Shown: positions 1 through 64,000 of the stretch, in pieces
Numbering within the stretch: position 1 is the first letter of the stretch
Layout of the letters: every line of letters starts with the position of its first letter
Source of the DNA: Bilabrum cf. latius
Taxonomy: Eukaryota
Direction: 5' to 3'
DNA: 64,000 nucleotides
NCBI GenBank assembly: GCA_965178125.1
Contig: OZ237757.1
Location: 930,001 to 994,000, forward strand
The notes under the pieces: generated by a model
What the model saw: only the letters and a program-made list of their open reading frames with translations
Told to the model about the DNA's origin: nothing
Database searches by the model: none
Translations under genes and position numbers: made by a program

Positions 1-1022
1 AGATGTACCACCTGATGCTCTCTTGGCAGACGGCTCTGCCAGTCTCGCTGTGCTGCTGGCTGCGGTCCTCCGAGTCGGCACCTCGGACGAATCGCCGTCC
101 TCTGCGACCCCGCCAGTTCGCAAGGGGTTGTACCGCGTTGCTCCACCCACAGACTCTTGAGGGAGAAGATCGATTTCTTGTTGTTCTTTCGAGCCCATCG
201 CGCCTCGTTCGGCAGCTGACGATGGTTCGAAAGCCTGCTGTTGCCCTCGGTGCGCTCCGAGTGCGATACTATTGCGTGGCTAGCGTGGCGAGGGTCCCTA
301 CGTCTAATGATTATGCGCACTCATTCAGGATGAATGGGTGAGCCTGGATGCGTCCCGCTGGGATGGCCGATTGGTTGAGGTACTGACCAAGTTTAGCAGC
401 GGTGGAATGAGTCACAGCCACTTGCCGAGCTGCTCACCTTTGCTCGCGCGCTTTGGAGACTTTGCTGCTGGGTTGAGACTTAAACCCCACGTTATTGGTG
501 TGCCTATAATTGGAGCAGCTTCTTGAGCGTTGACTCGGATTGGGTAGCACAGGAACTTGGACCAAGAAACGCCGAACGGCGGAGCGCAACCGTTGTGGTG
601 TGACGAGCGACTCGGAGCTGCATCCGGATCAACGGAAGGGGCGAAACACATGCATCCTCGCTGCACGTCACGGACAGCTGTCGCGGCTGCTCAACAGAAC
701 GCGGCCCCCATGAGGCCCGGCCACGCACACACACAGCTGGACTCATCATGAGACCATGCCAGCTCAGCGGCCTGCTGCTGCATGATGCCCACACGACGCT
801 GTTGGCATGCTATGTCTCCCGGTCCATGGCCTGGTAGGGGTCAAACCTTGGGCAGATCACACCAGGGCGTCGTTTCGTGTCAAGGTTGTGCAAAGGGCAC
901 TAGATCTAGCCCGCCTGCCAAAGCCAGCCGATGCTGCGGCGAGTGTTCGTGAAGGTTCTGTGAAGGCATTGGCTATCACGAGTTTCTGTCAATTTCACCC
1001 CTGATTCGGCGACACAAGGTGA

Positions 1023-3617
1023 ATGTCAGGCAATGGTATATTAGGCTGGGTAGGTCTGGGTGGACCGGATGATGCTGAGCGCGGTAGTCCGGAAGCGCAG
1101 GAGCAAGCAGCCCAAGAGCCTGCCATGAAGCCAGCAGAACCTGTCTTGAGCACTGGGGCTGCGGCGCGATACAGACTTGACATGCCACCGTCATTTTCGG
1201 ACCGTATACGACATAATTCTGCGATAAACGTACGCTAGATACTGAAGAGCAACATACTAAAGCTGAGAGAGGTTGCGTGGGGTAGGCTCCCCGTGAAAGG
1301 AGTAGATAGTCCATCTTTCGTCGTTCGCCGGCTGTAGAATCGTGCCTTGGAAAGAATTATGATATGCCCGGCGTTTGCCGACATACCTGGCTGGAAAGGT
1401 GTCAAACCTAGCGGGGACGCATCGTTCTTTGCCAGCGAAAAACCAGAATGGGCGTGGCTCGCAAAGATGCCGCCAGCTGAAATGTCCATGCAGTCTTTGC
1501 TTGCCATAAAGCTCGATGCAGAGTCTGCCCGTATGCATGGGCTTCATAGCGTCCCTGCATATCAAGCTGCTCCCATGGATGACGCTGCCCCAGGCACAAC
1601 TCCCCAAGGGGAAGAGAGCAAGGAGCCAGCTGGGGAGGATACCGAGCCATCTGACGACCAGGAGCCAAGCGCTGATGGTGCACATGATACCACTAGCGGC
1701 GCAACGCTACTGTCAGCTGCCCCACCCACTCCGAGCGGTAGCAGCAGCAAGAAAGAGAATGATCAGCAGGAACAGGAACAGGTACAGGGCCCTGATGGAG
1801 AGAAAGGCCAGGAACAGGGCCCTGATGGAGAGAAAGGCCACCAAGACGGCACAGAGCCGCCCGCACAGCCCAATCTTCAGGACGCTGCCCATGCCCTGCA
1901 CTCCCTGTGGCGAGGCACGCGGCCGCGGCGGGCGTGGGCAGCCGTGCGAGACGACCTGGAGGGCCTGGTGACTGCCCCCCTCCACGACGTGCTGCTGGGG
2001 GCGAGGCCCGAGGAACAGAGGCAGGACAGGGCAATCGACGGCCGCATTGAGGCACTGCAGCACTTCCTGCAGCCGTGCCACCTGGGCTTGGACGAGGTGG
2101 TAGCCCCTCCTCCTGGCCAGGAGCCGAGCACAAGTGGGGCTGAGGCAGAGGCAGAGGCAGAGGCTCAGAGCGAAGAAGATGATGAGTTGGAGAAGGGAGG
2201 GGGCGGCAGTATGGAGGGCGAGGACGAAGGCAACAGGCAGTCATCTTCATCCTCATCTCCATCCTCATCCTCCTCCTCATCCTCCTCCTCCTCCTGGCAG
2301 CGCTACCTGGAGGAGGAGTGGGGCGCTGCCATGGACGCCATGCACTCGATCGAGAGAGCGAGGGCGCCCAGGGACAAGCTGGCGGCGGTGCAGGCGTGCT
2401 GCCACTGCCTGTGCAGGCTGGTGACCAGGGGGAACAAGGAGAGGAAGAGGAGGAAGAAAGAGAGGAAGGAGAAGGAGGAGGAAGAAGCGCAGCAGCAGCA
2501 GGATGCAAGTGCAGGCGTGGATGGACAACCTGCGGCCGGATCCGACGGCTCTGCAACGGAGGAGGGAGGTGGAGACGGGAGCGAGGTGGTGGCAAGCACC
2601 GCCGACTCTGAAGCGAATGCTAGTGAGCAGTCTGCAGCAGCTGTAGAAACCGAGGTGGAAACTGACTCGGAATCGAAAGAGAACGGCGGCAAAGTTGCCT
2701 GTGCAGCGCCGGGTCGAGAGGGGGACGAGGCACGAGGCAAGGCACCGCTGGTGGGCGCCGAGGCAGCGGCGGCTGCAGCCGAGGTCGGCGAGCTGCTTGC
2801 CTCTGCGGACGAGCTGATCCCCGCCCTGGTGTGGTGCGTGCTGCAGACGAGGCCCAGCCGGCTCGCGAGCCAGCTGCAGTACATGCAGGAGCACAGGCAC
2901 CCAGATGGGCTGAGGGGGGAGCAGGGCTACTACATGACGTGCCTGGCCACCGCGGGTCAGTTCCTGGTGGAGTGCGATGCCTCTCGACTGGAGCACATCT
3001 CGGAGGGTGAGTTCGAGGCTGGGATGGAGGCTGCGGGGGCCAAGCAGGAGGGGCGGTCGGCCGTGGAGGAGGAGCTCTCTAGGCAGATGCAGGGGCTGCT
3101 TGGGAGCATGCAGCCAGGAGAGGCGAGGGTTCCTCGTTATGACCTCTATGAGGACGGTGGAGGTGAGGGCGATGGAGATGCCATCGGTGTCAAAGAGAAA
3201 GAGGCACAGGATGGCATCGGGGGCGAGAAAGAGATTGCCCATGCAGACCGGGGGGGCAGTGTCCCAATGGAGACAGATCCTCAGGCCATCCTCCGATCTA
3301 GCATGGAGGAGGCTGCCAGGGGGGTGGTCAAAGCGGGTCTAGCCCCGGCGCTTGGGGGCGGGGGCAATGCCACCCGGGACTGGCTGCAAAGTCGGTCGCG
3401 GTTCATGAATGTTCCTCCCGGGCAGCTCCGGCTTGGCGAAGTGGAGGCCCTGGTGGTGGAGTACCGGGCACTTGCTGCACTGGTGCAGCGCATGGCGGTT
3501 GGAGCGGGGGTGGGCGCAGGAGGGGCAAGCCAGTTGGCCTCGAGTGGTGCAGGAAAGGGTGTGGAAGAGGACGAGGCACAAGCACCTGGGCATGGGGATG
3601 GGGATGGGGCGCCCTGA
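1023..3617 (+). CDS. VPS9-domain Rab5 guanine nucleotide exchange factor-like protein (~864 aa, 2 in-frame TAG)
   Basis: ORFs 1023-1238 and 1347-3617 share a frame and are separated only by TAGs (1236, 1335). VPS9-like motif ADELIPALVWCVLQ...LASQLQYM...GEQGYYMTCL is present. Ends TGA. Confidence 0.8.
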
Positions 3618-3748
3618 ATGACTGGTGGGGCTGTGTTCTACACAGGGGCATGTACATTGTGATTCTATAAATCCAAGAAATGTTGTTAAAGCACCACCCG
3701 ATCAGTAAATGCATCTGATCACTCGTCACACCGACATTGTCCACAACC

Positions 3749-6700
3749 TTAGCCTCGAATGGCCCCGGCGGCACCACCCCCTCCCCCCACAGTGGGGGTT
3801 CCTCCCCCAGAGGAAAGCGCGCCCTCGCTCTCCTATCTCTTCTGCTCGGCACGCCTCCACTCCCCCACCAGCCCCGACAGCCAGCTCGCTTTATCGGCCT
3901 GCAAATCCGCCGGGGGCCCCGCCTCCACCACGCGCCCCTGGTCCATGACGACCACCGCATCGAAGTCCCCGATGTGCTGCAGGCGGTGGCAGATCGTGAT
4001 CACGGTGGCACCGCCCCGCATCACGGCCTGGTGCACCAAGTCTGCTGACGTGGCATCCGCCGCCGCCGCCGCCTCGTCCAGCAGCAGCACCGGCCTCCTC
4101 CTGACGAGTGCGCGGGCCACCGCCACGAGCTCCCGCTGGCCCGCCGACAGGTGCAGGGCCTTGCGACTGGGGGCTCCTCGCACGGGGGCGTCTGGGCGGG
4201 TGCGGCCTTTTCCACTGGTAGATACGGGTTTGACCACCCCACTTAGACCAGTGGTCACGCGCTATTCCCCAGAGGCATCAATTCCCGTGTCGGAGGCCCT
4301 CTGAGCCCCCCCAATCGAGGGACAGCAAGCTACCACGCAGCACGGGTCACCTCTCTCAGCGGCTGACCGCTGCTTCTTTGCAAACACCTCGGTGAGAGGC
4401 TTGTCCTTGTCCACGGGGAGTCGCAGGGCCCTTTTCTTGCGGTCGTCCGAGGCACCTGCGAGCCCGATGGAAGCAAAGAACCCCACTGCCTCCAGCGCGG
4501 CCAGCCCCAGCTGCAGGAGCGGAGCATCCCCCCTGTCTTCCTCGTAGGTGGGCTCGACCTACGCGGGCAACTTGCCCAGCCCCCGCCTCCTGCGAATCTC
4601 GTTGATCCGATCCTGTGGCCCCATCCCCATCGCCCCCTCCACCACCACGTGCCCCCTCATCGCCCCCTCATACCCTCCCCCCCGCGCCATCTCGTGCCTG
4701 CGAGTCCCCTCCAGTCGGGCGGCCCGAGCGCAACCCTCCGCCAGCAGACGGGGCCCCAGCACGTTCTCCAGGAGAGTCAGACCGGGTGTCACCGCGTCGC
4801 CCTGCACTACCGCAGTGCAATGCCTCTGGATACCCACCCGCCCCAGGTCCCGCACATCCGTGCCGCCCACCCGCACCTGCCCCTGGTGTTCGTATAGGGC
4901 GCACAGGCAGGACGCGAGCGTGCTCTTCCCTGCCCCACTGCGGCCCACCACCGCCACCTTGCACCCCGCTGGGATGGCCAAAGTAACGCCCCTCAGGGCT
5001 AGCACGCCCTGGTCCTCTTCCTAGAGCGACTCATCCATAGGAGAATCGGCAGCTCCCAACAAGGGAGCGGCAGCGCCGGTTAGCTCCTGAGACGATTGCA
5101 AGGCTGTTCCTTTTGCCTGCACGCCTCCGTGCTGTCCAGCCGTTTTCTTCTACTTGCTCTTCTTTTGCTACCCCGCGTCTCGATTGAGCACACCGAGGTC
5201 TCCGCTAAAGGGGCTGTACCGCAGCCAGATACCGTCAAACACCACATCCAGCCCAGCCCCTGCCGCTGGATACAGCGCTCGGAGCCGCCTCGCCCTCCTG
5301 TGTTCATCATCAGCCGCCAATGCCATGCCTACTCCCCCGCGCTGTTCCCCCGCCCCATCCTCGACTCGCACCCCACCGCCGCCGTCTACCACGCTCCTCT
5401 GCTTCACCCACTCGGGGCGGAGCACCACCCGGCGGGGGGCCTGCTGCGCTCCGGCAGGCACTCCTGTCCTAGGGTCCACATTGGGGCGGTTGATCGAGGA
5501 GATCACCCCCGCTGAGGCCAGGTCCTATGCCTCAGTCCAAACCAGCTGAGGATCCACTACGGCAGTGCGGAACTGCTTGCTCTGCAATAGGCCCGGCCTG
5601 CGGGCCTCCTCCACTGGCAGGTCAGCGATGGCCAGCATGCGCTCGGCGGAGACCATGCTCGTCTCCACGGCCGCCCCGTTTCGAGTGAGCCACATGAGCA
5701 CGCCGGGCAGGTTGAGCGCGTAGGTGAGCGAGAAACCGATCGTGCCCGCCACCGCGCTTCCCCTGCGCGCCTCGCCCACAGCCAGCAGGGCAGCGCACAG
5801 CACCAGCGCGCAGCCGAACTGCTCCAGCCAGACGGCCGCCCACTGGTTGACCCACATGCGGGTCAGGTCGGCGCTCATATACAGCTCCGACATGCGCCCG
5901 TGTTCCCTGACGATGAAGGCGCTGGAGGCGGGCCCGTGCGCGCGGATGAGCTGTGCCCCCGAGCACGCCTCTGTGAGGTGGGCCGTCATCGGGGCCCGGG
6001 TGCCCCCTTTGAGGCGCTGCAGGGCTCGGGCCGATACCCTGAGTCTGTCTCCCGCGAGCCAGTAGGGGTACGCCAGCCCCACGATGCCCAAGAGGATCCA
6101 CGGTGAAGTGGTACATATGGCCGCCCCTATGGACACGAGCTGTGTGGCCGAGGAGACTAGGTTGGAGATGGCAGGCCGCAGCTGCACGTCAAGCCCCTGC
6201 TGGTCCTTGATGAGCCGGCTGGCCACTTGGCCCAGGGGGAGTGCATCGAGGATGGAGGCAGGGGCCGCCACCACGGACGCCACGGCCCTGTCGTGGATGG
6301 ACGAGGACGCGGTGAGGCCCCCCATGAGGGTGGCGAAGAGACGGGTGCACAGCAGCACAGTGTCGAGCACGCCCAGTCCGACGAAGATCCAGGCGTACAT
6401 ATCCAGCGTGCCTTTGTCCGCTTGTTCCCCGTGCGATTCCGAGTAGGAGACCCACTTGGACAGCCAGAAGGAGGACCCCACTCCCTGCAGGAAAGGGTTC
6501 AGCACGGACAGAAGGCAGATCAAAAACACGATCGGGGCGGGACCGCAAGAGCAGATGTAGCCCACAACCGTCTTGAGGCTCACCGCCTCGTCCCCTCCCG
6601 CATCGGCATCTGCCGAGTCCATCAGCTCCTCCATTTGCTCCGCAATGTCTTCCGCGTCAGCATCGAGGTAGGCAGCCCCCACCTCGCTGTTCCCCAGAAT

Positions 6701-9298
6701 TGACAAGTCGGCGAGCTTTGGCGGGGCCTGCGCTGGTGCTACTGCAGCTGCCTATCCGGCACCATCCTTGCCTACCTTTCCGGACGAGGGGTCCTCTAGC
6801 ATGGACACCAGGTCTGTTGGTGGGGCGGCCTTTCCTTCCTTGGAGCCAGCACTATCCTACCTCCCATGCTCAGGCCCGCGCCCAGATGCCTGTCCCTCAG
6901 CTAGCTCGCCGGCATATGTTTCTTTCCCCTCCTCCTCCTCCTTTCTAATTTCTTTCCTTCTAGTGCGCCATGCCCGCGCCCTGTCGACCCCATCCATCAC
7001 CCCGCCCTCCTCCATGACAAAGTGCCCGGCCAGCACCGGCTGCACCTCCCTCGCCTGCAGCACTGTCTAGGGATCGCCCGTGGTCAGCAGCACGGCAGCA
7101 CCCCTAGAGGCCAGGTCCATGATCGCCCCTCGCAGCAGAGCCTGCCTCGTGATGGCGTCGCACGCAGTCAAAGGGTCGTCCAGCAGCACCAAGTGACCCT
7201 CCAGCTACCGAGAGACTGGCGCGCTGGTGTCTGCCCGCGCCCAGCAGTGGCACAGCGTGCGAGCCAAAGCCAGTCGGGCCCGCTGCCCCCCTGATAAGTT
7301 AGACCCCCTGTCCCCAATGGCCGAGTCCAAGCCCTTGGGCAATGCCCTGATGTCTTCCGCCAGGCAGCAGAGCTCCAGGGCCCGCCAGACCATGGCCCGA
7401 GGGAGGAGGCACGCTTCGGTGGTGAACCTCACATTCCGCAGGATGGACCGCCGCATGATCCAGGGGGACTGCTGCATCACGGCACGAACGCGCGCGCGCA
7501 CGATGGCAGTGCCCCCTGTGCACTGGAGGGAGCCCATGGCAGCAGAGACCAGGGCGGACTTGCCCGAGCCTATGCGGCCAGAGACCACGGTGAGCCCGGC
7601 TCGGGCCTGCATAGTCACGGACCGCAGCACCTCCCGCCCTCCAGATGTGCGCTCCCGACCCTTGATTGGGCCCTTGCTTGGGCCCTTCCCGTTGCCATTT
7701 GCGTTGCTCGCGCCTTTCGGTCCGGTGCTACGGGCGTCAAATGAGGCAGCCGCCAGCTCCAGAGCCACGTCGTTCTGCTAGGCAGGCTCATAGCCGGGCG
7801 CACCTGTCCGTGTCTCCCCCTCTTTGCTGTCATCTTTGATCCCACCCATGGCCTACACGTACGCCTGGATGCGATCGACGGATACCTTGAAGGCCAGGAT
7901 GTTCTGAATGCCTTTGGGCGACATGTTGAGTGGCTGCTTCACGCGGCTGAGCCATGACATGGCCGTGAACACCACGCTGGCCCGCAGCACGTTGTGCCCC
8001 AGCAGAGCGTAGGATGCGATGGACGCAGAGATCAGAGCCACCGACCCGAACATGGTCAGCGTGCGGGAGGCCACGAAGAGCATCATCCAAGAGGTCAGCG
8101 GGGCCTCCTCCATGGCCCTCGCGGAGAGCAAGCCTGACAGGAACCTGCCGTCCAACGAGGCAGACTGGTCACCCAGCACGTCGCCCGGGCCCCAGGACCA
8201 CGGAGAGGAGAATGGTAGACCAGGTGCCCAGTCGAGGCCGCCCCAGACCCCTGTTTTAGACCCCGCGTGGCGAGTGCCCCGCCCGACTCCCGCTCCTGCC
8301 GCCGCTGCCGCTGCCGCTGCCGCTGCAGGGTCCCTGGGGATGAGCATGTCAAGGGCACCTGCTGCCCTGAAGGAGCGCCAGTTGGTCAGGACGGCTGTCG
8401 TGAAAGCGGAGCGGGCGTCCCGCTCGGCCTGCAGGGCCTTGACCTGTCGCACGGAGCACTGCAGCAGCCAGGCTGCCAGCGGGGCCACCAGGATGACCAT
8501 GCCGATGCCGAGCAAAGAGGGCCAGCCCAGCAGCCGGTAGCAGTTGTACAGCGAGAACGACACATCGAGAAGATTGCACCAAGTCGACCAATGCACCATT
8601 GCGATGATGTATTGGTCAGACACTTTCGTGCAGTCAGAAGTCAGCAATGTCACTGGGTCCAGTGTCAGTGGGTCCGCCAACGGTGGTGCCTTCGCGGACG
8701 TGCTGCCGGCATGGCCCTCCTCCGCAGTTGCTGCGCGCCGATTCGACTACTAGTCATATCGCTACCGAATCGAGTCGTTTCCGAGCGAGGCTTTTAGGAC
8801 GGCGTGCTGCAGCTGCATTTGCATGTGTTTTCCAGCTCTCTCCCCGAAGGTCCAGAAATGATGAGCCAAGAGGCTTTGCAAGCTTGACCCCAGCCAAAGC
8901 GACACTGCCATCGCCCACATTTCTCCGACTGACAATTCCCGTGTGCCTTCAATGGACTCCAATAGTATTTCAAGCACGAAAGGGATGCACCATGAAACGC
9001 CAAGCCATAGCAAGCACAGCAGCCCAGATACCGATATGTTGAACCAGTGTAGCTAAAATAACAAAGCAAATAGACTGTCCTCGTTGCTGAGCGTCCTGAC
9101 TCTCTCTTCGAAGGAGCTTCGGAGGCCGGCAGCGCTGTCATGTTCTGAGTGGCTTGGCAGGTCCCGCGCTCGGAGACCTCCACGAGAGTAGGCCGGTGAA
9201 ATGACATGGTTCCATACCCATATATAAAAAATCTGAGACAAGCAAGATGCTTCGTCTTCGGGGGCCGACATTAGCCCAACGTTCTTGCAGTTCAACAT
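3749..9298 (-). CDS. ABCC/MRP-type full ABC transporter (~1850 aa, ~17 in-frame TAG)
   Basis: Ten track ORFs (9053, 8762, 7853, 7205, 6857, 5525, 5168, 4559, 4262, 3833) lie in one frame, joined only by TAG. N-terminal PEDEASCLSQIFYIW. NBD1: GRIGSGKS, LSGGQRARLALAR, LLDDP. NBD2: GRSGAGKS, LSAGQRE, LLLDEA, ICHRL. Ends TAA. Start codon uncertain (9298 or 9271). Confidence 0.85.
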
Positions 9299-9477
9299 CG
9301 GACAGCCCCGAGGATTTGTACTCCCGGTTTCTTCTTGGATCGGATCAAGGGCACAATCGGCAACCAGCGCCGCAACGTGGCGAGATCCTGCAGTGACGGC
9401 CTTTCGCCGCGAAAGGAGGGCAGAGCGCAGGAGTCCTTTGCTCTGCGAAGACAAAAGCAAATCACGTCATGCCGCAT

Positions 9478-10544
9478 TCACCCAGGGGCCCCCTACTAGC
9501 CTGGCCCTACAGCAGCACCACCACTTGTGCTGGCTACCCCCGCCACAGGTCCTGCCATGGGCCCCGTCGCCCCTCTTTCCCCCCCGTCCGGTGTGACCCG
9601 CGGCCTCTTGGGGTCCTGCTCTCCCTCCGCTGCAGACGAAGATGAAGATGAGGATGAGGATGAGGATAAGGATGAGGCCGAGCTGCTGCCAGTGGACACC
9701 GCAGCGGTGCTCGGGTTTAACCCCCCACTGGCGCTGGCAATGCCAGGCGCCCCTGCTGCAGAGGCTGGGGTTCCAGCTGGTGCCGTGGGTGGCAGGGGCA
9801 GGGGGCGCTTGCTGCCAGCTTTGCCCGCGCTGGGGGCAGAGGGCCGTGGCTGCAGCCCGAACAGGCGGGGGCGAGAGGCGGCCGGTGGTAGCAATGGTTG
9901 TGCGTGAGGCTCATCTAGATGTGACCCGAGCGGCAGCAGGTCTCGCTCGGCGAACTGGAGGTACGTGCCTTTAGCTTCGGCCTTGTCGCCGTCTGGCCCA
10001 ACTAGGCAGCTACCTGCTTTCAGCTTCACAAGCCGGATGTACTCTTGACAGTTGGCATCATAAGCTTCCGCCAATTTCTCTAGGGATGAATCGTGCTCGA
10101 GTAGCTCAGGTACAAGCTCCAGGACAAGCCCACAGGCTGACTTGGTCCACTGCGCGGAGAAGAACCGCAACCTCGTCAGCGATGGGTGGGTGCATCTTAT
10201 CCATGAGTTGATAATTGTGACATCACTTATCCCAAAAATGATGCAATTAAGCTCACGTTGTCATCGGCTGATGATGATGCAAAGGCGGATCGCAACAAAT
10301 TAGACATCGCTGCCAAAAGCTCGGGCTCAAATGGGCCGTACTGGTCTGCGAGAGCAAGAATGGCCTGTCCTCTGGCATGATCGGTAAGCCCTTCCTTTGC
10401 AGCCAAGCCTATTCTTCGGGAGAGCTCGTTGCACGTAGCTGGTGTTAATCGGCTCGATATGGCGTGGACGGCTGCGTCACCCTGCTCCATGAGCTGCAAG
10501 AAATTCGAAAAGTCAGCTTTGTCCTTTGCAACTTGATCTTCCAT
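9478..10544 (-). CDS. hypothetical protein, probably two exons, with Ser/Ala-rich tail
   Basis: ORFs 10227-10544 and 9496-10170 read as protein-like. A GTGAG donor-like site lies near 10256 but I could not resolve the splice phase. Ends TAG TAG ... TGA at 9478. Confidence 0.4.
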
Positions 10545-10707
10545 GTGTACAGCTGAATCACGGAACACTGCACAGCAACTGAATCTTGGTCGGCGGCGGC
10601 AGCTTGAGGTATCGTGCACTGCACCGGCCCAAAGGGGTGAGGTTCGTCCTTGCCTTGTCTGCGAGCGGTGCAGCTGGATTGGCAAACCAGTACTTCTCAA
10701 TAAGATC

Positions 10708-13700
10708 TCACTGCCTCATGACCCCTGCCTGGGCCTCCTCCACTAGCGGGTGCGTTGTGTCAGCGCTCCCCAGAAGGCCCATCCTCTCCACTAAGTCCAG
10801 CACAGTCGCTTCCACGTGCAGCTCCAGGCCAACCGAGGCACTCGCGTCTGAATGCAAGCCAGCGTCTACACCAAGCCCGCCGAGACCATCTTCTCCGCCC
10901 TCTTCCTCACCAATACCCCCAGCGAGGCCCACAGCTCCCCCCTCCTCCTCCTCCTACTCCCCACCGCCACCCCCACCCACCCTCAGCAGAAGGAGGAAGA
11001 CCCTCCCCTCCCCCATTCCCTCCCCCATTCCTGCAGAGCCGCCCACACCCGCACCCGCACCCGCCAGCCCCCACACCACAGGAGAAGCCCCCCCTCTCCC
11101 GGCCCTCTCTCCAGCGGCGCCTTCCTCGGCACCCACAGACACAGGGACCCGGATAGACGCGATCGCGAGGCTGAGGTCGGCCCTGAACCGGACCCTCCCG
11201 CTCCTGAGATTAGCCACCAGAGCCTCGGGGGCTCCTTCTAGGGCCGCGGCCAGCTTCTCCACACCCGATGGGCCCGCCGGACCTGGGGTGGGGGGTGAGG
11301 GTAGTGACGACGACGGCATGGACTCTCCTTGCCCACGCTGCCCGGTGGAAGCACTCTAAGGCAAGACGGTGCCGGTGCCCATGGGCACCAGCATGTGAGA
11401 GGCAGGGGCCATGCCGGGGAGGGCGGCAGGCAGCGGCAGCTGGGAGCGGAGTGCCTTGGCCAGCAAGTGCAGCACCACCCCCAGCTGCAGGCTGAACTCC
11501 ACCCGCTCCGCCCTCACCCTGGCCCGCACACCCTCCCCCATGGTGGCCTCCAGACGGGGGTCCAGCACCTCCTACCCCCCGTCCAGCCGCAGCAGCCCCA
11601 GCAGCGTCTTCATTGCAGGGGGTAGCCCGCGCATGGGCTCGCCCGGCTACCCAGGCCCCAGCCGCGCCCGCAGCAGCAGCGGTTCCCTTCCGCTCGCGTT
11701 GGACGAGTAGGAGCTCCCACCGGCCCGCCGCAGCCGAGCACCACCTCTGCCCCTGCCGCTGCCACTGCCACCACCACTGCTGCTGCTAGTGCTGCTGGTG
11801 CCTCCATGAGTTTGCCCGCGGGCATCGCGGACGGCCCGATCCACTGCGGCCTTGATCCGGTCCTACAGAGGCTCTCCCCCGTCTGCTACCCCACCCGTCG
11901 TCCCCTTGCCCTTGTCCAACTCGGCCAGCACGGCCTGACTCACCGCATCCACGAGCTGGCTGGCCTCCCGCTCCTCTGATCCCCCTGCATGCCCGTCTTC
12001 GTCTCCCGGCCCCGTGCTCTGCACGAGGTGAACGTCCACAGCAAAGATGCGCAGCAGCATGGCAGTTGCGAGCCACATCTCCGGCATGGCGTCCGCTGCC
12101 CGCCTCGCCCGCAGTGTCCTCGTGAGGGCCTCCAGCGGGCCCGCGGGACCCCCGCCCCTTTCCCCACTGGCCAAAGCGGCGCCCAGTGCATCGGCCCAGT
12201 CCGCGTACAGAGGAGTCTCGCATCTTGCCGCGGGACTCGCCGCGAACCGGGCCAGCCGCACCTCCTCCAGCGCCCCTGCAGCCTCGGCGGCTCGTATGCG
12301 GCCAGTCGATGCCGCCACGCTCGACATGCGGCCCCGCCCCACTGCCCCCTGCAAGCCGGCAGTGCCCAGCTCGGCAGAATCAGCCTCGTCCTCCCCCAGC
12401 CCGCTATCCCTCATGGCTCGCAGCTGCTGCTCGCCGCCCGTGTAGGACCGTGCGTTTCGTTCCGCCTCTGCCAGCGCCCCGTGCGCCGCCCTGACCCACT
12501 CCTACCTCAGCTCGTTGGTCATGGGTGCCTCTGCCCTCACTTCGAAGAAGGAAGACGCAGCCGTGCGGGCCCCGGAGGCACCGTGCCAGGGCCAGGGCGG
12601 CCTCCCGTCCACCGAACCGGACATGGAGGAGCCCAGAGAGCTGGGCCCGCTGCTGCCACCCTCCCCCTTACGGTCCATCCCAGTCTCCCTTGACTGCCAC
12701 ACCGAGGCCCGGCGGCCCATCCGCCCAGCGGCCATGTCACCGAGGGAGGCACCCTTCGAGTCCCAGCAGTCGCTCGGGATGGGAAGCAGGTGGAAGGACG
12801 TGCCTGCGGGCAGGGCGGCCAGCACCCCTTCATCCACCTCGCTGGCAGACGCGTCCTCCCTCCCGTGTGACATGTCCAGCCCTTTGAGGCCCGGGGGCAT
12901 CGAGCCGCTGCTCATCTGACGGCGGGTCTGATCTGCATCTGCGGTGCCCCTATCCTGGCGATCCAGGAGAGACTGGGCAGGCATAGGGCGCCCCTTCTGC
13001 TTCACCTCCCCGTTCTCGTCCTCTTCCTCTTCCGAGTCCCTCGACAGCTGCCTCTGCCGCTCCTCCTGAAGGGCGGACTGAAGGGCGGGCCGCAGGGCCA
13101 GCTGCCTCCGGCGAAGCTCCTCTGCCCAGCGGCCACCGTGCACCCTCCGGAGCCGGAACAGCAGCCGCGGAAGGTTGCCCAGCTGTGAGGGCAGCGGCAG
13201 CGGGGGCAGCACCACACCGCTGGCGCTCTCCACCGCCACGCCCCGCACCCAGCCCAGCACCCGCGCCCCCTGGCCCCCGTGGAAGCCCAGCCCGATGCGG
13301 CGCACAGAGGCCGATTGCACCACACCGTGCGCGATCTCTATCCCGGTGCGCGCCACGTGCATGGCCTGACCCACCACCGCCGCGAGCGCAGCCGTGTTCC
13401 GGGCACTGATCCCGGCAGCGCCCCCCGGTCTGGATGCAGATCCAGCGGGGCTTCCCTGTGCCGCGCCGGTGCGACGCTGCTGCAGAAGGGCCGCGCTGGA
13501 AGCAACCCGCGGTAGGTGTCTCGAGCTCCCGCCGATGCGCAGCGGCGTGCCCCCACGCCTGGCAATTAGAGCCCGTGGCCCAGTGGTGGTGAGGGAGGAC
13601 GAGGGGCTGGATCCGGGGGCCACAGGCGGTTTGCGGCTCGCCGGATTGCTCATGCTATTGCTGGTCCCTGGACTAGCATCAGTGGAGGATGGCCCTCCAT

Positions 13701-16700
13701 CGCCTCCACCTACTGGCAGGACCTGCATGCTGAGCGCGCGGGGCACCGCGGGTCTCTTGCGCCTGCGGTTTGCAGCCCCTAGAGACGACAGCGGCGTCCC
13801 GGGGGCAACCATGCCATTGGCATCCGCCGCTCGACCCCCAGCAGCAATGCCGATTCCCTCCGCTTCGCTCACAGAGCTATCTGCTGCAAGGCCATACGAC
13901 CCTCCCCCGCTCCTGCCCCCGTCACTCCCGCGATCCATGCCCCCTGCTTCTGCCTGGCTGTCCTCCGAGTCAGACCCGAAGTACTCCGAGCTCGCCACCG
14001 ACACGTCCCCGGAGAGCCAGCCACCAGTGGGCAGCGTCGGTCCCCTGGCCCTTCGCATGAAGGGGGCCGCCGCCCGCCGCTCCCCCAGAGCCACGAGAGC
14101 CCGCAGCTCCTTCACGTCCTCGTCCTCCTCGTCCTCGTCGCCCCCACCCGAGCCCCGTCCTCCCTTGCCTTTCCTGGCAACGTGCGCCAACACAGCGGCA
14201 GCCACCTCGGACCCAGCGGCCAGGGCTGGCTCCATGGCCACGGCCAGCGACGCGCGCACGACCTTGACGTCGGCTCGCACAGGCAGCGCGGACAGCTCCA
14301 GCACGCGCCGGAAGAGGCCGGCCACGTCCACGGCGGCGGGTAGAGCGGGTGCTGCCGCCACGAGCACCTCGGGGTCAGCCCCTTGCTCCCTGGAGGGCAC
14401 CACAACGGCCACTCGAGCGGGTGGAGGGGGTGCCCGCCCGCCACCGATTTCCACCGCGCCCGCAGACCGACTGCCGGCCAGCGCGGCAATGGCTGTGGCA
14501 GCCGAGGCCCGCACGTCTACCAGCCGCTGCCAGGCCCGCAGCAGCCTCGCGACAGCCCCCTCGTCCGATGGGTCAGGGAATTGCACGCTGGCCGGGCCCG
14601 TGTACCTCGTTTGCTTGCTGGGTGGCTCCCCGTCCTGGCGAGGCGACGCAAAGGCTCCATGGGCCGGTGAACCAGCCCCAGGCGTGAGCAGGCTGTCCAC
14701 TCGAGCCAGCCTCGGCCCAACCACGAGTCTGAACACGTACTCGGACAGCTGCCAGACGCTCTGTAAGCCGGCCTCTGCCGCAACGGGCTTGCCCAGCGCG
14801 GGTGCTGCCCCTGCCGCCGCCCTGCTCTGAGCCCCCGTCCAGCACCCGGCCTGGGCGGCGGTCAGTCCCGCCAGCTGCCGGGCCACCCGCGCGGCGAGTT
14901 CCTTGTCTCCGGGTGACCGCAGCAGCAGCTTGACGGGAGGTAGGTCGGCACCGTCCTCCAGCGCCTGCTGTCGCTGGCCCCCGTGCATGACCCGCCTCCT
15001 CTCCAGCAATGCGGGCAGCGACACGGCCGCATCCAGCGGGGGAAGCTGTCTGGGGAGGGGCCTAGTCCATGGCGAGCTGAAGGTGCTTGCATCACTGCTT
15101 TGCGATTGACCGTCGCGCGGGAGAGGCCCGTTGCTTGCCTGCACAGCCACGCCCGCGGCACCTAGCTGGCCCCCTGTGGGTCCACCGCCCCTCTCCCCAA
15201 CTGATAACGGCCGACGCACCCGTGGCTGCAGCAGCAATGAGGCCCCTCTGGTCCGCGGGGCGTCCGGCAGCTGCATCATTGGCTGCTCGAGCGGTGGTGC
15301 CGCCTGCGAAGCAGCTGGGCCGGCAGCCAGTGCTGCGGCCCTGGCTGCCCTGGACGATCGCAGCTGGGGGGATCCCGGCTGCGGGGGGGCGGCAGCGGGC
15401 GGGGCAGAGCTGCTGGTGGCCTCATTGCCGGGCGACTTTGCCTGGTTCTTTCCCTTTTCCTTATCATTGCCCTTCCCTTTCGTTGGTTTCAGGAACGAGG
15501 ACAGCGACCGCTTGACTCGAGAAGCCACCGATGAGACCCCTCCGCCCGCACTTGCACTGCCCCCGCCACTGGCAGATACTTGACCCACATCAATCGCTCC
15601 CCCAGCCCCAGTGGCGAGCCCCCCCAGCCCGGCCTCCCCCGAGGGCACATCCTCCTCCAGCCCCCACAGCGCCTCCAGACTCGGAGCCCTCCCCGCCCCG
15701 AGCCCTGCCGCGCCCTCTGCAGCCCCGGCGTCAATCGGCACGTCCATCGCCGCGAGGGGGACAGAGGCCACGCGCGGGCGGAGGCTCAGCGACAGGGCGA
15801 GGGGCGGGCACAGCTGCTGCGCCGGTCGCATGGCCGCCAGCTTCCTCTGCAGGTCCTTGCGCTGTTCCTCGGTGGCTGCTCCCCCCATGCTCTCGGCCAG
15901 CTGGGAGACCAGCTGCCGCTGCCTGCTCCGTGGCGCGCTGGGGCTGTTCCCATCGCCCCTGCCGCCGCCCCCTGTGGATCCCGTGCGCTGACCTATGCGG
16001 GTGCGCGGCCCACCACCACCACTGCCACCGCCACCGCTGCCACCCCCCCGGCCCCTGCCCCACTGTCCCCCGCAGAGCACCTCGCCCGCCTCAGGCAGCA
16101 GCGCCCTTCCGATCAGGTTCCGCATGACGCGCGGCACCACGGCTCGGATCATGGACCTCAGGATGGAGGAAGGCACGGACACTGCCGCATCGATCCGCTT
16201 GTGCAGCGCGTGCAGCTCGAACGCGAAGGCACGCTGCTGCCTGTGCCCGCGACGTGGAGTGCTCGACGCACTCGTCACACCGGATCCGCTCCTCCCCACG
16301 AGCTCCTCTGCCTCGGGCCAGGACAGACCGGTGTCTTCCCTGATCTGAAACTCCTCCCCGTCCGACTCGACCAGCCGCCAGTTGCCCGGGCCCCTGGGCT
16401 GGCCGTCCCTGTCCCTCCCCGACCGCTGGTACACTGCGCAGGCGCGCATGGTCACGTCCAGCTGCAGCTGCACCGATGCTGCGTGCATGGCGGGCAGAGA
16501 GGGTCCCCTGAGCTTGACCCCGCCCACCCGCATGGACAGCCGCACCCGCGAGGCCTCCAGCCGAACCTCGATGCCGGCGGGGCGGCTGTGCAGGAAGGGT
16601 TGCTGCTGGCCCTGGGTAGACTCGTCGTTGCTTGTTGATGGAATGGGGACACCCAGCCGCGTGGCTCCCTGTGCGATAGCGCCAGCTTCGTCACGCAGTA

Positions 16701-17496
16701 CCTCGCCTGCCTGCCAGTGTGCAGCCCCAGTGGCACTGCCACTGGCACGGCTCTGGCTCGAGGGACTGCCAGTGGAGGTAGCTGGGCTCAAGGGAGGCCG
16801 AGCACCGGCAACGGCGGGCGGGCGGGCGCCCGCTGTCGCTGCTGAAGCACGGGCTGTCCCTGCGCTGTCCCGGTGCGCGGGTCCTCTGAGGAAGAGCGGT
16901 CGCAGGGACACGTCGAGCTTGCCGTGCACGTGCTCCACCCAGAGCATCCTTGCTCCGATGAATGCGTTGCCACCGCCCACCGCGACCCGAAACCCTTTGA
17001 TCCGCGGCAGGAACTGTCTGCACCTATGTGCATCTATTGTTCGTCGTAGGCGGCCAAGGAGCGCCTCCGTGGAAGCGATCTATCTCCACAACCGACGCAT
17101 TGTGTTGTCGGCCGGATCCATCTCCCGCAGGCCGGCCGCGTCGCCCGGCACGTCCCCGTTCGCCGCACCTGCGTGAGCTTGCTCGCTTTCACGAATCTGT
17201 TTAAGCTATGACAATGCCTCTTCGCGGCGTTCCTACAGTCGCGAAATTGTCTGCTGCGCTTGCTAAACAAGCTTGATGTCGTCAACCCGTGACGAGCTCC
17301 TCCAATGATCTGCCGCCCTCTTCATACTAAAATCAATGTATTCTTCAATTGCCTTGATCTCCTTTCGGGCAGAGGCCAGCATTCGATTTTCAACACGTAC
17401 GATAGCCGCCCGAGAGCCCGGCCAACGCACCCGATCTAGTCGGCTAGCATACGGCCCAATGGACTGTTGACTTCCCTATGTGCTAGATTCTGCCAT
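10708..17496 (-). CDS. very large hypothetical low-complexity protein (~2260 aa)
   Basis: One frame runs from ATG 17496 to TGA 10708, interrupted only by TAGs. It joins track ORFs 12502, 11863, 11647, 11356, 10954 and 10708. Confidence 0.6.
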
Positions 17497-18210
17497 GCCG
17501 AAAACTCAACAGCGGTAAACACTCGGCAGTGTAGCCTGCGGGGAGGCGAGGAGCAGCCGCAGAGCAACTCGTGCCACAGTGGGATGCATCATGAGGTGGG
17601 TGGGTGAGGATCCGAGTGCGTTGCTGTGTGCCGCTGGTGGCATGGCACGATGGGCACCAGCAACCACAAGACACCGCATGGTGTTCTCAGCAAGATTGCC
17701 ATTGCCCTGGGTTTCGTTGGTGGCATCTAACCTGCCACTGCGGCACCAGACTTGCCAAGGGCAGGGGGGTTAGTGGCATGTGACGGGGCATTCGGGCCTC
17801 TGTGCTAGATCCATGGATTTTATCGAGAGCCTTCATGTACCCTCGCGCACTAGCTTTCACCGCTTCGGCATGCTAAGGCGACAAGATGGCCGCCGTGTCG
17901 CAGTGATGAACGTGCCTCCGCTGGCCCTCCGGCACTGGCAAGTGCGACGGGTAGCACAGCTGTGGTGGCTTGCGGCGCCCAATCCATGCTAATACGCTGC
18001 CTCTTACATTGATTTGCATGCGATCATGGTAAGAGAATGTCCATTCGAAGCAAAGTGATAGCAGCGTTGCAACGGACGGAACAGTGACCTACGCTTTCCG
18101 CGATTTTCCGTGCTCATTCATCGTATCGAGGCCAGTATGCCCACCATTAAATGCGCAAAGGTGTTGAAACGATTGAAAGGGTCGTATTTACTACCAATCA
18201 ATCCCATAGA

Positions 18211-18652
18211 TCAGCCAATAGCTGCAGCCACCGCCTTCTTGATCTCGGTGATACTCTCTTGCCGCCAAGATCCGTACTTTTGAAAGAGTCGTCGCTGGTC
18301 CTTTTCCCACAGCACATCGCCAGATGACTGATCAATAACCTTGACAACAATAGGGTAGTCGTCAAGCCGCTCGCTTTCGACGGAGCACTCTCGTCCCGCC
18401 TCTTCGCATGCCTTCTTTACCGCAGCTGCCGCCGTTCGGTATTCCTGCATCCCTCCATCGCAATTGTGGCTGCAAAAGCATGATATATTTGGGAAAATAT
18501 CAGTTGCTCCATGTGTGTGCTCAATTGAGCGCACAACAGCAATGCATAGGGTGACGGCGCCAACTGCAACTACAGCCACTTGCTCACCAGAACTTTATCT
18601 TGAAGGAAGCAGCGGACTTAGCCGATAGTGTCGAAGCTCCTTTAGCTGCCAT
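18211..18652 (-). CDS. small CxxC thioredoxin-fold (Rdx/SelW-like) protein, one intron
   Basis: Splicing TTC TG|gtgagc...ttgcag|C gives FKIKFCHNCDGG followed by a compact alpha/beta-like domain. Ends TGA. Confidence 0.45.
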
Positions 18653-19434
18653 GGTGCACTTGATGTTATTTCCCGATTGTGTAGGTGGTATTTGTGAGCA
18701 GTCACAGCCGGTCACTTCTTCATCGTCACAGTGTCCACGATCAGCTGACCTCGTGACGACCCTTGGCCAAACGCGCACATCCGAGGCAGAAAGCCAGTGC
18801 TTCCACAGCTTTTCTGCTACACCGGAGCCAGTTATGGTGGAGACGCCTGCCGAGCTACTCGGATCTTGTTGAACGCAGTACCACCGGTACCACCGGTTAT
18901 GCTAGCCCCACAAGTACTGGTAATTTTAGGCGAGTGGAACCAGTGGTACCACTGCACGAGCATGGCAGATCCGATTGCCGCGCGCTTGGGGGTGCTGCTA
19001 CCAGCTCACATCTGCTGCTAGCCGGGACGAGGCAGCCTCTCGCCAGGCCGGGAGCACAGCCGGCTGCTGGTGGTTGAGTCCCGGTGCCCCGCACTCATGC
19101 CCCCTTCTTTCCCACTTCCCTGATAAGAGAGACAGCCTCAAATCGGTCGATTTGGCCCAATATGTCCACCAGGCTGCAGACTCGGCTGCCGGTGCATGCC
19201 GTCGTGCGGTGCGCTGCTAGCTGTAACTGGCACGTGCTTGGGATTTACGATCGACTGGGCGTGGTGCTTCTCAGATGGCGGGTTCAGTGGTTTGGGATAG
19301 GAGTATCCGTGCTTTCGTAGCAACCCCTTACGGCCAAAGCGTCACTACTTGGGAGGTAAGGTGCACATACCGCATAACAATATAGTGTCGGTTGACGAGG
19401 CGGAATACCCGTACATCAGCATTATACCTTGGTC

Positions 19435-22008
19435 ATGATCTTGCTTGGCCCATGTGTGTTGTTCGCATCCCTGGCGCTAGCCTCGCTCCGATCCATGTCC
19501 CCGTCAAGCATTGCAGCAGAGACTGTTTGGAAAGATCCGAGCCAGCCGATCTCGTCGAGAGTCGATGCACTGCTAGGAGAGATGACCCTGGAAGAGAAGA
19601 TCACGCAGCTGTATATTGTGCACGTGCCAAATGAAACGTACATTTGGAATAATGCAACTTTGCTCGACAGCGGCATAGGGGCGCAGAAGCTCTCGCAGTT
19701 GCACAACACGGATTCACCGAGCTCCCTCGTCGCCGCCCGGAACGAGTACCAGGTGCGATTCATGAACCACTCTCGATTGCACATTCCCATGAGTTTCCAC
19801 ACGGAATCGCTCAGCTCGGCGGGTCCTGGCGGCACCTTCCCACCGATGGCAAACGCTCTCGGCTAGTCGTGGAACGCTTCCGTTGGCGTGGCCGTTGGGG
19901 CCGTGTTCGGCAAGGAGCTGCGCGCACTGGGCACAGACGTGGGATACTACGTGATTCAACCCGTGACCAAGCCTAGTTTCGGCCGCATCGAGGAGACATC
20001 GTCGGAGGACCCGAGACTGGCCGGCGAGTTCGCGGCGGCCCTGGCTCGGGGCATGCAGGGCGGCGGCATCGGGTCCAGCGAGCCGGTGCCCGCCCCTTCC
20101 ACGCTCTCCTACATGCCCTCGGACGGGGCGATCTTTGTGGCGAAGCATTTCCTCGGCTACGGCAACGAGGCCTACAACAGCGCGCCGGTCCACATGTCGG
20201 AGTACTACCTGCGCGACGCTTACCTGCCCGTGTGGAGGGGGGGCTTCTGGAGGGGCGGGGCCAGGGCGCTCATGTTCATGCATGCCTCGTGGAACGGGCT
20301 GTACGCCCACGCGTCCTCCGAGCTGGGCCAGGACATGCTCCGGTCCAGAGCCTCCGGGGCGCTCGGGTCGCAGGCCATGGGGGTAAGCGACTGCGCGTGC
20401 ATCCGGAATGCGTACAGGGACGGCATGGTCACCACGATGGAGTAGGCCGCGGTGCTGGGCCTGCGGGATGCCACCGTGGACCAGGAGCTGCAGTGCGGAG
20501 GGCCCGAGGCCTGGGTGTACCCGCTGCTGCCCGAGGCAGTGGCCCAGGGGCTCGTCTCCGAGGCAGTGGTGGACGACTCCGTGCGGCGAGTGCTCGCGTC
20601 CAAATTCGCCGCGGGTCTGTTCGAGTCTCCCTTCACGGATCCAGAGGCGTGGAAGACCCAGCTGCGGACTCCCGAGTCACTGCAGGTGGCGCTAGAGGCA
20701 TCCACCCAGTCCATCGTGCTGGCGGTCAACAGGAACAGCACCCTGCCCATGGACCTGAGCAGCATCCAGGGAACAGTGGCCGTGCTGGGGCCCAACGCCG
20801 CCTGTGGAACCAACGGTGTGTCCCCTCCTGAGGGCCTCTGCGACGCGATGGTGTCCATGCTGGGCAGGCTGTACGTGCAGCACGACGCATTCCCCATGCG
20901 CACCGTGCTGGACTCGCTCAACGCCAGCATCGCGGGGGCGGGCAAGGGGCCCTCCCTGCGCTTCGAGAGGGGTGCCGACATCCAGACCAGGGAGGTCAAC
21001 CCGACGCAGCTGCAGGCTGCCGTGACGGTCAGCAAGTCGGCCAGCGCCGTCTTCATGGTGCTGGGAGACGACGAGACCTCGTGCATCGAGGGCGGAGGGA
21101 CCCACTCGGGAGACAGGGATGACCTGGATCTGCCAGGCACGCAGATGCAGCTGCTCGAGGCCGTGGCGCAGGCGATCCCCGCGACCACCCCGCTGGTGGT
21201 GATGCTGGTCAACGGGCGCCCCGCGACCTTCGGGGCCGCGGGGGGCAACGCCGTGCTGCAGCGGGTGGACGCTCTCCTGGTCGGGGGCCGTGGGGGCGAG
21301 CGGGGGGCGGATGCCTTCGTGGACGTTCTTCAGGGGAACTCGGAGCCGTCTGGCCGCATGGCCCAGGCGTGGCCGCAGCGTGCCGCGGACCAGCTGGGTC
21401 CGAATTCAGGTCCTTGGTACCAGCCGAGAATGGCGGCGTATGGGAACTCGTCGATCCACCGGTGGGAGGTGCCCACCTGGTTCAAAGACCAGCCCTCGGA
21501 GGACATCCCGCTGTTCCCATTCGGGCACGGGTTGTCCTACACCCAGCTGGCCGTGTCGGCTGTGCACGCCGAGGCGCTGCCCGTGACCCCCGCGCCTTCG
21601 TCCTTCCCCGAGACGCAGCTGAACAGCACCATCCCCATGGGCAGCAAGGGGGTCGAGGTGCTCCCCGGGCAGGCGGTGGCCAGGGTCACGTGCACCATGT
21701 CCAACACCGGGAGCCGCAGGGGGGCCTTCGTGGTGCAGGTGTACGGACAGGACCCCAATGGGCTGGGGGTGGTGCGGTACTACGAGCGGCTTCTGGGCTT
21801 CCGGAAGGTCTGGGTGGAGGCGGGGGCTTCGGTCACGGCCACAGTGGACATCACCGCGGACGCACTCGTCATCACGGGGAGGCCTCAGGACGGGTATCCC
21901 TGGACCATCCCCGCGGGAACGTACCAGATCTTCGTGGGCGAGAGCTCCGACCCCAGGACCTGGAGCCCGAACGGCGGAGGGCCTGGCGTGGCACTCGTCA
22001 TCGAGTGA
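19435..22008 (+). CDS. secreted glycoside hydrolase family 3 (beta-glucosidase/xylosidase), 2 in-frame TAG
   Basis: Signal peptide, RVDALLGEMTLEEKITQL, FGRIEETSSEDP, KHFLGY, VSD nucleophile motif, GDRDDLDLPG, PLFPFGHGLSYT and an Fn3-like tail. TAGs at 19864 and 20443 join three in-frame ORFs. Confidence 0.9.
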
Positions 22009-22234
22009 CGTGCTCCACGTTTTGAGCTGTTTCTCTCAGTCTCTAGCAAGGATCGAGTCATCGCGACGAAGTGCTCCTTCAATAGATTCGGTGGAACTGT
22101 GTGCCTGAATTCTCGCTCGCTGTTCGTCTCGGGCCGTGCGACGGCATACCGAGGTGCTTCTTTCTCTGAACCATGCACATAATCATAACCACAAAACGCA
22201 CTCGCCAAACCGCAGCGTGGGCGACTACCACAGG

Positions 22235-25200
22235 TTAGACTCTCGGCGCTGTCGCCAGCTGCCTTGCGTTGTCCGCTCGCCTCCCCTCCAGGCTGTGCGC
22301 CCGCACCCTCCGGCCGTCCCCAGGCGCACCCGGCTGCGGCGGCCCCGTGTCCGCAATCCTTGCCCGGATGGCGACTCCCGCCGCCCTTGCCTCCACCGTG
22401 CGGTACACCCCCTCGATCACGCCGGAGGCAGACCCCCTGGAGGAGAGCATGCGAGCGCGACGCCTCCTGCTGCCGGGGCTTGATCTCCACGCGGGGCCGT
22501 GCGACCCTGCGCGCAGCCGGCCTCCCGCCGACCCCCCCGTCACTCTCACCCCCACTCCCACTCCCACTCCCCCCGACTCCCTGTATCGCCCGGACGAGGC
22601 AGCCGTGGAGGCCACGTCCAGCCCCCGCAGCCTGGTCCTGAGCTCCTCCAGAGCCGTGTCCCTGCTGTTCCCTGGGCCACGTCGGCCAGCCCTCGGCCCG
22701 CAGGGTGCCCCCGGGTCTAGGCAAGAGGGGCAGCAGGAGCGGCACACGCTCTCCCTGCACGCATCCGCCGCGGCTCTGGGGCAGCACGCGCCCTCGAAGA
22801 ACGAGTCCATGGCCAGCGCCCACAACATGGCGGCCATGCCCACCACCTGGATGGAGCCGTTCCCCACGCTGGGTGCGGGGGTGTAGGGGCTGACCGCAGC
22901 TGCCACCGCGAGTCCGAACGGGACAATATTCCAGATCATTCCGAATCGGATGGGCCCCGCCGTGTCCAGCAGCACCACGATCAGCAGCACTGCGATGGCC
23001 TGCCGCGAAGAAGCCGCCAGCTCTGTGGTCCACAGTCGGGCTGCGTGTTCCCCATGAGGCACCCTCAGGCCCCAGTCGAAGGACTCCGCCTCCATGCCGG
23101 CCAGCACACGGACCACCTCGCCGATGCAGCTGGCCAGCAGCAGCACGCCGCTGCCCATGCCCAGCATGGCCACTGCCTTTGGCACGTGAGAGGCAGCAGG
23201 CGCCCGCATGGACACGCCTTCTCTCCTGTCGTACGGATTGCTGAAGGACTGCCCGAACAGCAGGGCGCCCATGGCCGGCAGGATGGCAGCGGCGATGGAG
23301 AGCCCGGCTGCGCGCTCCAGGCTGCGTGGAGACCCCGGGCCGCTGCCTGCCTGTCCCAGCGGACCCAGCGCCGACTCCTGTCCCTGCTCGAGCCAGGAAC
23401 CAAACGCCCCCGCAGAGTCGGTGCCGTTCCCAGGCGGGTGCGGCGGGCTCGGGTGCTGGCCCGGGGACGGTACCTCCACGCCCAGCACCTGCAGCAGCAA
23501 GGTGCCCGATGCGACTAGGGCCAGCAGGAGAGGGCCCAGGGAGGACGACAGACTCAGCGTGTGGGTGTCCCCGCACAGCAGGACCTGTCCCACGAATGTG
23601 ACGAGAGGCTGAGTGGCGGCTGCCAGCGGATACACGGCGGCCATGTCGCTGGGCATGGCCTGGATGCCGATCATGCTCAGCAAAATAGGCCCGTGCACCA
23701 CCAGGAGCCCCACCAGCAGCCCCCGCAGCATGAAGGCACAGGGGCACGTCAGCCGAGTCTCCTGGTACACGGCCCGCCAGCACAGCTCGGGAGAGCACGC
23801 AGGCAAGCCGCACAAGCAGACGTCAGTCTCCTCCCGGATGGGGTCTCTGCCCGTGTCCACAGACCCAAAGGGTCGTCCGGAGAGTGACGAGTTCAGAGGA
23901 CTGGAGTCGATCGCGGCTGGCAGATACCCTCCTCCCGAAGCGGCCCAGGGTCCCGTGTCCCCCCTGCCCCTGCTCCTGCCCCTGCTCCTGCCCCTGCTCC
24001 TGCCCCTGCTCCTGCCCCTGCCCTGTCCCCCCGAGGAAGACCTCCCGACGAGGGGGGATACTTCTCCTTCCGCTGAGCCCCCGCTCGTGAATACCGTGGC
24101 ATTTCCAGGCACTCCGGGCAGGGGCTGCTCCATCAGACCCGCGCTCCGAATCCTCCTGGGCCCGTAGATGGCCACGAGCGGCAGCCGGGGCATATCCCTA
24201 AAACGCACCAGCCGGTGGTCTGGGGCGAGTGAGGACTCCGTGGCCAGCACCACGCACTAGTCACACGGCTAGCACCACGGCATGCGATCGCCGTGCTGCG
24301 TGGCCTTAATCCACGGGCTCTACATGTCCCGGGCAGAGGGCTGACCCCCTGTGAAGCGACGCGCGTCCAGGGCCCGCGCCACCTGGCCGTACGACTGCCC
24401 TCTCCCCGGGGCTGATGGGGGTGGGCGGCGGGTGCTTCCCGGGGGCATCGACGGGCGGCCACCTTCCGTCCCGCCACCCTCGAGCACCATGCGAAGCGCG
24501 TCATCCACGCCCCCTCCTGCAGGGCGCGCATTGTCCCCACCCCCCGAGTGCTCTGTCCCCGCCAGCGAGTCCCCCGCAAGCAGGGCGCTGGACGTGCTCG
24601 ACTCCCCGCCGCTGCCCAGGGAGCTGGGCGGCCCGCTCCACGCCGCCCCAGCCCTTCCGGCCCCTCCGCTGAGACCCACCACCGCACCCACGATCCTAGC
24701 CAGCCGGCTCGCGATGGCGCCCACGAGCTCTCCCGAGGGCACACTGAAGCACCGCAAAGGGTCCCAGCAAGGGGCAGGGGACTCCGAGGCTGCCAGCACC
24801 GCCAGCTCCAGCAGCCTCCCGTTGAGTCGCGGGGGTGGCTCCGAGACCCTGCGCCTGTCCCTGCCCTGCCCCCGGCGGCGGCCCCCGATGTCCACCCCAG
24901 CGCAGTAGTCCTCCTCCTCCCGCACCGCCTCTCGGGCCCGCCGCGCCGTCTCCTCGCCCAGCTGCACCACCCACAGCCAGTACCCCTGAAATCGGGTCAG
25001 CGTGCACCCCCGCACGCAGGCCGCGATCAGACACAGCTGCACCGCCGCCAGACCTGAGCGGATGCCCTGCAGCAGTGGCGGCGCAAACGCGTCCACAGCC
25101 AGCTCCGACAGGTCGTGCTGGCTGCCCGATCGCTCTGCTGTCCAGAAGTTGAGCGTGTGGTGGAACGACAGCACGACCATGGCCACCGCAGCGGACCACC

Positions 25201-27120
25201 AGGCCCCCCGTGACATGCCGGCGCAGTCGTACGGATTGCGCTGCTCTTCCGCGGCTGCCACCAGAGATGCGGCGGCCTGCCGATTGAGTGTCCCGCTGGT
25301 GCCAAGGCTGGACCCGCGGCCCCGAGTGCGTCTGCCAGCTGGATATGCACTCCCAAGGCCAGTGATGGTGCCATCGTGAGCTCTAACTGAGGGTCGGACA
25401 GCTGGGGGTGAGTGCGGCGGGGCCGGGGCAACAGGAGAGCGGCCTGCTGAGGTGGTATCCTGCGAGCGCCCCGGTCGTCCCTGCTGCTGCTCCGCTGCGC
25501 CCCACCCGTGCTGGGCCCCCATTTCGGCCATGGCCTGGGCATCATCCTAGTCGATCAGTCCATGGGGGCCCCCACCCGCACCTGGGACCCCCTCCTGCGC
25601 CCCTCCAGCCTTCTCTTCCCCACGGACAGCCGCGCGCGCTCCTCCGACCCGCATCCCCTCCTCGTCCAAGCTGTTCCCGCGGCCTGCCTCTTCCCCTTCA
25701 TCCTCCCCGACTCCGTCACCCTCCCCGTCATCCTCCTCCTCCTCGTCTTCCTCGTCTCCTTCCTCAAGGTCGCTCTCGTCCTCCCAGTCCTCCGTGCCGC
25801 CCTCGGCCAGGTCCGCAAGCAACGGCAGCCAGGCCTTCACTGCGGCGCGCTGGTCCGCCACAAACACGGCCGCTGCGACGGCAACAGCCACAAGTAGCCC
25901 CTCCCCCGCGGTGAGACAAGCCTTGAAGTCGTTCATGAACCGGGACACCCCCGAAGGCTCGTCGTAGCCCCCGCCGCCGCTGCCCGGCCCCAGCCCCTGG
26001 TCGTCGTCCATCCCCCCGACGCCCTCTACCCCTAGCACAGAGGTCACGATCCACAGAAGCTGCACCATCGCAAACACGAAAGTGGCCCAGGGAACAAGCC
26101 GCCTCCCGAAGTCGATCGAGGCCCGCTCCTCCCGCGTGAACCCGCAGCCCAGCCCGAACGCCAGTGCTACGAGGAGGCCCATGATCACCGACTGGGGAGC
26201 CATGAACATGGCAGTGCGGGCCCCAGGGCTCGAGTGGGGCACCCAGCACCATAGGAACGTGCCCGTGCTGTCGGGCCCAGCGTATCCGAACCCCACCACG
26301 CATGCGTACACGACCGCTGCTCCCCAAGCGATGCAGTGGTATGCCACGATGCGGGTGCGCGCGTTGAAGGCACAGAAGTCCATCGTGAGCTCCGACTCCC
26401 CCGCGCCATAGTCGTCCTCCACCAGAGGGAAGCCCGGGTCCATTCCGGTGGAGCAAATCGATTCAAAGGCTAGCAGCACGGGGCGGAGGCAGCTGCCTTC
26501 GGGGCAATCCAGGGGGGCGGGAGGCAGGGGCTCCGGGCCTGCAGCATCGGGAGCACCCATGGGATGACTGCTGCTGCTGCTGCTGCTCCTGCCTGCCCCA
26601 CCCGAGCTGTGTTTGGTAGGATGGGAAAGCGCAGCATCCCGCTCATCAGTGTGGCGCCCAATCTGTCTCCGGAGGAACCTGTTTCTCCTTCGGATGTCGC
26701 ACAGCCTGGCCAGCACCCCGTGCGCTGACAGGAGCGCCCACAGCGGAGCAGCGGTCCACCCAAGCTGCAGCAGCGATGCTTGCAGCCGACAACCGAATGA
26801 ATAATCTCCCACCGATATGTTGCGATGCAGCAAGATTCCCGACGCAACACAGAACATGGAAACTGATATAAAGAAGGCGTAATATGCTGCGACCGACTAA
26901 AGGGCCAGGAGACCGGCAAAGTACATGATAATTCAACCGGCACAGCAAGTTGGACTCGATCAATTTGCATGCCAGCTCACAGTCAACTCGGCCTAAGAAC
27001 AAGGTCTTTCTGTTCAGTACGATAGACACGGCCAGCAGAAATGAAGACGTTGCAGAGAGGACCGCCAATATCAGGACCACGGCCGGGATCCCAGCTGCGA
27101 AAAGGTAGATGTCCCAGTAG
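22235..27120 (-). CDS. cAMP-receptor-like GPCR with a long C-terminal multi-TM extension (5' exon structure unresolved)
   Basis: TM3-like CRLQASLLQLGWTAAPLW and ECL2-like GTFLWCWV. ORFs 25547, 24320 and 22235 share a frame joined by TAG and end TAA. A TM1-like segment sits in another frame at 27000-27120. Confidence 0.55.
23963..24022. repeat. 12 bp tandem repeat (CCCCTGCTCCTG) encoding RGRS repeats on the minus strand
   Basis: Directly visible, about 5 units. Confidence 0.8.
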
Positions 27121-27431
27121 TTTTCGCTAGCAGTACAGATGCAAGAAGCAAGTCAACGCCGCATGAGTCAGGCGGGTCTTGGCGTGCTAGACTAACGACT
27201 GAACTATGCTGCCACCGGCTACCATGGCTCTCCAGAGCCATCTAACTGGCCAAATACACTCATATGTTCCCCTTATCGCACCATAAGCGCTCTCGAGTGA
27301 GGTTAAATTCGGGTGTCGCTCGTTATCGCCCAATATACGAAGCCTCTTCATGGCTGGAACCTCACTCGTCATCACGACGCAGCCTGAGCGGAGGTCCACC
27401 GCCGGATTTCTCCCGCTGATTCAAAACTTCG

Positions 27432-29087
27432 ATGCTGTTTGATGTATTCAAGCGATGCCCTATTTTGGTTGTAATTTTAGTGTACTATTCCAGATGCGAC
27501 GACAGAATTCAGATCGTTCCCGGCACGCTTCCAATTATTCTATCTGCACCTCACGACGGCACCACAACAGTCACTGGCTGGCCAATACGGCAGCATGGAT
27601 GCGTTGATCCGAGCTTATATGGAGGATCTGGAGGCTGTGCGTATAACCACACGTGCGACCGGCCACCGTATAACTTGACTAGAGATTCTAGCGAATGCAG
27701 AGTTGTCACCTCCCGTGACCTGAGGTCAGGAATTGTGGCTGACCTCGTGTCCAATGCGATCTCGCGCGCGGTAAACGATTCTGCTGCAAGCGCTGGCCTC
27801 CCGACAGAATGTCGCATGGACCATCGCCCCTGGTCGGTCCGGTCGCTGATCCGTCGCAGCCAGCTCGACCCGAACAGGGATGTGCAGCAAGCGGCACAGG
27901 GTTTCCAGCCCGCCATCGGGGCGTGGGAGACATACCAGTAGTTCGTGCTGTGGGCCAAGCGCAACATCAGCGTCGCGGTCCCCGCGGCGCTGGCACCCAG
28001 CTACCAGCCGAGCTCCCCAGCAGGAGGGGCAGCCTCAGTGAGGGGCCTACGCCTGTCCAGCGGGCTGCTCTTGGACATGCACGGGCACGGGCACGCCTTT
28101 TAGGCCACCGAGCTGGGCTACATGCTGACTAGCTCCCGGCTGGAGTCCCCGGACGCTGCAGTGGACGCAGACCCCTCCCGGTTTGCCAACAGCAGCTCGG
28201 TCAGGTTCGGCGCCTCTGCCTCGCCGCTCTAGTTCTCTTCCCTGCTGCGGGGGAACAACGCGTCTCTTGGGGCCTGGATCCAGGAACCAGTGCAAGGAAT
28301 TGACGGAAACACGTACCGATTCGTTTCGATTCCGGGCCCGACCCATCCGGACCCCGGCGGTGGGTCGTACTTCAGCGGGGGTTACCTGACGGGGCGGTGG
28401 GGCAGCAGGGCCGGGCCGGGGAGGGCTTCGGGGCGGGACGGTGAGGTGGGAGATGCTGCGGGTGGACCCAATGTGATAGACTCGGTGCAGGTGGAGATGC
28501 CCTCTTTCGTGCGGTCCACGAACGACAGCGTGAGGGGGGCATTCGCGCATGTGCTGGCTAAGGCAGCCATAAAGTACATGGCCCTGCATCACGGGGTCGA
28601 TCTGCTGGACCCAGCGTGGATGGCATGGAGGGCAGGCTGCGTGCTGCCGAGCCCCAGCCCCAGTGCCAGCCCTACCCAGTCCGTGCCTCCATCTGAATAG
28701 CCAGCCAGCACGTCGCCGATCCCACGGCAGACCGCCCATCCCTCCCCGCGTGCCGCACCCACCACTGGTCCCGGTAGCGGCAATTCTACGGGACACGGGC
28801 ATGAGGATGACAGAGACAGTGGCAGCTCGGACACTCAGGGGCTGGAGCTGTCGGACGGGGCCTGGGCGGGCATTGCAGTAGGACTGGTGGCAGGGTGTGC
28901 CTTGGTTACTGGGATAGTTGTGGTCCTTGCGTGCCCCGGCACATGCTCAAGAGGGGACAGCGCGTTTGGATCAGCCAGCGTCGGGCCTCTCAGAGGCGGA
29001 CAAGCAGTTGGGACAGGCGACGGGTACGTCAAGGATACTGATCCAGCCTTCGTCGAAAATAACAAGCACCTGGCGAGTGCGGTATAA
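27432..29087 (+). CDS. N-formylglutamate amidohydrolase-like protein with signal peptide and C-terminal TM helix (~551 aa)
   Basis: Motifs LSAPHDG, RSQLDPNRD, LLLDMHGHGH, ELGY, YFSGGY, VQVEMP. Three TAGs join the fragments. A Pro/Ser linker precedes AWAGIAVGLVAGCALVTGIVVVLA. Ends TAA. Confidence 0.7.
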
Positions 29088-29219
29088 TGTGTTGTGTGTA
29101 GATCGCAATGACACAGTGCCACACGACGCTTCGTTGTCGTAACGTCAGATGATGCAGATCTTCGTGTGCGCCAAGCAAAACCATCATGCGGGCATCAAAC
29201 AGACAGGATAGCAACGCAA

Positions 29220-29558
29220 TCACGATACAACGCATCCCCCCTGCTTCTTCTAAGCCTCTTGCTCCCTACGCTCTCTGGCTGCGGCCTCACGTTGCTCCTT
29301 CCTCTCCCTGGCTGCACGTTTTTCCTCTTCCGTCTGCTCTCTTATCAGATTGAGAGAAGTGCCGTCGGATACACCGGCCTCCTTTAGTGTGTACGTGTCG
29401 ATAAGGGTCCCATTCGAGCCATGAACCAGCCTTTGGCTGGCAGCTGGAATTCCACCTACCTCGGCATACTTGGCCTTTAAATCGGCTACCGTGCTATCGT
29501 CCTCAATTTCGATCGTTTTCGTTTGACGGAGTAGTGTGTGGGTGATAAGGACCTTCAT
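29220..29558 (-). CDS. ubiquitin-like protein with C-terminal CaaX box
   Basis: Ubiquitin fold (TIEIEDDSTVADLKAK...GIPAASQRLV...TLKEAGVSDGTSLNL). Reading through TAG 29250 gives ...EAQKKQGGCVVS then TGA. Confidence 0.75.
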
Positions 29559-29758
29559 CGGCGTGTACAATCGGATAGGTGCAAATAGAAATAGCCGGCG
29601 AGACCGTTGGCCGGTGATGAGGATGTCAATTCAAGTTGGTCGCAAGCTGCGGTGCACCGTGACGGGACTGTCAACTGCACTGTGTTTTAGCTGCTGCACT
29701 AGCCATAGAGAAGTCCAGGACAAAATAATGGGAGCCTCAGGTTGTACAGACACTGGCC

Positions 29759-32700
29759 TCAGGCAGAGTCGCCTTTTGCCTCCTCCCCGGCAGCGGCAGC
29801 ATCGTCCTCCTTGCCCTCACCCTCCCCGCCCTCCATGGGCTTCTGGCCCTCCTCGGCCCCTTCTGCGGGCTTTGCTGCCTCGCCCTCCTTGGTGGCCTCG
29901 CCGTCCGCCTTGCCTTCGCCCTCCTCCTCGTCAATCTTCTCCTGCACTTCCTCCTCTCCCTCCTTCTTCTCCTCTTGCGGCGCATCCTCGCCCGCCCCAC
30001 CCGCGGCGGCACTCGCCTCCTCCACCTTGGGCTCCTCCACCTTAGGCTTGGGCTTGGGCTTGTTCACGATCCTCTCGCACTCGTCCTGGATGGCCCTGAC
30101 CCTGGCCCGCACGTCCTCCACCTTGAGCACGGGGTCCTGCTTGGCGCTCAGCTTGCCCTGCTCGCTCTGCAGGTCACGGTACCACGTCTCGGCGCCCTTA
30201 GCGGCGGACCGCAGTGTGTCCCTGTCCGACTCGTCCAGGTGCGCGTATGCCTCGTCCGCCGAGGCAGCCACCGCCCTGTACCTCTCCACGAGGGACATGA
30301 GCGTGGCACCGGCCTCTGCGATGTGCTGAGCGTTGTACCACCGCGCCTCGATAGGACCACCCTTGGCGTGCAGCTTGGTGAGGTGCTCCTCCAGCTCGCC
30401 CAGGTCAGCGTCCTCTCCGTCCCCGTAGCAGACCCAGTCCTCTTCCTCGTCCAGCAGGTCCCTGATCTCGTCCGCCACGCCGTCCTCTACGAAGTCCTTC
30501 AGCTTGCTCCGCAGGTCGTTCCGCAGCGCGTACACGTACTTCTCGAGCTCGTTCCTCTTGGCCGTCTTGAAGCGTACTTCCTCGTCCCGCCTGGACATGG
30601 CGGCCTCGCTGGCGAACAGGTCGTCAAACCCGGGCTTGTTGAGTGCGCCCGTGACCGCCTCGGTCAGGGTGGGGACCGGCACGCGGGTCACCTTGCGCTT
30701 ACGGGGGGCAGCCTCGGCGGCGGCGCCGGCAGCAGCAGGGGTAACTGGGGTCTCGCCCTCCTTGGCTGCCTCGCCCTCCTTGGCTGCCTCGCCCTCCTTG
30801 GCTGCCTCGCCCTCCTTGGCTGCCTCGCCCTCCTTGGCTGCCTCGCCCTCCTTGGCTGCCTCGCCCTCCTTGGCTGCCTCGCCCTCCTTGGCTGCCTCGC
30901 CCTCCTTGGCTGCCTCGCCCTCCTTGGCTGCCTCGCCCTCCTTGGCTGCCTCGCCCTCCTTCGGCTCATCGCTCATGGGGGCCTGGCCTTCGGCGGCACC
31001 TTCCTCCTCCTTCTTCTCCTCAGCAGCCGGAGCCGGGGCCGGGGCCGGGGCCGGCGGCTCGGGCACCTTGGGCTTGGCGAGGGACGCTGCATCCACAGTG
31101 ACGATGCCGTGGTCGGACAGCCCGAACTCCACCCTGATCTTGGGCAGGAACTCGGCGGCGGCGTCCTTGGGGGCCTCTGCCACGCCCGCCGCGACGTCCA
31201 TCTCGTCGAGTTTCTTCTGGTTGGCCACCGCCTCGTCCACCTCCTGCTTGGGCACGTCGATGCGGAAGCGGGCGACCTGCAGCTCCTTGAGCTCCAGCAA
31301 CTGCGAAGCCGCAGTCGAGTCAGACATGCTCACCACGGCTGTCGGGGCGGCGGCACCGTCCCCTGCACCTCCCGTGGCTGCCCCATCGCTGCCCCCAGCG
31401 ACTCCCACTCCCGCGCCGGCCCGCAGCGCCTTGGCCACCTCCTTTGGGTCGTACTCAGCCACCACCTCGAAGGCGCCCCCCTCCCTGAAGGTCACCCTCT
31501 GCTGGTTGGGCATGGGACTCCCCGCGGGGAACACCATCACGGCCTGCTTCTCCTCCTCGTCGCCCTCCGCGTCCTTGGGAGTGGCAGACACCTTGCCCAC
31601 GGGGCCCCAGCGCAAGCGCACAGGCAGCACCACCCGGTCCTTGACGGAGTACTCCTGCACGCGGAACAGGGGAGACACCATGGCGCAGCACAGCGCGCAA
31701 CCCTTCGCCACGCACTCGTCTGCGTTCACCGACGTCTGCAGGTTGTGCGCCTTGGGCTCGTCCAGGGGCATACCCATCGTCTTGGCCACCGTCCGCTTGA
31801 TCAGGCGCACGCGAGACGCACCGCCCACCACCTCCACGCCCCCGAATCCCTCGAACGGCTTCTCCATGCCGTCCGCGCCCACCTGGGCCAGCGCGCGCCG
31901 CACCACGCCCGCCACCCGGTCGGCCACCGGCTGCAGCGCGACCTCCATCTCATCCAGCTCCACGGTCTCGGCCAGGTCAAAGTCCTCTACGAGGCACTCC
32001 GAGTTGGCCTTGGCCTGGTTCACGCCGTAAGGGGTCATCGTCTTGCGGACCTTCTCGGCGGCGGTCAGCAGCTTCAAGCGGACCTTCTTGTTGTCCCAGG
32101 GCTGCCCTGCGGCGGGATGCTTGGCCGCGAACCTGTCGGCGAGCAGCCTGCCCACGGCGGCGTCCATGTTGCGGCCGCCCGCCTCCTCGTCCCAGGCAAC
32201 CGCGTCCACCGTGGCGGAGCCGGCCTTGAACGTGACCACCGTGGCGCTGCGACGTGACAGACAGGAGAGAGAACATGAAGCACACAAGATGATAGCAGGT
32301 TGGGAGCGATCCATGAAGGAAGGGTGCGGTGCAGTACACAGCAGTGCAGTACACAGCAGTGCGGTGCATCAAATCTCTCTCTCACGTGGTGTGGGAGTAG
32401 CCCGTGTCCACAAAAAGGATGCGCTGAGGGCCAGCGGCGAACTCGTTGCGCGCGTTACGGAAGAACCCGTATCCCAGCGCGGTGGCCGTTCCCTCCGGAA
32501 GCAGCCGCAGGCAGTGCACGCCGGCCAGCTTGCAGGCGTCCACGAGAGCAGCTCGCTGGGGGGCCGTGAAGTACGCCGGGATGGACAGGACCACATCGGA
32601 GGCGCCCGCCCTCGGGTTCGCTCTCTGTGCGATGGAGAGCGCCCTCTTGAGGACCATCGAGGCGAGGTGCACCGCCGTGACCACCTGCTTCTTGCCCGCG

Positions 32701-33461
32701 TAGCGCACCTCGACGGCGGCGCGGCCGTCAGGGCCCTCCACCAGGGGGAACGTGAAGTGCTCGGCTGCTTCCTACTTGAGAGCCGGCTCGTCCATCCGCC
32801 GGCCGAGGAGGCGCTTGATCTGGCGGGCCGTCTGCGGCAGGCGCAAGAAAGGCGTGGCACCTTCCCCAACGAATCTCTCAGAATCTGAAAACGCTACCGC
32901 CGAACTGCAATGATGCTCCAGGAAAAGGACGGGGGAAATAAAATGAAAACAAGTTGTAGGCCTTGTGGTCGCCAGCGTCGCATGCAGCCTCGCCAATTCG
33001 AACGCACACAGCCCTGCCTAAACTGCCACGGCACATCCGGGAACACATCGCACTACAAATTTAACGTCACCGGCACACCTTATATACCAAGACGTCTATT
33101 AAAAATGCAGCAATCAAATTAAGGTACCTGCCGGCGCATACCAGTGGCCTGAAAGCAGATGCGAGTGCCACGCGTACCAGCGAACACAAGAACATCCTTT
33201 TCGAACACATAGACAACAGTTACTTTCCAAATCCACCTGTCCCTCACAACGTGGTATGGTACGAATAAATGCAACAGTAGAGCGCACTTCCACATCATTA
33301 AATCCTGCCTTGAGCTAGAGCCTAACAAAAAACACTGCAAGCTAAGCGCCTCACGCATTCAGCCTGTTTGATCCCTCGTTCAGCAAGACATCGATGCCAC
33401 CGGCCTTCGCCTACCCAACAACGAAGTTTAAAGCACCAAAGTCGACGCCAAGGACCGCCAT
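29759..33461 (-). CDS. HSP110: Hsp110/Sse1-type Hsp70-family chaperone; introns ~32906-33354 and ~32248-32384
   Basis: Motifs MAVLGVDFG, GIDVLLNEGSNR, VVLSIPAYFT, VEVVGGASR, NADECVAKGCALCCAMVSPLFRV, KRNELEKYVY. GTGAG...CAG introns. In-frame TAGs near 33411 and 32772. Confidence 0.9.
30753..30961 (-). repeat. 18 bp tandem repeat encoding (EGEAAK)x11 in the Hsp110 acidic loop
   Basis: CTCGCCCTCCTTGGCTGC units are directly visible. Confidence 0.9.
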
Positions 33462-33603
33462 CGCCGGTCAATAGAGTGAGTTATGCTGTGTTGCCACTTG
33501 GCCCGACCTCTCTAACAGTACCGTGTTAATTAAATCAAACCGGATTTCATCCGGAGTTGCACCGTCATCCGCTGTCTGTGTGGCTCAGTTTTCCCGCACA
33601 GAC

Positions 33604-34800
33604 ATGCCACGTATCCTGGCATTTCTCGATCCAGTATTTGCTCCTGTCGATGCATATGCGAGCAGTTTCACATGGGATTCTGCTCCCATGAGTGGACTGG
33701 CTTGGCCGATTGGCTCAGCGATCGTTTACGTAGCGAGCATTTTGTGGCTGACGCCCGCGGCAATGGACAAGAAGAAGCAGACCGAGGCGTTGAGAGCTAA
33801 GAAAGGTGATCTGTCACAGCTGCCTTGGCGAAAGCTGTGGACGTGGCCCTTGGTCTTGCACTACACCGTTCTATCATTGGGGTCTCTGATCATGTTGGTT
33901 GGCACCTTGCGCGAACTAGAGAAGCGCTGGGTGGTTGATTCTGGCGCCCATGTGCTCTCTGACGCAGAGAGTGGCGGCTTGGCGGCATGGGCGGGCCGCT
34001 GGCTGCTTTGCGAGTACGTGACCCCTGGTTCCATTCAAGCGGCTGCGCCCTACGCCGGAACTGTCACGGATGGAGCGGCTGCCGTTGCTTCGGGGCCTTT
34101 GTACTTTTGGAGCTATGTATACTACCTGTCCAAATGGTACGAGCTCCTGGACACCGTGCTGGAGCTGCAGCGGGGAGCGCCCCCGCCATCGTTCGGGCTG
34201 CACGTGTACCACCACGCGACCGTGATGCTCATGTCCTGGTTCTGGATGCAGCAGCGGCAGAGCCTGCAGTGGATCGGTCTTTGCTTCAACACATTCGTGC
34301 ATGTGGTCATGTATATGTACTACGCTTTGTCTCGGGCTGGCCAGCGCGTGTCGTGGAAGACCCTGGTGACGGGCCTGCAAGTGGTGCAGTTCGGCACTTC
34401 GCTCGTCTCGTGGGTGGCATTTCTGGCCCTGCACCTGGGTACGGGGCTGCAGGGGTACACAGAGACCATGCCAGCCCCAGGATGGGCCAAAGGTCTCGGC
34501 AATGCCGCTGCGGGGTCAATTGAGGCAGCCCTGGGTGCCGGCGCGGCAGGGCAAGGCAAGGTGTCTGCCGCGCCGGCCGGCACCCCCGTTGAGAGTTTTA
34601 GCTGGCTTGCGGGGGCACAGGGGTAGTGCGCGGGAGGCTGGGCGGTGGTGTTCAATCTGATTTTCAACGTGACGCTGCTGCACGGCTTCGTGGGGATCCT
34701 TGCCAAGGCCATGTGCAGGGGAGGGGGGGGGCGGAAGAGGAGCAAGCTGGAACCGACCGAGGCTGTCCAAACCAATACAGGCCTCAAGAAAACGAAATGA
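33604..34800 (+). CDS. fatty-acid elongase (ELO/GNS1/SUR4 family)
   Basis: Motifs YYLSKWYELLDT, LHVYHH, NTFVHVVMYMYY, TGLQVVQF. After TAG 34624 come the last TM helix (FNLIFNVTLL) and a terminal KKTK. Ends TGA. Confidence 0.9.
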
Positions 34801-34976
34801 GGTGGCTGCTGATAAGAGCGTCTTAAGCTTTACAGCTACGGCCAGGGAAATTTAGGGCCGAGCACTGGCAGTGTCGCAGTCCGGGTGGGCCATGTCGGCC
34901 ACGATGTGATGAGCGCAGTCGAGTGTAGACAGTTATGATGTGCATTTGCCGTGTTTGCAACCAGATTCAACCGACC

Positions 34977-37066
34977 ATGCCCCGAAAAGGCAAAACCAAA
35001 GGTGGTGCACAATCTAAGAAGGCGTAGTAGCGCGCCTAGAGAAAAGCGTAGCGACTTCTGAAACAACGACAAGCCAAAGCAGGCGAGGAACCAACGCAAG
35101 ACTAGGCATCCTTTGACCCTAGAGAGCAGCCCGCAACTGGAGATTAGGATGATCTTGGTCATGAACAACATTTCAAACTCTCCTCCACTGATGAGCGAGG
35201 GGTGGACAGCGAATTGGCAGCTCAGGAATAGAAGACTGCGGGTGCTACTGGCACAGAAGATGTGTCTGACGGCGATGAAAGCGGCACGGATGATGACTCT
35301 AAGTACAGTGATAGCGAAGATAGTACTATGAGTGATGAAAGCGATGGAGATGGTCCGCCTCGGGTGGGAACTTGGGCTACCGGTGGCAGTGGGGGAAGGG
35401 GCGGCTAGGCTTCAGAGCAGCAACGGGATCGGGAAATTCGCCTATTTATGTTTGATTTTGGCCACTGTGACCCCAGACGCTGCTCTGCTCACAAGATGCG
35501 ACGCCTTGGATTCATCCGCACTCTCAAGCCAAAGGACCGCTTCTAGGGGATCGTCTTGTCCCCCACTGGAAAGTACGCTGTCTCGAGAGATGACCGGGAG
35601 CAGATCGCCAAGCATGGAATTGCCGTGGTGGACTGCAGCTGGAACAAAACGGACGGTGTTCCGTTCAAGCGCATCGCCGGGACCTCCCGTCTGCTCCCGT
35701 TCATGGTCGCTGCCAACACGATCAACTACGGCAAGCCCATGAAGCTCAAGTGAGGCGTCAGCCAACGACCCGATGGCACTCTTCCAAACCTAACGTTGCA
35801 CTGTCTGCTCGCCGTACGCGCAAATGCTCGCATCATATTGCGTCTCTCTGTTTCCCAAGCTGCAATCCCCCGTCCCGCAGCTGCGTAGAGGCAGTCGCGG
35901 CTGGCCTGGCCGTTTGCGGCTGGCACCGCGAGGCGGCGACTCTGTTGGACCCTTTCTCCTACGGGCCCACCTTCTTGAAACTGAATGCAGACACTCTGCA
36001 GAGGTACTCGGAGTGCAGAGATGCTCGGGAGGTGTTTTTCGCGCAGGCAGAGCTGCTCCACGAGGCTCGCGAGCGGTCTGCCTCGCGCGGGGTGCGCAGC
36101 TCGGCAGCTCTGGCGGAGGGAGCCGGCCGCATGCTGCTGCCCAGCGACAGCATCGGGGAAGAAAGCAGTCAAGCAGGTGCGTCGAGCGGGGCGGCTGGTG
36201 CATCGAGTGGGGCAGGTGCCGACCATGCAGGCGGTGCAGTCGCTGACGAGGACGCCGACTTCGAGGCTGACGAGGCCGCGGGGATGCACGTCGATACAAC
36301 TGGACGGGAGGACGTCACCATCGATGCAGTAGCTGGGGCAGGCCGCGATGATGCCGCAGGGACCTCGCTAGCTGATCCAGTGGACGGTGCGCAGGGGCGA
36401 CCAGCAACGGGCGCTGCATCAGCCCTGACGGCTGAGGGGCTGTCTGCTTGGCACGTGGACGACAGTCGAGCCGAGAAGTTGATCGCAGCAGCGTGGCGCA
36501 ATAGCGGGGACCACCGGCCGGGCGATGGCAGCGCTGATCCTGGATCAGGGCACAGCGCATCACCCCAGACAGGGGCACCACCTGCAGCCCCTAGCCCTGG
36601 CGAGGATACCAGGCAGGCGGCTGGCTCCTATGCGGCCAGCCCTGGTGATGGCCACAAGCCGAGGACTGCACCACCTGCGGCTGCCCCCGTTGACCCCGTC
36701 ATCGCCCCCGCCCCGGTGGGTGCTTTCGCTCTGCAAGTAGCGGAAGCAGGAGCGACTCGCGGAGCATCTACTGGAGCAGCGTCGTCTTGTGACGGGGTAG
36801 AGGAGTCGGCAGCTCTAGACGAGTTCGGAAGAGCACCAAGCGATGCAGAGGGTGCAGCGGCAGAGGCCGAGGGTTCGGCTCTCGGCACCCAGCTAGACCT
36901 CAGTCGATTCGCGGGCATGGCCGGGGCTGCAGCAGGTGGTACTGGCTCGGAAGAAGACGATAGTGGGAGTGACGGGAGTGACCTGGGAGAATCCGATGAC
37001 GAGGAGGAAGCAGGAGTCGCGGGCGAGGGTCTGCGCATGATGGATGAGGCCATATCAGAGGACTAA
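34977..37066 (+). CDS. TSR3: 18S rRNA aminocarboxypropyltransferase Tsr3; intron 35750-35880
   Basis: Motifs [66 protein letters not shown]. About 9 in-frame TAGs in exon 1. Ends TAA. Confidence 0.88.
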
Positions 37067-37122
37067 GTTCGGGCGATGATAGTTGCAAGTTGGTATCAGC
37101 TGCAGTCATAGGTTCGATATGA

Positions 37123-39606
37123 TCACGATTGAGCCTTGCTGGCCCATGCAGACCCACACGACTGGTCCAGCTGATCCAGCAGGTCGTCCTCGGGCACATC
37201 GAGTGGAACGGCGCGGGAGGCCCACGGTAGCAGCGTGTGCGCCATCCTTGGGTGTGCCATGAGTTCCTCGTGGTTCTCCGGGCATACCACCTGCATGACT
37301 CCCTTGGAGGTGCGCACCCGCATCGATGGAGCAACTTGGGTCTGCAGCAGTCTGGCAGTCACAGATGGTGCTGCAGCAGAGTTCTCATCCTCACGTGACT
37401 AATCCGCGTCACCTTGCTCCCCAGGTGCAGTCTGCTGCTGCATGGAGGTCCACAACGAGTCGAGCCACTCGCGCGCCTGCCCACCGCTGCGAAGGGCGGC
37501 CGGTGTCTGTGCTTGCTGCCTCAGGCGCTCGTGCTCGTCGAGTCCATGCCCGGACACAGCCAAGTGCTCCCTGGCGTGCCTCTCCAGCTAGCTGAGCATG
37601 AAGGTGAGCCTCGTGTGGGAGACCCTGCCCTTGGCCCCGAAGCCTTGGCCGGCTGGCAGCTCAGATGCGCCGGGGCTGCTAAACTCCTCAAAGGCCCACG
37701 CCCCCGTGGCCACCACCGGCAGAGCGTCCAGCAGCACCTGCTCCGATGCCCCTGCCAACGACTCGCTCCCGATCGACGCGATGGCCGCAGCAGCCAGACT
37801 ATGATACGAGGTTTCAAGCCGGTCAGCCCCTCGAGTCCAAGCCAGCGCGATCGGCAGCGGGGGCAGGGCTGACGACGCTGCATTCTGGTCTGATCCACCC
37901 GCGATAGGCGCAACTGCCTGTCCACGAGGCAGGGTGCTGCTGGGATTGCGTCGCAGCAGATCCATTGCTGCTTGCTGCGCGGCCTGGTGCTCCCCACCGT
38001 TGTTGGCCGCACTCGGCACCTCTCCCTGCTCATGCGCGGCCCATGCACCCAGCGCCGCGATCTGGTCGTGCCTTACTGGGAGCAGGAGCACGCCGGCCGA
38101 GACGGGCTGTACTAGCTTCCTCGCGAATGACCTCACGTATCCCGTAGCTGGGATGACCTGGGATGCCGCCAAGGAAGCCGCGTGCAAGCACTGCAGCGCT
38201 GAGACATTCACCCCAGGACCCGCTTGCACGCCGCGACACCCTCGCGCCTCCTCTGCAAAGCGGGCTTCCACGAGTGACCGTGCCTCGAACAGGCTGTGCT
38301 CCATTGGCATGACGTCCTGGGTGGACAGAGCCAGCACCAGACTTCCTTGGGGCTGTCCTTGGGCGGGGTCCGCCTTTGATGGCTTGTCCCGCTTGCACTC
38401 CTGCAGCAGCTGGGCAAGCGGGCCGGGCGCGTGTTCATAGGACCGCTGTACCCAATCAGACCTTTGTCCAGCTGCGGCTGGACCCTGGCTTGAGTGTGCG
38501 AGCACAGCCGTGCTGAATCGGTGCACAGCTCTTGCTACCTCTGGAGAGCGCAGCGGCAGGTGCTGCGCGACTGGGTCACGCCCCGGGTCTGTGCCCTCGA
38601 CTGCTGCCGGTGCAGTTGCACCATCATCAGGGTGGGGCTCCAGCACCAAAATGTGGTCCACACGGGCCGCGCGATGCTGTGGGCTACCAGCCTCCAGCAT
38701 GCGGCTGCCCGGACTGGGACGCTGCGCTGTTGTGCGCTGCACGTGTGACTGCAGATGCCCTTTCGAATCTCCTTCAGATGTCTACCCGTGCGTTGATTGC
38801 GTCTCTATCCACCACGCCCTGGCATCCCCCGCCTGCATGCTCGCCTCATGCGCCCTCGCCTGCGCCGCAGTCCACTGGTAGGCCGATAGCTCAGCCAGCT
38901 GTAGACGGAGCAGCGCAAAATCGTCAAGCGGGTCACCAGATGCCATTATCACGCTTATCAGTTTAGAGGGTGAGCTCGAGCACCAGCTGCCTGGCTGTCT
39001 CCAGTCCCGGTGCAGCCGTCCATGCTGCAGCTCGCCTGGTCGTCGCTCGGTTCCTGCAGAGCTCGCCAAAAGGGTCGGCCCGTGGTGCATCGAGACTAGC
39101 ACTCCCGAGTGGATCTCATGAGCAACTAGCAGAACCATTAGAATAAATCCTAACCCTACTATGACCCTTACGTACGAAGACATCACATAATTGCAGTACC
39201 ATGACCAGAAGTTCGGAGCTTGCTCTTCATCCGCTTCCGATCGCGACAGGCATCCACACCGTCGCCCAGCGCGGGCACATCCGGTCTTACAATCGTGATG
39301 CCATCCGGATAAACTGAATATCCCACCAACGTTCTTGGCTGCTCTTCTTGGCTTCCTTTTCTTTCCTGTGGCTGCTGTCTACCTTGACGTTCGGCGTGTG
39401 GCAGTAGTCTTTGCGGTTGCGTGTGAGCTGCTGCTGGCTAATGGCTGTCTCCTTGCACTCTCCATCAATACCCGGTGCGGAATGCCCCGGGAACCTCCTT
39501 GCTGCGGAGTGTTGGCACGTCTAGCTTGAGGACGAATCGGTCTATTTGTAGGGACCGCTGCATACTCGGATATGCGAGGAAACTCGATTTCCTCCAACTC
39601 GTTCAT
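37123..39606 (-). CDS. hypothetical single-TM protein (~827 aa)
   Basis: ORFs 39379, 38782, 37588 and 37123 share a frame joined by TAG. One hydrophobic segment (VIVGLGFILMVLLVA). Ends TGA. Confidence 0.55.
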
Positions 39607-39793
39607 GATGCTATGAATAACTAGTGATGACCTCAACCCGCGCGGCGCGATATTCACTGCCCCCCTGTGCCACACAGTGTGCGAGAAGAACTTCTTGAAG
39701 ATTGGCGCTGCAAAGCCGGAACCATGCAACTTGAGGTGGTTCGTGGCGACGATCGGCCATTTTGCTGCTGCTCATAAAAACTAACGAAATAAA

Positions 39794-42253
39794 ATGGAAG
39801 GGTTTATGAGCTCTTTGCAGTCCATTGGTGGCCGAATCGCTGCCCAAGTGTCGGACGCTGTGAATGCAGTCGACTTGGATGGTGTCAGGCGAACCCTCGC
39901 AGACGGCGGAGCGAGCCTCCTTCAGGATGACAAAGATGCAGAAGCCTAGCTACTTGATGATATGAATGTAACATACATCACGCCTCGTGTAATCGCTATG
40001 GGATTTCCATCTACTGCAAGAACAAGACTGCGATCGTCGACAAACGGCAGCTCTGTTGGTAGGATTCTGTCGCGGAGGCACGGTGGGCACTACATGGTTT
40101 GGAACTTATCTGAAGAATCGTACGATGCATCTGTATTCGAGGACAGCGTGATAGAGCACAAGTTTCCGGGATTTCCTGCGCCTCCCCTTGGGCTACTGTA
40201 CCAACTATGCAAACAAATTGAGAACTGGCTGCATGCCGCCCCTGAAAACGTGGCCGTTGTGCATTGCATGACGGGAAGGGGACGTACGGCCTTAACCATA
40301 GCGTGTTCCCTGTCTTGGATGCGAGGCGGTCCGCAGGACGAAGCGGTGGCCGCTGGCAGCCAGTCCAGTGCGCATAGGGGCGTGGTGGTTCCCGCCGACT
40401 CACCTCTGCTTGCCCTGCAGGCTGTGTGCGAGCGGAGGGGGTCGACCTTGGATCGATTGACTCTGCCGTCCCAGCGCAGATACGCTGCCTACTTCGGATG
40501 CGTGCTGGAGGGGCAGCAGCCAGTGCAGGGCACGAGGCGCCTGGAGAGGGTGCTGCTGCACGGGCTGCCCGACCTGACCCTGTCCAAGGAATAGGCCCGA
40601 CTGGGAGGGAAGGAGCTGGGTCTACTAAAAGATATGACTGTTACTAGTTCCAGTGCTGCTGCTCCGCTGAGGCTGGTGCTAGAGTTGTTTCGGGCTGGAA
40701 GCAGCAGGCCGGTGTGGCGATCTTGGCCAGTGACAAAGAAGCAAGACGGAGAAGCGGGGGCGAGCGCTGAGGCTCTTAGCAGTGATTAGCAGAGTGCTCT
40801 GCCGGCAATGGTCAGTCGCAGCGATGGTGTGTGGAAACTGGAGCCGAAGGTGCCTCTGCGAGGAGACCTTCTGCTTCGGGTGAGGCAGCTGGCGGTCCGG
40901 CCGAGAGAGGGGGGCGGCGAGGACGGGGGTGCAGAGAGAGAAGGCGGCTCTGCGTCTCACGAGCGCAGACAAGTCGTCACGCGGGAAACATTGTGTCGAG
41001 CTTCGTTCAACGTAGGCATGGTTGGCGGGGTGAGGGTGCCCGGTGGTGCTGCTGGTGATGGGGATGGGGCGGACGACGGGGGCATCGCTGCGCAGAGCTG
41101 TGTCCTTCGGCTGAGCAAGAGGCAGCTGGATGTGGCATGCGGGGATCCAAGGTGCGAGGATGACATGTATCTGGAGCTGATCTTCGGGCCTGTGCAGCAG
41201 ATGGTGGAGGGAAAGGAGAAGGGGTAGGGGCGGGGGCAGGCCGCCTCAGCGGCTGCAACCGGTGCATCGGTGGCACGGGAGAGCAAGCGCTCTGATTCGG
41301 ACCACGGGACCGCGGTGCGGGCTGATGACGCTGTGCTGCAGCCCTCATCCCCGGTGTGGGCAGAGGTGTCTAGGCGAAAGGCCCAGCGGGAAGCCCGTCG
41401 AAAGAAGGCCCGGGCAAGGTTGGAGGCACGCAAGAGTGCCAAGGCGGCGTGGCACAAGGCACAGCAGCAGCAGCAGCAGCCATCGGACGGGGCGGCGCGG
41501 GGTTCCGGCGAGCGCGAAGTTGGGGTAGGTATCGCGATTGGCGATGACGATGACGACGAAGATGACGATGTGTCTTTGGAACGCGCTTCGGCTGGAACCC
41601 AGTCGCCGCACTCCCGCGAGCCCGTGGAAACAAAGAGTCTTCAGCAGGAGCTGGACGAGCTGGAGGCCCTCGAGAGGGAGCTGGGTATCGGGGTGGACGC
41701 GCCCGATGTGGCGGTGGAGGATGAGCTGGGCCAGTCCGTGGGACAAGAGGACGGTTTGGTGGCCACCGGCTAGGGGGGTCATACGGTTGCTGCTGATCAT
41801 GCTGGTGCTGGTGCTGGTGCTGATCATGCTGGTGCTGGTGCTGGTGCTGATCATGCTGGTGCTGGTGCTGGTGCTGGTGCTGGTGCTGGTGCTGGTGCTG
41901 CAGGGGGCCACATCCCGGAAGTAAGTCCTCTTACGGCAGTAGTTGGCGAAGCTGAAGTTGAATCTGAGCACGGCAGCACCGCTACAGCAGCTGCGGCTCC
42001 AGCAGCAAACCAAGCAGCTGCTGGCAGTGGGCCGAGCACAGAGCAGGAGCGAGACAGCAGTGAGGGCGAGTCAGGTGCACATTTACCGATCAAGCCATCC
42101 ATACCGGAATATCTAGGCGAGGTAGATGGGACTAGTGTAGCTGAAGGCGCGGCGCAAGGCGATGCGACGCACGGTGGTGGCAATACCAGCGGCGGCGATG
42201 GTGAGGACGAGCTGGCCGAGATCGAGGCATTCCTTGACGACATAGAGGGCTGA
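39794..42253 (+). CDS. PTEN/tensin-type phosphatase with C2 domain and acidic tail
   Basis: Motifs TYITPRVIAMGFP, VWNLSEESYD, VVHCMTGRGRT, PSQRRYAAYF and C2-like LRGDLLLRV...LCRASFNVG. Five TAGs join the fragments. Ends TGA. Confidence 0.85.
41788..41900. repeat. (GCTGGT)n repeat with GATCAT interruptions, encoding an Ala-Gly tract in the PTEN-like tail
   Basis: Directly visible. Confidence 0.8.
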
Positions 42254-42938
42254 CATGGGGAGCAGACTGTAACGAACGTGCATGTCGTGGAAGTGCATCC
42301 GGATGCAAGGCCTGTTGCGGCGATTCTGGTTTGCCTTGATGGTGGACTGGCGTCCAGTTCAATTTGTCGGTGGATTCAGGTACAAGACGGTGCTCGTGGG
42401 CGCTGCAGCCACAGGAACGGCCGCTGGACTGCTTCCGACTGGGTTCACGACCTTAGTGCTCTGCTTGTCAGTGTCCGCGTCCCGCCTCGCCGCTGCCGTG
42501 GCCTCGCACGGTGACTTCTCGTACTCGTCCAGGGTGCCCGGGCAGCAGAGCAGCCGCCCTGCGAACAGTGCACCCCCTGTCAGAGCAGACGTTATGCCGT
42601 ACGACCGTGCTAGAGAGATTGCAATCGCCTTGAGCATATCGTACTCGTCATACCCTTCACCCAGGCCGTGTAACAGGCCATGGACTGCAACGAAGACGGT
42701 GCTGTCACTGTCGCGGATACTGCAACAGCAACGAGCGTTATTATCTACTTCAATACTGTGGTATGACCTTGTTTTGCGCCAACCGATAGGTTGACAATAT
42801 CTCCCCCGCCCAACGAACAAATTTTGTGCCATTTTGCGACCACTGGCGGCCAGTGCCACACGGTGTGGCGAACCAAACGGAACCGAAGCCGGCACCCAAT
42901 CGTCTCTCAATCCTATATCTGGCCAAGGCGAGCAAACC

Positions 42939-44471
42939 ATGAGAAAGGAAGAGGCATCGGTCGCATATTTTATATTTGTAGTGTTCTCCGTGCAAGTTTT
43001 GGCTTCGCAACCGTCTGCACGCCAGCTTGCAACGAACTTATTCGGGCAAACTGCTCCAACGCATATTGTAAACCAAGGGGAAGGGCAGCTAGGCCAGGTT
43101 CCTATTTGGCATGTCTCATCCAAGAACACCAGTGTCAGCTTTGCACTCTGCATTACAGGGGAGGCTGATGTTCCTATCGAAGTCAAAGACGACGCGCTTC
43201 GTGAGAAAATAGAAAAGCACAACAGCCACGTAGCGACGCGGCAAGCATGGAAGTCATTCTCATTTTGGGCAGTTGATCCGATAGCTGCAACTGATCTCCA
43301 TACTCGACACGAACCATTTCTCGATGATGTTCAGTTCGCTGGTACTGGGGCGCGGTGCGTGTACGGCAACCAGATTCAGCCGGACGAGCGATTTACCAAC
43401 GGAGAAATGCACTTGGCCTTTCGATGCGACAAATCTCGAAACGGCGATCTAAGTCCCGAGTTAGGTTGCGACTTTGCGTTTGCCTCAGTAGAGCACCACG
43501 AAAGCGACGTAGTGGCCAGTGGTGCGCTTGAGCTCGCCAAAGGCAAGCTTCTGGTTTCACTCGCCTCCAAGGACGGCCCAAATGCCAAAAGTCTGGAAAA
43601 GGTCATGATCAATAGTGTAGCAGAAGACCTAAGCAGCGTTGAGGACCAGGGGTAGCTCAAGCGACATCCTGAAGTACTTCACAAAGCACTCGAGTCCGGC
43701 AGCACACTCCGCTTAGAGACTTATGCCGGCATGTGCAACCAATTGCGCACTATCCTGTCGTTTGCAAAGTGGGCCAAGGAGCACGGCAAGAAACTAGAGG
43801 TATACTGGACGCGCTCTGCACACTGCCCCACGGACATTGAAGGTCTCCTCCAGCAGCCAGACCCTGGCCTATGGAACGTCACCCTGCACGACAAGAAGGA
43901 CCTTCCAAAAGGAGCGAAGATCGACGTCAAGACAATCTACACAGTATTCGACCGCGGATATGACTTCTTCCCGGAGCCGTTCGGGTTGCTCCGGCCGGCC
44001 CCACGAGTTATCGAGTTCGTGCGCGGTACTCTGCAGCAGATGCAGAAGGATGGAAATGAGCGCTTCCTCGCGATCCACGTGCGACGCACTGACCTGCCAA
44101 ACAAGCTGTACACCAAGGAGGAAGAGTACTTGAAGTGGATCAAGAGGCGGGACCCAGCAGGCTAGCTGAAGGTGCACATCGCCACAGACAACCAAAAGAC
44201 GCAGAAATTCTTCCGCGACAGATTAGGCGCCAGGGCCTTCGTGCTGGAAGATATCAAGAACAAGCCCAGCGGGCGGCACACGTCAGTCGACCACGCGATC
44301 GGGGACATATTCGTGGCTGCCATGTCCTTTGACTTCATGGGCACTACGGGAAGCTCCTTTTCGAGGATGATCATGGGGCTGCGGCAGCACCGGACGAGCA
44401 CCATGAGGACGCTGGAATTTGCAGAATGGGATACTGTCGTGCTGGATGCAGACTCGCGCTTTGATCGGTGA
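42939..44471 (+). CDS. GT-B fucosyltransferase-like glycosyltransferase
   Basis: N-terminal hydrophobic anchor, AGMCNQL, FLAIHVRRTD, VHIATDN, DIFVAAMSFDFMGTTGSSFS. TAGs at 43653 and 44163. Ends TGA. Confidence 0.75.
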
Positions 44472-44901
44472 TCTGGTGAATAAGAACCTTCAAGACTTAG
44501 TGCTCATTCATCAACGCTTGAGCGCTCACGCGCATGCCACGCCATCACTATTTCCTACCAGTCCGAAATGACATGCACACTCAAACAAAATCCTACCGTT
44601 CACGACTATAAGTAGCACCCTGCCACCTGTACTGGCAGCCAGAACCAGCTACTGTCCTAAGTCCGCTGCGGGGAGTTAAAACAGTGTTGGGCACATGTCA
44701 GCCTCATTATCATGGAGTGCCCAGTCCAGCAAGGAGGCTCGTAGGCCAAGTCTACGGGAGGGTGTTATTTATCTTCTTCTTGAGAGTTCAACAGGTCGCA
44801 ACCTTTGCCTACCCGATACATAGATAGATAAACGATGGGGTTTCTTGATCTGAGAACAACACAAAGACAAAATTGTCTGTTAGACTGAAAAGGCTACTGC
44901 G

Positions 44902-45963
44902 ATGCTTATATTGTTGCTGGGATCGATTCAGCACCAATGTGGAGGTGGGATTTTGTCAAGGCTACTCTTGCTGCAAACTCACCAAGCTACCGGGGCTGTC
45001 GCAGTGTGTATTGCGGTGATTCTTACTCTTTGGTGGCAAGCGTACATGCTTGCTCGCCCAGAGTGCTCGCATCATGATGAGAATCATGCTCATTTGGCGT
45101 AGTCCATCCACTGGCATGCAACGAGCTACCGCCTCAAAACGCCATGCGTCGACGAGAGCCCTGCTCCATGGAACATGATATTGTTCCATATAGTATCATT
45201 GTGCGTTGTTTGTTTGGGGGCTGCAGGGGCAGGGCTGATTTTATTGTCTGGAGTGCTTGATCCGGGAATCGTTGAGGGTGCTATTGAAGGTCGACACATT
45301 GAACCTTCGATCCCAGCCATGCCTACAAGTGAATCCATGCCATTCTCCTCACGGGCGTTGAAGTCATTGCCGCGAAGCAAAGCTATAGATATTTAGAGGT
45401 GCCTCTCGAGTGCATGGAGCGACCAGTCGGGTGCGTCACAATCTGCGGACGCTGTTAGGCAGACTTTTCCGGCTGTGCATGATACAGAAGATGCCCAATG
45501 CTCCCACCAGGGCCCTGTCAAATCCAATGAAGCTTTTGAATCTCGCCGCAAGCTCGCAATGCAGCTGGACTGGGGCAAGGTTCCGTACAACGTGCCTGAG
45601 GCACTCCGCGGCCTCGTGCTGTTCGACCCGTCTCGCCCTGACGTGCTCTTAATCGGGGAATACAAGTTCTGCCGTACCTGCCGCATCTGGAGACCACCGA
45701 GAGCCGCGCACGACACCGGGCTTGATGTGTGCGTGCTTCAGCACGACCACTACTGCACGCTCATTGGCAACTCAGTCGGCCTGTACAACCACCCGATCTT
45801 CGCCGCTGCTGCCGTGTGCTCAACCGCCGGTACTGGTATCGGGGCTGTCCTAATTATCTTGCAAGCAGTATATAGCGCGATGGCCGCAGTGCGAGTCGCA
45901 GGCGGGCCGTCTTTGCTGATGAGTCCTTCCTTGCTGATGTCCCCCCGCTACGGTAATAAATAA
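44902..45963 (+). CDS. DHHC (DHYC variant) palmitoyltransferase, 3'-truncated by the virophage insertion
   Basis: Motif KFCRTCRIWRPPRAAH...CVLQHDHYCTLIGNSVGLYNHPIF. Two TAGs upstream. The frame runs into AT-rich DNA and stops after TM3. Confidence 0.8.
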
Positions 45964-46147
45964 ATTTATTCCCTTCGGTTAAGGAAACAAGTTTCAATAA
46001 TTACGTTCAGTCAGAGCTAAAGCTCTTCCCTCTCTCCATTCCTTTTCTCGCTAGTCGCTCCAAAAGTCAAGGTGATACTCTTCATACTGCTACTTCATAT
46101 AACTGCTTTATCCTTCTAATTATATAAAATCAATTTAATATAAAACT

Positions 46148-46276
46148 CTATACGATGACCATATCCATACTTTGGGTATATATTATAGTAAGTTCTAATC
46201 AAAACGTGGATGTAGCCCTCTTGTGAAGGTGTTATGGGACTCTAGCCATTTTCTAGCCAAAAGTTCCATCACTTTA
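46148..46276 (+). repeat. dispersed ~135 bp intergenic repeat, copy 1 (most diverged)
   Basis: TACGATG...ATATCCA...CAAAACGTGGATGTAG...CTCTTGTGAAGGTG...AGTTCCATCACTTTA. Confidence 0.85.
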
Positions 46277-46670
46277 TGGGACTCCATTATTCAACCTTCT
46301 AAACTACCTTCATTATACCCCCTTATCCTCGCTTATACCTTCACAAATGGAACAAACGCGCAACAGCAACTCGCTACACTCGTCATCGTCAAAATGAACC
46401 TGAACCTGAATATTGGAGTTCAGCATTTTTTAGGAAATACGAGGGTCTAACCAACAGGATTTAATATTGAATTTTAAGCCTTTATTAAGGGTGTATATGC
46501 TTAGGATATTACTTTATATAATAATCAATATAATTTTCACCATCCACAGGCGGTTATTGTGGGTTAGTCCATCAACTGAATAACGGTCGGGCACTCCTTT
46601 AAGTATTGGGCAAAATAAAATGGATTAAAGGCAAAATAATATAAAATAATATAAGATAATATATAATAAT

Positions 46671-47204
46671 ATGACGGTAGATTATAAAAACTCTAAAATA
46701 TACAAGCTCTATTGTGTTGAAGACCCTTCTATTTGTTTCATTGGGGGCACAGCTTAGACGCTATTATCCACGGTTAAAGCTCTTCATAAGCAAAGCAAAA
46801 AATTAGATACGGTAGAACGAAAAGGATTACGGACAACTTATGAGATAGAAATCTTAGAAAAGTATCCCTGTGAGTGTATCAATGAACTAAATAAACGAAT
46901 AGGTTATTGGTAGCAATAGTATCCATCTTGTATTAAGAAAAAATAGCCTAAAGTGAGAGATAGACATCAATATTATTTAGACAACAAAGACCATATTAAA
47001 AAAATGACTAAGAAATACAGAAAAGAAAACAAACAAAAAATGATAGAATACGACAGACAATACCGAAAGGATAACGAAGCCAAAATAAAAGCAAAAACCC
47101 AATGTCCTATTTGTGAGGCTGTTGTTAATAAATACAAGCTTAAGCAACATCAAGCAACGAAACAATGTCAAGCAATTAAAGCAAAATAGACGCCTAGCGA
47201 CTAA
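46671..47204 (+). CDS. GIY-YIG endonuclease-like protein 1 (degenerate) with C-terminal Zn finger
   Basis: SKIYKLYCVEDPSICFIGGTA(Q), LEKYPCECINEL, CPICE...HQATKQC. Five TAGs. Ends TAA. Confidence 0.8.
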
Positions 47205-47286
47205 ATATAAATTTATACATATCCATATATGTATATATTCTCATCGTTTTTTTAAAACTCAAAAATTATAACTTAGTATTATAGAT

Positions 47287-48057
47287 ATGAACTTTAATAA
47301 TTATGTCATTGAAAATCCCGTCCTAATGAAGCAGATTTATAAGGCTACAGACCATATTACGGATAATACGCAAAAAATTTTAGAGACCATTACTACGTAT
47401 GTAGATTTAGGTGGTAAGTTTTCAAAACCTAAATTAATTAATAAAAATATAGTTAGTGATATTAAAGAGAAAAAAGCCGTGAAAAAACCCAAGAAAGAAG
47501 AGAAACAGAAGACACAACACGATAATAACGACCAGCTTGAAATTAACCAAACATACATTCTAGATAAATTTAATGACTATAAACCACAGAATAATAAAAT
47601 TTATAATGATGTAGATGATTTACAACCGCCAGAATTAATTAGATAGACCGCAATAGATGAAAAATTAACCGGTATGGAGCCTGACAGTGAAAGTGAAATA
47701 AACAGCGTTAGTACCGAACAAGACTAGATAGAAGCAGAAACTGATGATGAAATGATACCTGAGGAAGAGAAAAAAATAATTGGAGACCTAGAAAGGCTAG
47801 AAGACGGAGACTATAGGTATAAAGTGTCCGTAAATGGAAATGATGTATTTTTTGGTGAAATTAATTTACCCGATGTAGAGGCTCTTAAGAAATAGTTTAG
47901 CCCTCGTAAATTACAAATTATGATATCAAAAATAAAAAGGAATTATAATATTAATAATAGCGATGATATAAACAGCCCTGAGTTTTGGAATAGCCGTGTA
48001 TATTTGACCCTTGATGTGAAGGCCGAACACGAAAAACTACAAGATATCTATAATTAA
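47287..48057 (+). CDS. hypothetical viral protein (256 aa) with an acidic middle region
   Basis: Open with TAG=Q (3 TAGs), ends TAA. The C-terminus resembles the C-terminal domain of 52177-52884. Confidence 0.7.
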
Positions 48058-48126
48058 AAGCCCCTACAACTTAATAAACGGGCTAGAATTTAATAAAATA
48101 TTTTAATATAACCGCTATATTAAAAT

Positions 48127-48260
48127 CTATACGATGGCTATATCCACAAATTGCGTATAATTATATAGTATTTCTAGCAAAACGTGGATGTAGGGCCTCT
48201 TGTGAAGGTGGTATGGGACCTTTAGATAATTTTTAAAAATAGTTCCATCACTTTAGAAGG
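48127..48260 (+). repeat. dispersed ~135 bp intergenic repeat, copy 2
   Basis: TACGATGGCTATATCCACAAATTGCGTAT...GCAAAACGTGGATGTAGGGCCTCTTGTGAAGGTG...AGTTCCATCACTTTAGAAGG. Confidence 0.9.
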
Positions 48261-48375
48261 TGTTAAAATACACCATTCATATCACAATCTATTTTTTAGG
48301 GCTAAATGGCAAAAATCACCTTTTACCTTCATTAATTATTATAGCCCCTTTAAGCCCTCTATAATTAAATATGGC

Positions 48376-48392
48376 GTTTAAAATAGTTTAAA
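48376..48392 (+). promoter_or_regulatory. candidate promoter motif GTTTAAAATRRYTTAAA
   Basis: The same motif sits 28-30 nt before the ATG of five viral genes. Confidence 0.6.
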
Positions 48393-48420
48393 AATATATT
48401 TCTAATAATATATATAGAAA

Positions 48421-51198
48421 ATGAATAATAAAAACCTCGTTAGTTTCCCCATCAAGCACAATCAAAAAATACCTGATGTTAAAAGCTGGCGATATCTCAC
48501 CAAACCCGAGCCTAAACGATTTAATAATCAGAATATGGCTATTATCACCGGAGAAATTAATAATATAACCGTGTTTGATATTGATTCATATAAATGGAGC
48601 GATAAGAAGGAGCATTTATTCATCAAGAAATTTTCAGATGACTTTGTGAAGCGGTTCAACACATTCACGGTTAAAACAGCGGGTGGAGGGTATCATCTAT
48701 ATTTTAAATATGATTAGAATATATTAACTACCACCAATAGAGATATTGACGTTGATATTAGGAATGATGGGGCTTATGTAGTGGCACCACCAAGTGGCAT
48801 AAATGGGTCAAAATACGAAGTTATTAATAATGTAGAAATAAAAAAATGTCCTAAGGAGCTTTATAAATTTTATGAAAAGTATATTATTAAATCCTCTAAG
48901 AAATCCAACGTAAAAGGGGCGAGTAAAAGGATATCAAAAATTGATAATCAAGATGTGAATAACTGTATGATGAAATTCATTTTAAATGGTAAAGACTGGT
49001 CAATTATATTAAATAGACTAGATAAGAAATATTTAAATAATTATAGTGATTGGTATAAAGCAACCCTAGCGAGTAAATATTTAGGATTTAAGAAGGAGTG
49101 GTAGGAGTGGAGCAAGAAGGGCAATAAATACGACTACCACAAAAATAACAAGGTGTGGAACTCTATCCATTATTTTGATAAGTTAAAAACCTTTAATTTA
49201 GTTAATTCAATAATTTAGAATGATAAAAGTTTAAAGGCATTTGTGAAAGATAAGTATATTTCAAAGTGTTATTATCGTCCTTATGACGAGAATATTAACG
49301 GGTATACAGAAATTAATAAACCTAAATTAGATGATATAGAGAAGCCCGAACGATTTTTTAAATATGAATATAATTATGTGGTAAAAAGTGATACAGGAAC
49401 AGGTAAAACAACAGCATTTAAGAAATACATTAAACAGGTTCAAACGCCGTTCTTATCCATTGTATCCCGTGTATGTTTAGGCACAGAGCAATACGAGAGC
49501 TTTTTAAATGAAGATATTAAATGTGAGTTCTACCAGAATAAAACTTTTGATTTTGGATAGTCTCTTATTATTACGCCGGAAAGTATCCCCCAAATTGTGA
49601 ATTATGATTTTTCTAAATACATCGTATTTTTGGATGAATTCAATAGCATTATAGAGCATATATTAAGTTCTACCACGATGAATAATAATAGGGTTCTTGT
49701 ATTATTTATTATTTTAAAAATGATAAGGACGTGTAAATAGTTTATTGCTGTAGATGCTGACATATCCCAGATAGCGATGAAATTTTTAAAATGTGCTGGA
49801 GTAGAATTTAGCTTCATTAAGAATAAATATAAGCATTTTAAGGACGTAAAAGTATATTTTGAAAAAGACCAATAGAAATTTTACGATAAATTAAAAAGTG
49901 AAGATAAATTTATACTGGCGTGTGATAGCAAGAAGAACGCAGATACATTTTATAAAATGTTATGTAAAGATGGTATAGAGGACGTTAAATTAATTACTAG
50001 TGATTTATTACCTGATGAGGATGTGAGCTTAGATAAATATGATAAAATTATATTTAGTCCTAAAGTCATTTACGGATTAGATAGTGTAATGGAGCGCCCA
50101 GTGTATGGATTATATAAAGGAAAAACGATTCTACCGCCGTAGATGATGTAGCAACTGGCAAGATGTAGAAATCCCGAATATATGAATATATATTTTGAAG
50201 ATGTAAAATCCATTTATCCAAGATATGAGAATTTAAAGGAGGTATAGACGACCTTAAATATGGAAATTAACGCATAGACAGATTTATATACTAAATTAGA
50301 AAAATACGAAAAAAGGATAATGTAGGAGAATGATATTGACATTGATATTTTTGAGGGAGAAGATGATGAAGAGATAGCCCATAAAGCAATGATAGAGGCA
50401 TCATATAAGGTTTATTTACCACTCAAGAAATTATATAATTTCAAATGTGATACATACGAAACAAATAAATATATTCATTTATAGCTTATTCTTAAAAACA
50501 GGGGTGCCGATGTATAGGTGGATAAGGAATTACCACAACGAATGAATAAATAGCAGATGAAAGAGGCGACAATGGAGATACTACAAGAAAAGATTGATTC
50601 ATTTGATGTAGAGAACGACCATATAAAAAGAAGAATTGAAATTTTAGGGCTACCAGAGACAGCCATAACGGAGGATATTAAAATGTTATTAATTGATAAT
50701 TACAAATTAATGAATTATTTTAATTATGCTAATTTCAAGAGAAAAGATAAATATAAACTAATGACAGAATTAAAGGATAGAAAGGATTTTAAGGATGAGA
50801 AAGCAAAAAGTACAAAGAATAAAATAATCATATTGTAGGAGATGTTATAGACGCTTAAATTGAATAAATTTGATTTAAGTTATACACGTAAAAATGAGAA
50901 ATCCATTAAATATATAGAAATGGGTAAAAGATATGTAGAAGTAAGCGGGGCGAGATTATAGAAGCCAATAGAAACCGATAGTGAATTACACGGGGCAATA
51001 GTAAAATTATATAAGTAGTTATTTGGAAATATTAAAACCTCTTGGAGTATGGGAAATAAAAAGGATAAAAAGGATAGAGAATTAAGAATTAAATTCACCA
51101 AGGAGAAAGAATTATTTGATGAAGTTTATAAATATTAGTATCCCGAAATGAAGGACGTATACAAGGAATCCAACGAACGATTAGATTAGAATATTTAA
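48421..51198 (+). CDS. primase-polymerase + PriCT-2-like domain + UL9/OBP-like SF2 helicase fusion (925 aa, 20 in-frame TAG)
   Basis: Prim-pol motifs VFDID, TAGGGYHLYF, DIRNDGAYVVAPPS. PriCT-like W(Q)EWSKKGNKYD. Helicase motifs KSDTGTGKT, FLDEFNS, FIAVDAD, (Q)MM(Q)QLARCRN. No TAA or TGA until 51196. Confidence 0.88.
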
Positions 51199-51212
51199 TA
51201 CCTTTTTTATGT

Positions 51213-51229
51213 GTTTAAAATAACTTAAA
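51213..51229 (+). promoter_or_regulatory. candidate promoter motif GTTTAAAATAACTTAAA
   Basis: Ends 28 nt before ATG 51257. Confidence 0.6.
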
Positions 51230-51256
51230 CATTATATATTTATATAATATATAGTG

Positions 51257-51559
51257 ATGAGCGATATTTAGAGTTCAAGCAATACATAGGAACAACCAAA
51301 AATTAATTATATGTAGGAATATTACAAAACAAACAAAGACAAATGGAATAAAAAATATTTAGCTAGAGGAAATGAAAAAGTTAAATGCGATGTGTGTGAT
51401 TGTTATTATAGAAGGAAGGACAGAACGAGACACGAACGAACGAAGAAACACCAAAAAAATCTCAAAGAACCAAAAAAGGATATACTAGAGGAATATATCA
51501 AGAAACTTAATCAAACCCTGCTTAATAGCGGGATTAAACCACCGGAGATATCAATTTAA
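51257..51559 (+). CDS. small C2H2 Zn-finger protein (100 aa), absent from the ORF track
   Basis: KVKCDVCDCYYRRKDRTRHERTKKHQKN. Three TAGs. Ends TAA. Confidence 0.75.
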
Positions 51560-51601
51560 ATTTATCTATTTATTTATTTTTTTTATAAATAAAAAGATTT
51601 T

Positions 51602-52123
51602 TCAACCTTTAATAACCATCCAATTAGCCGACCAATCATTAGAGGAATTACCACCCGTTAAATGAATCGTAAATCCATCGGTTCCTGCTACTACGTGGGA
51701 AAATTCAACCGGCTCACTGGCGGGGGTGATTGTAGTAATAAAAACCAAATCACTAGAAGTCATACCCGGAACACTAGCAAATTCAGTAGCACCTCCACCA
51801 CTCCAATTTACCCTTCCTTTATGCGCTACGGTGTTATTTGCTACTACTTCACCTTTTACGGTTAAATCACATTCGTGACCGTCTTCATCAAAACTCATAA
51901 CTAAACCAGCAGATGCGGTATTGGCACCGAATCGTAAAGCTTGACCCGAAGTGATGTAAGAAATACCCTTACTGTCAAGATGTAATCCTGCGTTGCTAAC
52001 AACTACATCACTACTATTCACAACAGCATTTACATATAGACCACTACTATCTAATCTACCAGTTGCGACATTCTTACATTGAATAGATATATCATTAGGT
52101 TGCGATAATCTTGCTAAGCTCAT
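51602..52123 (-). CDS. beta-rich hypothetical protein, possibly a structural fibre/spike
   Basis: 173 aa ORF rich in G/S/V/T, unlike the Lys-rich non-structural genes. Ends TGA. Confidence 0.55.
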   Translation of the reverse strand: MSLARLSQPNDISIQCKNVATGRLDSSGLYVNAVVNSSDVVVSNAGLHLDSKGISYITSGQALRFGANTASAGLVMSFDEDGHECDLTVKGEVVANNTVAHKGRVNWSGGGATEFASVPGMTSSDLVFITTITPASEPVEFSHVVAGTDGFTIHLTGGNSSNDWSANWMVIKG

Positions 52124-52176
52124 TTTTTGTATATATAAATAAGAGAAAAACTAAAACTTATATCAAACCTATAATA

Positions 52177-52884
52177 TTAAACTTTCATTAATTTTTTAGC
52201 TCTATCTACGGCGTCCATAAAGCTATCTTTTAATGTTGGTTCATTCCATAATACAAACCTAGACCAAAAAGCGGGGGATTTATAGTCTTTAAAGTCTTCA
52301 TTTATTGAATGTCTTTTAATATAATTTTTCTTTTTACGGTTTGCTTCCTTCTCTCCATCTTTATTATAATATTGTATAAAGTCCATATAAGGGGTACCAT
52401 CATTCTTAATTCCACCAAAATGAACAGTAAACAGAATATTATTACCTTGAACTACTTTAATCATATATTTTTTATTTGATTTAGTTGATTTATATAAATT
52501 AAAAACTGGTTTAGGTCTAAATGATTTCACGTGTCCGTTATTAAATTTTTCCTTCATTGCTTCCTCTATTTCTTCCGTGTCTAATTCTCCAAAGGTTAAA
52601 GGGGTCTCTTTATTTATTCTTTTAGTGGGTCTATATATATCTCCTTTTTCCTAATATCCCTTTTCTCCCTTCTAATTCTTCCAATCCTCTAATTTCCACC
52701 TTCTTAAATTTTTCTATGCTTCATTTAATTTAATTTTATCATATGTCCCCCCTAGTTTTTTATAACGAGCAAAATATGCTAATGAACGATAAGCTGAAGG
52801 CTTTTTATACGTTCTATTTACTTTCTCAACTGCCTGACGCCATAATTTAGGACTATTAACATAATTAGGTATATTATCATTCAT
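52177..52884 (-). CDS. two-domain protein of the kind seen in giant viruses and phages (DUF5872-like + DUF5754-like)
   Basis: N-half: YKKPSAYRS...YKKLGGTY...LRRWKLEDW...YRPTKRINKETP. C-half: KKYMIKV...VHFGG...YIKRH...SPAFWSRFVLW. Three TAGs. DUF names are from memory and unverified. Confidence 0.65.
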
Positions 52885-52892
52885 CTATATAA

Positions 52893-53051
52893 TTAATAAA
52901 ATGATAATTTTTTAATTGCGTGAGCCGTTTTCTTTCTATATTCTTCATAGAGTCTTTTATTATTTGGATTCTTCATTAATTTATTTTTTACCTTCTTTAA
53001 TGCCTTCTTAATAGCATACTAAACAAAGATATTACTAATAATATTAATCAT
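52893..53051 (-). CDS. small basic hypothetical protein (52 aa)
   Basis: ATG after a TATA-rich leader, one TAG, ends TAA. Fills the intergenic gap. Confidence 0.4.
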
Positions 53052-53078
53052 ATATTATATAATTAATAAATATTTAAT

Positions 53079-54578
53079 TCAAAGCATTAAACCGCCTTTT
53101 TTTCCTTTCCTTGATATAATTTCTTCTTTTTCATTTACGACCATTAAATCATTCTATCCGTGGATAATTAATTTCTATCCTTCTTCATTAATCTATTCTT
53201 TTTTATATTCACCTAATTCTTTACCTACTTTAAAATTTAATCTTTTGTTAAATGTGATACTGTCGGTGTGAATTCGTATAATATGTTTAGCGTTGTTCTT
53301 ATTCACTTTCTTCATCAATCGTTGTCTTCCATATGCCAGAATAAAAGGTTTCAATTTTCCCCAGCTATATTTAAAGGGTACTTTATGTTTCAAATGATAA
53401 ATAAATTCTCCGTCATTATCCATTTCTACACGGTCAATATCAAATTTATCTATATTTATTTTTTTATCGTCTTTTGATGTAATTGTCTTTTTAGAGGAAC
53501 TACATAATTTACCCCATAATGAATTTAATATTTCTTTTGCTAGATATGATTTGCTTTTTAATTTGTAGAACATTGAGACATAGGATTTAAAAAGTGTTTC
53601 ACTTTTGATATATTTATCATAGGTCATAAAATTAAATTCGTCGCTTGACATCTCTATCTCACAACCATATTTAACAAACATATTCATATCTGTAAAGACA
53701 TAATAAGTAAATTCATTTTCAAATACCTTCATCATTTGAAAGATATTCGGGTCGCATTTTCCACGGCTTACCTTACATTTATAAATCCCTATTTCGTTTT
53801 TATTATTTATATATTTATTATCAATTGTTTTATAAATAGGATTTCCATATGGTAGTAGTGAATTAGATGACATAATGGCGGGGTAATGACTATTTATATC
53901 GTAGGTGATAAACTCCTCATATTGTCCCTTCTTGTGATATTGAATCCCGCCACGCGTTGAACCTTCAATAAATACCGCTTCCTCTGGGGTTATATCTGGT
54001 GGGCTATCTATCATCATATTAAACATTGTAAAGAAATGAAGGGCTGTTTGTCTGATTCCATATTTCATTACATCTAATGATGGGTTCTCGTCGTGTAATT
54101 CATCACTTGCTATACTCAGCCTTAAGCTCCATTCTTTGATATCTTCATCCTCTGGGCATTCGTGAATGGTGTAATGAAGATAATATTTCTTTGAATGATA
54201 ATCGGTCAGGCTCTCAACTCTATATTTATCTTTTTCAATTATTTCGGCTTTATCGGTTAATTTAACAACCATAGATTTATGGCACCGCACAAATAAAGGT
54301 TTCATCCTCTAGACGGCTTTAAATGAACCATCTTTATATTCTAAACAAACCCTTTTAAAACTCTCTTTTTTCCTACTTAGATAATAGACCTTTATATCGT
54401 CTTTCTCTCTAATCTCTATATCCATTTTTAGACCTGAAACAAGTTTATAAAGGTTCTTTGTAGTTATGGGCTTACCGTTAAATACCTTTTCTAGATACTT
54501 CACGGATTGAATGGGGTTATCATACTTTTTACCAAAGCATATATTTAATTGATTTAACACATTTTCGTAATTTATCAT
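53079..54578 (-). CDS. polB: family B DNA polymerase, protein-primed type, compact (499 aa)
   Basis: Motifs STRGG, YDINSHYP, KEILNSLWGK, AYGR, RIHTDS. ORFs 54309 and 53193 are joined by TAG. Ends TGA. Confidence 0.85.
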
Positions 54579-54607
54579 TTCCTATAGTATATTATATTTA
54601 ATATATT

Positions 54608-54624
54608 TTTAAGCCATTTTAAAC
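54608..54624 (-). promoter_or_regulatory. candidate promoter motif GTTTAAAATGGCTTAAA
   Basis: Ends 30 nt before the polB ATG. Confidence 0.6.
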
Positions 54625-54656
54625 ACATATTATAAAGTTTAAATTATAAAATGTAA

Positions 54657-55001
54657 TTATTGTTTCGGAGCAGTGAGGATTAATATAAATCTCTTCACTT
54701 GCTCATCGCTTAAGAAGGTATAACGAGAAGAAGGACTGAATAACATTACATCATCCTTTAATTTAAATGGTGAACCAGTTCGCCAGCCTATGGGGTAGAG
54801 AGAGCTAACATACGCATCATAATTCTTTAAATGGGGCTTTTGTTTTAATAACCTCTAGATATATTTTTTTAATAAAGTCTTCATTTCTAAATCATTATAT
54901 CCATTATCATTTTCACGAAGAGGGAACACAAAATTATATACGGGCTTATTGTTTTTAACAAGTTGAGTTCTAACGATTTGAATATCACTTAATTTAACCA
55001 T
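54657..55001 (-). CDS. hypothetical viral protein (114 aa), absent from the ORF track
   Basis: MVKLSDIQIVRTQ...LILTAPKQ, one TAG, ends TAA. Confidence 0.6.
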
Positions 55002-55050
55002 TTTTATATATATAACCTATAGATATTTTATTTTTAAGCCAAATAGACGC

Positions 55051-55067
55051 GTTTAAAATGACTTAAA
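55051..55067 (+). promoter_or_regulatory. candidate promoter motif GTTTAAAATGACTTAAA
   Basis: Ends 29 nt before ATG 55096. Confidence 0.6.
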
Positions 55068-55095
55068 GATTTTATTTTATTATAATATATATAGA

Positions 55096-55641
55096 ATGTC
55101 AAAATTTTAGAGTTATGAACCAAGCGAATTAATGGAACTTTTAGAAGAGGGAGCCATAAAGAAAGCCAAGAAATATATTAATCAATTCTTCTTTAAAACT
55201 TTTAAAGGGATATTTTTTAATAATACCGTAGAAGATAAATTTGAACTGGTGGATGAAGACGAATTGAATGGTTTGTATCTAACCCCTGATATGAAGACCG
55301 ACAGCGCCAAAAATCCATTTGTTCCATACATTTATATGTTTTCCAGTGAGCCCCCGATTTATTATACAGGAGATTTTGAGAGTAAAGACCCCATAATGAC
55401 AATTAAAAAGAAGGACAAACCCATCAAATATATTAATTTGTCATACGGTCAATTTATACCCGATGAAGTAGAGGAACCAGAAGAAGAAGAAGAACCAATA
55501 AGACCCAAGAAAAAGACTAAGAAGAGGAACAAGAAGAAACAAAAACGTGATAATAATAGAAATGTTGAGAAACCAGATGATGAAGATGATGATGAAGAAG
55601 CCTTTAGAGAGCAACTTCAAGAAGCATTAAAAGATTTCTAA
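55096..55641 (+). CDS. hypothetical protein with an acidic/basic tail (181 aa)
   Basis: Track ORF 55132 extended upstream through one TAG to ATG 55096. Ends TAA. Confidence 0.7.
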
Positions 55642-55759
55642 ATAATTTAATATTTATACTAATATTAAATATGATATCTTTATTAATAGTTGAACACCTT
55701 GACCATCTAATAAAAGGGCTAGAATATTAAAATATATATGGTTATCTCTATAATAAAAT

Positions 55760-55892
55760 CCATACGATGGCTATATCCACAAATTGCGTATTAGTATATG
55801 TATTATTTAGCAAAACGTGGATGGATTAGTTTTATGAAGATGATTTGATTGATATCGTATTTCTAGCCCAAAAGTTCCATCACTTTAGAAGG
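55760..55892 (+). repeat. dispersed ~135 bp intergenic repeat, copy 3
   Basis: CATACGATGGCTATATCCACAAATTGCGTAT...GCAAAACGTGGATG...AGTTCCATCACTTTAGAAGG. Confidence 0.9.
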
Positions 55893-56033
55893 TTGTAATA
55901 TAGCCCCTTCTAACTCCCATCATCAATATGTTAAATATTAATTTTATCATTAATATCTAATTATTATTTACCAATATGACATTTATAACAAATTGAATAT
56001 TTCATATCTTTAATTCTAGACACTCCGCATTTT

Positions 56034-56681
56034 TTACACGCCTTTTTCAGCGAGGTTTTTACATTTTTGAGAACTTTGGTGGCGTTTCACCCCGTATTTA
56101 CCCACAATAGAGCCACATTTCGGACATTTGGTCTTAGCTTTTATGTATTCCATTATTTTATCTTTATTGTCTTTAGCATACTATTTTCTATACAGGGCTA
56201 TTTTTTCCTTATTTTTCTATTTGTATTTTTGTTTATATTTCAATACTTTATCTTTGTTTTCTTCATTCCATTTTTTATTAGCTTTATCAACTTTATCTTT
56301 GTTATCTTTTTTCCACTGTTGGTTTGATTTCTTTACCTTTTCTTTGTTATCTTCTCTCCATTCTTTGCTTGTTCGTCCTGCTATTACCCTATTTACACAA
56401 TCGGGGTATTTTCTCTACCATTCTCCTTCTCGTGCTCTTAATTCCTCTACACAACTACAAGGATACTTCTCAAGTAGCTCAATGACAGGGGTTCCTGCTT
56501 CAATAACTTTGAAACTAGAACAATATGTATACTTACCATTTGAATATCTCTTATAATTTCCCTCGTGTCCTGCTTTTCGGGATGATAGATAAATTTGAGC
56601 TGATGAACCTATATAGAAGATTGATGGGTCTTCTTTACAATAGAGCTTGTAGATTTTTCCATTTTGATAATTTACTGGCAT
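56034..56681 (-). CDS. GIY-YIG endonuclease 2 with helical repeats and C-terminal Zn finger (215 aa)
   Basis: GKIYKLY...FYIGSSAQ...RKAGH...ELLEKYPCSCVEELRAREGEW...CVN, and KCPKCG...RHQSSQKC. Three TAGs. Ends TAA. Confidence 0.88.
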
Positions 56682-56928
56682 TATGTTATTTTATATTCTT
56701 TTATGTTATTTTATGTTTAAGTCTTTTTATTAGTATTATTAAATTAAATAGTGGAGATTTATATATGATGAGTGAAAAGGCGGTTGGTAGTGATTGGAAG
56801 AAGAAGAAAGTATCCACATTAAGACACAGTTTTGGGGAAAAAGGCATATAGGCGGGATTAAAAAAATATGGATGATTATAATAATTAATATTATTAAAAT
56901 ATTAATTAATTAGACCGGTTAAATAGTT

Positions 56929-57061
56929 CTTTGGAAAGTATGAACCTACTTTGAAAAGTATGAACCAACTTCGGAAAGTATGAACCTACTTTGAAAAGTG
57001 TGAACCTACTTTGAAAAGTGTGAACCTACTTCGAAAAGTATGAACCTACTTTGGAAAGTAT
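56929..57061. repeat. 20 bp tandem array (TGAACCTACTTTGAAAAGTA), 6 full units plus a partial, each with a mini-hairpin
   Basis: Directly visible, non-coding, upstream of GIY-YIG 2. Confidence 0.92.
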
Positions 57062-57112
57062 CATTCACAGGTCATATATTTATTTAATATGTATAAATAA
57101 ATAATAAAATGA

Positions 57113-57403
57113 TTATCTTGCCTTATATAATTGAATGGGTTTCTTTTCTAATAGACAAACAGCCAAATAATGAAGTACAATGTCATCATCTCTATACTTA
57201 TTCCTCGTCTATATAATACATTTATAGGTTGAATATTTGAGATATAATAGCTTCTCTCTACTGTCTTTTTTTAATTGATTGGTGATTTCTTTTACCTAAT
57301 CACTGTTTGTAAAAATTACGGTCAAAACTCCATCAATTTCTGTCTGGATATAGACATCGTGTGTAGGCGGTAGATTCTCAATAATTTTATTTAACTTTTC
57401 CAT
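57113..57403 (-). CDS. hypothetical viral protein (96 aa), absent from the ORF track
   Basis: MEKLNKIIENLPPT...IQLYKAR, two TAGs, ends TAA. Preceded by the shared motif. Confidence 0.6.
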
Positions 57404-57431
57404 TTGATATATATTAGTTAGTTAATATATA

Positions 57432-57448
57432 TTTAAGTCATTTTAAAC
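57432..57448 (-). promoter_or_regulatory. candidate promoter motif GTTTAAAATGACTTAAA
   Basis: Ends 29 nt before ATG 57403. Confidence 0.6.
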
Positions 57449-57450
57449 GT

Positions 57451-59340
57451 TTAAGATGTGCTTAAAAGGGCCTCGAGATCTTCCCCACGCATAGCCTAGC
57501 CACCACGCATCGTAAGTTTTCCACCAAGCTTATTCAATTCTCCTCCACTATTTCCATATCCATAATGTGCCGCCGCTTTGCCAATAGCGCTATTGTCTCC
57601 TGTTAGACTTTTGAGTGGTCCTATATTCCTAATGGTTTTCGCTAGGTTTTTAGCCTAATCACTTTTTGCCCAATCTTTAACCTGATTCCATCCGTGTTTA
57701 AAGGCTCGTCCAATCTTAGACCAGAAACGACCTTTTCCACCCATAACATTAGCATAATTATCTAAATCCTCAAATACAGGCTAGAAACCTTTAGAACCAC
57801 TTTCAGCATCACCACGTTTAGCAAGTTCAGAAAGCACTTTAGAAGGCTCAATAAGGGCGCCAGCCTCAGTATAGACACCGTTATCATTCACAAGAACATT
57901 ATCATAAAACATCCATACTTTTATCTCGTATTTATCCTCATACGCACCATCCGCATATTTATTATAAGGGTTGAAGCACTGAAGATTAACTTTAAGATTA
58001 AATCCAGTATTTACATTAGATTGAACACCAGCAAGTGTAGCAACATCTGAAGGTTTTAAAATCATATAGCAACCAGTACCGCGGTTTCCATCACTTCCAT
58101 CAATTGATGAACCATAAAAGGATGAAGGAGGAAGAGCATATCCGTTCTTTCTACTAATTCTATATAATTCGTGTGGATTATCTACAGCCCCTAATTCCTC
58201 AGCGCTTCCATTGAGTGAGAAACCTATTCTTCTAATTGGTAAAGTTCTATTAGCCCAGTTAGGGTTATCATCACAACCAACAAGGCGGGCACATACCATA
58301 ATAGCACTAGGGATACCATTCTCACGGGATAATTGATAATCAAAAGAAGTTAAAGAATTTTCAGTTGCGGATTTAGGTACAGGGACAGGCGCCTAAGACT
58401 AAAATTTAATTGTAGGCATATTATACATACAACGAGTCGGGGGGGCGTATCCACTCTAAAATTCAACTTCATCAACAAGAAGGGTCGTATTTGTTTCTCC
58501 TATAATTGACTAACCCGTTATTTTGTTAATATCTCCGTTATCTTTTGTAAAACTAGCCTTACACAGTCTTTGAATGGCATTTACGTGATAATCTAAATCA
58601 ACCTGAAGGCTTCTCACACCGGTGAAATATTTAGCATTCACATCAACATCTGCTCCTTTTAGTGGTATAGCTTCTTGAAAATCAATAGTCCAATCAATTT
58701 GGTCTCTATTACCCGCAACGAAATCAGCATTTACAGTCGTAAAAGCATTCCCATATGCTCCACGATAACTAAAGCTATCACCGGCACTATATCCAACATC
58801 CTAACCCCAAGCTAAAGGATTTTTAAGGGTATCACTTACTTCACGATAATCACCAACAGTGTCAGGGCGTCCAACGGGTGAGATTGTGGATAAGGTTTCT
58901 TCACTGTTCATAACTTCGGTAGGTTCAGCCCATTCATAAACTTTTACTGTAAAAGGCTATCCATTAATTGTTAAAACACCACCTTGAAGCATTTTAAAGG
59001 TAGGTAATGAATTAGTTCCAAACCTAGATTTAAGATAAGATTGAGCGGTAATAGCATCACCTCCAGCAGTTTGAGCTGGCACTGCTTGCTCTAGTTGTAG
59101 CCTAACTGTCATACGATGACGAAGACGAATAAACCTTGATACGGTTTTACTAGTAGGATTAACGGGGAAAGAAAGGGGAAGAAGAGAATTAGATTGATTA
59201 GATGATGGTCTAATTTCTCGGCGGGTATATTTTTGAACACCTAGTTCTGTTCCTAAACTAGCATCTTCAGGGGTTATCATTTGAAGGCTTTTAGGAGCCT
59301 TAATGCTTACTGGTAAATTCTGAACCATTTGTTGAGCCAT
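57451..59340 (-). CDS. virophage major capsid protein (629 aa, 9 in-frame TAG)
   Basis: Size about 600 aa and position after the penton. LTING(Q), GIPSAIMVCAR, ELYRISRKNG. C-terminal MGG followed by a basic amphipathic segment and GYG/GG motifs. Ends TAA. Confidence 0.85.
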
Positions 59341-59411
59341 TTTTTTATATATACACTATAGATATAAATTTTTTAATATCTAAACATATTTTATAATCTT
59401 CTATAATTTAT

Positions 59412-60365
59412 TTAAAAATCTAAACTTAAATTATCGGTTTGTTTTTTAAATACTTGTTTAATGTGAGCTTCACCCCCGTTAAAATTCATTACGGGATACT
59501 TTTCATTTTGTTTATCAACCCAGTAGAACGCCATTGACACGCTCTTAAAGCTTCTATCCTTCATCATTGAATACCAGCGGTAAGGATTAGAAACATATAA
59601 TATATTTTCTATTGGTGAGCTGTCATTAGGATTATACGGGTAGCTGGTTAATATAGGGGATTTATTGACGGCTATAGAGCCACCAGTAGATGATTTTGTG
59701 GTCACCAATTCTTTATTCACTGGAATATCACTTTCTACGATAATAGATTTAACAGGGCACCAAGAATTTAAATTCGTCTATCTAGCCATAAAAACATAAT
59801 CACCACTAGCAGGGGAATTATTATATGAAAGTTTAGCAAATAAATCACTCGGTGTGGTTGTTATTCCTTCATATTCAAATTTATCAAATAAAGCAAAAGC
59901 TTCAAAATTAACAAATAAATAATAATTATCTCTAAAATCTTCAGTTGTTGATAAACTCCATTTATTATTTTCAAATTTAAAGACTGGTTTATCACCACTT
60001 GGAAGGCTTACCAAATCACAAATTCGGCTTAACTCTTCATTAAATTCATTTACAATATCCTAATATGAATAATAAAATTTAGCTTTTTTACCTAGAACTA
60101 TATAATCGCCTGCTCTGGCTCCTGATGTTTTATTCTCAAGAGTAAATTTTAAATAGGTTTTACCGCTGTCATCCTAATATTCAGGTTTAAACACCGGTAG
60201 CATAAATTTATTTAAATCCATCTCTTCAACAGCCGTTAAATAATTTTCACTTTGTTTTAATATTAAGCCTTCACGGGTTTCATTCACTACCGCCTATCTC
60301 GTCTAATTGTGGGGGACAGATGAACTAACTAAATTCAATCTTACAAATTCATCGCTATAACTCAT
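59412..60365 (-). CDS. virophage penton / minor capsid protein (317 aa)
   Basis: NETREGLILKQSENYLTAV...LPVFKP, WCPVKSIIVESDIPV, YRWY...FYWVDK...YPV...KQVFKK. TAG-joined. Ends TAA. Confidence 0.85.
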
Positions 60366-60499
60366 TTTATTTATATATTAAAGCTATACAAATAAATATT
60401 TATTAATAAACCTTATCTAATATTTCACCTTGATTTTTACCCTTCACTTTTACCAATATATTTAAAAGTTTGATTGAATTTAGATGGATGAAAAATAGC

Positions 60500-60634
60500 C
60501 CTTCTAAAACGATGGAACTTTTCTAAATAAAAGGGCTTATATCTTCATTTCACCTTCACAAGAGGCCCTACATCCACGTTTTGCTAGAAAACACTATAAT
60601 ATATACGCAATTTGTGGATATAGCCATCGTATGG
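60500..60634 (-). repeat. dispersed ~135 bp intergenic repeat, copy 4 (inverted)
   Basis: Reverse complement closely matches copy 2. Confidence 0.9.
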
Positions 60635-60684
60635 ATTTTATTTTAGAGATAATCATATTTTATTATTTTATTCTAGCCCTTTTA

Positions 60685-61425
60685 TTAGAAGGGCGGGGTA
60701 TTCAATGTAGAAGCAACGCCTTGTTTTTTTTCTCTGTATACTTTATTTCTTTCCTTTATGGCTTCTTTATTATTTTCTCTATATTTTCTTTCATATTCTT
60801 TAATTTTTTCTTTATTCCTTTTTCTATACTCTCTCTTCCTCTATTTGATTCTTTCTTTGTTTTTTAAATAGTATTCCTTTCTCTTCTGTTTCAGCTTCTC
60901 TTTATTATCCTCCTAATACTTCTTTATTCGTTCCTTGTTGTTAGCCATGTATATTCTGTTCTTTTCGCGTAATACCTCTTTATTTTTCTCTCGATAAGCT
61001 TTACTTTTTATTTTAATAGCTTCTTTATTCATTTGATGATGCCGTCTTGACCTCTCTTTTTCCTTCTCCTAATTATCTATGTAATACTCCTTGTCGCTTC
61101 TTCCTGCTACATATTTATTAACACAATCTAATTTTTTTATCCACTCCCCTTCTCGCTTATCTAGTTCCATTTTAGATTGACATGGATACTACTCAATTAT
61201 ATCAATTCGGGCGTCATCATACTAAAGGACTGTAAAAGAGGTATATTTGGTTTTAACTTTACCTTCGTCAAATCTTTTTTTATGTGTTCTATGTTGTGCG
61301 AATCGTCGTGCTTTTGTCTATGTTGAAGAACCTATATATTGTACATTTTGTGAAGGAGACCATATTTTATATATTATGCTCTTTGAATAGTCAGGCTTTT
61401 TTTGTGCTTTCGTTTTATTCATCAT
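60685..61425 (-). CDS. GIY-YIG endonuclease 3 with Lys/Glu-rich helical repeats (246 aa), absent from the ORF track
   Basis: SIIYKIW...QYIGSST(Q)...RFAQH...YPCQSKMELDKREGEWI...CVNK. Six TAGs. Ends TAA. Confidence 0.88.
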
Positions 61426-61496
61426 TGTACTTATATATACTTATTTATATAGTTTCTATTTAAACCTGTTTTTTTTTTAGTCTTTATGTGTAAAGC

Positions 61497-62072
61497 TTAA
61501 TGTAATAGTAATGCTACTAACTAATCAGGACTAAGAGCCATTACCTTAGATATCCTAAACATTTCATTTACAAACTAATCATTTGATAAGAAAGAAAAAG
61601 CGTTTCTTAATAGAGCCCATCTTCCACACGTAGCGCTGTTGTTAGCATAACTCTAAATCGGTTTATGATTATAATCAATTTTCCAGCCTTCCATTTTCTA
61701 ATCAATTAAATACTTTACCAGCGTATTTTCTTCTCCTTCTCCTTGATACAATTGGTCTCTATTAATAAATGGTTTCTATTGGTCGGGTTTTTCTCCATAG
61801 CTATCAAAGAAGTATATTATTTTGCTTGATGGTTTTCTGGTCAATGAAATGAAATGACCGTATGTGCTATTTAGTCCCGTCTTTTTATTAGGATAATAAA
61901 TAATTACGCCGTCATAACCATCAAAAATATGTTCAATAGATGAGGTCTATTTAATAATATCATCGTAAATAACTATTCTAGGTTTGTAATTCAAATGTGC
62001 TACACCTAATTTTTGAATTTCTAAAGGAGATAACGGTGTTTGGACTAGTCTATTTAAGTCGTTTATGTTCAT
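61497..62072 (-). CDS. virophage maturation cysteine protease (adenain/Ulp1-like, 191 aa), absent from the ORF track
   Basis: Catalytic motifs YGHF (His), FFDSYG (Asp) and YNHKPI(Q)SYANNSATCGRW (oxyanion Gln and Cys). Ends TAA. Confidence 0.9.
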
Positions 62073-62080
62073 TTATATAT

Positions 62081-63151
62081 TCAATAGAGAAATATTTTTT
62101 TTGTGCTAACTACATAATTATTATCAACATTAATAGCAACATAACCAAAGAGAGGGAGAGAATGAAGGGTTTTTTTAATTCGTTTTCTAGTAGGAGCGTC
62201 AAAACTTAAGACTGTTTCTAAAATATATTTTAAACTTTTAGCTGTAATTGTTTTATAAATGATATGGGTTGTAATTTCGTTCATAATGGTTCGTGTCTTC
62301 ATACCGTCGCTTATTTTGTGGGTGATGTCTAAAACGCTACTTGCTGTGTGCCTTCCTGTAGTTGCTAGGATTTCCAATAAAAAATAAGCCTTTGCTTTCT
62401 GGTTCCTTTTTTTAAAGCCTTCGTAATCATCCAGAATAAATAAATTAGGTTCAGCGGTCAATTTTTTAAAAAACTCAACATTTAATTTAAAACCTTTTTC
62501 TATTAAATCTTTCTCAGGTTTCAAATCCTCTATCTTTCTTTCAGCTTCAATAACAACATCTAAAGGTTTAGATTTCATCAAAGAAGATTTCTTATATTTA
62601 AATTCTAATTTCATTTTTTTATAATAAGCCATTTTTTCCTTATATAAAGTGTTTTCATTCTCTTTAACCAAATCATCTATATCAATGAAGGTCGCGCCTT
62701 CTCTTTTATATTTAGGGTCTTGAATTGGTGATATAACATACATATTTTTATATTTTAATCCTCTATACATCCTTATATAATGTAAAGCTAAATGACTTTT
62801 CCCGCTTCCACTCTTACCAAATAATCGCACATATTCACGCCCCTATGGAAAGAGCATAGGAAAAGGTAAATATTGACTATTATCTTTAATCGCAAATTCC
62901 TAAACTGACCGTATATATTCATCTTGTAATAGTTTATGTAATTGTTCCCTTTTCTTGTCCTTATCAACGTTATATCTTACTCGGCTTTCTCCGTAATAAG
63001 ATTTTAAAACATCATCTGTTATCTCTTCCGCTTTGACGTGTTGAATATCTTTAGCGTTCGGGTCGTAATAAATAAACCGGTTCTATTGTGTTTTTTTGTA
63101 TTTTTGAATAGCTACAATATGGCTATTTTCCGTATATTGTAAAGATAGCAT
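62081..63151 (-). CDS. FtsK/HerA (A32-like) genome packaging ATPase (356 aa)
   Basis: Walker A GKSGSGKS, Walker B FILDD, TTGRH, ITH, TRTIMNE. Extended upstream through 3 TAGs. Ends TGA. Confidence 0.9.
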
Positions 63152-63243
63152 TATATATAATAATAAAATAAAATAAACCATTTATTCACACGGGTTTAAA
63201 ATATTAAGTTGGTTCCTTCTTCTATCCTTCCTCACAAAAAAAG

Positions 63244-64000
63244 TTATAGAGACATAATTATATTTTTAATTTCCGCCCGTGTTTTCCTATTTATGTATTG
63301 GTCAATCCACGATATTATCTTATTAATATTTGCTTTAGAATACTTTGAAAATTGTTTTATTATTTCCACATTTCCTAATGCTTTTCTCATTAGTCCTTTT
63401 AGGCTTTGAAATGATTTTGACTTCTCGCTTTGATGTCCTTTTATTCTTAGCATACTTTCTAATCGCATTCTTATGGAATATAAATATCCTAATGCTTCCC
63501 TATCAATTAAATCATTGACTCTTTTTTCATTCCTCTTCTCACCTCTTAATTTAAATAAATCCTTCAATCGTTTTAATACTTTAAAATTATTAGAACCAAA
63601 ATATTTATCTACATCTCTTATTAATCCATCTTTTACCTCGTCCTAATCTATTTCATAATCACTTATATGATAAATTATGCTTATTTCATCTATAAATTTT
63701 CCATCAAAAGCCCAAAAATCAATTTTTAAGTATGGTTTATCTCCGCTAAATATCTATTTATAAATGGTTTTAACGGGTGTAGATATGAATGCTTTTATGG
63801 TCTTGTATTTTTTATTACCAGCTTTAACCTCAATAAAATTAACCTAACTTATAAAAACCTTTACAAATCTTATTAAACTATTTATAAATTCAGGCTCTAC
63901 CCTCTAATATAAATCTATATCACTAGCAAACAAGGAATAATAAGGAATAGCATACGAACCATTTAAAAATAAATTAGCCCCCTTCTTAAAATTCACCTCA
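63244..64000 (-). CDS. nucleotidyltransferase-fold protein (possibly Sputnik V21-like), 5' end outside the window
   Basis: LNGSY...ASDIDLY(Q), FIEVKAG, YLKIDF. Frame open to the window edge with TAG=Q. Ends TAA. Confidence 0.6.

Follow-up and report, generated by a model that had tools for sequence, protein, structure and literature searches.

In-frame UAG codons very probably read as glutamine in a GC-rich protist locus and an adjoining virophage-like element

The locus studied here, a 64-kb window (the whole stretch of DNA that was analysed), raises the question of why a series of eukaryotic genes should be interrupted in frame by TAG and by no other stop codon. Its GC content is 0.53-0.72 over 1-46 kb against about 0.30 over 46-64 kb. 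The original prediction was that TAG is a sense codon in the host genes and that TAA and TGA are their sole stops. According to the account given in PMC11687900, UAG has been reassigned without UAA in only a handful of nuclear lineages. We conclude that the GC-rich 46 kb is very probably protist nuclear DNA in which UAG is read as glutamine and proteins end only at UAA and UGA.

Reading through TAG yields long ORFs in which eukaryotic Pfam domains flank TAG codons on both sides (Table 1), namely VPS9, ABC_membrane with ABC_tran, the N- and C-terminal GH3 domains with an Fn3-like domain, HSP70, ELO, TSR3 (Fer4_RLI with Ribo_biogen_C), DHHC (a match that ends at profile position 73 of 133) and a weak match to PTEN_C2. 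Translation of all ORFs in the window with table 15 gives no internal stops. It had been claimed that at least 14 genes are split only by TAG; 13 genes do carry in-frame TAG codons, and the fourteenth, the ORF at 9478-10260, is doubtful and has no family match, and was left out of the count of 13 genes but kept in the count of 14 terminators. In two of the genes named in that claim, Hsp110 and TSR3, introns interrupt the reading frame in addition to TAG, and the ABCC gene, described as ten fragments, is divided by its in-frame TAG codons into 18 pieces. The predicted placing of the NBD1 Walker B motif beyond a TAG was borne out, with the TAG at 7205-7207 separating Walker A (GRIGSGKS) from Walker B (LVLLDDP). 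The final TAG of this gene lies 28 codons upstream of its TAA, and the tail that follows is low-complexity sequence. Starting from the ATG at 33461, the joined Hsp110 exons are open over 1,037 codons, with TAG at 33411-33413 and 32772-32774. In the ELO gene a further TAG at 33472, which overlaps Hsp110 exon 1, was counted since the frame has its first ATG upstream of it, at 33394, but it may be 5' of the true start. We found no tRNA genes in the 64-kb window and no Rfam matches, and eRF1 is absent from the genes found in it.

Table 1. Features of the window, with in-frame TAG codons and terminators
Feature	Coordinates	Strand	In-frame TAG	Terminator	Remarks
VPS9-domain gene	1023..3617	+	2 (1236, 1335)	TGA	
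ABCC-type ABC transporter	3749..9466	-	17	TAA	1,849 codons from ATG 9298
Large gene, no known family	10708..17505	-	11	TGA	2,262 codons
GH3 glycosidase	19396..22008	+	19864, 20443	TGA	
Membrane-protein-like gene, no known family	22235..26932	-	5	TAA	
Gene without known family	27420..29087	+	4	TAA	
Hsp110	29759..33467	-		TGA	Three exons (33467-33355, 32904-32386, 32246-29759)
ELO fatty-acid elongase	33346..34800	+	34624, within Pfam match	TGA	
TSR3	34827..37066	+	9 past ATG	TAA	Two exons (to 35749, from 35881)
Gene without known family	37123..39771	-	4	TGA	
PTEN-like phosphatase gene	39785..42253	+	5	TGA	Pfam matches under cut-off
O-fucosyltransferase-like gene	42795..44471	+	2	TGA	Under Pfam cut-off
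DHHC palmitoyltransferase gene	44854..45963	+	2 past ATG	TAA	Terminator at edge of AT-rich element
AT-rich virophage/polinton-like element	45964..64000	.			Extends past window end; one end within window
Prim-Pol/PriCT_2 primase-helicase	48409-51198	+			Element ORF
V20-like capsid protein, weak	57451-59430	-			PF22031 MCP_V20_C, E 0.0037, 17.2 bits, under cut-off 27
Sputnik V18/19-like penton	59412-60377	-			PF21507 V18-19, 29.1 bits (cut-off 27), match at 59415-60377

From their first ATG on, the 13 host genes comprise 12,626 codons, with 67 in-frame TAG and no TAA or TGA, as the original prediction of TAA and TGA as sole stops implied; the other five frames of the same DNA contain on average 70.8 TAG, 26.0 TAA and 155.0 TGA per frame. 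Because TAG makes up 28% of the off-frame stops, the probability that all 67 of 67 internal stops would be TAG is vanishingly small (log10 P about -37). This test is partly circular, since the ORFs are themselves delimited by TAA and TGA; their extents are supported independently by Pfam domains and by full-length homologues. TAG is as common in frame as off frame and is thus not avoided. All 14 ORFs end in TGA (nine) or TAA (five, at 3749, 22235, 29085-29087, 37064-37066 and 45961-45963) and none in TAG, which agrees with the earlier statement that genes end in TAA (3749, 22235, 29087, 37066) or TGA. A sense TAA used in proportion to the CAA:CAG ratio should occur about 14 times in the host genes (GC3 = 0.73), and none is observed. 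The TGA terminator of the GH3 gene coincides with the end of its relatives.

The same codons can be followed in assembled contigs from separate sequencing runs. Three joints were seen in contigs of runs X6, X7 and X8 (32246>32386 in all three runs, 32904>33355 and 35749>35881 in two of the three each), with ends that read GT..AG on the gene's own strand, and none of the three was seen in run X1. They define introns at 32247-32385 and 32905-33354 in Hsp110 and at 35750-35880 in TSR3, with sizes of 131-450 nt. It is from these joints that we take X6-X8 to be RNA, the automatic guess for X6 being 'RNA? (probably DNA)'. The join of Hsp110 exons 2 and 3 is further backed by a relative, P0389, that aligns straight through it, and a poly-T loose end in X6 at 29706 corresponds to the 3' end of Hsp110. 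The original prediction had raised the possibility that the TAGs are spliced out or edited; the spliced X6-X8 contigs of Hsp110 and TSR3 retain 14 TAG codons unchanged and show no other letter. The eight listed X6 pieces that were used, spliced and unspliced, retain 21 TAG codons, and a single spliced X6 contig holds all nine post-ATG TAGs of TSR3. For the gene at 27420..29087, three of the four TAGs are covered by an X6 contig, with no differences. TAG stands in frame inside conserved genes and is kept in spliced mRNA.

To which amino acid the codon corresponds is suggested by orthologues from a related organism, represented by two metagenome contigs (L001 and L002) that are 99.9% identical to each other. 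Both contigs carry an orthologue of the GH3 gene (69% identity) and, upstream of it and in divergent orientation, the orthologue of the large gene, so that gene order in this neighbourhood is conserved with the window; for the large gene it is the N-terminal 600 residues that have an L001 orthologue, at 57.5% identity. Among the aligned TAG sites not shared by the two organisms, 7 of 15 face CAG or CAA (window positions 19864, 17014, 16426 and 15919, and GH3 residues 50, 119 and 221), and the other eight face E, E, K, K, T, T, S and R. The GH3 TAG at 19864 is CAA in L001 and L002, and that at 20443 is GAG in L001. Glutamine accounts for 3.8% of host codons, so that 7 of 15 would be reached by chance with a probability below 1e-6. 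As judged from these alignments, TAG alternates with CAG and CAA between the orthologues of related organisms. L001 and L002 differ from each other at two positions in total, one of which is a CAG/TAG difference within GH3 that is consistent with a synonymous change. Two further TAGs of the large gene, at 17233 and 17080, are common to both species. The organism behind L001 and L002 has the trait as well, with orthologues that are no more than 57-69% identical; the trait is therefore old and belongs to a clade.

Distant homologues of the host proteins give a mixed picture. At the GH3 site 19864, 119 of the 120 aligned homologues have a residue, which is S in 109 and A in 6 of them. The Hsp110 site at 33411-33413 corresponds to V in both HSP105 and Sse1 and to I in a single Hsp70. 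All 17 ABCC sites (phmmer alignments) and the TSR3 site lie in unconserved columns and are uninformative; PDB alignments likewise place mixed residues at GH3, TSR3 and two Hsp110 sites. The best match to Hsp110 has 64% identity by BLASTP (70% in a separate alignment), and the remaining matches have at most 41%. The best protein matches are environmental sequences and not ciliates, and two scans of prokaryote genome contigs found no misbinned relatives. Named protist matches to the ABCC protein are mostly stramenopiles, a weak lead. An Atlas search returned generic Hsp70 clusters only, and the sole name to come out of a cluster look-up was 'Symbiodinium sp. KB8', on a partial entry from a distant cluster.

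The AT-rich part of the window provides a second set of genes. The seven ORFs tallied there contain 55 in-frame TAG codons, with TAG in every ORF examined, and no TAA or TGA in 3,196 codons, and all seven end in TAA or TGA. If all 55 TAGs are counted as glutamine, they make up 45% of its glutamine codons beside 55 CAA and 11 CAG, and about 275 TAA codons would be expected had the CAA:CAG ratio held (55 TAG x 55/11), where none is observed. The TAA terminator of the primase-helicase lies at most seven residues from the end of its closest homologue. In 150 homologues of this protein, Q stands opposite the TAG of residue 578 in 146 of 146 and opposite that of residue 441 in 81 of 149, the closest four all included; at residue 575 the closest four have Q. 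Opposite residue 381 there is D in 70 of 148, the closest four among them, and opposite residue 229 in 73 of 144. Relatives from IMG/VR have Q in 16 of 16 at residue 578 and in 11 of 16 at residue 441. Over the 19 TAG columns of the virus, the log-odds score is +13.9 bits for Q, -3.5 for K (the next best) and -5.7 for E, and as a control the correct residue was recovered in 19 of 19 amino-acid classes tested. No in-frame stops occur in the 30 matching IMG/VR loci (32 fetched), nor is there an in-frame TAG in the 150 protein homologues, which were called under the standard code. The element thus shares the UAG=Gln code with the adjacent GC-rich host genes, unlike its relatives.

For the weakly matched capsid protein we found no relative in IMG/VR by peptide patterns and none among the fetched loci. 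The ORFs at 62084-63181 and 61500-62072, candidates for a packaging ATPase and a maturation protease, have no Pfam match and show weak tblastn matches to two and four related viral loci; a Walker A motif (GKSGSGKS) was spotted by eye. A 'PolB' label for the ORF at 53079-54608 was dropped, as it has no Pfam support. The repeats found are internal to the element, which runs past the window end at 64000. Among the contig pieces listed, none bridges the junction between host and element at about 45,970; contigs break at repeats that recur in the element, so that it is the assembly alone that speaks for integration.

Other explanations of the TAG codons differ in what they ask of these data. If the genes followed the standard code and were pseudogenes, or if the TAGs were sequencing or assembly errors, decay would yield TGA and TAA too, in place of the 67:0:0 seen here; the same TAGs recur without a difference in contigs from independent runs, two TAG positions are conserved in a species with 57.5% identity, and as we found nothing in its favour this explanation is scarcely credible. 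Equally improbable is the removal of TAGs before translation by splicing or RNA editing. Hsp110 and TSR3 do have genuine introns, yet what the spliced contigs lack is only the three GT..AG introns, and TAG codons kept in contigs spliced in this way are neither removed by splicing nor edited; the TAGs are moreover in frame, and their flanks align without gaps to homologues. For the genes covered by contigs, removal is already contradicted.

A context-dependent meaning has precedents in Condylostoma, in karyorelict ciliates and in the UAA of Blastocrithidia, and TAG might similarly be glutamine within genes and a stop near some 3' ends. The last TAG of the ABCC gene, close to the TAA and followed by a low-complexity tail, would fit such a dual role, but none of the 14 ORFs needs TAG as a terminator, the GH3 gene (TGA) and the viral primase-helicase (TAA) end where their homologues end, and TAG is not avoided in frame, and we regard a dual role as unlikely. 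Still less likely is that TAG encodes some other residue, such as Glu, Lys, Ser or Ala, or is decoded ambiguously. Homologues do have E, K, D, S/A or V at some TAG sites, and the residues that usually replace Q are E, K, R, S and T; glutamine alone is enriched, however, in the host pairs, at the invariant viral column and in the log-odds scores, and the CAG/TAG difference between near-identical contigs fits a synonymous change.

A code with UAG as glutamine and UAA and UGA as stops has precedents in Iotanema and some ciliates, and the window adds a new member. For the fornicate Iotanema spirale, PMC5304391 describes this same nuclear code, with only UAG reassigned, and proposes as its mechanism a tRNA-Gln with anticodon CUA and an altered eRF1. 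In that account Iotanema is known through its transcriptome, whereas the window offers genomic DNA and comparisons of orthologues. The host of the window is GC-rich and could be identical or akin to Iotanema, for which the part of PMC5304391 consulted mentions no GC content and so gives no figure to compare. In the viral log-odds scores and in the host pairs, leucine and serine come far below glutamine. These are the amino acids to which UAG, likewise uncoupled from UAA, is assigned in the nuclear genomes of the rhizarian exLh (Leu) and the green alga Scotinosphaera (Ser), as reported in PMC5304391 and PMC11687900. In ciliates, macronuclear DNA is as a rule AT-rich and its introns are tiny, and the GC content and 131-450 nt introns of the host thus seem unlike ciliate DNA. 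PMC11687900 reports UAG=Gln with UAA as a stop in Protocruzia tuzeti and two phyllopharyngean lineages, and several independent origins of the variant; these share the code of the window, which differs in its 53-72% GC, its introns and its contig of at least 64 kb.

Mavirus-like elements of Cafeteria are AT-rich in a GC-rich host. Endogenous virophages and polinton-like viruses of protists are described in PMC12220804 as AT-rich elements in GC-rich hosts, which the element resembles in composition and in its Sputnik-type penton, weak V20-type capsid match and Prim-Pol primase-helicase, and from which it differs in its in-frame TAG codons. 'Code 15' phages, as presented in PMC9523058, read TAG as Gln with TAA and TGA as stops (NCBI table 15), in a code that differs from that of their bacterial hosts, whereas here the element and the adjoining eukaryotic genes share one code. 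Full-text literature searches turned up no variant code in a virophage or polinton-like virus, and no GC-rich non-ciliate with UAG=Gln beyond the cases listed. In PMC12220804 Codetta is applied to cryptophyte assemblies, with results that may be relevant here. Two further papers deal with a plastid code (PMC12480563) and with Crassvirales (PMC11502894).

By analogy with Iotanema, the host would carry a tRNA-Gln whose CUA anticodon pairs with UAG and not with UAA, and an eRF1 that no longer recognises UAG. The element would have evolved for a long time in hosts with the UAG=Gln code, and in a host with the standard code its proteins would be cut short at TAG. Tentatively, and with slightly less than an even chance of being right, we go further and suggest that the window comes from a clade of GC-rich protists that has not yet been described and has two or more members (orthologues 57-69% identical). 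This clade would have acquired UAG=Gln independently of Iotanema and ciliates and would harbour a virophage-like element fully on the host code.

Each further case of UAG-only reassignment tests the idea that UAA and UAG are coupled through eRF1, and for this the window offers genomic DNA with transcript contigs. Metagenomes add another member of the clade, a divergent one, in which TAG positions are conserved. Genes of this organism and its mobile elements will come out in fragments from standard gene callers and should therefore be annotated with table 15. Because the virus-like element is on the same code, the co-evolution of host and virus codes becomes open to direct study. If the suggested undescribed clade is real, this would be the first eukaryotic DNA virus physically linked to a host whose stop-codon reassignment it shares, and the element's host range would be limited by the code.

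GC content is 0.53-0.72 over bases 1-46,000 of the window and about 0.30 over 46,000-64,000. Translated with the standard code, this first part breaks up into a mosaic of short ORFs, and with TAG read through it holds 13 long ORFs, eight of them with eukaryotic Pfam domains. The Pfam families above the cut-off in this part are VPS9, ABC_membrane and ABC_tran, GH3 N/C with Fn3-like, HSP70, ELO, Fer4_RLI and Ribo_biogen_C (TSR3), and DHHC; PTEN_C2 and O-FucT match below it. No tRNA genes or Rfam families were found within the 64-kb window. In 13 host genes (12,626 codons counted from the first ATG) there are 67 in-frame TAG and no TAA or TGA. The remaining five frames have means of 70.8 TAG, 26.0 TAA and 155.0 TGA each. 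The coding frames thus show no avoidance of TAG at all and exclude TAA and TGA; this count is partly circular, since TAA and TGA were used to delimit the ORFs. Domains and full-length homologues that span TAGs give support independent of that delimitation. The ABCC gene has 17 in-frame TAG codons and, as the original prediction held, the Walker A and Walker B motifs of its NBD1 lie on either side of the TAG at 7205-7207. All 14 ORFs examined terminate in TGA (nine) or TAA (five), and with the in-frame counts this confirms the observation of TAG as a sense codon with TAA and TGA as stops. Its interpretation as reassignment in the window genes is supported, and we extend it to TAG = Gln.

TAA and TGA stay stop codons. 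Had TAA been read as Gln too, in proportion to CAA:CAG, the host genes should contain about 14 in-frame TAA and the AT-rich element about 275; neither has any. The GH3 TGA is at the same place as the ends of its relatives, the primase-helicase TAA is no more than 7 residues from where its closest listed homologue ends, and the end of the Hsp110 transcript lies after its TGA.

An alternative raised with the original prediction, that the TAGs are spliced out or edited, was compared with contigs of four public sequencing runs (X1, X6, X7 and X8) aligned to window 27,001-47,000, a span outside which the ABCC and large genes lie. Three splice joints, each with GT..AG ends on the strand of its gene, occur in X6-X8 (32246>32386 in all three runs; 32904>33355 and 35749>35881 each in two of three), and none was found in the X1 contigs over this span. 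In X6 a loose end with poly-T also lies at 29706, which is 53 nt beyond the Hsp110 TGA. On the strength of these joints, their absence from X1 and the loose end, we read the X6-X8 contigs as transcript-derived, the runs themselves having no RNA label on record. The three Hsp110 exons join into a single open frame of 1,037 codons with an N-terminus typical of Hsp110, and a relative (P0389) is continuous across the exon 2/3 join. The spliced contigs hold 14 TAG codons with no other letters, and the eight X6 pieces used, among those listed, hold 21; in the genes covered, the TAGs are thus neither removed nor edited. At about 30780-31070 the Hsp110 gene encodes the hexapeptide EGEAAK in ~11 copies, and in all four runs the short-read contigs break at this point. 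Over 43457-43919, part of the O-FucT-like gene, X1 and X8 each have another contig of 463 nt that shows 42 differences and is a paralogue or a diverged allele.

Every element ORF examined holds in-frame TAG. The seven AT-rich ORFs tallied (3,196 codons) contain 55 in-frame TAG, no TAA and no TGA, and their five other frames total 279, 770 and 363, respectively. Gln makes up 2.07% of the element's codons from CAA and CAG only and 3.8% with TAG. When the primase-helicase was used as query in a full HMMER search, 150 homologues were listed, of which the best has 50% identity across the full length. Among these, Q stands opposite the TAG at residue 578 in 146 of 146, opposite that at residue 441 in 81 of 149, including the four closest, and opposite that at residue 575 in the four closest. 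The TAGs at residues 381 and 229, whose main partner is D, speak against Gln. Scored as column log-odds, 19 TAG sites together favour Q (+13.9 bits; K -3.5, E -5.7), and in a control the score recovered the true residue in 19 of 19 amino-acid classes. The primase-helicase matches 30 of 32 related IMG/VR loci, in which Q is found in 16 of 16 at residue 578 and 11 of 16 at residue 441. No in-frame stop occurs in the aligned segments of the 30 loci, so these relatives use the standard code and the element does not.

For the host genes, distant homologues are of little use in assigning the residue. All 17 ABCC TAG sites fall in unconserved columns, and K or S is found opposite the TSR3 site. Hsp110 TAG 32772 faces S, Q or K, and Hsp110 TAG 33411 faces V or I. 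In GH3, TAG 19864 lies opposite S in 109 of the 120 homologues aligned, and TAG 20443 opposite D/E. Decisive evidence came from a metagenome scan with the GH3 alignment, which found two contigs from a related organism (L001, 4.8 kb; L002, 1.9 kb; mutual identity 99.9%), which carry a GH3 orthologue (69% identity) and, divergent and upstream, an orthologue of the large gene (57.5% identity across some 600 residues), in the gene order of the window. In these contigs TAG 19864 is CAA, and the relative has TAG where the window has CAG at residues 50 and 119 of GH3 and at window positions 17014, 16426 and 15919 in the large gene. At residue 221 of GH3 the window and L001 have CAG and L002 has TAG, one of only two differences between the contigs. 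At the other sites TAG faces E, E, K, K, T, T, S and R, and one TAG is opposite a gap. Gln is thus paired with TAG at 7 of the 15 unshared sites, although its codons make up 3.8% of host codons. The related organism clearly uses the same code, and the TAGs common to both at 17233 and 17080 show that the trait is older than their split. The relative's GH3 shifts frame between L001 3117 and 3234, where the window gene is continuous; an intron is likely. Outside the small clade to which it belongs (56-70% identity), the GH3 gene has its nearest homologues in bacteria, at about 30%, and an old bacterial origin is suggested.

Positions of genes and element features in the window
Feature	Position	Strand	Basis
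ABCC gene	3749-9466	-	
Large gene	10708-17505	-	no known family
GH3 gene	19396-22008	+	
Hsp110 gene	29759-33467	-	three exons
TSR3 gene	34827-37066	+	two exons
DHHC gene	44854-45963		Pfam
AT-rich element	45964-64000		
Primase-helicase ORF	48409-51198	+	
Prim-Pol + PriCT_2	48418-51195		Pfam
DUF5872	52180-52911		Pfam
V20-type capsid protein	57454-59340		Pfam, weak match below cut-off
Sputnik V18/19-type penton	59415-60377		Pfam above cut-off
Repeat of about 170-220 nt	46117-46302, 48091-48281, 55690-55913; inverted, 60546-60705		
20-nt tandem unit, ~9 copies	56909-57088		

The element is virophage- or polinton-like; one end borders the DHHC gene, and the other lies past the window end. The DHHC match breaks off at position 73 of the 133-position profile, right at the start of the element. 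This means either an insertion of the element into the gene or an intron after the matched part. No piece bridging the host/element junction is present among the run contig pieces listed, so the integration rests on the assembly. The 170-220-nt repeats precede several element ORFs, each oriented as its ORF, and look like a shared promoter or leader; X1 loose ends at 46167 match another copy. The 20-nt units lie between viral ORFs. The ORF at 53079-54608 has no Pfam match, and by eye we noted YDINSHYP, KEILNSLWG and IHTDS, which we take to resemble motifs of protein-primed family B polymerases.

With TAG assigned to Gln, present in mRNA and conserved, decoding would, from the literature, involve a tRNA-Gln(CUA), able to pair with UAG but not with UAA, and an eRF1 whose recognition of UAG is weakened, the same mechanism that one study argues for Iotanema (PMC5304391). 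UAG = Gln with UAA still a stop is described in Iotanema spirale, Protocruzia tuzeti and two phyllopharyngean ciliate lineages, so this kind of code is already known, and UAG = Leu is described in a rhizarian and UAG = Ser in Scotinosphaera (PMC11687900; PMC5304391). The present case is likely independent of the known UAG = Gln cases. A full-text literature search found no matching report of a GC-rich non-ciliate with UAG = Gln, nor any variant-code virophage or polinton-like virus. According to a 2026 giant-virus catalogue, every confirmed giant-virus isolate has a standard-code host and one metagenomic genome fits code 6 (PMC13524828). What is notable beyond the known code is a virus-like element co-adapted to TAG = Gln.

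Follow-up and report, generated by a model that had tools for sequence, protein, structure and literature searches.

A likely mavirus-like provirus with TAG as a glutamine codon in the genome of a protist that reads TAG as sense

At ~45,940-45,960 of the window (the whole 64,000-nucleotide stretch of DNA analysed here), the GC content in a 100-bp profile falls from 0.53-0.70 to 0.28-0.35 (about 30%), and it remains low through to the window end. What is this AT-rich block, which extends over at least 18 kb and past position 64,000, and in which genetic code are its genes written? We consider it highly likely to be a mavirus-like virophage provirus, integrated into a chromosome of an intron-poor, GC-rich protist in which TAG has become a sense codon, with all the genes of the element written in a TAG=Gln code that uses TAA and TGA as stops, like NCBI table 15.

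The host genes were analysed for their use of TAG. Nine host ORFs contain 51 in-frame TAG codons in 10,109 codons, in agreement with the earlier note, which had proposed that the element shares a recoded TAG with its host. The best evidence for TAG as a sense codon in the host is one very long ORF:

3749..9466, minus strand: host ABCC-type transporter, one ORF of 1,905 codons, 17 in-frame TAG

All four domains of this protein are in one frame, and the N and C domains of the host GH3 protein are connected only across TAG. The host reads TAG as sense. The TAG codons of the ABCC and GH3 genes occupy unconserved columns, uninformative on the residue, and Gln is read from the element genes alone. 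The host ORFs terminate with TGA or TAA, but since TAA is scarce in all frames of the host, its use as a stop there is seen in few cases.

ORFs of the element were defined as TAA- and TGA-free frames with TAG=Q over 46,671-63,999, where 17 of them cover 86% of the DNA. Their predicted products, together with one repeat array, are as follows:

46671..47204, plus strand: GIY-YIG-like gene 1 (GIY1), 177 aa, 5 TAG (tblastn to the GIY-YIG-like ORF of L001)
47287..48057, plus strand: ORF of 256 aa, 3 TAG, no known family
48421..51198, plus strand: primase-helicase, 925 aa, 20 TAG (Pfam Prim-Pol 7.2e-16, PriCT_2 3.2e-6)
51254..51559, plus strand: ORF of 101 aa, 3 TAG
51602..52123, minus strand: ORF of 173 aa, 0 TAG, GC 0.40, TGA end
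52177..52884, minus strand: DUF5872 protein, 235 aa, 3 TAG (Pfam PF19197 7.9e-21)
53079..54578, minus strand: divergent family-B DNA-polymerase-like protein, 499 aa, 4 TAG (pPolB-like by motifs only)
54657..55001, minus strand: ORF of 114 aa, 1 TAG
55096..55641, plus strand: ORF of 181 aa, 1 TAG, acidic/basic tail
56034..56681, minus strand: GIY-YIG-like gene 2 (GIY2), 215 aa, 3 TAG, C-terminal Cys-rich segment
56929..57061, no strand: intergenic tandem array, 20-nt unit, 6.7 copies
57113..57403, minus strand: ORF of 96 aa, 2 TAG
57451..59340, minus strand: mavirus-like major capsid protein (MCP), 629 aa, 9 TAG, C-terminal tail region included
59412..60365, minus strand: penton (minor capsid) protein, 317 aa, 5 TAG
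60685..61425, minus strand: GIY-YIG-like gene 3, 246 aa, 6 TAG, between protease and penton
61497..62072, minus strand: cysteine protease, clan-CE-like, 191 aa, 6 TAG
62081..63181, minus strand: P-loop packaging-type ATPase, 366 aa, 3 TAG
63244..64000, minus strand: ORF of at least 251 aa, 4 TAG, continues past the window end

These 17 ORFs harbour 78 in-frame TAG in 4,972 codons, distributed over genes of both the replication and the capsid modules and present in 16 of the ORFs, the exception being that at 51,602-52,123. No internal TAA or TGA occurs in any of them, and they terminate with TAA (14) or TGA (3). Read in their two other frames, these genes contain 192 and 398 TAA and 101 and 253 TGA codons; the in-frame absence of both codons is therefore not due to chance. 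Although the ORFs were defined as devoid of TAA and TGA, the frames are real, since alignments with homologues span almost the full length of the helicase, the penton and the MCP. The share of the element occupied by ORFs of at least 100 aa rises from 42% with the standard code to 88% once TAG counts as sense. Our recount reproduces the figures of the earlier note (20 TAG in the 925-codon primase-helicase, 9 in the MCP) and upholds its statements that nearly all genes contain TAG, that none has an in-frame TAA or TGA and that these two codons serve as stops. Its warning that standard gene callers would miss such viruses also finds support, since calling with the standard code breaks these genes: a 107-aa fragment of the helicase is present in the protein library.

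In principle, the TAG codons might be lesions rather than sense codons, produced from CAG by C-to-T changes, e.g. deamination of methylated DNA, in a decaying, pseudogenized provirus. CAG is indeed rare in the element and TAG common (Gln codons: 102 CAA, 78 TAG, 18 CAG), and GIY1 looks degenerate. However, the same process should also have turned CAA into TAA and CGA into TGA, and the 102 CAA remain with not a single in-frame TAA or TGA in the 4,972 codons. Moreover, TAG is found at invariant catalytic or motif Gln positions and in host genes as well, and the helicase has no frameshifts, its residues 5-924 aligning to a 933-aa homologue. We thus reject decay from CAG, which appears extremely improbable.

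The residue encoded by TAG was addressed with the primase-helicase, using an HMM built from 149 homologues in a Codetta-like test, a check that the earlier note had suggested for the element. Over 17 aligned TAGs the posterior for Q was 0.978; the runner-up was K, with log-odds of 5.1 vs 9.2 for Q, and the test recovered the correct residue for 28/28 other codons with n>=8. TAG columns are mostly variable among homologues. Nevertheless, they behave as CAA/CAG columns do, with a homologue Q share in the helicase of 0.143 at TAG and 0.213 at CAA/CAG, vs 0.024 elsewhere. Two invariant columns are particularly informative: position 577 of the helicase, where 146/146 homologues have Q, and position 140 of the protease, where 7/7 do. 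The latter TAG corresponds to the invariant Q139 that precedes the predicted catalytic Cys in an alignment of eight protease sequences (A3), in which H72, D89 and C148 are also invariant. At position 440 of the helicase, Q is found in 82/149 homologues, and the five TAG sites of the penton correspond to E, Q, Q, Q and Q in a 94%-identical protein, P0160.

TAG=Leu, TAG=Glu and TAG=Tyr codes exist in other eukaryotes, and TAG might be sense in the element but encode Lys, Glu, Leu or Tyr, or be ambiguous. After Q, the best-scoring assignments are K and E, P0160 shows E at one of the five penton TAG sites, and one site is discordant: the paralogous TAGs at position 81 of GIY1 and position 89 of GIY2 (both TGG-TAG) align to a conserved Ile, in 4/4 and 9/9 homologues, respectively. 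Given the posterior for Q, the two invariant Gln columns and the CAA/CAG-like behaviour of the TAG columns, we judge a meaning other than Gln very improbable. As the earlier note had proposed, these alignments identify TAG as a Gln codon in the element.

For the primase-helicase, whose two Pfam domains confirm its earlier identification, 3,977 homologues were found at E<=1e-3, the best of them 50% identical over the full length. The pPolB of the earlier note stands in part. In the alignment of the polymerase-like protein (A1), D226, K347, G355 and H436-T437-D438-S439 are invariant, and P0158, one of its seven homologues, reaches PF03175 with 26.1 bits vs a cut-off of 25.8, which provides a transitive link; the protein itself has no Pfam match and no PDB match, and its fold model is unusable (pLDDT 47).

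The predicted capsid genes place the element in the class Maveriviricetes. The penton matches the mavirus penton (PDB 6g41, E 2.5e-24) and residues 92-620 of the MCP match residues 82-598 of the mavirus MCP (PDB 6g45, phmmer E 2.4e-8), as expected for a virophage element of the mavirus kind. With Pfam virophage profiles, the search envisaged in the earlier note succeeded for the penton (V18-19, 29.2 bits, cut-off 27) and not for the MCP (MCP_V20_C, 17.2 bits, cut-off 27), the ATPase or the protease, which remained below threshold. The MCP had no match in a word-indexed protein search, and its single-sequence fold is unusable (pLDDT 37). The protease has no Pfam match, and in profile searches of the PDB its clan-CE matches, poxvirus I7 and SdeA, stayed below threshold with E values of 0.2-0.4. 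The ATPase has no Pfam or PDB match above threshold; it contains GKSGSGKS and LFILDD, which we take to be the Walker A and Walker B motifs, matches PHROG 2666 'terminase large subunit' (1e-6) and has homologues in the vicinity of protease genes in five related loci. On the minus strand, from 63,181 to 57,451, the order is ATPase-protease-penton-MCP with one GIY-YIG-like gene between protease and penton, so that the block described earlier holds with this one insertion. It is the order ATPase-PRO-PEN-MCP of mavirus (PMC8547959, available text).

The three GIY-YIG-like genes are scattered through the element. GIY1, the shortest and most diverged of these paralogues, has no Pfam match of its own. 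GIY2 matches the GIY-YIG-like ORF of L001 (tblastn 8.5e-23), which itself matches PF01541 weakly (E 0.0021), and PHROG 7091 'HNH endonuclease' (5.3e-6). Homologues of the DUF5872 protein occur in 6/81 related virophage-like loci. These 81 loci, found in the search for relatives that the earlier note had recommended, all fit the standard code: their ORFs of at least 100 aa cover a median of 89% of the DNA with it, and the median gain from counting TAG as sense is 0.6%. Among known systems, the metagenomic virophage L001/L004 (JGI contig) resembles the element by its primase-helicase, with 44% identity across 894 residues, and likewise encodes a packaging ATPase, a GIY-YIG-like protein and a penton that belongs to the same family, but it has the standard code, a Sputnik-type MCP and an rve + chromodomain integrase. 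Its MCP gave no tblastn match with that of the element. Thus, the replication and capsid modules have different nearest relatives.

Do virophage capsid genes imply a virophage lifestyle? TCTA is the mimivirid late promoter core, and it is not enriched in the element (4/16 upstream regions vs 0.295 expected per region), where another conserved upstream motif is present. No giant-virus genes are found in the 64-kb window, and neither a helper virus nor a pointer to one was seen. Together with an apparently multi-copy state, these observations would suit a Maverick/polinton-like integrating virus or transposon that is independent of giant viruses. In the comparison with Polintons/Mavericks, the pPolB-like gene is identified by motifs only and the available part of the element has no integrase. 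On the other hand, the resemblance of the capsid proteins is specifically to mavirus, and the low-GC EMALEs of Cafeteria burkhardae have a parallel gene set (PMC8547959, available text); in Cafeteria, a giant virus reactivates EMALEs (PMC10945749, accessible part). A lifestyle independent of giant viruses is therefore unlikely, and a virophage, going by its family membership, would depend on one.

In what is available of PMC8547959, mavirus and the EMALEs share with the element a homologous penton and MCP in the order ATPase-PRO-PEN-MCP, a primase-helicase together with a pPolB-like gene in the low-GC types (here pPolB by motifs only), a GC content of ~30% within a gene-dense host genome of 55-70% GC, and an apparently multi-copy state. 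In contrast with them, the element has TAG=Gln instead of the standard code, a very divergent MCP (E 2.4e-8 only), three interspersed GIY-YIG-like genes and no rve integrase in its 18 kb within the window. The term 'stop codon' does not occur in the available text of the EMALE paper (PMC8547959).

The integrated state of the element is read from its left border:

44854..45963, plus strand: host DHHC palmitoyltransferase ORF, 3 TAG (Pfam DHHC 2.1e-16)
45941..46670, no strand: left junction and non-coding terminal region of the element (sequence, 100-bp GC profile, repeats D2, D3, I2, I10)

The DHHC ORF terminates inside the AT-rich border, with profile positions 4-73 of 133 present, and was probably interrupted by insertion of the element. 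An internal repeat of ~190 bp has its first copy at 46,117-46,302. The right end lies beyond 64,000, and the window shows neither a target duplication nor a second terminal repeat. No ORF of 45,941-64,000 matches an integrase family (rve or tyrosine recombinase), and the term 'intact' in the earlier note goes further than this part of the element shows.

Integration at 45,940-45,960 is taken from the assembly alone, and the assembler might have joined to the host contig a block that is not integrated there, i.e. a free or episomal virophage genome or another locus. Element contigs have depths of 564-787 in run X1 and 1,079-1,276 in run X2, vs 65 and 91 for the host flank; this ~9-14-fold excess indicates that free or multi-copy forms exist. 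Rearranged joints are many among the element contigs, including one from 46,029 to 48,140 in both runs that corresponds to forms devoid of GIY1 and the 256-aa ORF, and none of the contig pieces listed bridges the host-element junction. Nevertheless, a single contig spans the window, its junction is sharp and coincides exactly with the truncation of the DHHC ORF, and host and element have a common code. Contigs with the GIY-YIG-like genes of the window copy have depths of 90-150, near that of the host flank (in run X1, 89.5 for gene 3, compared with 704-787 for those of the MCP and the penton), which fits one chromosomal copy among several. There is, moreover, well-documented precedent for low-GC endogenous elements of mavirus type in a host with 70% GC (PMC8547959, 10.1101/751586, both in their available parts). 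An assembly artefact is thus quite improbable, and we retain the chromosomal provirus.

If the provirus is expressed, its mRNAs would be translated by host ribosomes with the host's TAG-reading tRNA and altered termination; no tRNA gene is found in the 64-kb window, and no Rfam match was obtained. Public runs yielded no RNA data set containing this sequence. Since the host machinery reads TAG, the codon would cost the element nothing, and strong AT pressure may have made it the second commonest Gln codon, with 39% of Gln codons vs 11% in the nine host ORFs. If so, a cell with the standard code would make truncated element proteins, and the virus is probably expressible only in cells with TAG as Gln. 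A giant virus acting as helper in this host would, in turn, have to do without TAG as a terminator.

Integrated viruses that follow the code of their host are already published for polinton-like elements. Those of Streblomastix strix, which belong to the polinton/virophage supergroup, use the non-standard nuclear code of their host with TAA/TAG=Gln, a sign of long association according to the authors (Bellas et al. 2023, PMC10120064, available part). They have a polinton-like MCP of the Metamonada group and an oxymonad host in which both TAA and TAG are reassigned, whereas the present element has a capsid of mavirus type, uses TAA as its most frequent stop (14/17) and shows reassignment of TAG alone. 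The element is thus a case with a virophage capsid and TAG-only recoding. In phages, TAG recoding has been proposed to time late-gene expression. The crAss-like and other phages of 'code 15' give the same codon the same meaning (PMC9523058, accessible text), but their code departs from that of the host, while the element described here uses its host's own.

The GC content of the window changes sharply at about 45,940-45,960, from 53-72% between position 1 and ~45,950 to 28-35% between ~45,950 and 64,000. With TAG as a sense codon, the AT-rich part, hereafter the element, holds 17 ORFs in 46,671-63,999 that cover 86% of the DNA. They contain 78 in-frame TAG in 4,972 codons, among them 20 in the primase-helicase gene (925 codons) and nine in that of the major capsid protein (MCP). 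None has an internal TAA or TGA, and they end in TAA (14 ORFs) or TGA (three ORFs), whereas 192 and 398 TAA and 101 and 253 TGA occur in the two alternative frames of these genes. The share of the element occupied by ORFs of at least 100 aa is 42% in the standard code and rises to 88% when TAG is a sense codon. TAG stops are found in 0/17 element ORFs versus 65/651 in relatives, a difference that is not significant alone (P = 0.17). The AT-rich block, TAG counts and TAA or TGA ends described in an earlier note were all reproduced. Searches of the window for tRNA genes and Rfam families gave no match. A single ORF of the element is devoid of TAG:

51602-52123, minus strand: TAG-free ORF of 173 aa, with a higher GC content (0.40) and a TGA stop

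No homologue of this ORF was found, and it may be a recent acquisition.

The GC-rich remainder of the window, hereafter the host part, encodes ordinary eukaryotic proteins (VPS9, ABCC transporter, GH3, Tsr3 and DHHC). When TAG is read as sense, the ABCC gene is a single ORF of 1,905 codons with 17 TAG, which aligns to solved ABCC proteins across both membrane and both nucleotide-binding domains. Similarly, the N and C domains of GH3 share one frame only if TAG is read through. Nine host ORFs together contain 51 in-frame TAG in 10,109 codons, and their off-frames hold 137-161 TGA. Examples of long host ORFs with TAG are:

3749-9466, minus strand: ABCC transporter ORF
19396-22008, plus strand: long ORF with in-frame TAG
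10708-17505, minus strand: long ORF with in-frame TAG

The host ORFs end in TGA or TAA. Since in-frame TAG codons are present in uninterrupted genes, the host reads TAG as sense. When ABCC and GH3 were aligned to PDB proteins, their TAG codons fell in unconserved columns, which indicate no particular residue. A TAG-only reassignment in a GC-rich protist may be notable by itself. The host genes seem to be mostly intron-free, in DNA of 55-70% GC.

The meaning of TAG in the element was established using an HMM built from 149 helicase homologues, with the query excluded, by summing for each query codon the emission log-odds over its columns. Based on 17 aligned TAG codons, TAG was assigned to Gln with a posterior of 0.978, followed by Lys and Glu, and the method correctly assigned each of the 28 other codons that occur eight times or more. 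Position 577 of the helicase is Gln in 146/146 homologues and position 440 in 82/149. The TAG columns of the helicase resemble its CAA/CAG columns in behaviour: Gln makes up 0.143 of homologue residues in the former, 0.213 in the latter and 0.024 elsewhere, and in the two closest homologues it occupies 9/36 TAG cells and 8/28 CAA/CAG cells. In the protease, TAG encodes the invariant Gln that precedes the catalytic Cys (Gln in 7/7 homologues). At the five TAG sites of the penton, a 94%-identical protein of a different assembly has Glu, Gln, Gln, Gln and Gln, its Gln codons possibly being TAG themselves. The reading of TAG as Gln in the element, proposed in the earlier note, is thus supported. 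One site is discordant. Two of the three GIY-YIG-like genes of the element, GIY1 (46671..47204, plus strand) and GIY2 (56034..56681, minus strand), share a TGG-TAG at codons 81 (46911-46913) and 89 (56415-56417), respectively, where 4/4 and 9/9 homologues have Ile; the third paralogue also has Trp-Ile. The Gln reading leaves these two TAG codons unexplained.

The TAG codons could alternatively be lesions generated by C-to-T decay of CAG in the element. However, such decay would equally turn the 102 remaining CAA codons into TAA, of which none is found in frame, and this explanation fails. TAG makes up 39% (78/198) of the Gln codons of the element, versus 11% (51/464) of Gln-type codons in the nine host ORFs, which fits AT pressure on a freely usable codon. 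Such a share in the element suggests that it has long resided in TAG=Gln hosts. A public protein library carries two readings of the element (entries P0150 and P0153), a helicase fragment of 107 aa in the standard code and the full 499-aa PolB-like protein with Gln at TAG sites. This DNA has therefore been annotated in more than one code, depending on the pipeline.

The penton (317 aa) is similar in sequence to its solved mavirus counterpart 6g41 (E 2.5e-24) and scores above the cut-off for Pfam V18-19. The MCP (629 aa) aligns over residues 92-620, the C-terminal tail region included, to that of mavirus (6g45, E 2.4e-8). This PDB mavirus chain was the only MCP homologue found; a word-indexed protein search with the MCP detected no relative. 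The single-sequence AlphaFold model of the MCP had too low a pLDDT (37) to be used in a fold search. Neither P0001 nor the penton found a relative when scanned against IMG/VR, where the capsid genes have no close relative; tblastn of the penton against a phage collection gave no match. Upstream of the penton gene and on the same strand is that of a 191-aa putative protease, in whose homologues from seven virophage-like contigs a His, an Asp, a Gln and a Cys are invariant. The profile of this family has only sub-threshold PDB matches, to the clan-CE proteases poxvirus I7 and SdeA (E 0.2-0.4). The adjoining gene codes for a 366-aa P-loop ATPase with a terminase-like PHROG match (E 1e-6); little else was gained from PHROG searches. 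PDB sequence searches with the protease, the ATPase and the PolB-like protein gave no significant match. The gene order is ATPase-protease-penton-MCP, which is that of mavirus as described by Hackl et al. 2021 (PMC8547959). The earlier note had described this block correctly save for one interruption by an inserted GIY-YIG-like gene.

The primase-helicase harbours Prim-Pol/PriCT_2 domains and has 3,977 homologues, the best being 50% identical end to end. The 499-aa PolB-like protein contains conserved YDINSxYP, KEILNSLWG and HTDS stretches, which we take to resemble motifs A, B and C of family-B polymerases. It has no Pfam or PDB match of its own, and its AlphaFold model from seven sequences (pLDDT 47) was likewise unsuited to a fold search. 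Among its seven homologues, one scores 26.1 bits with PF03175 (cut-off 25.8). The pPolB of the earlier note is thus a candidate, recognized by motifs and by a transitive link to the family through that single homologue.

Altogether, the evidence identifies the element as a genuine virophage provirus of the mavirus kind, written in a TAG=Gln code that is probably also that of its host. It may be intact and active, and it would depend on a helper, for which a compatible giant virus is predicted.

Tlr/Maverick elements of ciliates use the ciliate code. The nearest retrievable helicase relative (L001/L004) is a metagenomic virophage whose MCP has Sputnik-type domains and whose integrase is of the rve-chromodomain type; unlike the element, it uses the standard code. 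We collected 81 helicase-bearing loci, 76 from IMG/VR and five from metagenomes. Their median ORF coverage is 0.89 under the standard code, with a median gain of 0.006 when TAG is taken as sense. As these relatives fit the standard code, the recoding is peculiar to this lineage among the sampled loci. The nearest precedent is found in Streblomastix strix, whose endogenous viruses use the TAA/TAG=Gln table of their host, which the authors take as a sign of long association (Bellas et al. 2023, PMC10120064). Those viruses are polinton-like and use TAA/TAG, whereas the element has a virophage-class capsid and a TAG-only code. The closest biological analogues are the EMALEs of Cafeteria, low-GC virophages in a host of 70% GC, which unlike the element use the standard code (PMC8547959). 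A 2026 preprint on Halocafeteria virophages makes no mention of genetic codes. Full-text searches of the literature found no report of a TAG-recoded virophage, and supplementary tables (PMC10120064 and the Codetta results of PMC12220804) may add recoded elements. That integrated polinton-type viruses follow the host code is already published. New here are the virophage-class capsid, the TAG-only code in which TAA is the predominant stop, and the extensive use of TAG.

Code tracking therefore now reaches virophage-type viruses and a rare TAG-only reassignment. A giant virus that mobilizes the element is predicted to have to function in a TAG=Gln cell. It is conceivable, if rather doubtful, that the whole three-way system runs on the TAG=Gln code. 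In that case the helper, TAG-compatible or TAG-recoded, would be the first nucleocytovirus with an altered code, and the genetic code would restrict which hosts eukaryotic DNA viruses can infect, a question for which the element offers a natural system. The low ORF coverage under the standard code, together with the failure of word-indexed searches to reach MCP relatives, reveals a blind spot in virus discovery.

Integration is supported by the assembly, by the code common to host and element and by a truncated ORF at the border:

44854-45963, plus strand: host DHHC palmitoyltransferase ORF with the first half of the domain only (profile positions 4-73 of 133)

This ORF ends just within the AT-rich border, and the element is probably inserted into the DHHC gene. 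An integrase was looked for in the 18 kb inside the window and not found; the right end of the element lies outside. Public sequencing runs were compared as contigs, and none of the contig pieces listed bridges the host-element junction; no RNA run is listed among those that carry the sequence. Across runs X1, X2, X5 and X7, the host flank (44369-45800) has two versions in organism A, of similar depth, one identical to the window and one ~10% diverged, the latter being the sole version in organisms B and C. This suggests divergent haplotypes or paralogues. Organism C has 46,045-46,361 of the terminal region of the element and none of its genes. By contig depth, a weak measure, the host flank of organism A is at 65 (X1) and 91 (X2), the contigs with helicase, MCP and penton at 564-787 (X1) and 1,079-1,276 (X2), and those with the GIY-YIG-like genes of this copy at 90-150. 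These values hint that the core element has some 10 copies or free forms and that endonuclease insertions are limited to a few copies. Contigs of X1 and X2 also contain a joint, 46,029->48,140, that skips GIY1 and a 256-aa ORF, indicating forms without both. Under a second organism label, from another study, a helicase contig has seven differences in 3,038 bases (~99.8% identical). Multiple copies and near-identity under a second label would fit recent, possibly particle-borne spread.

The GTTTAAAATNNNTTAAA motif has five exact copies in the element (zero expected from shuffles), each ~25-45 nt upstream of a gene start:

48376-48392, plus strand: GTTTAAAATNNNTTAAA before the primase-helicase gene
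51213-51229, plus strand: GTTTAAAATNNNTTAAA before orf101
54608-54624, minus strand: GTTTAAAATNNNTTAAA before the PolB-like gene
55051-55067, plus strand: GTTTAAAATNNNTTAAA before orf181
57432-57448, minus strand: GTTTAAAATNNNTTAAA before orf96

It is probably a promoter element common to these genes. It has no match in the metagenomic relatives L001-L005 and only single, chance-like matches in IMG/VR, and no enrichment of the TCTA late promoter was found upstream of the element genes. The other repeats are an intergenic tandem array and a ~190-bp repeat in four copies, each adjoining a GIY-YIG-like gene (GIY3, the third, is at 60685..61425, minus strand):

56929-57061: tandem array of the 20-nt unit CTTTGAAAAGTATGAACCTA, 6.7 copies, upstream of orf96 and the MCP block
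46117-46302: ~190-bp repeat
48091-48281: ~190-bp repeat
55690-55913: ~190-bp repeat
60505-60705: ~190-bp repeat, inverted

The GIY-YIG-like genes have the appearance of cassettes that move or recombine and are polymorphic between copies.
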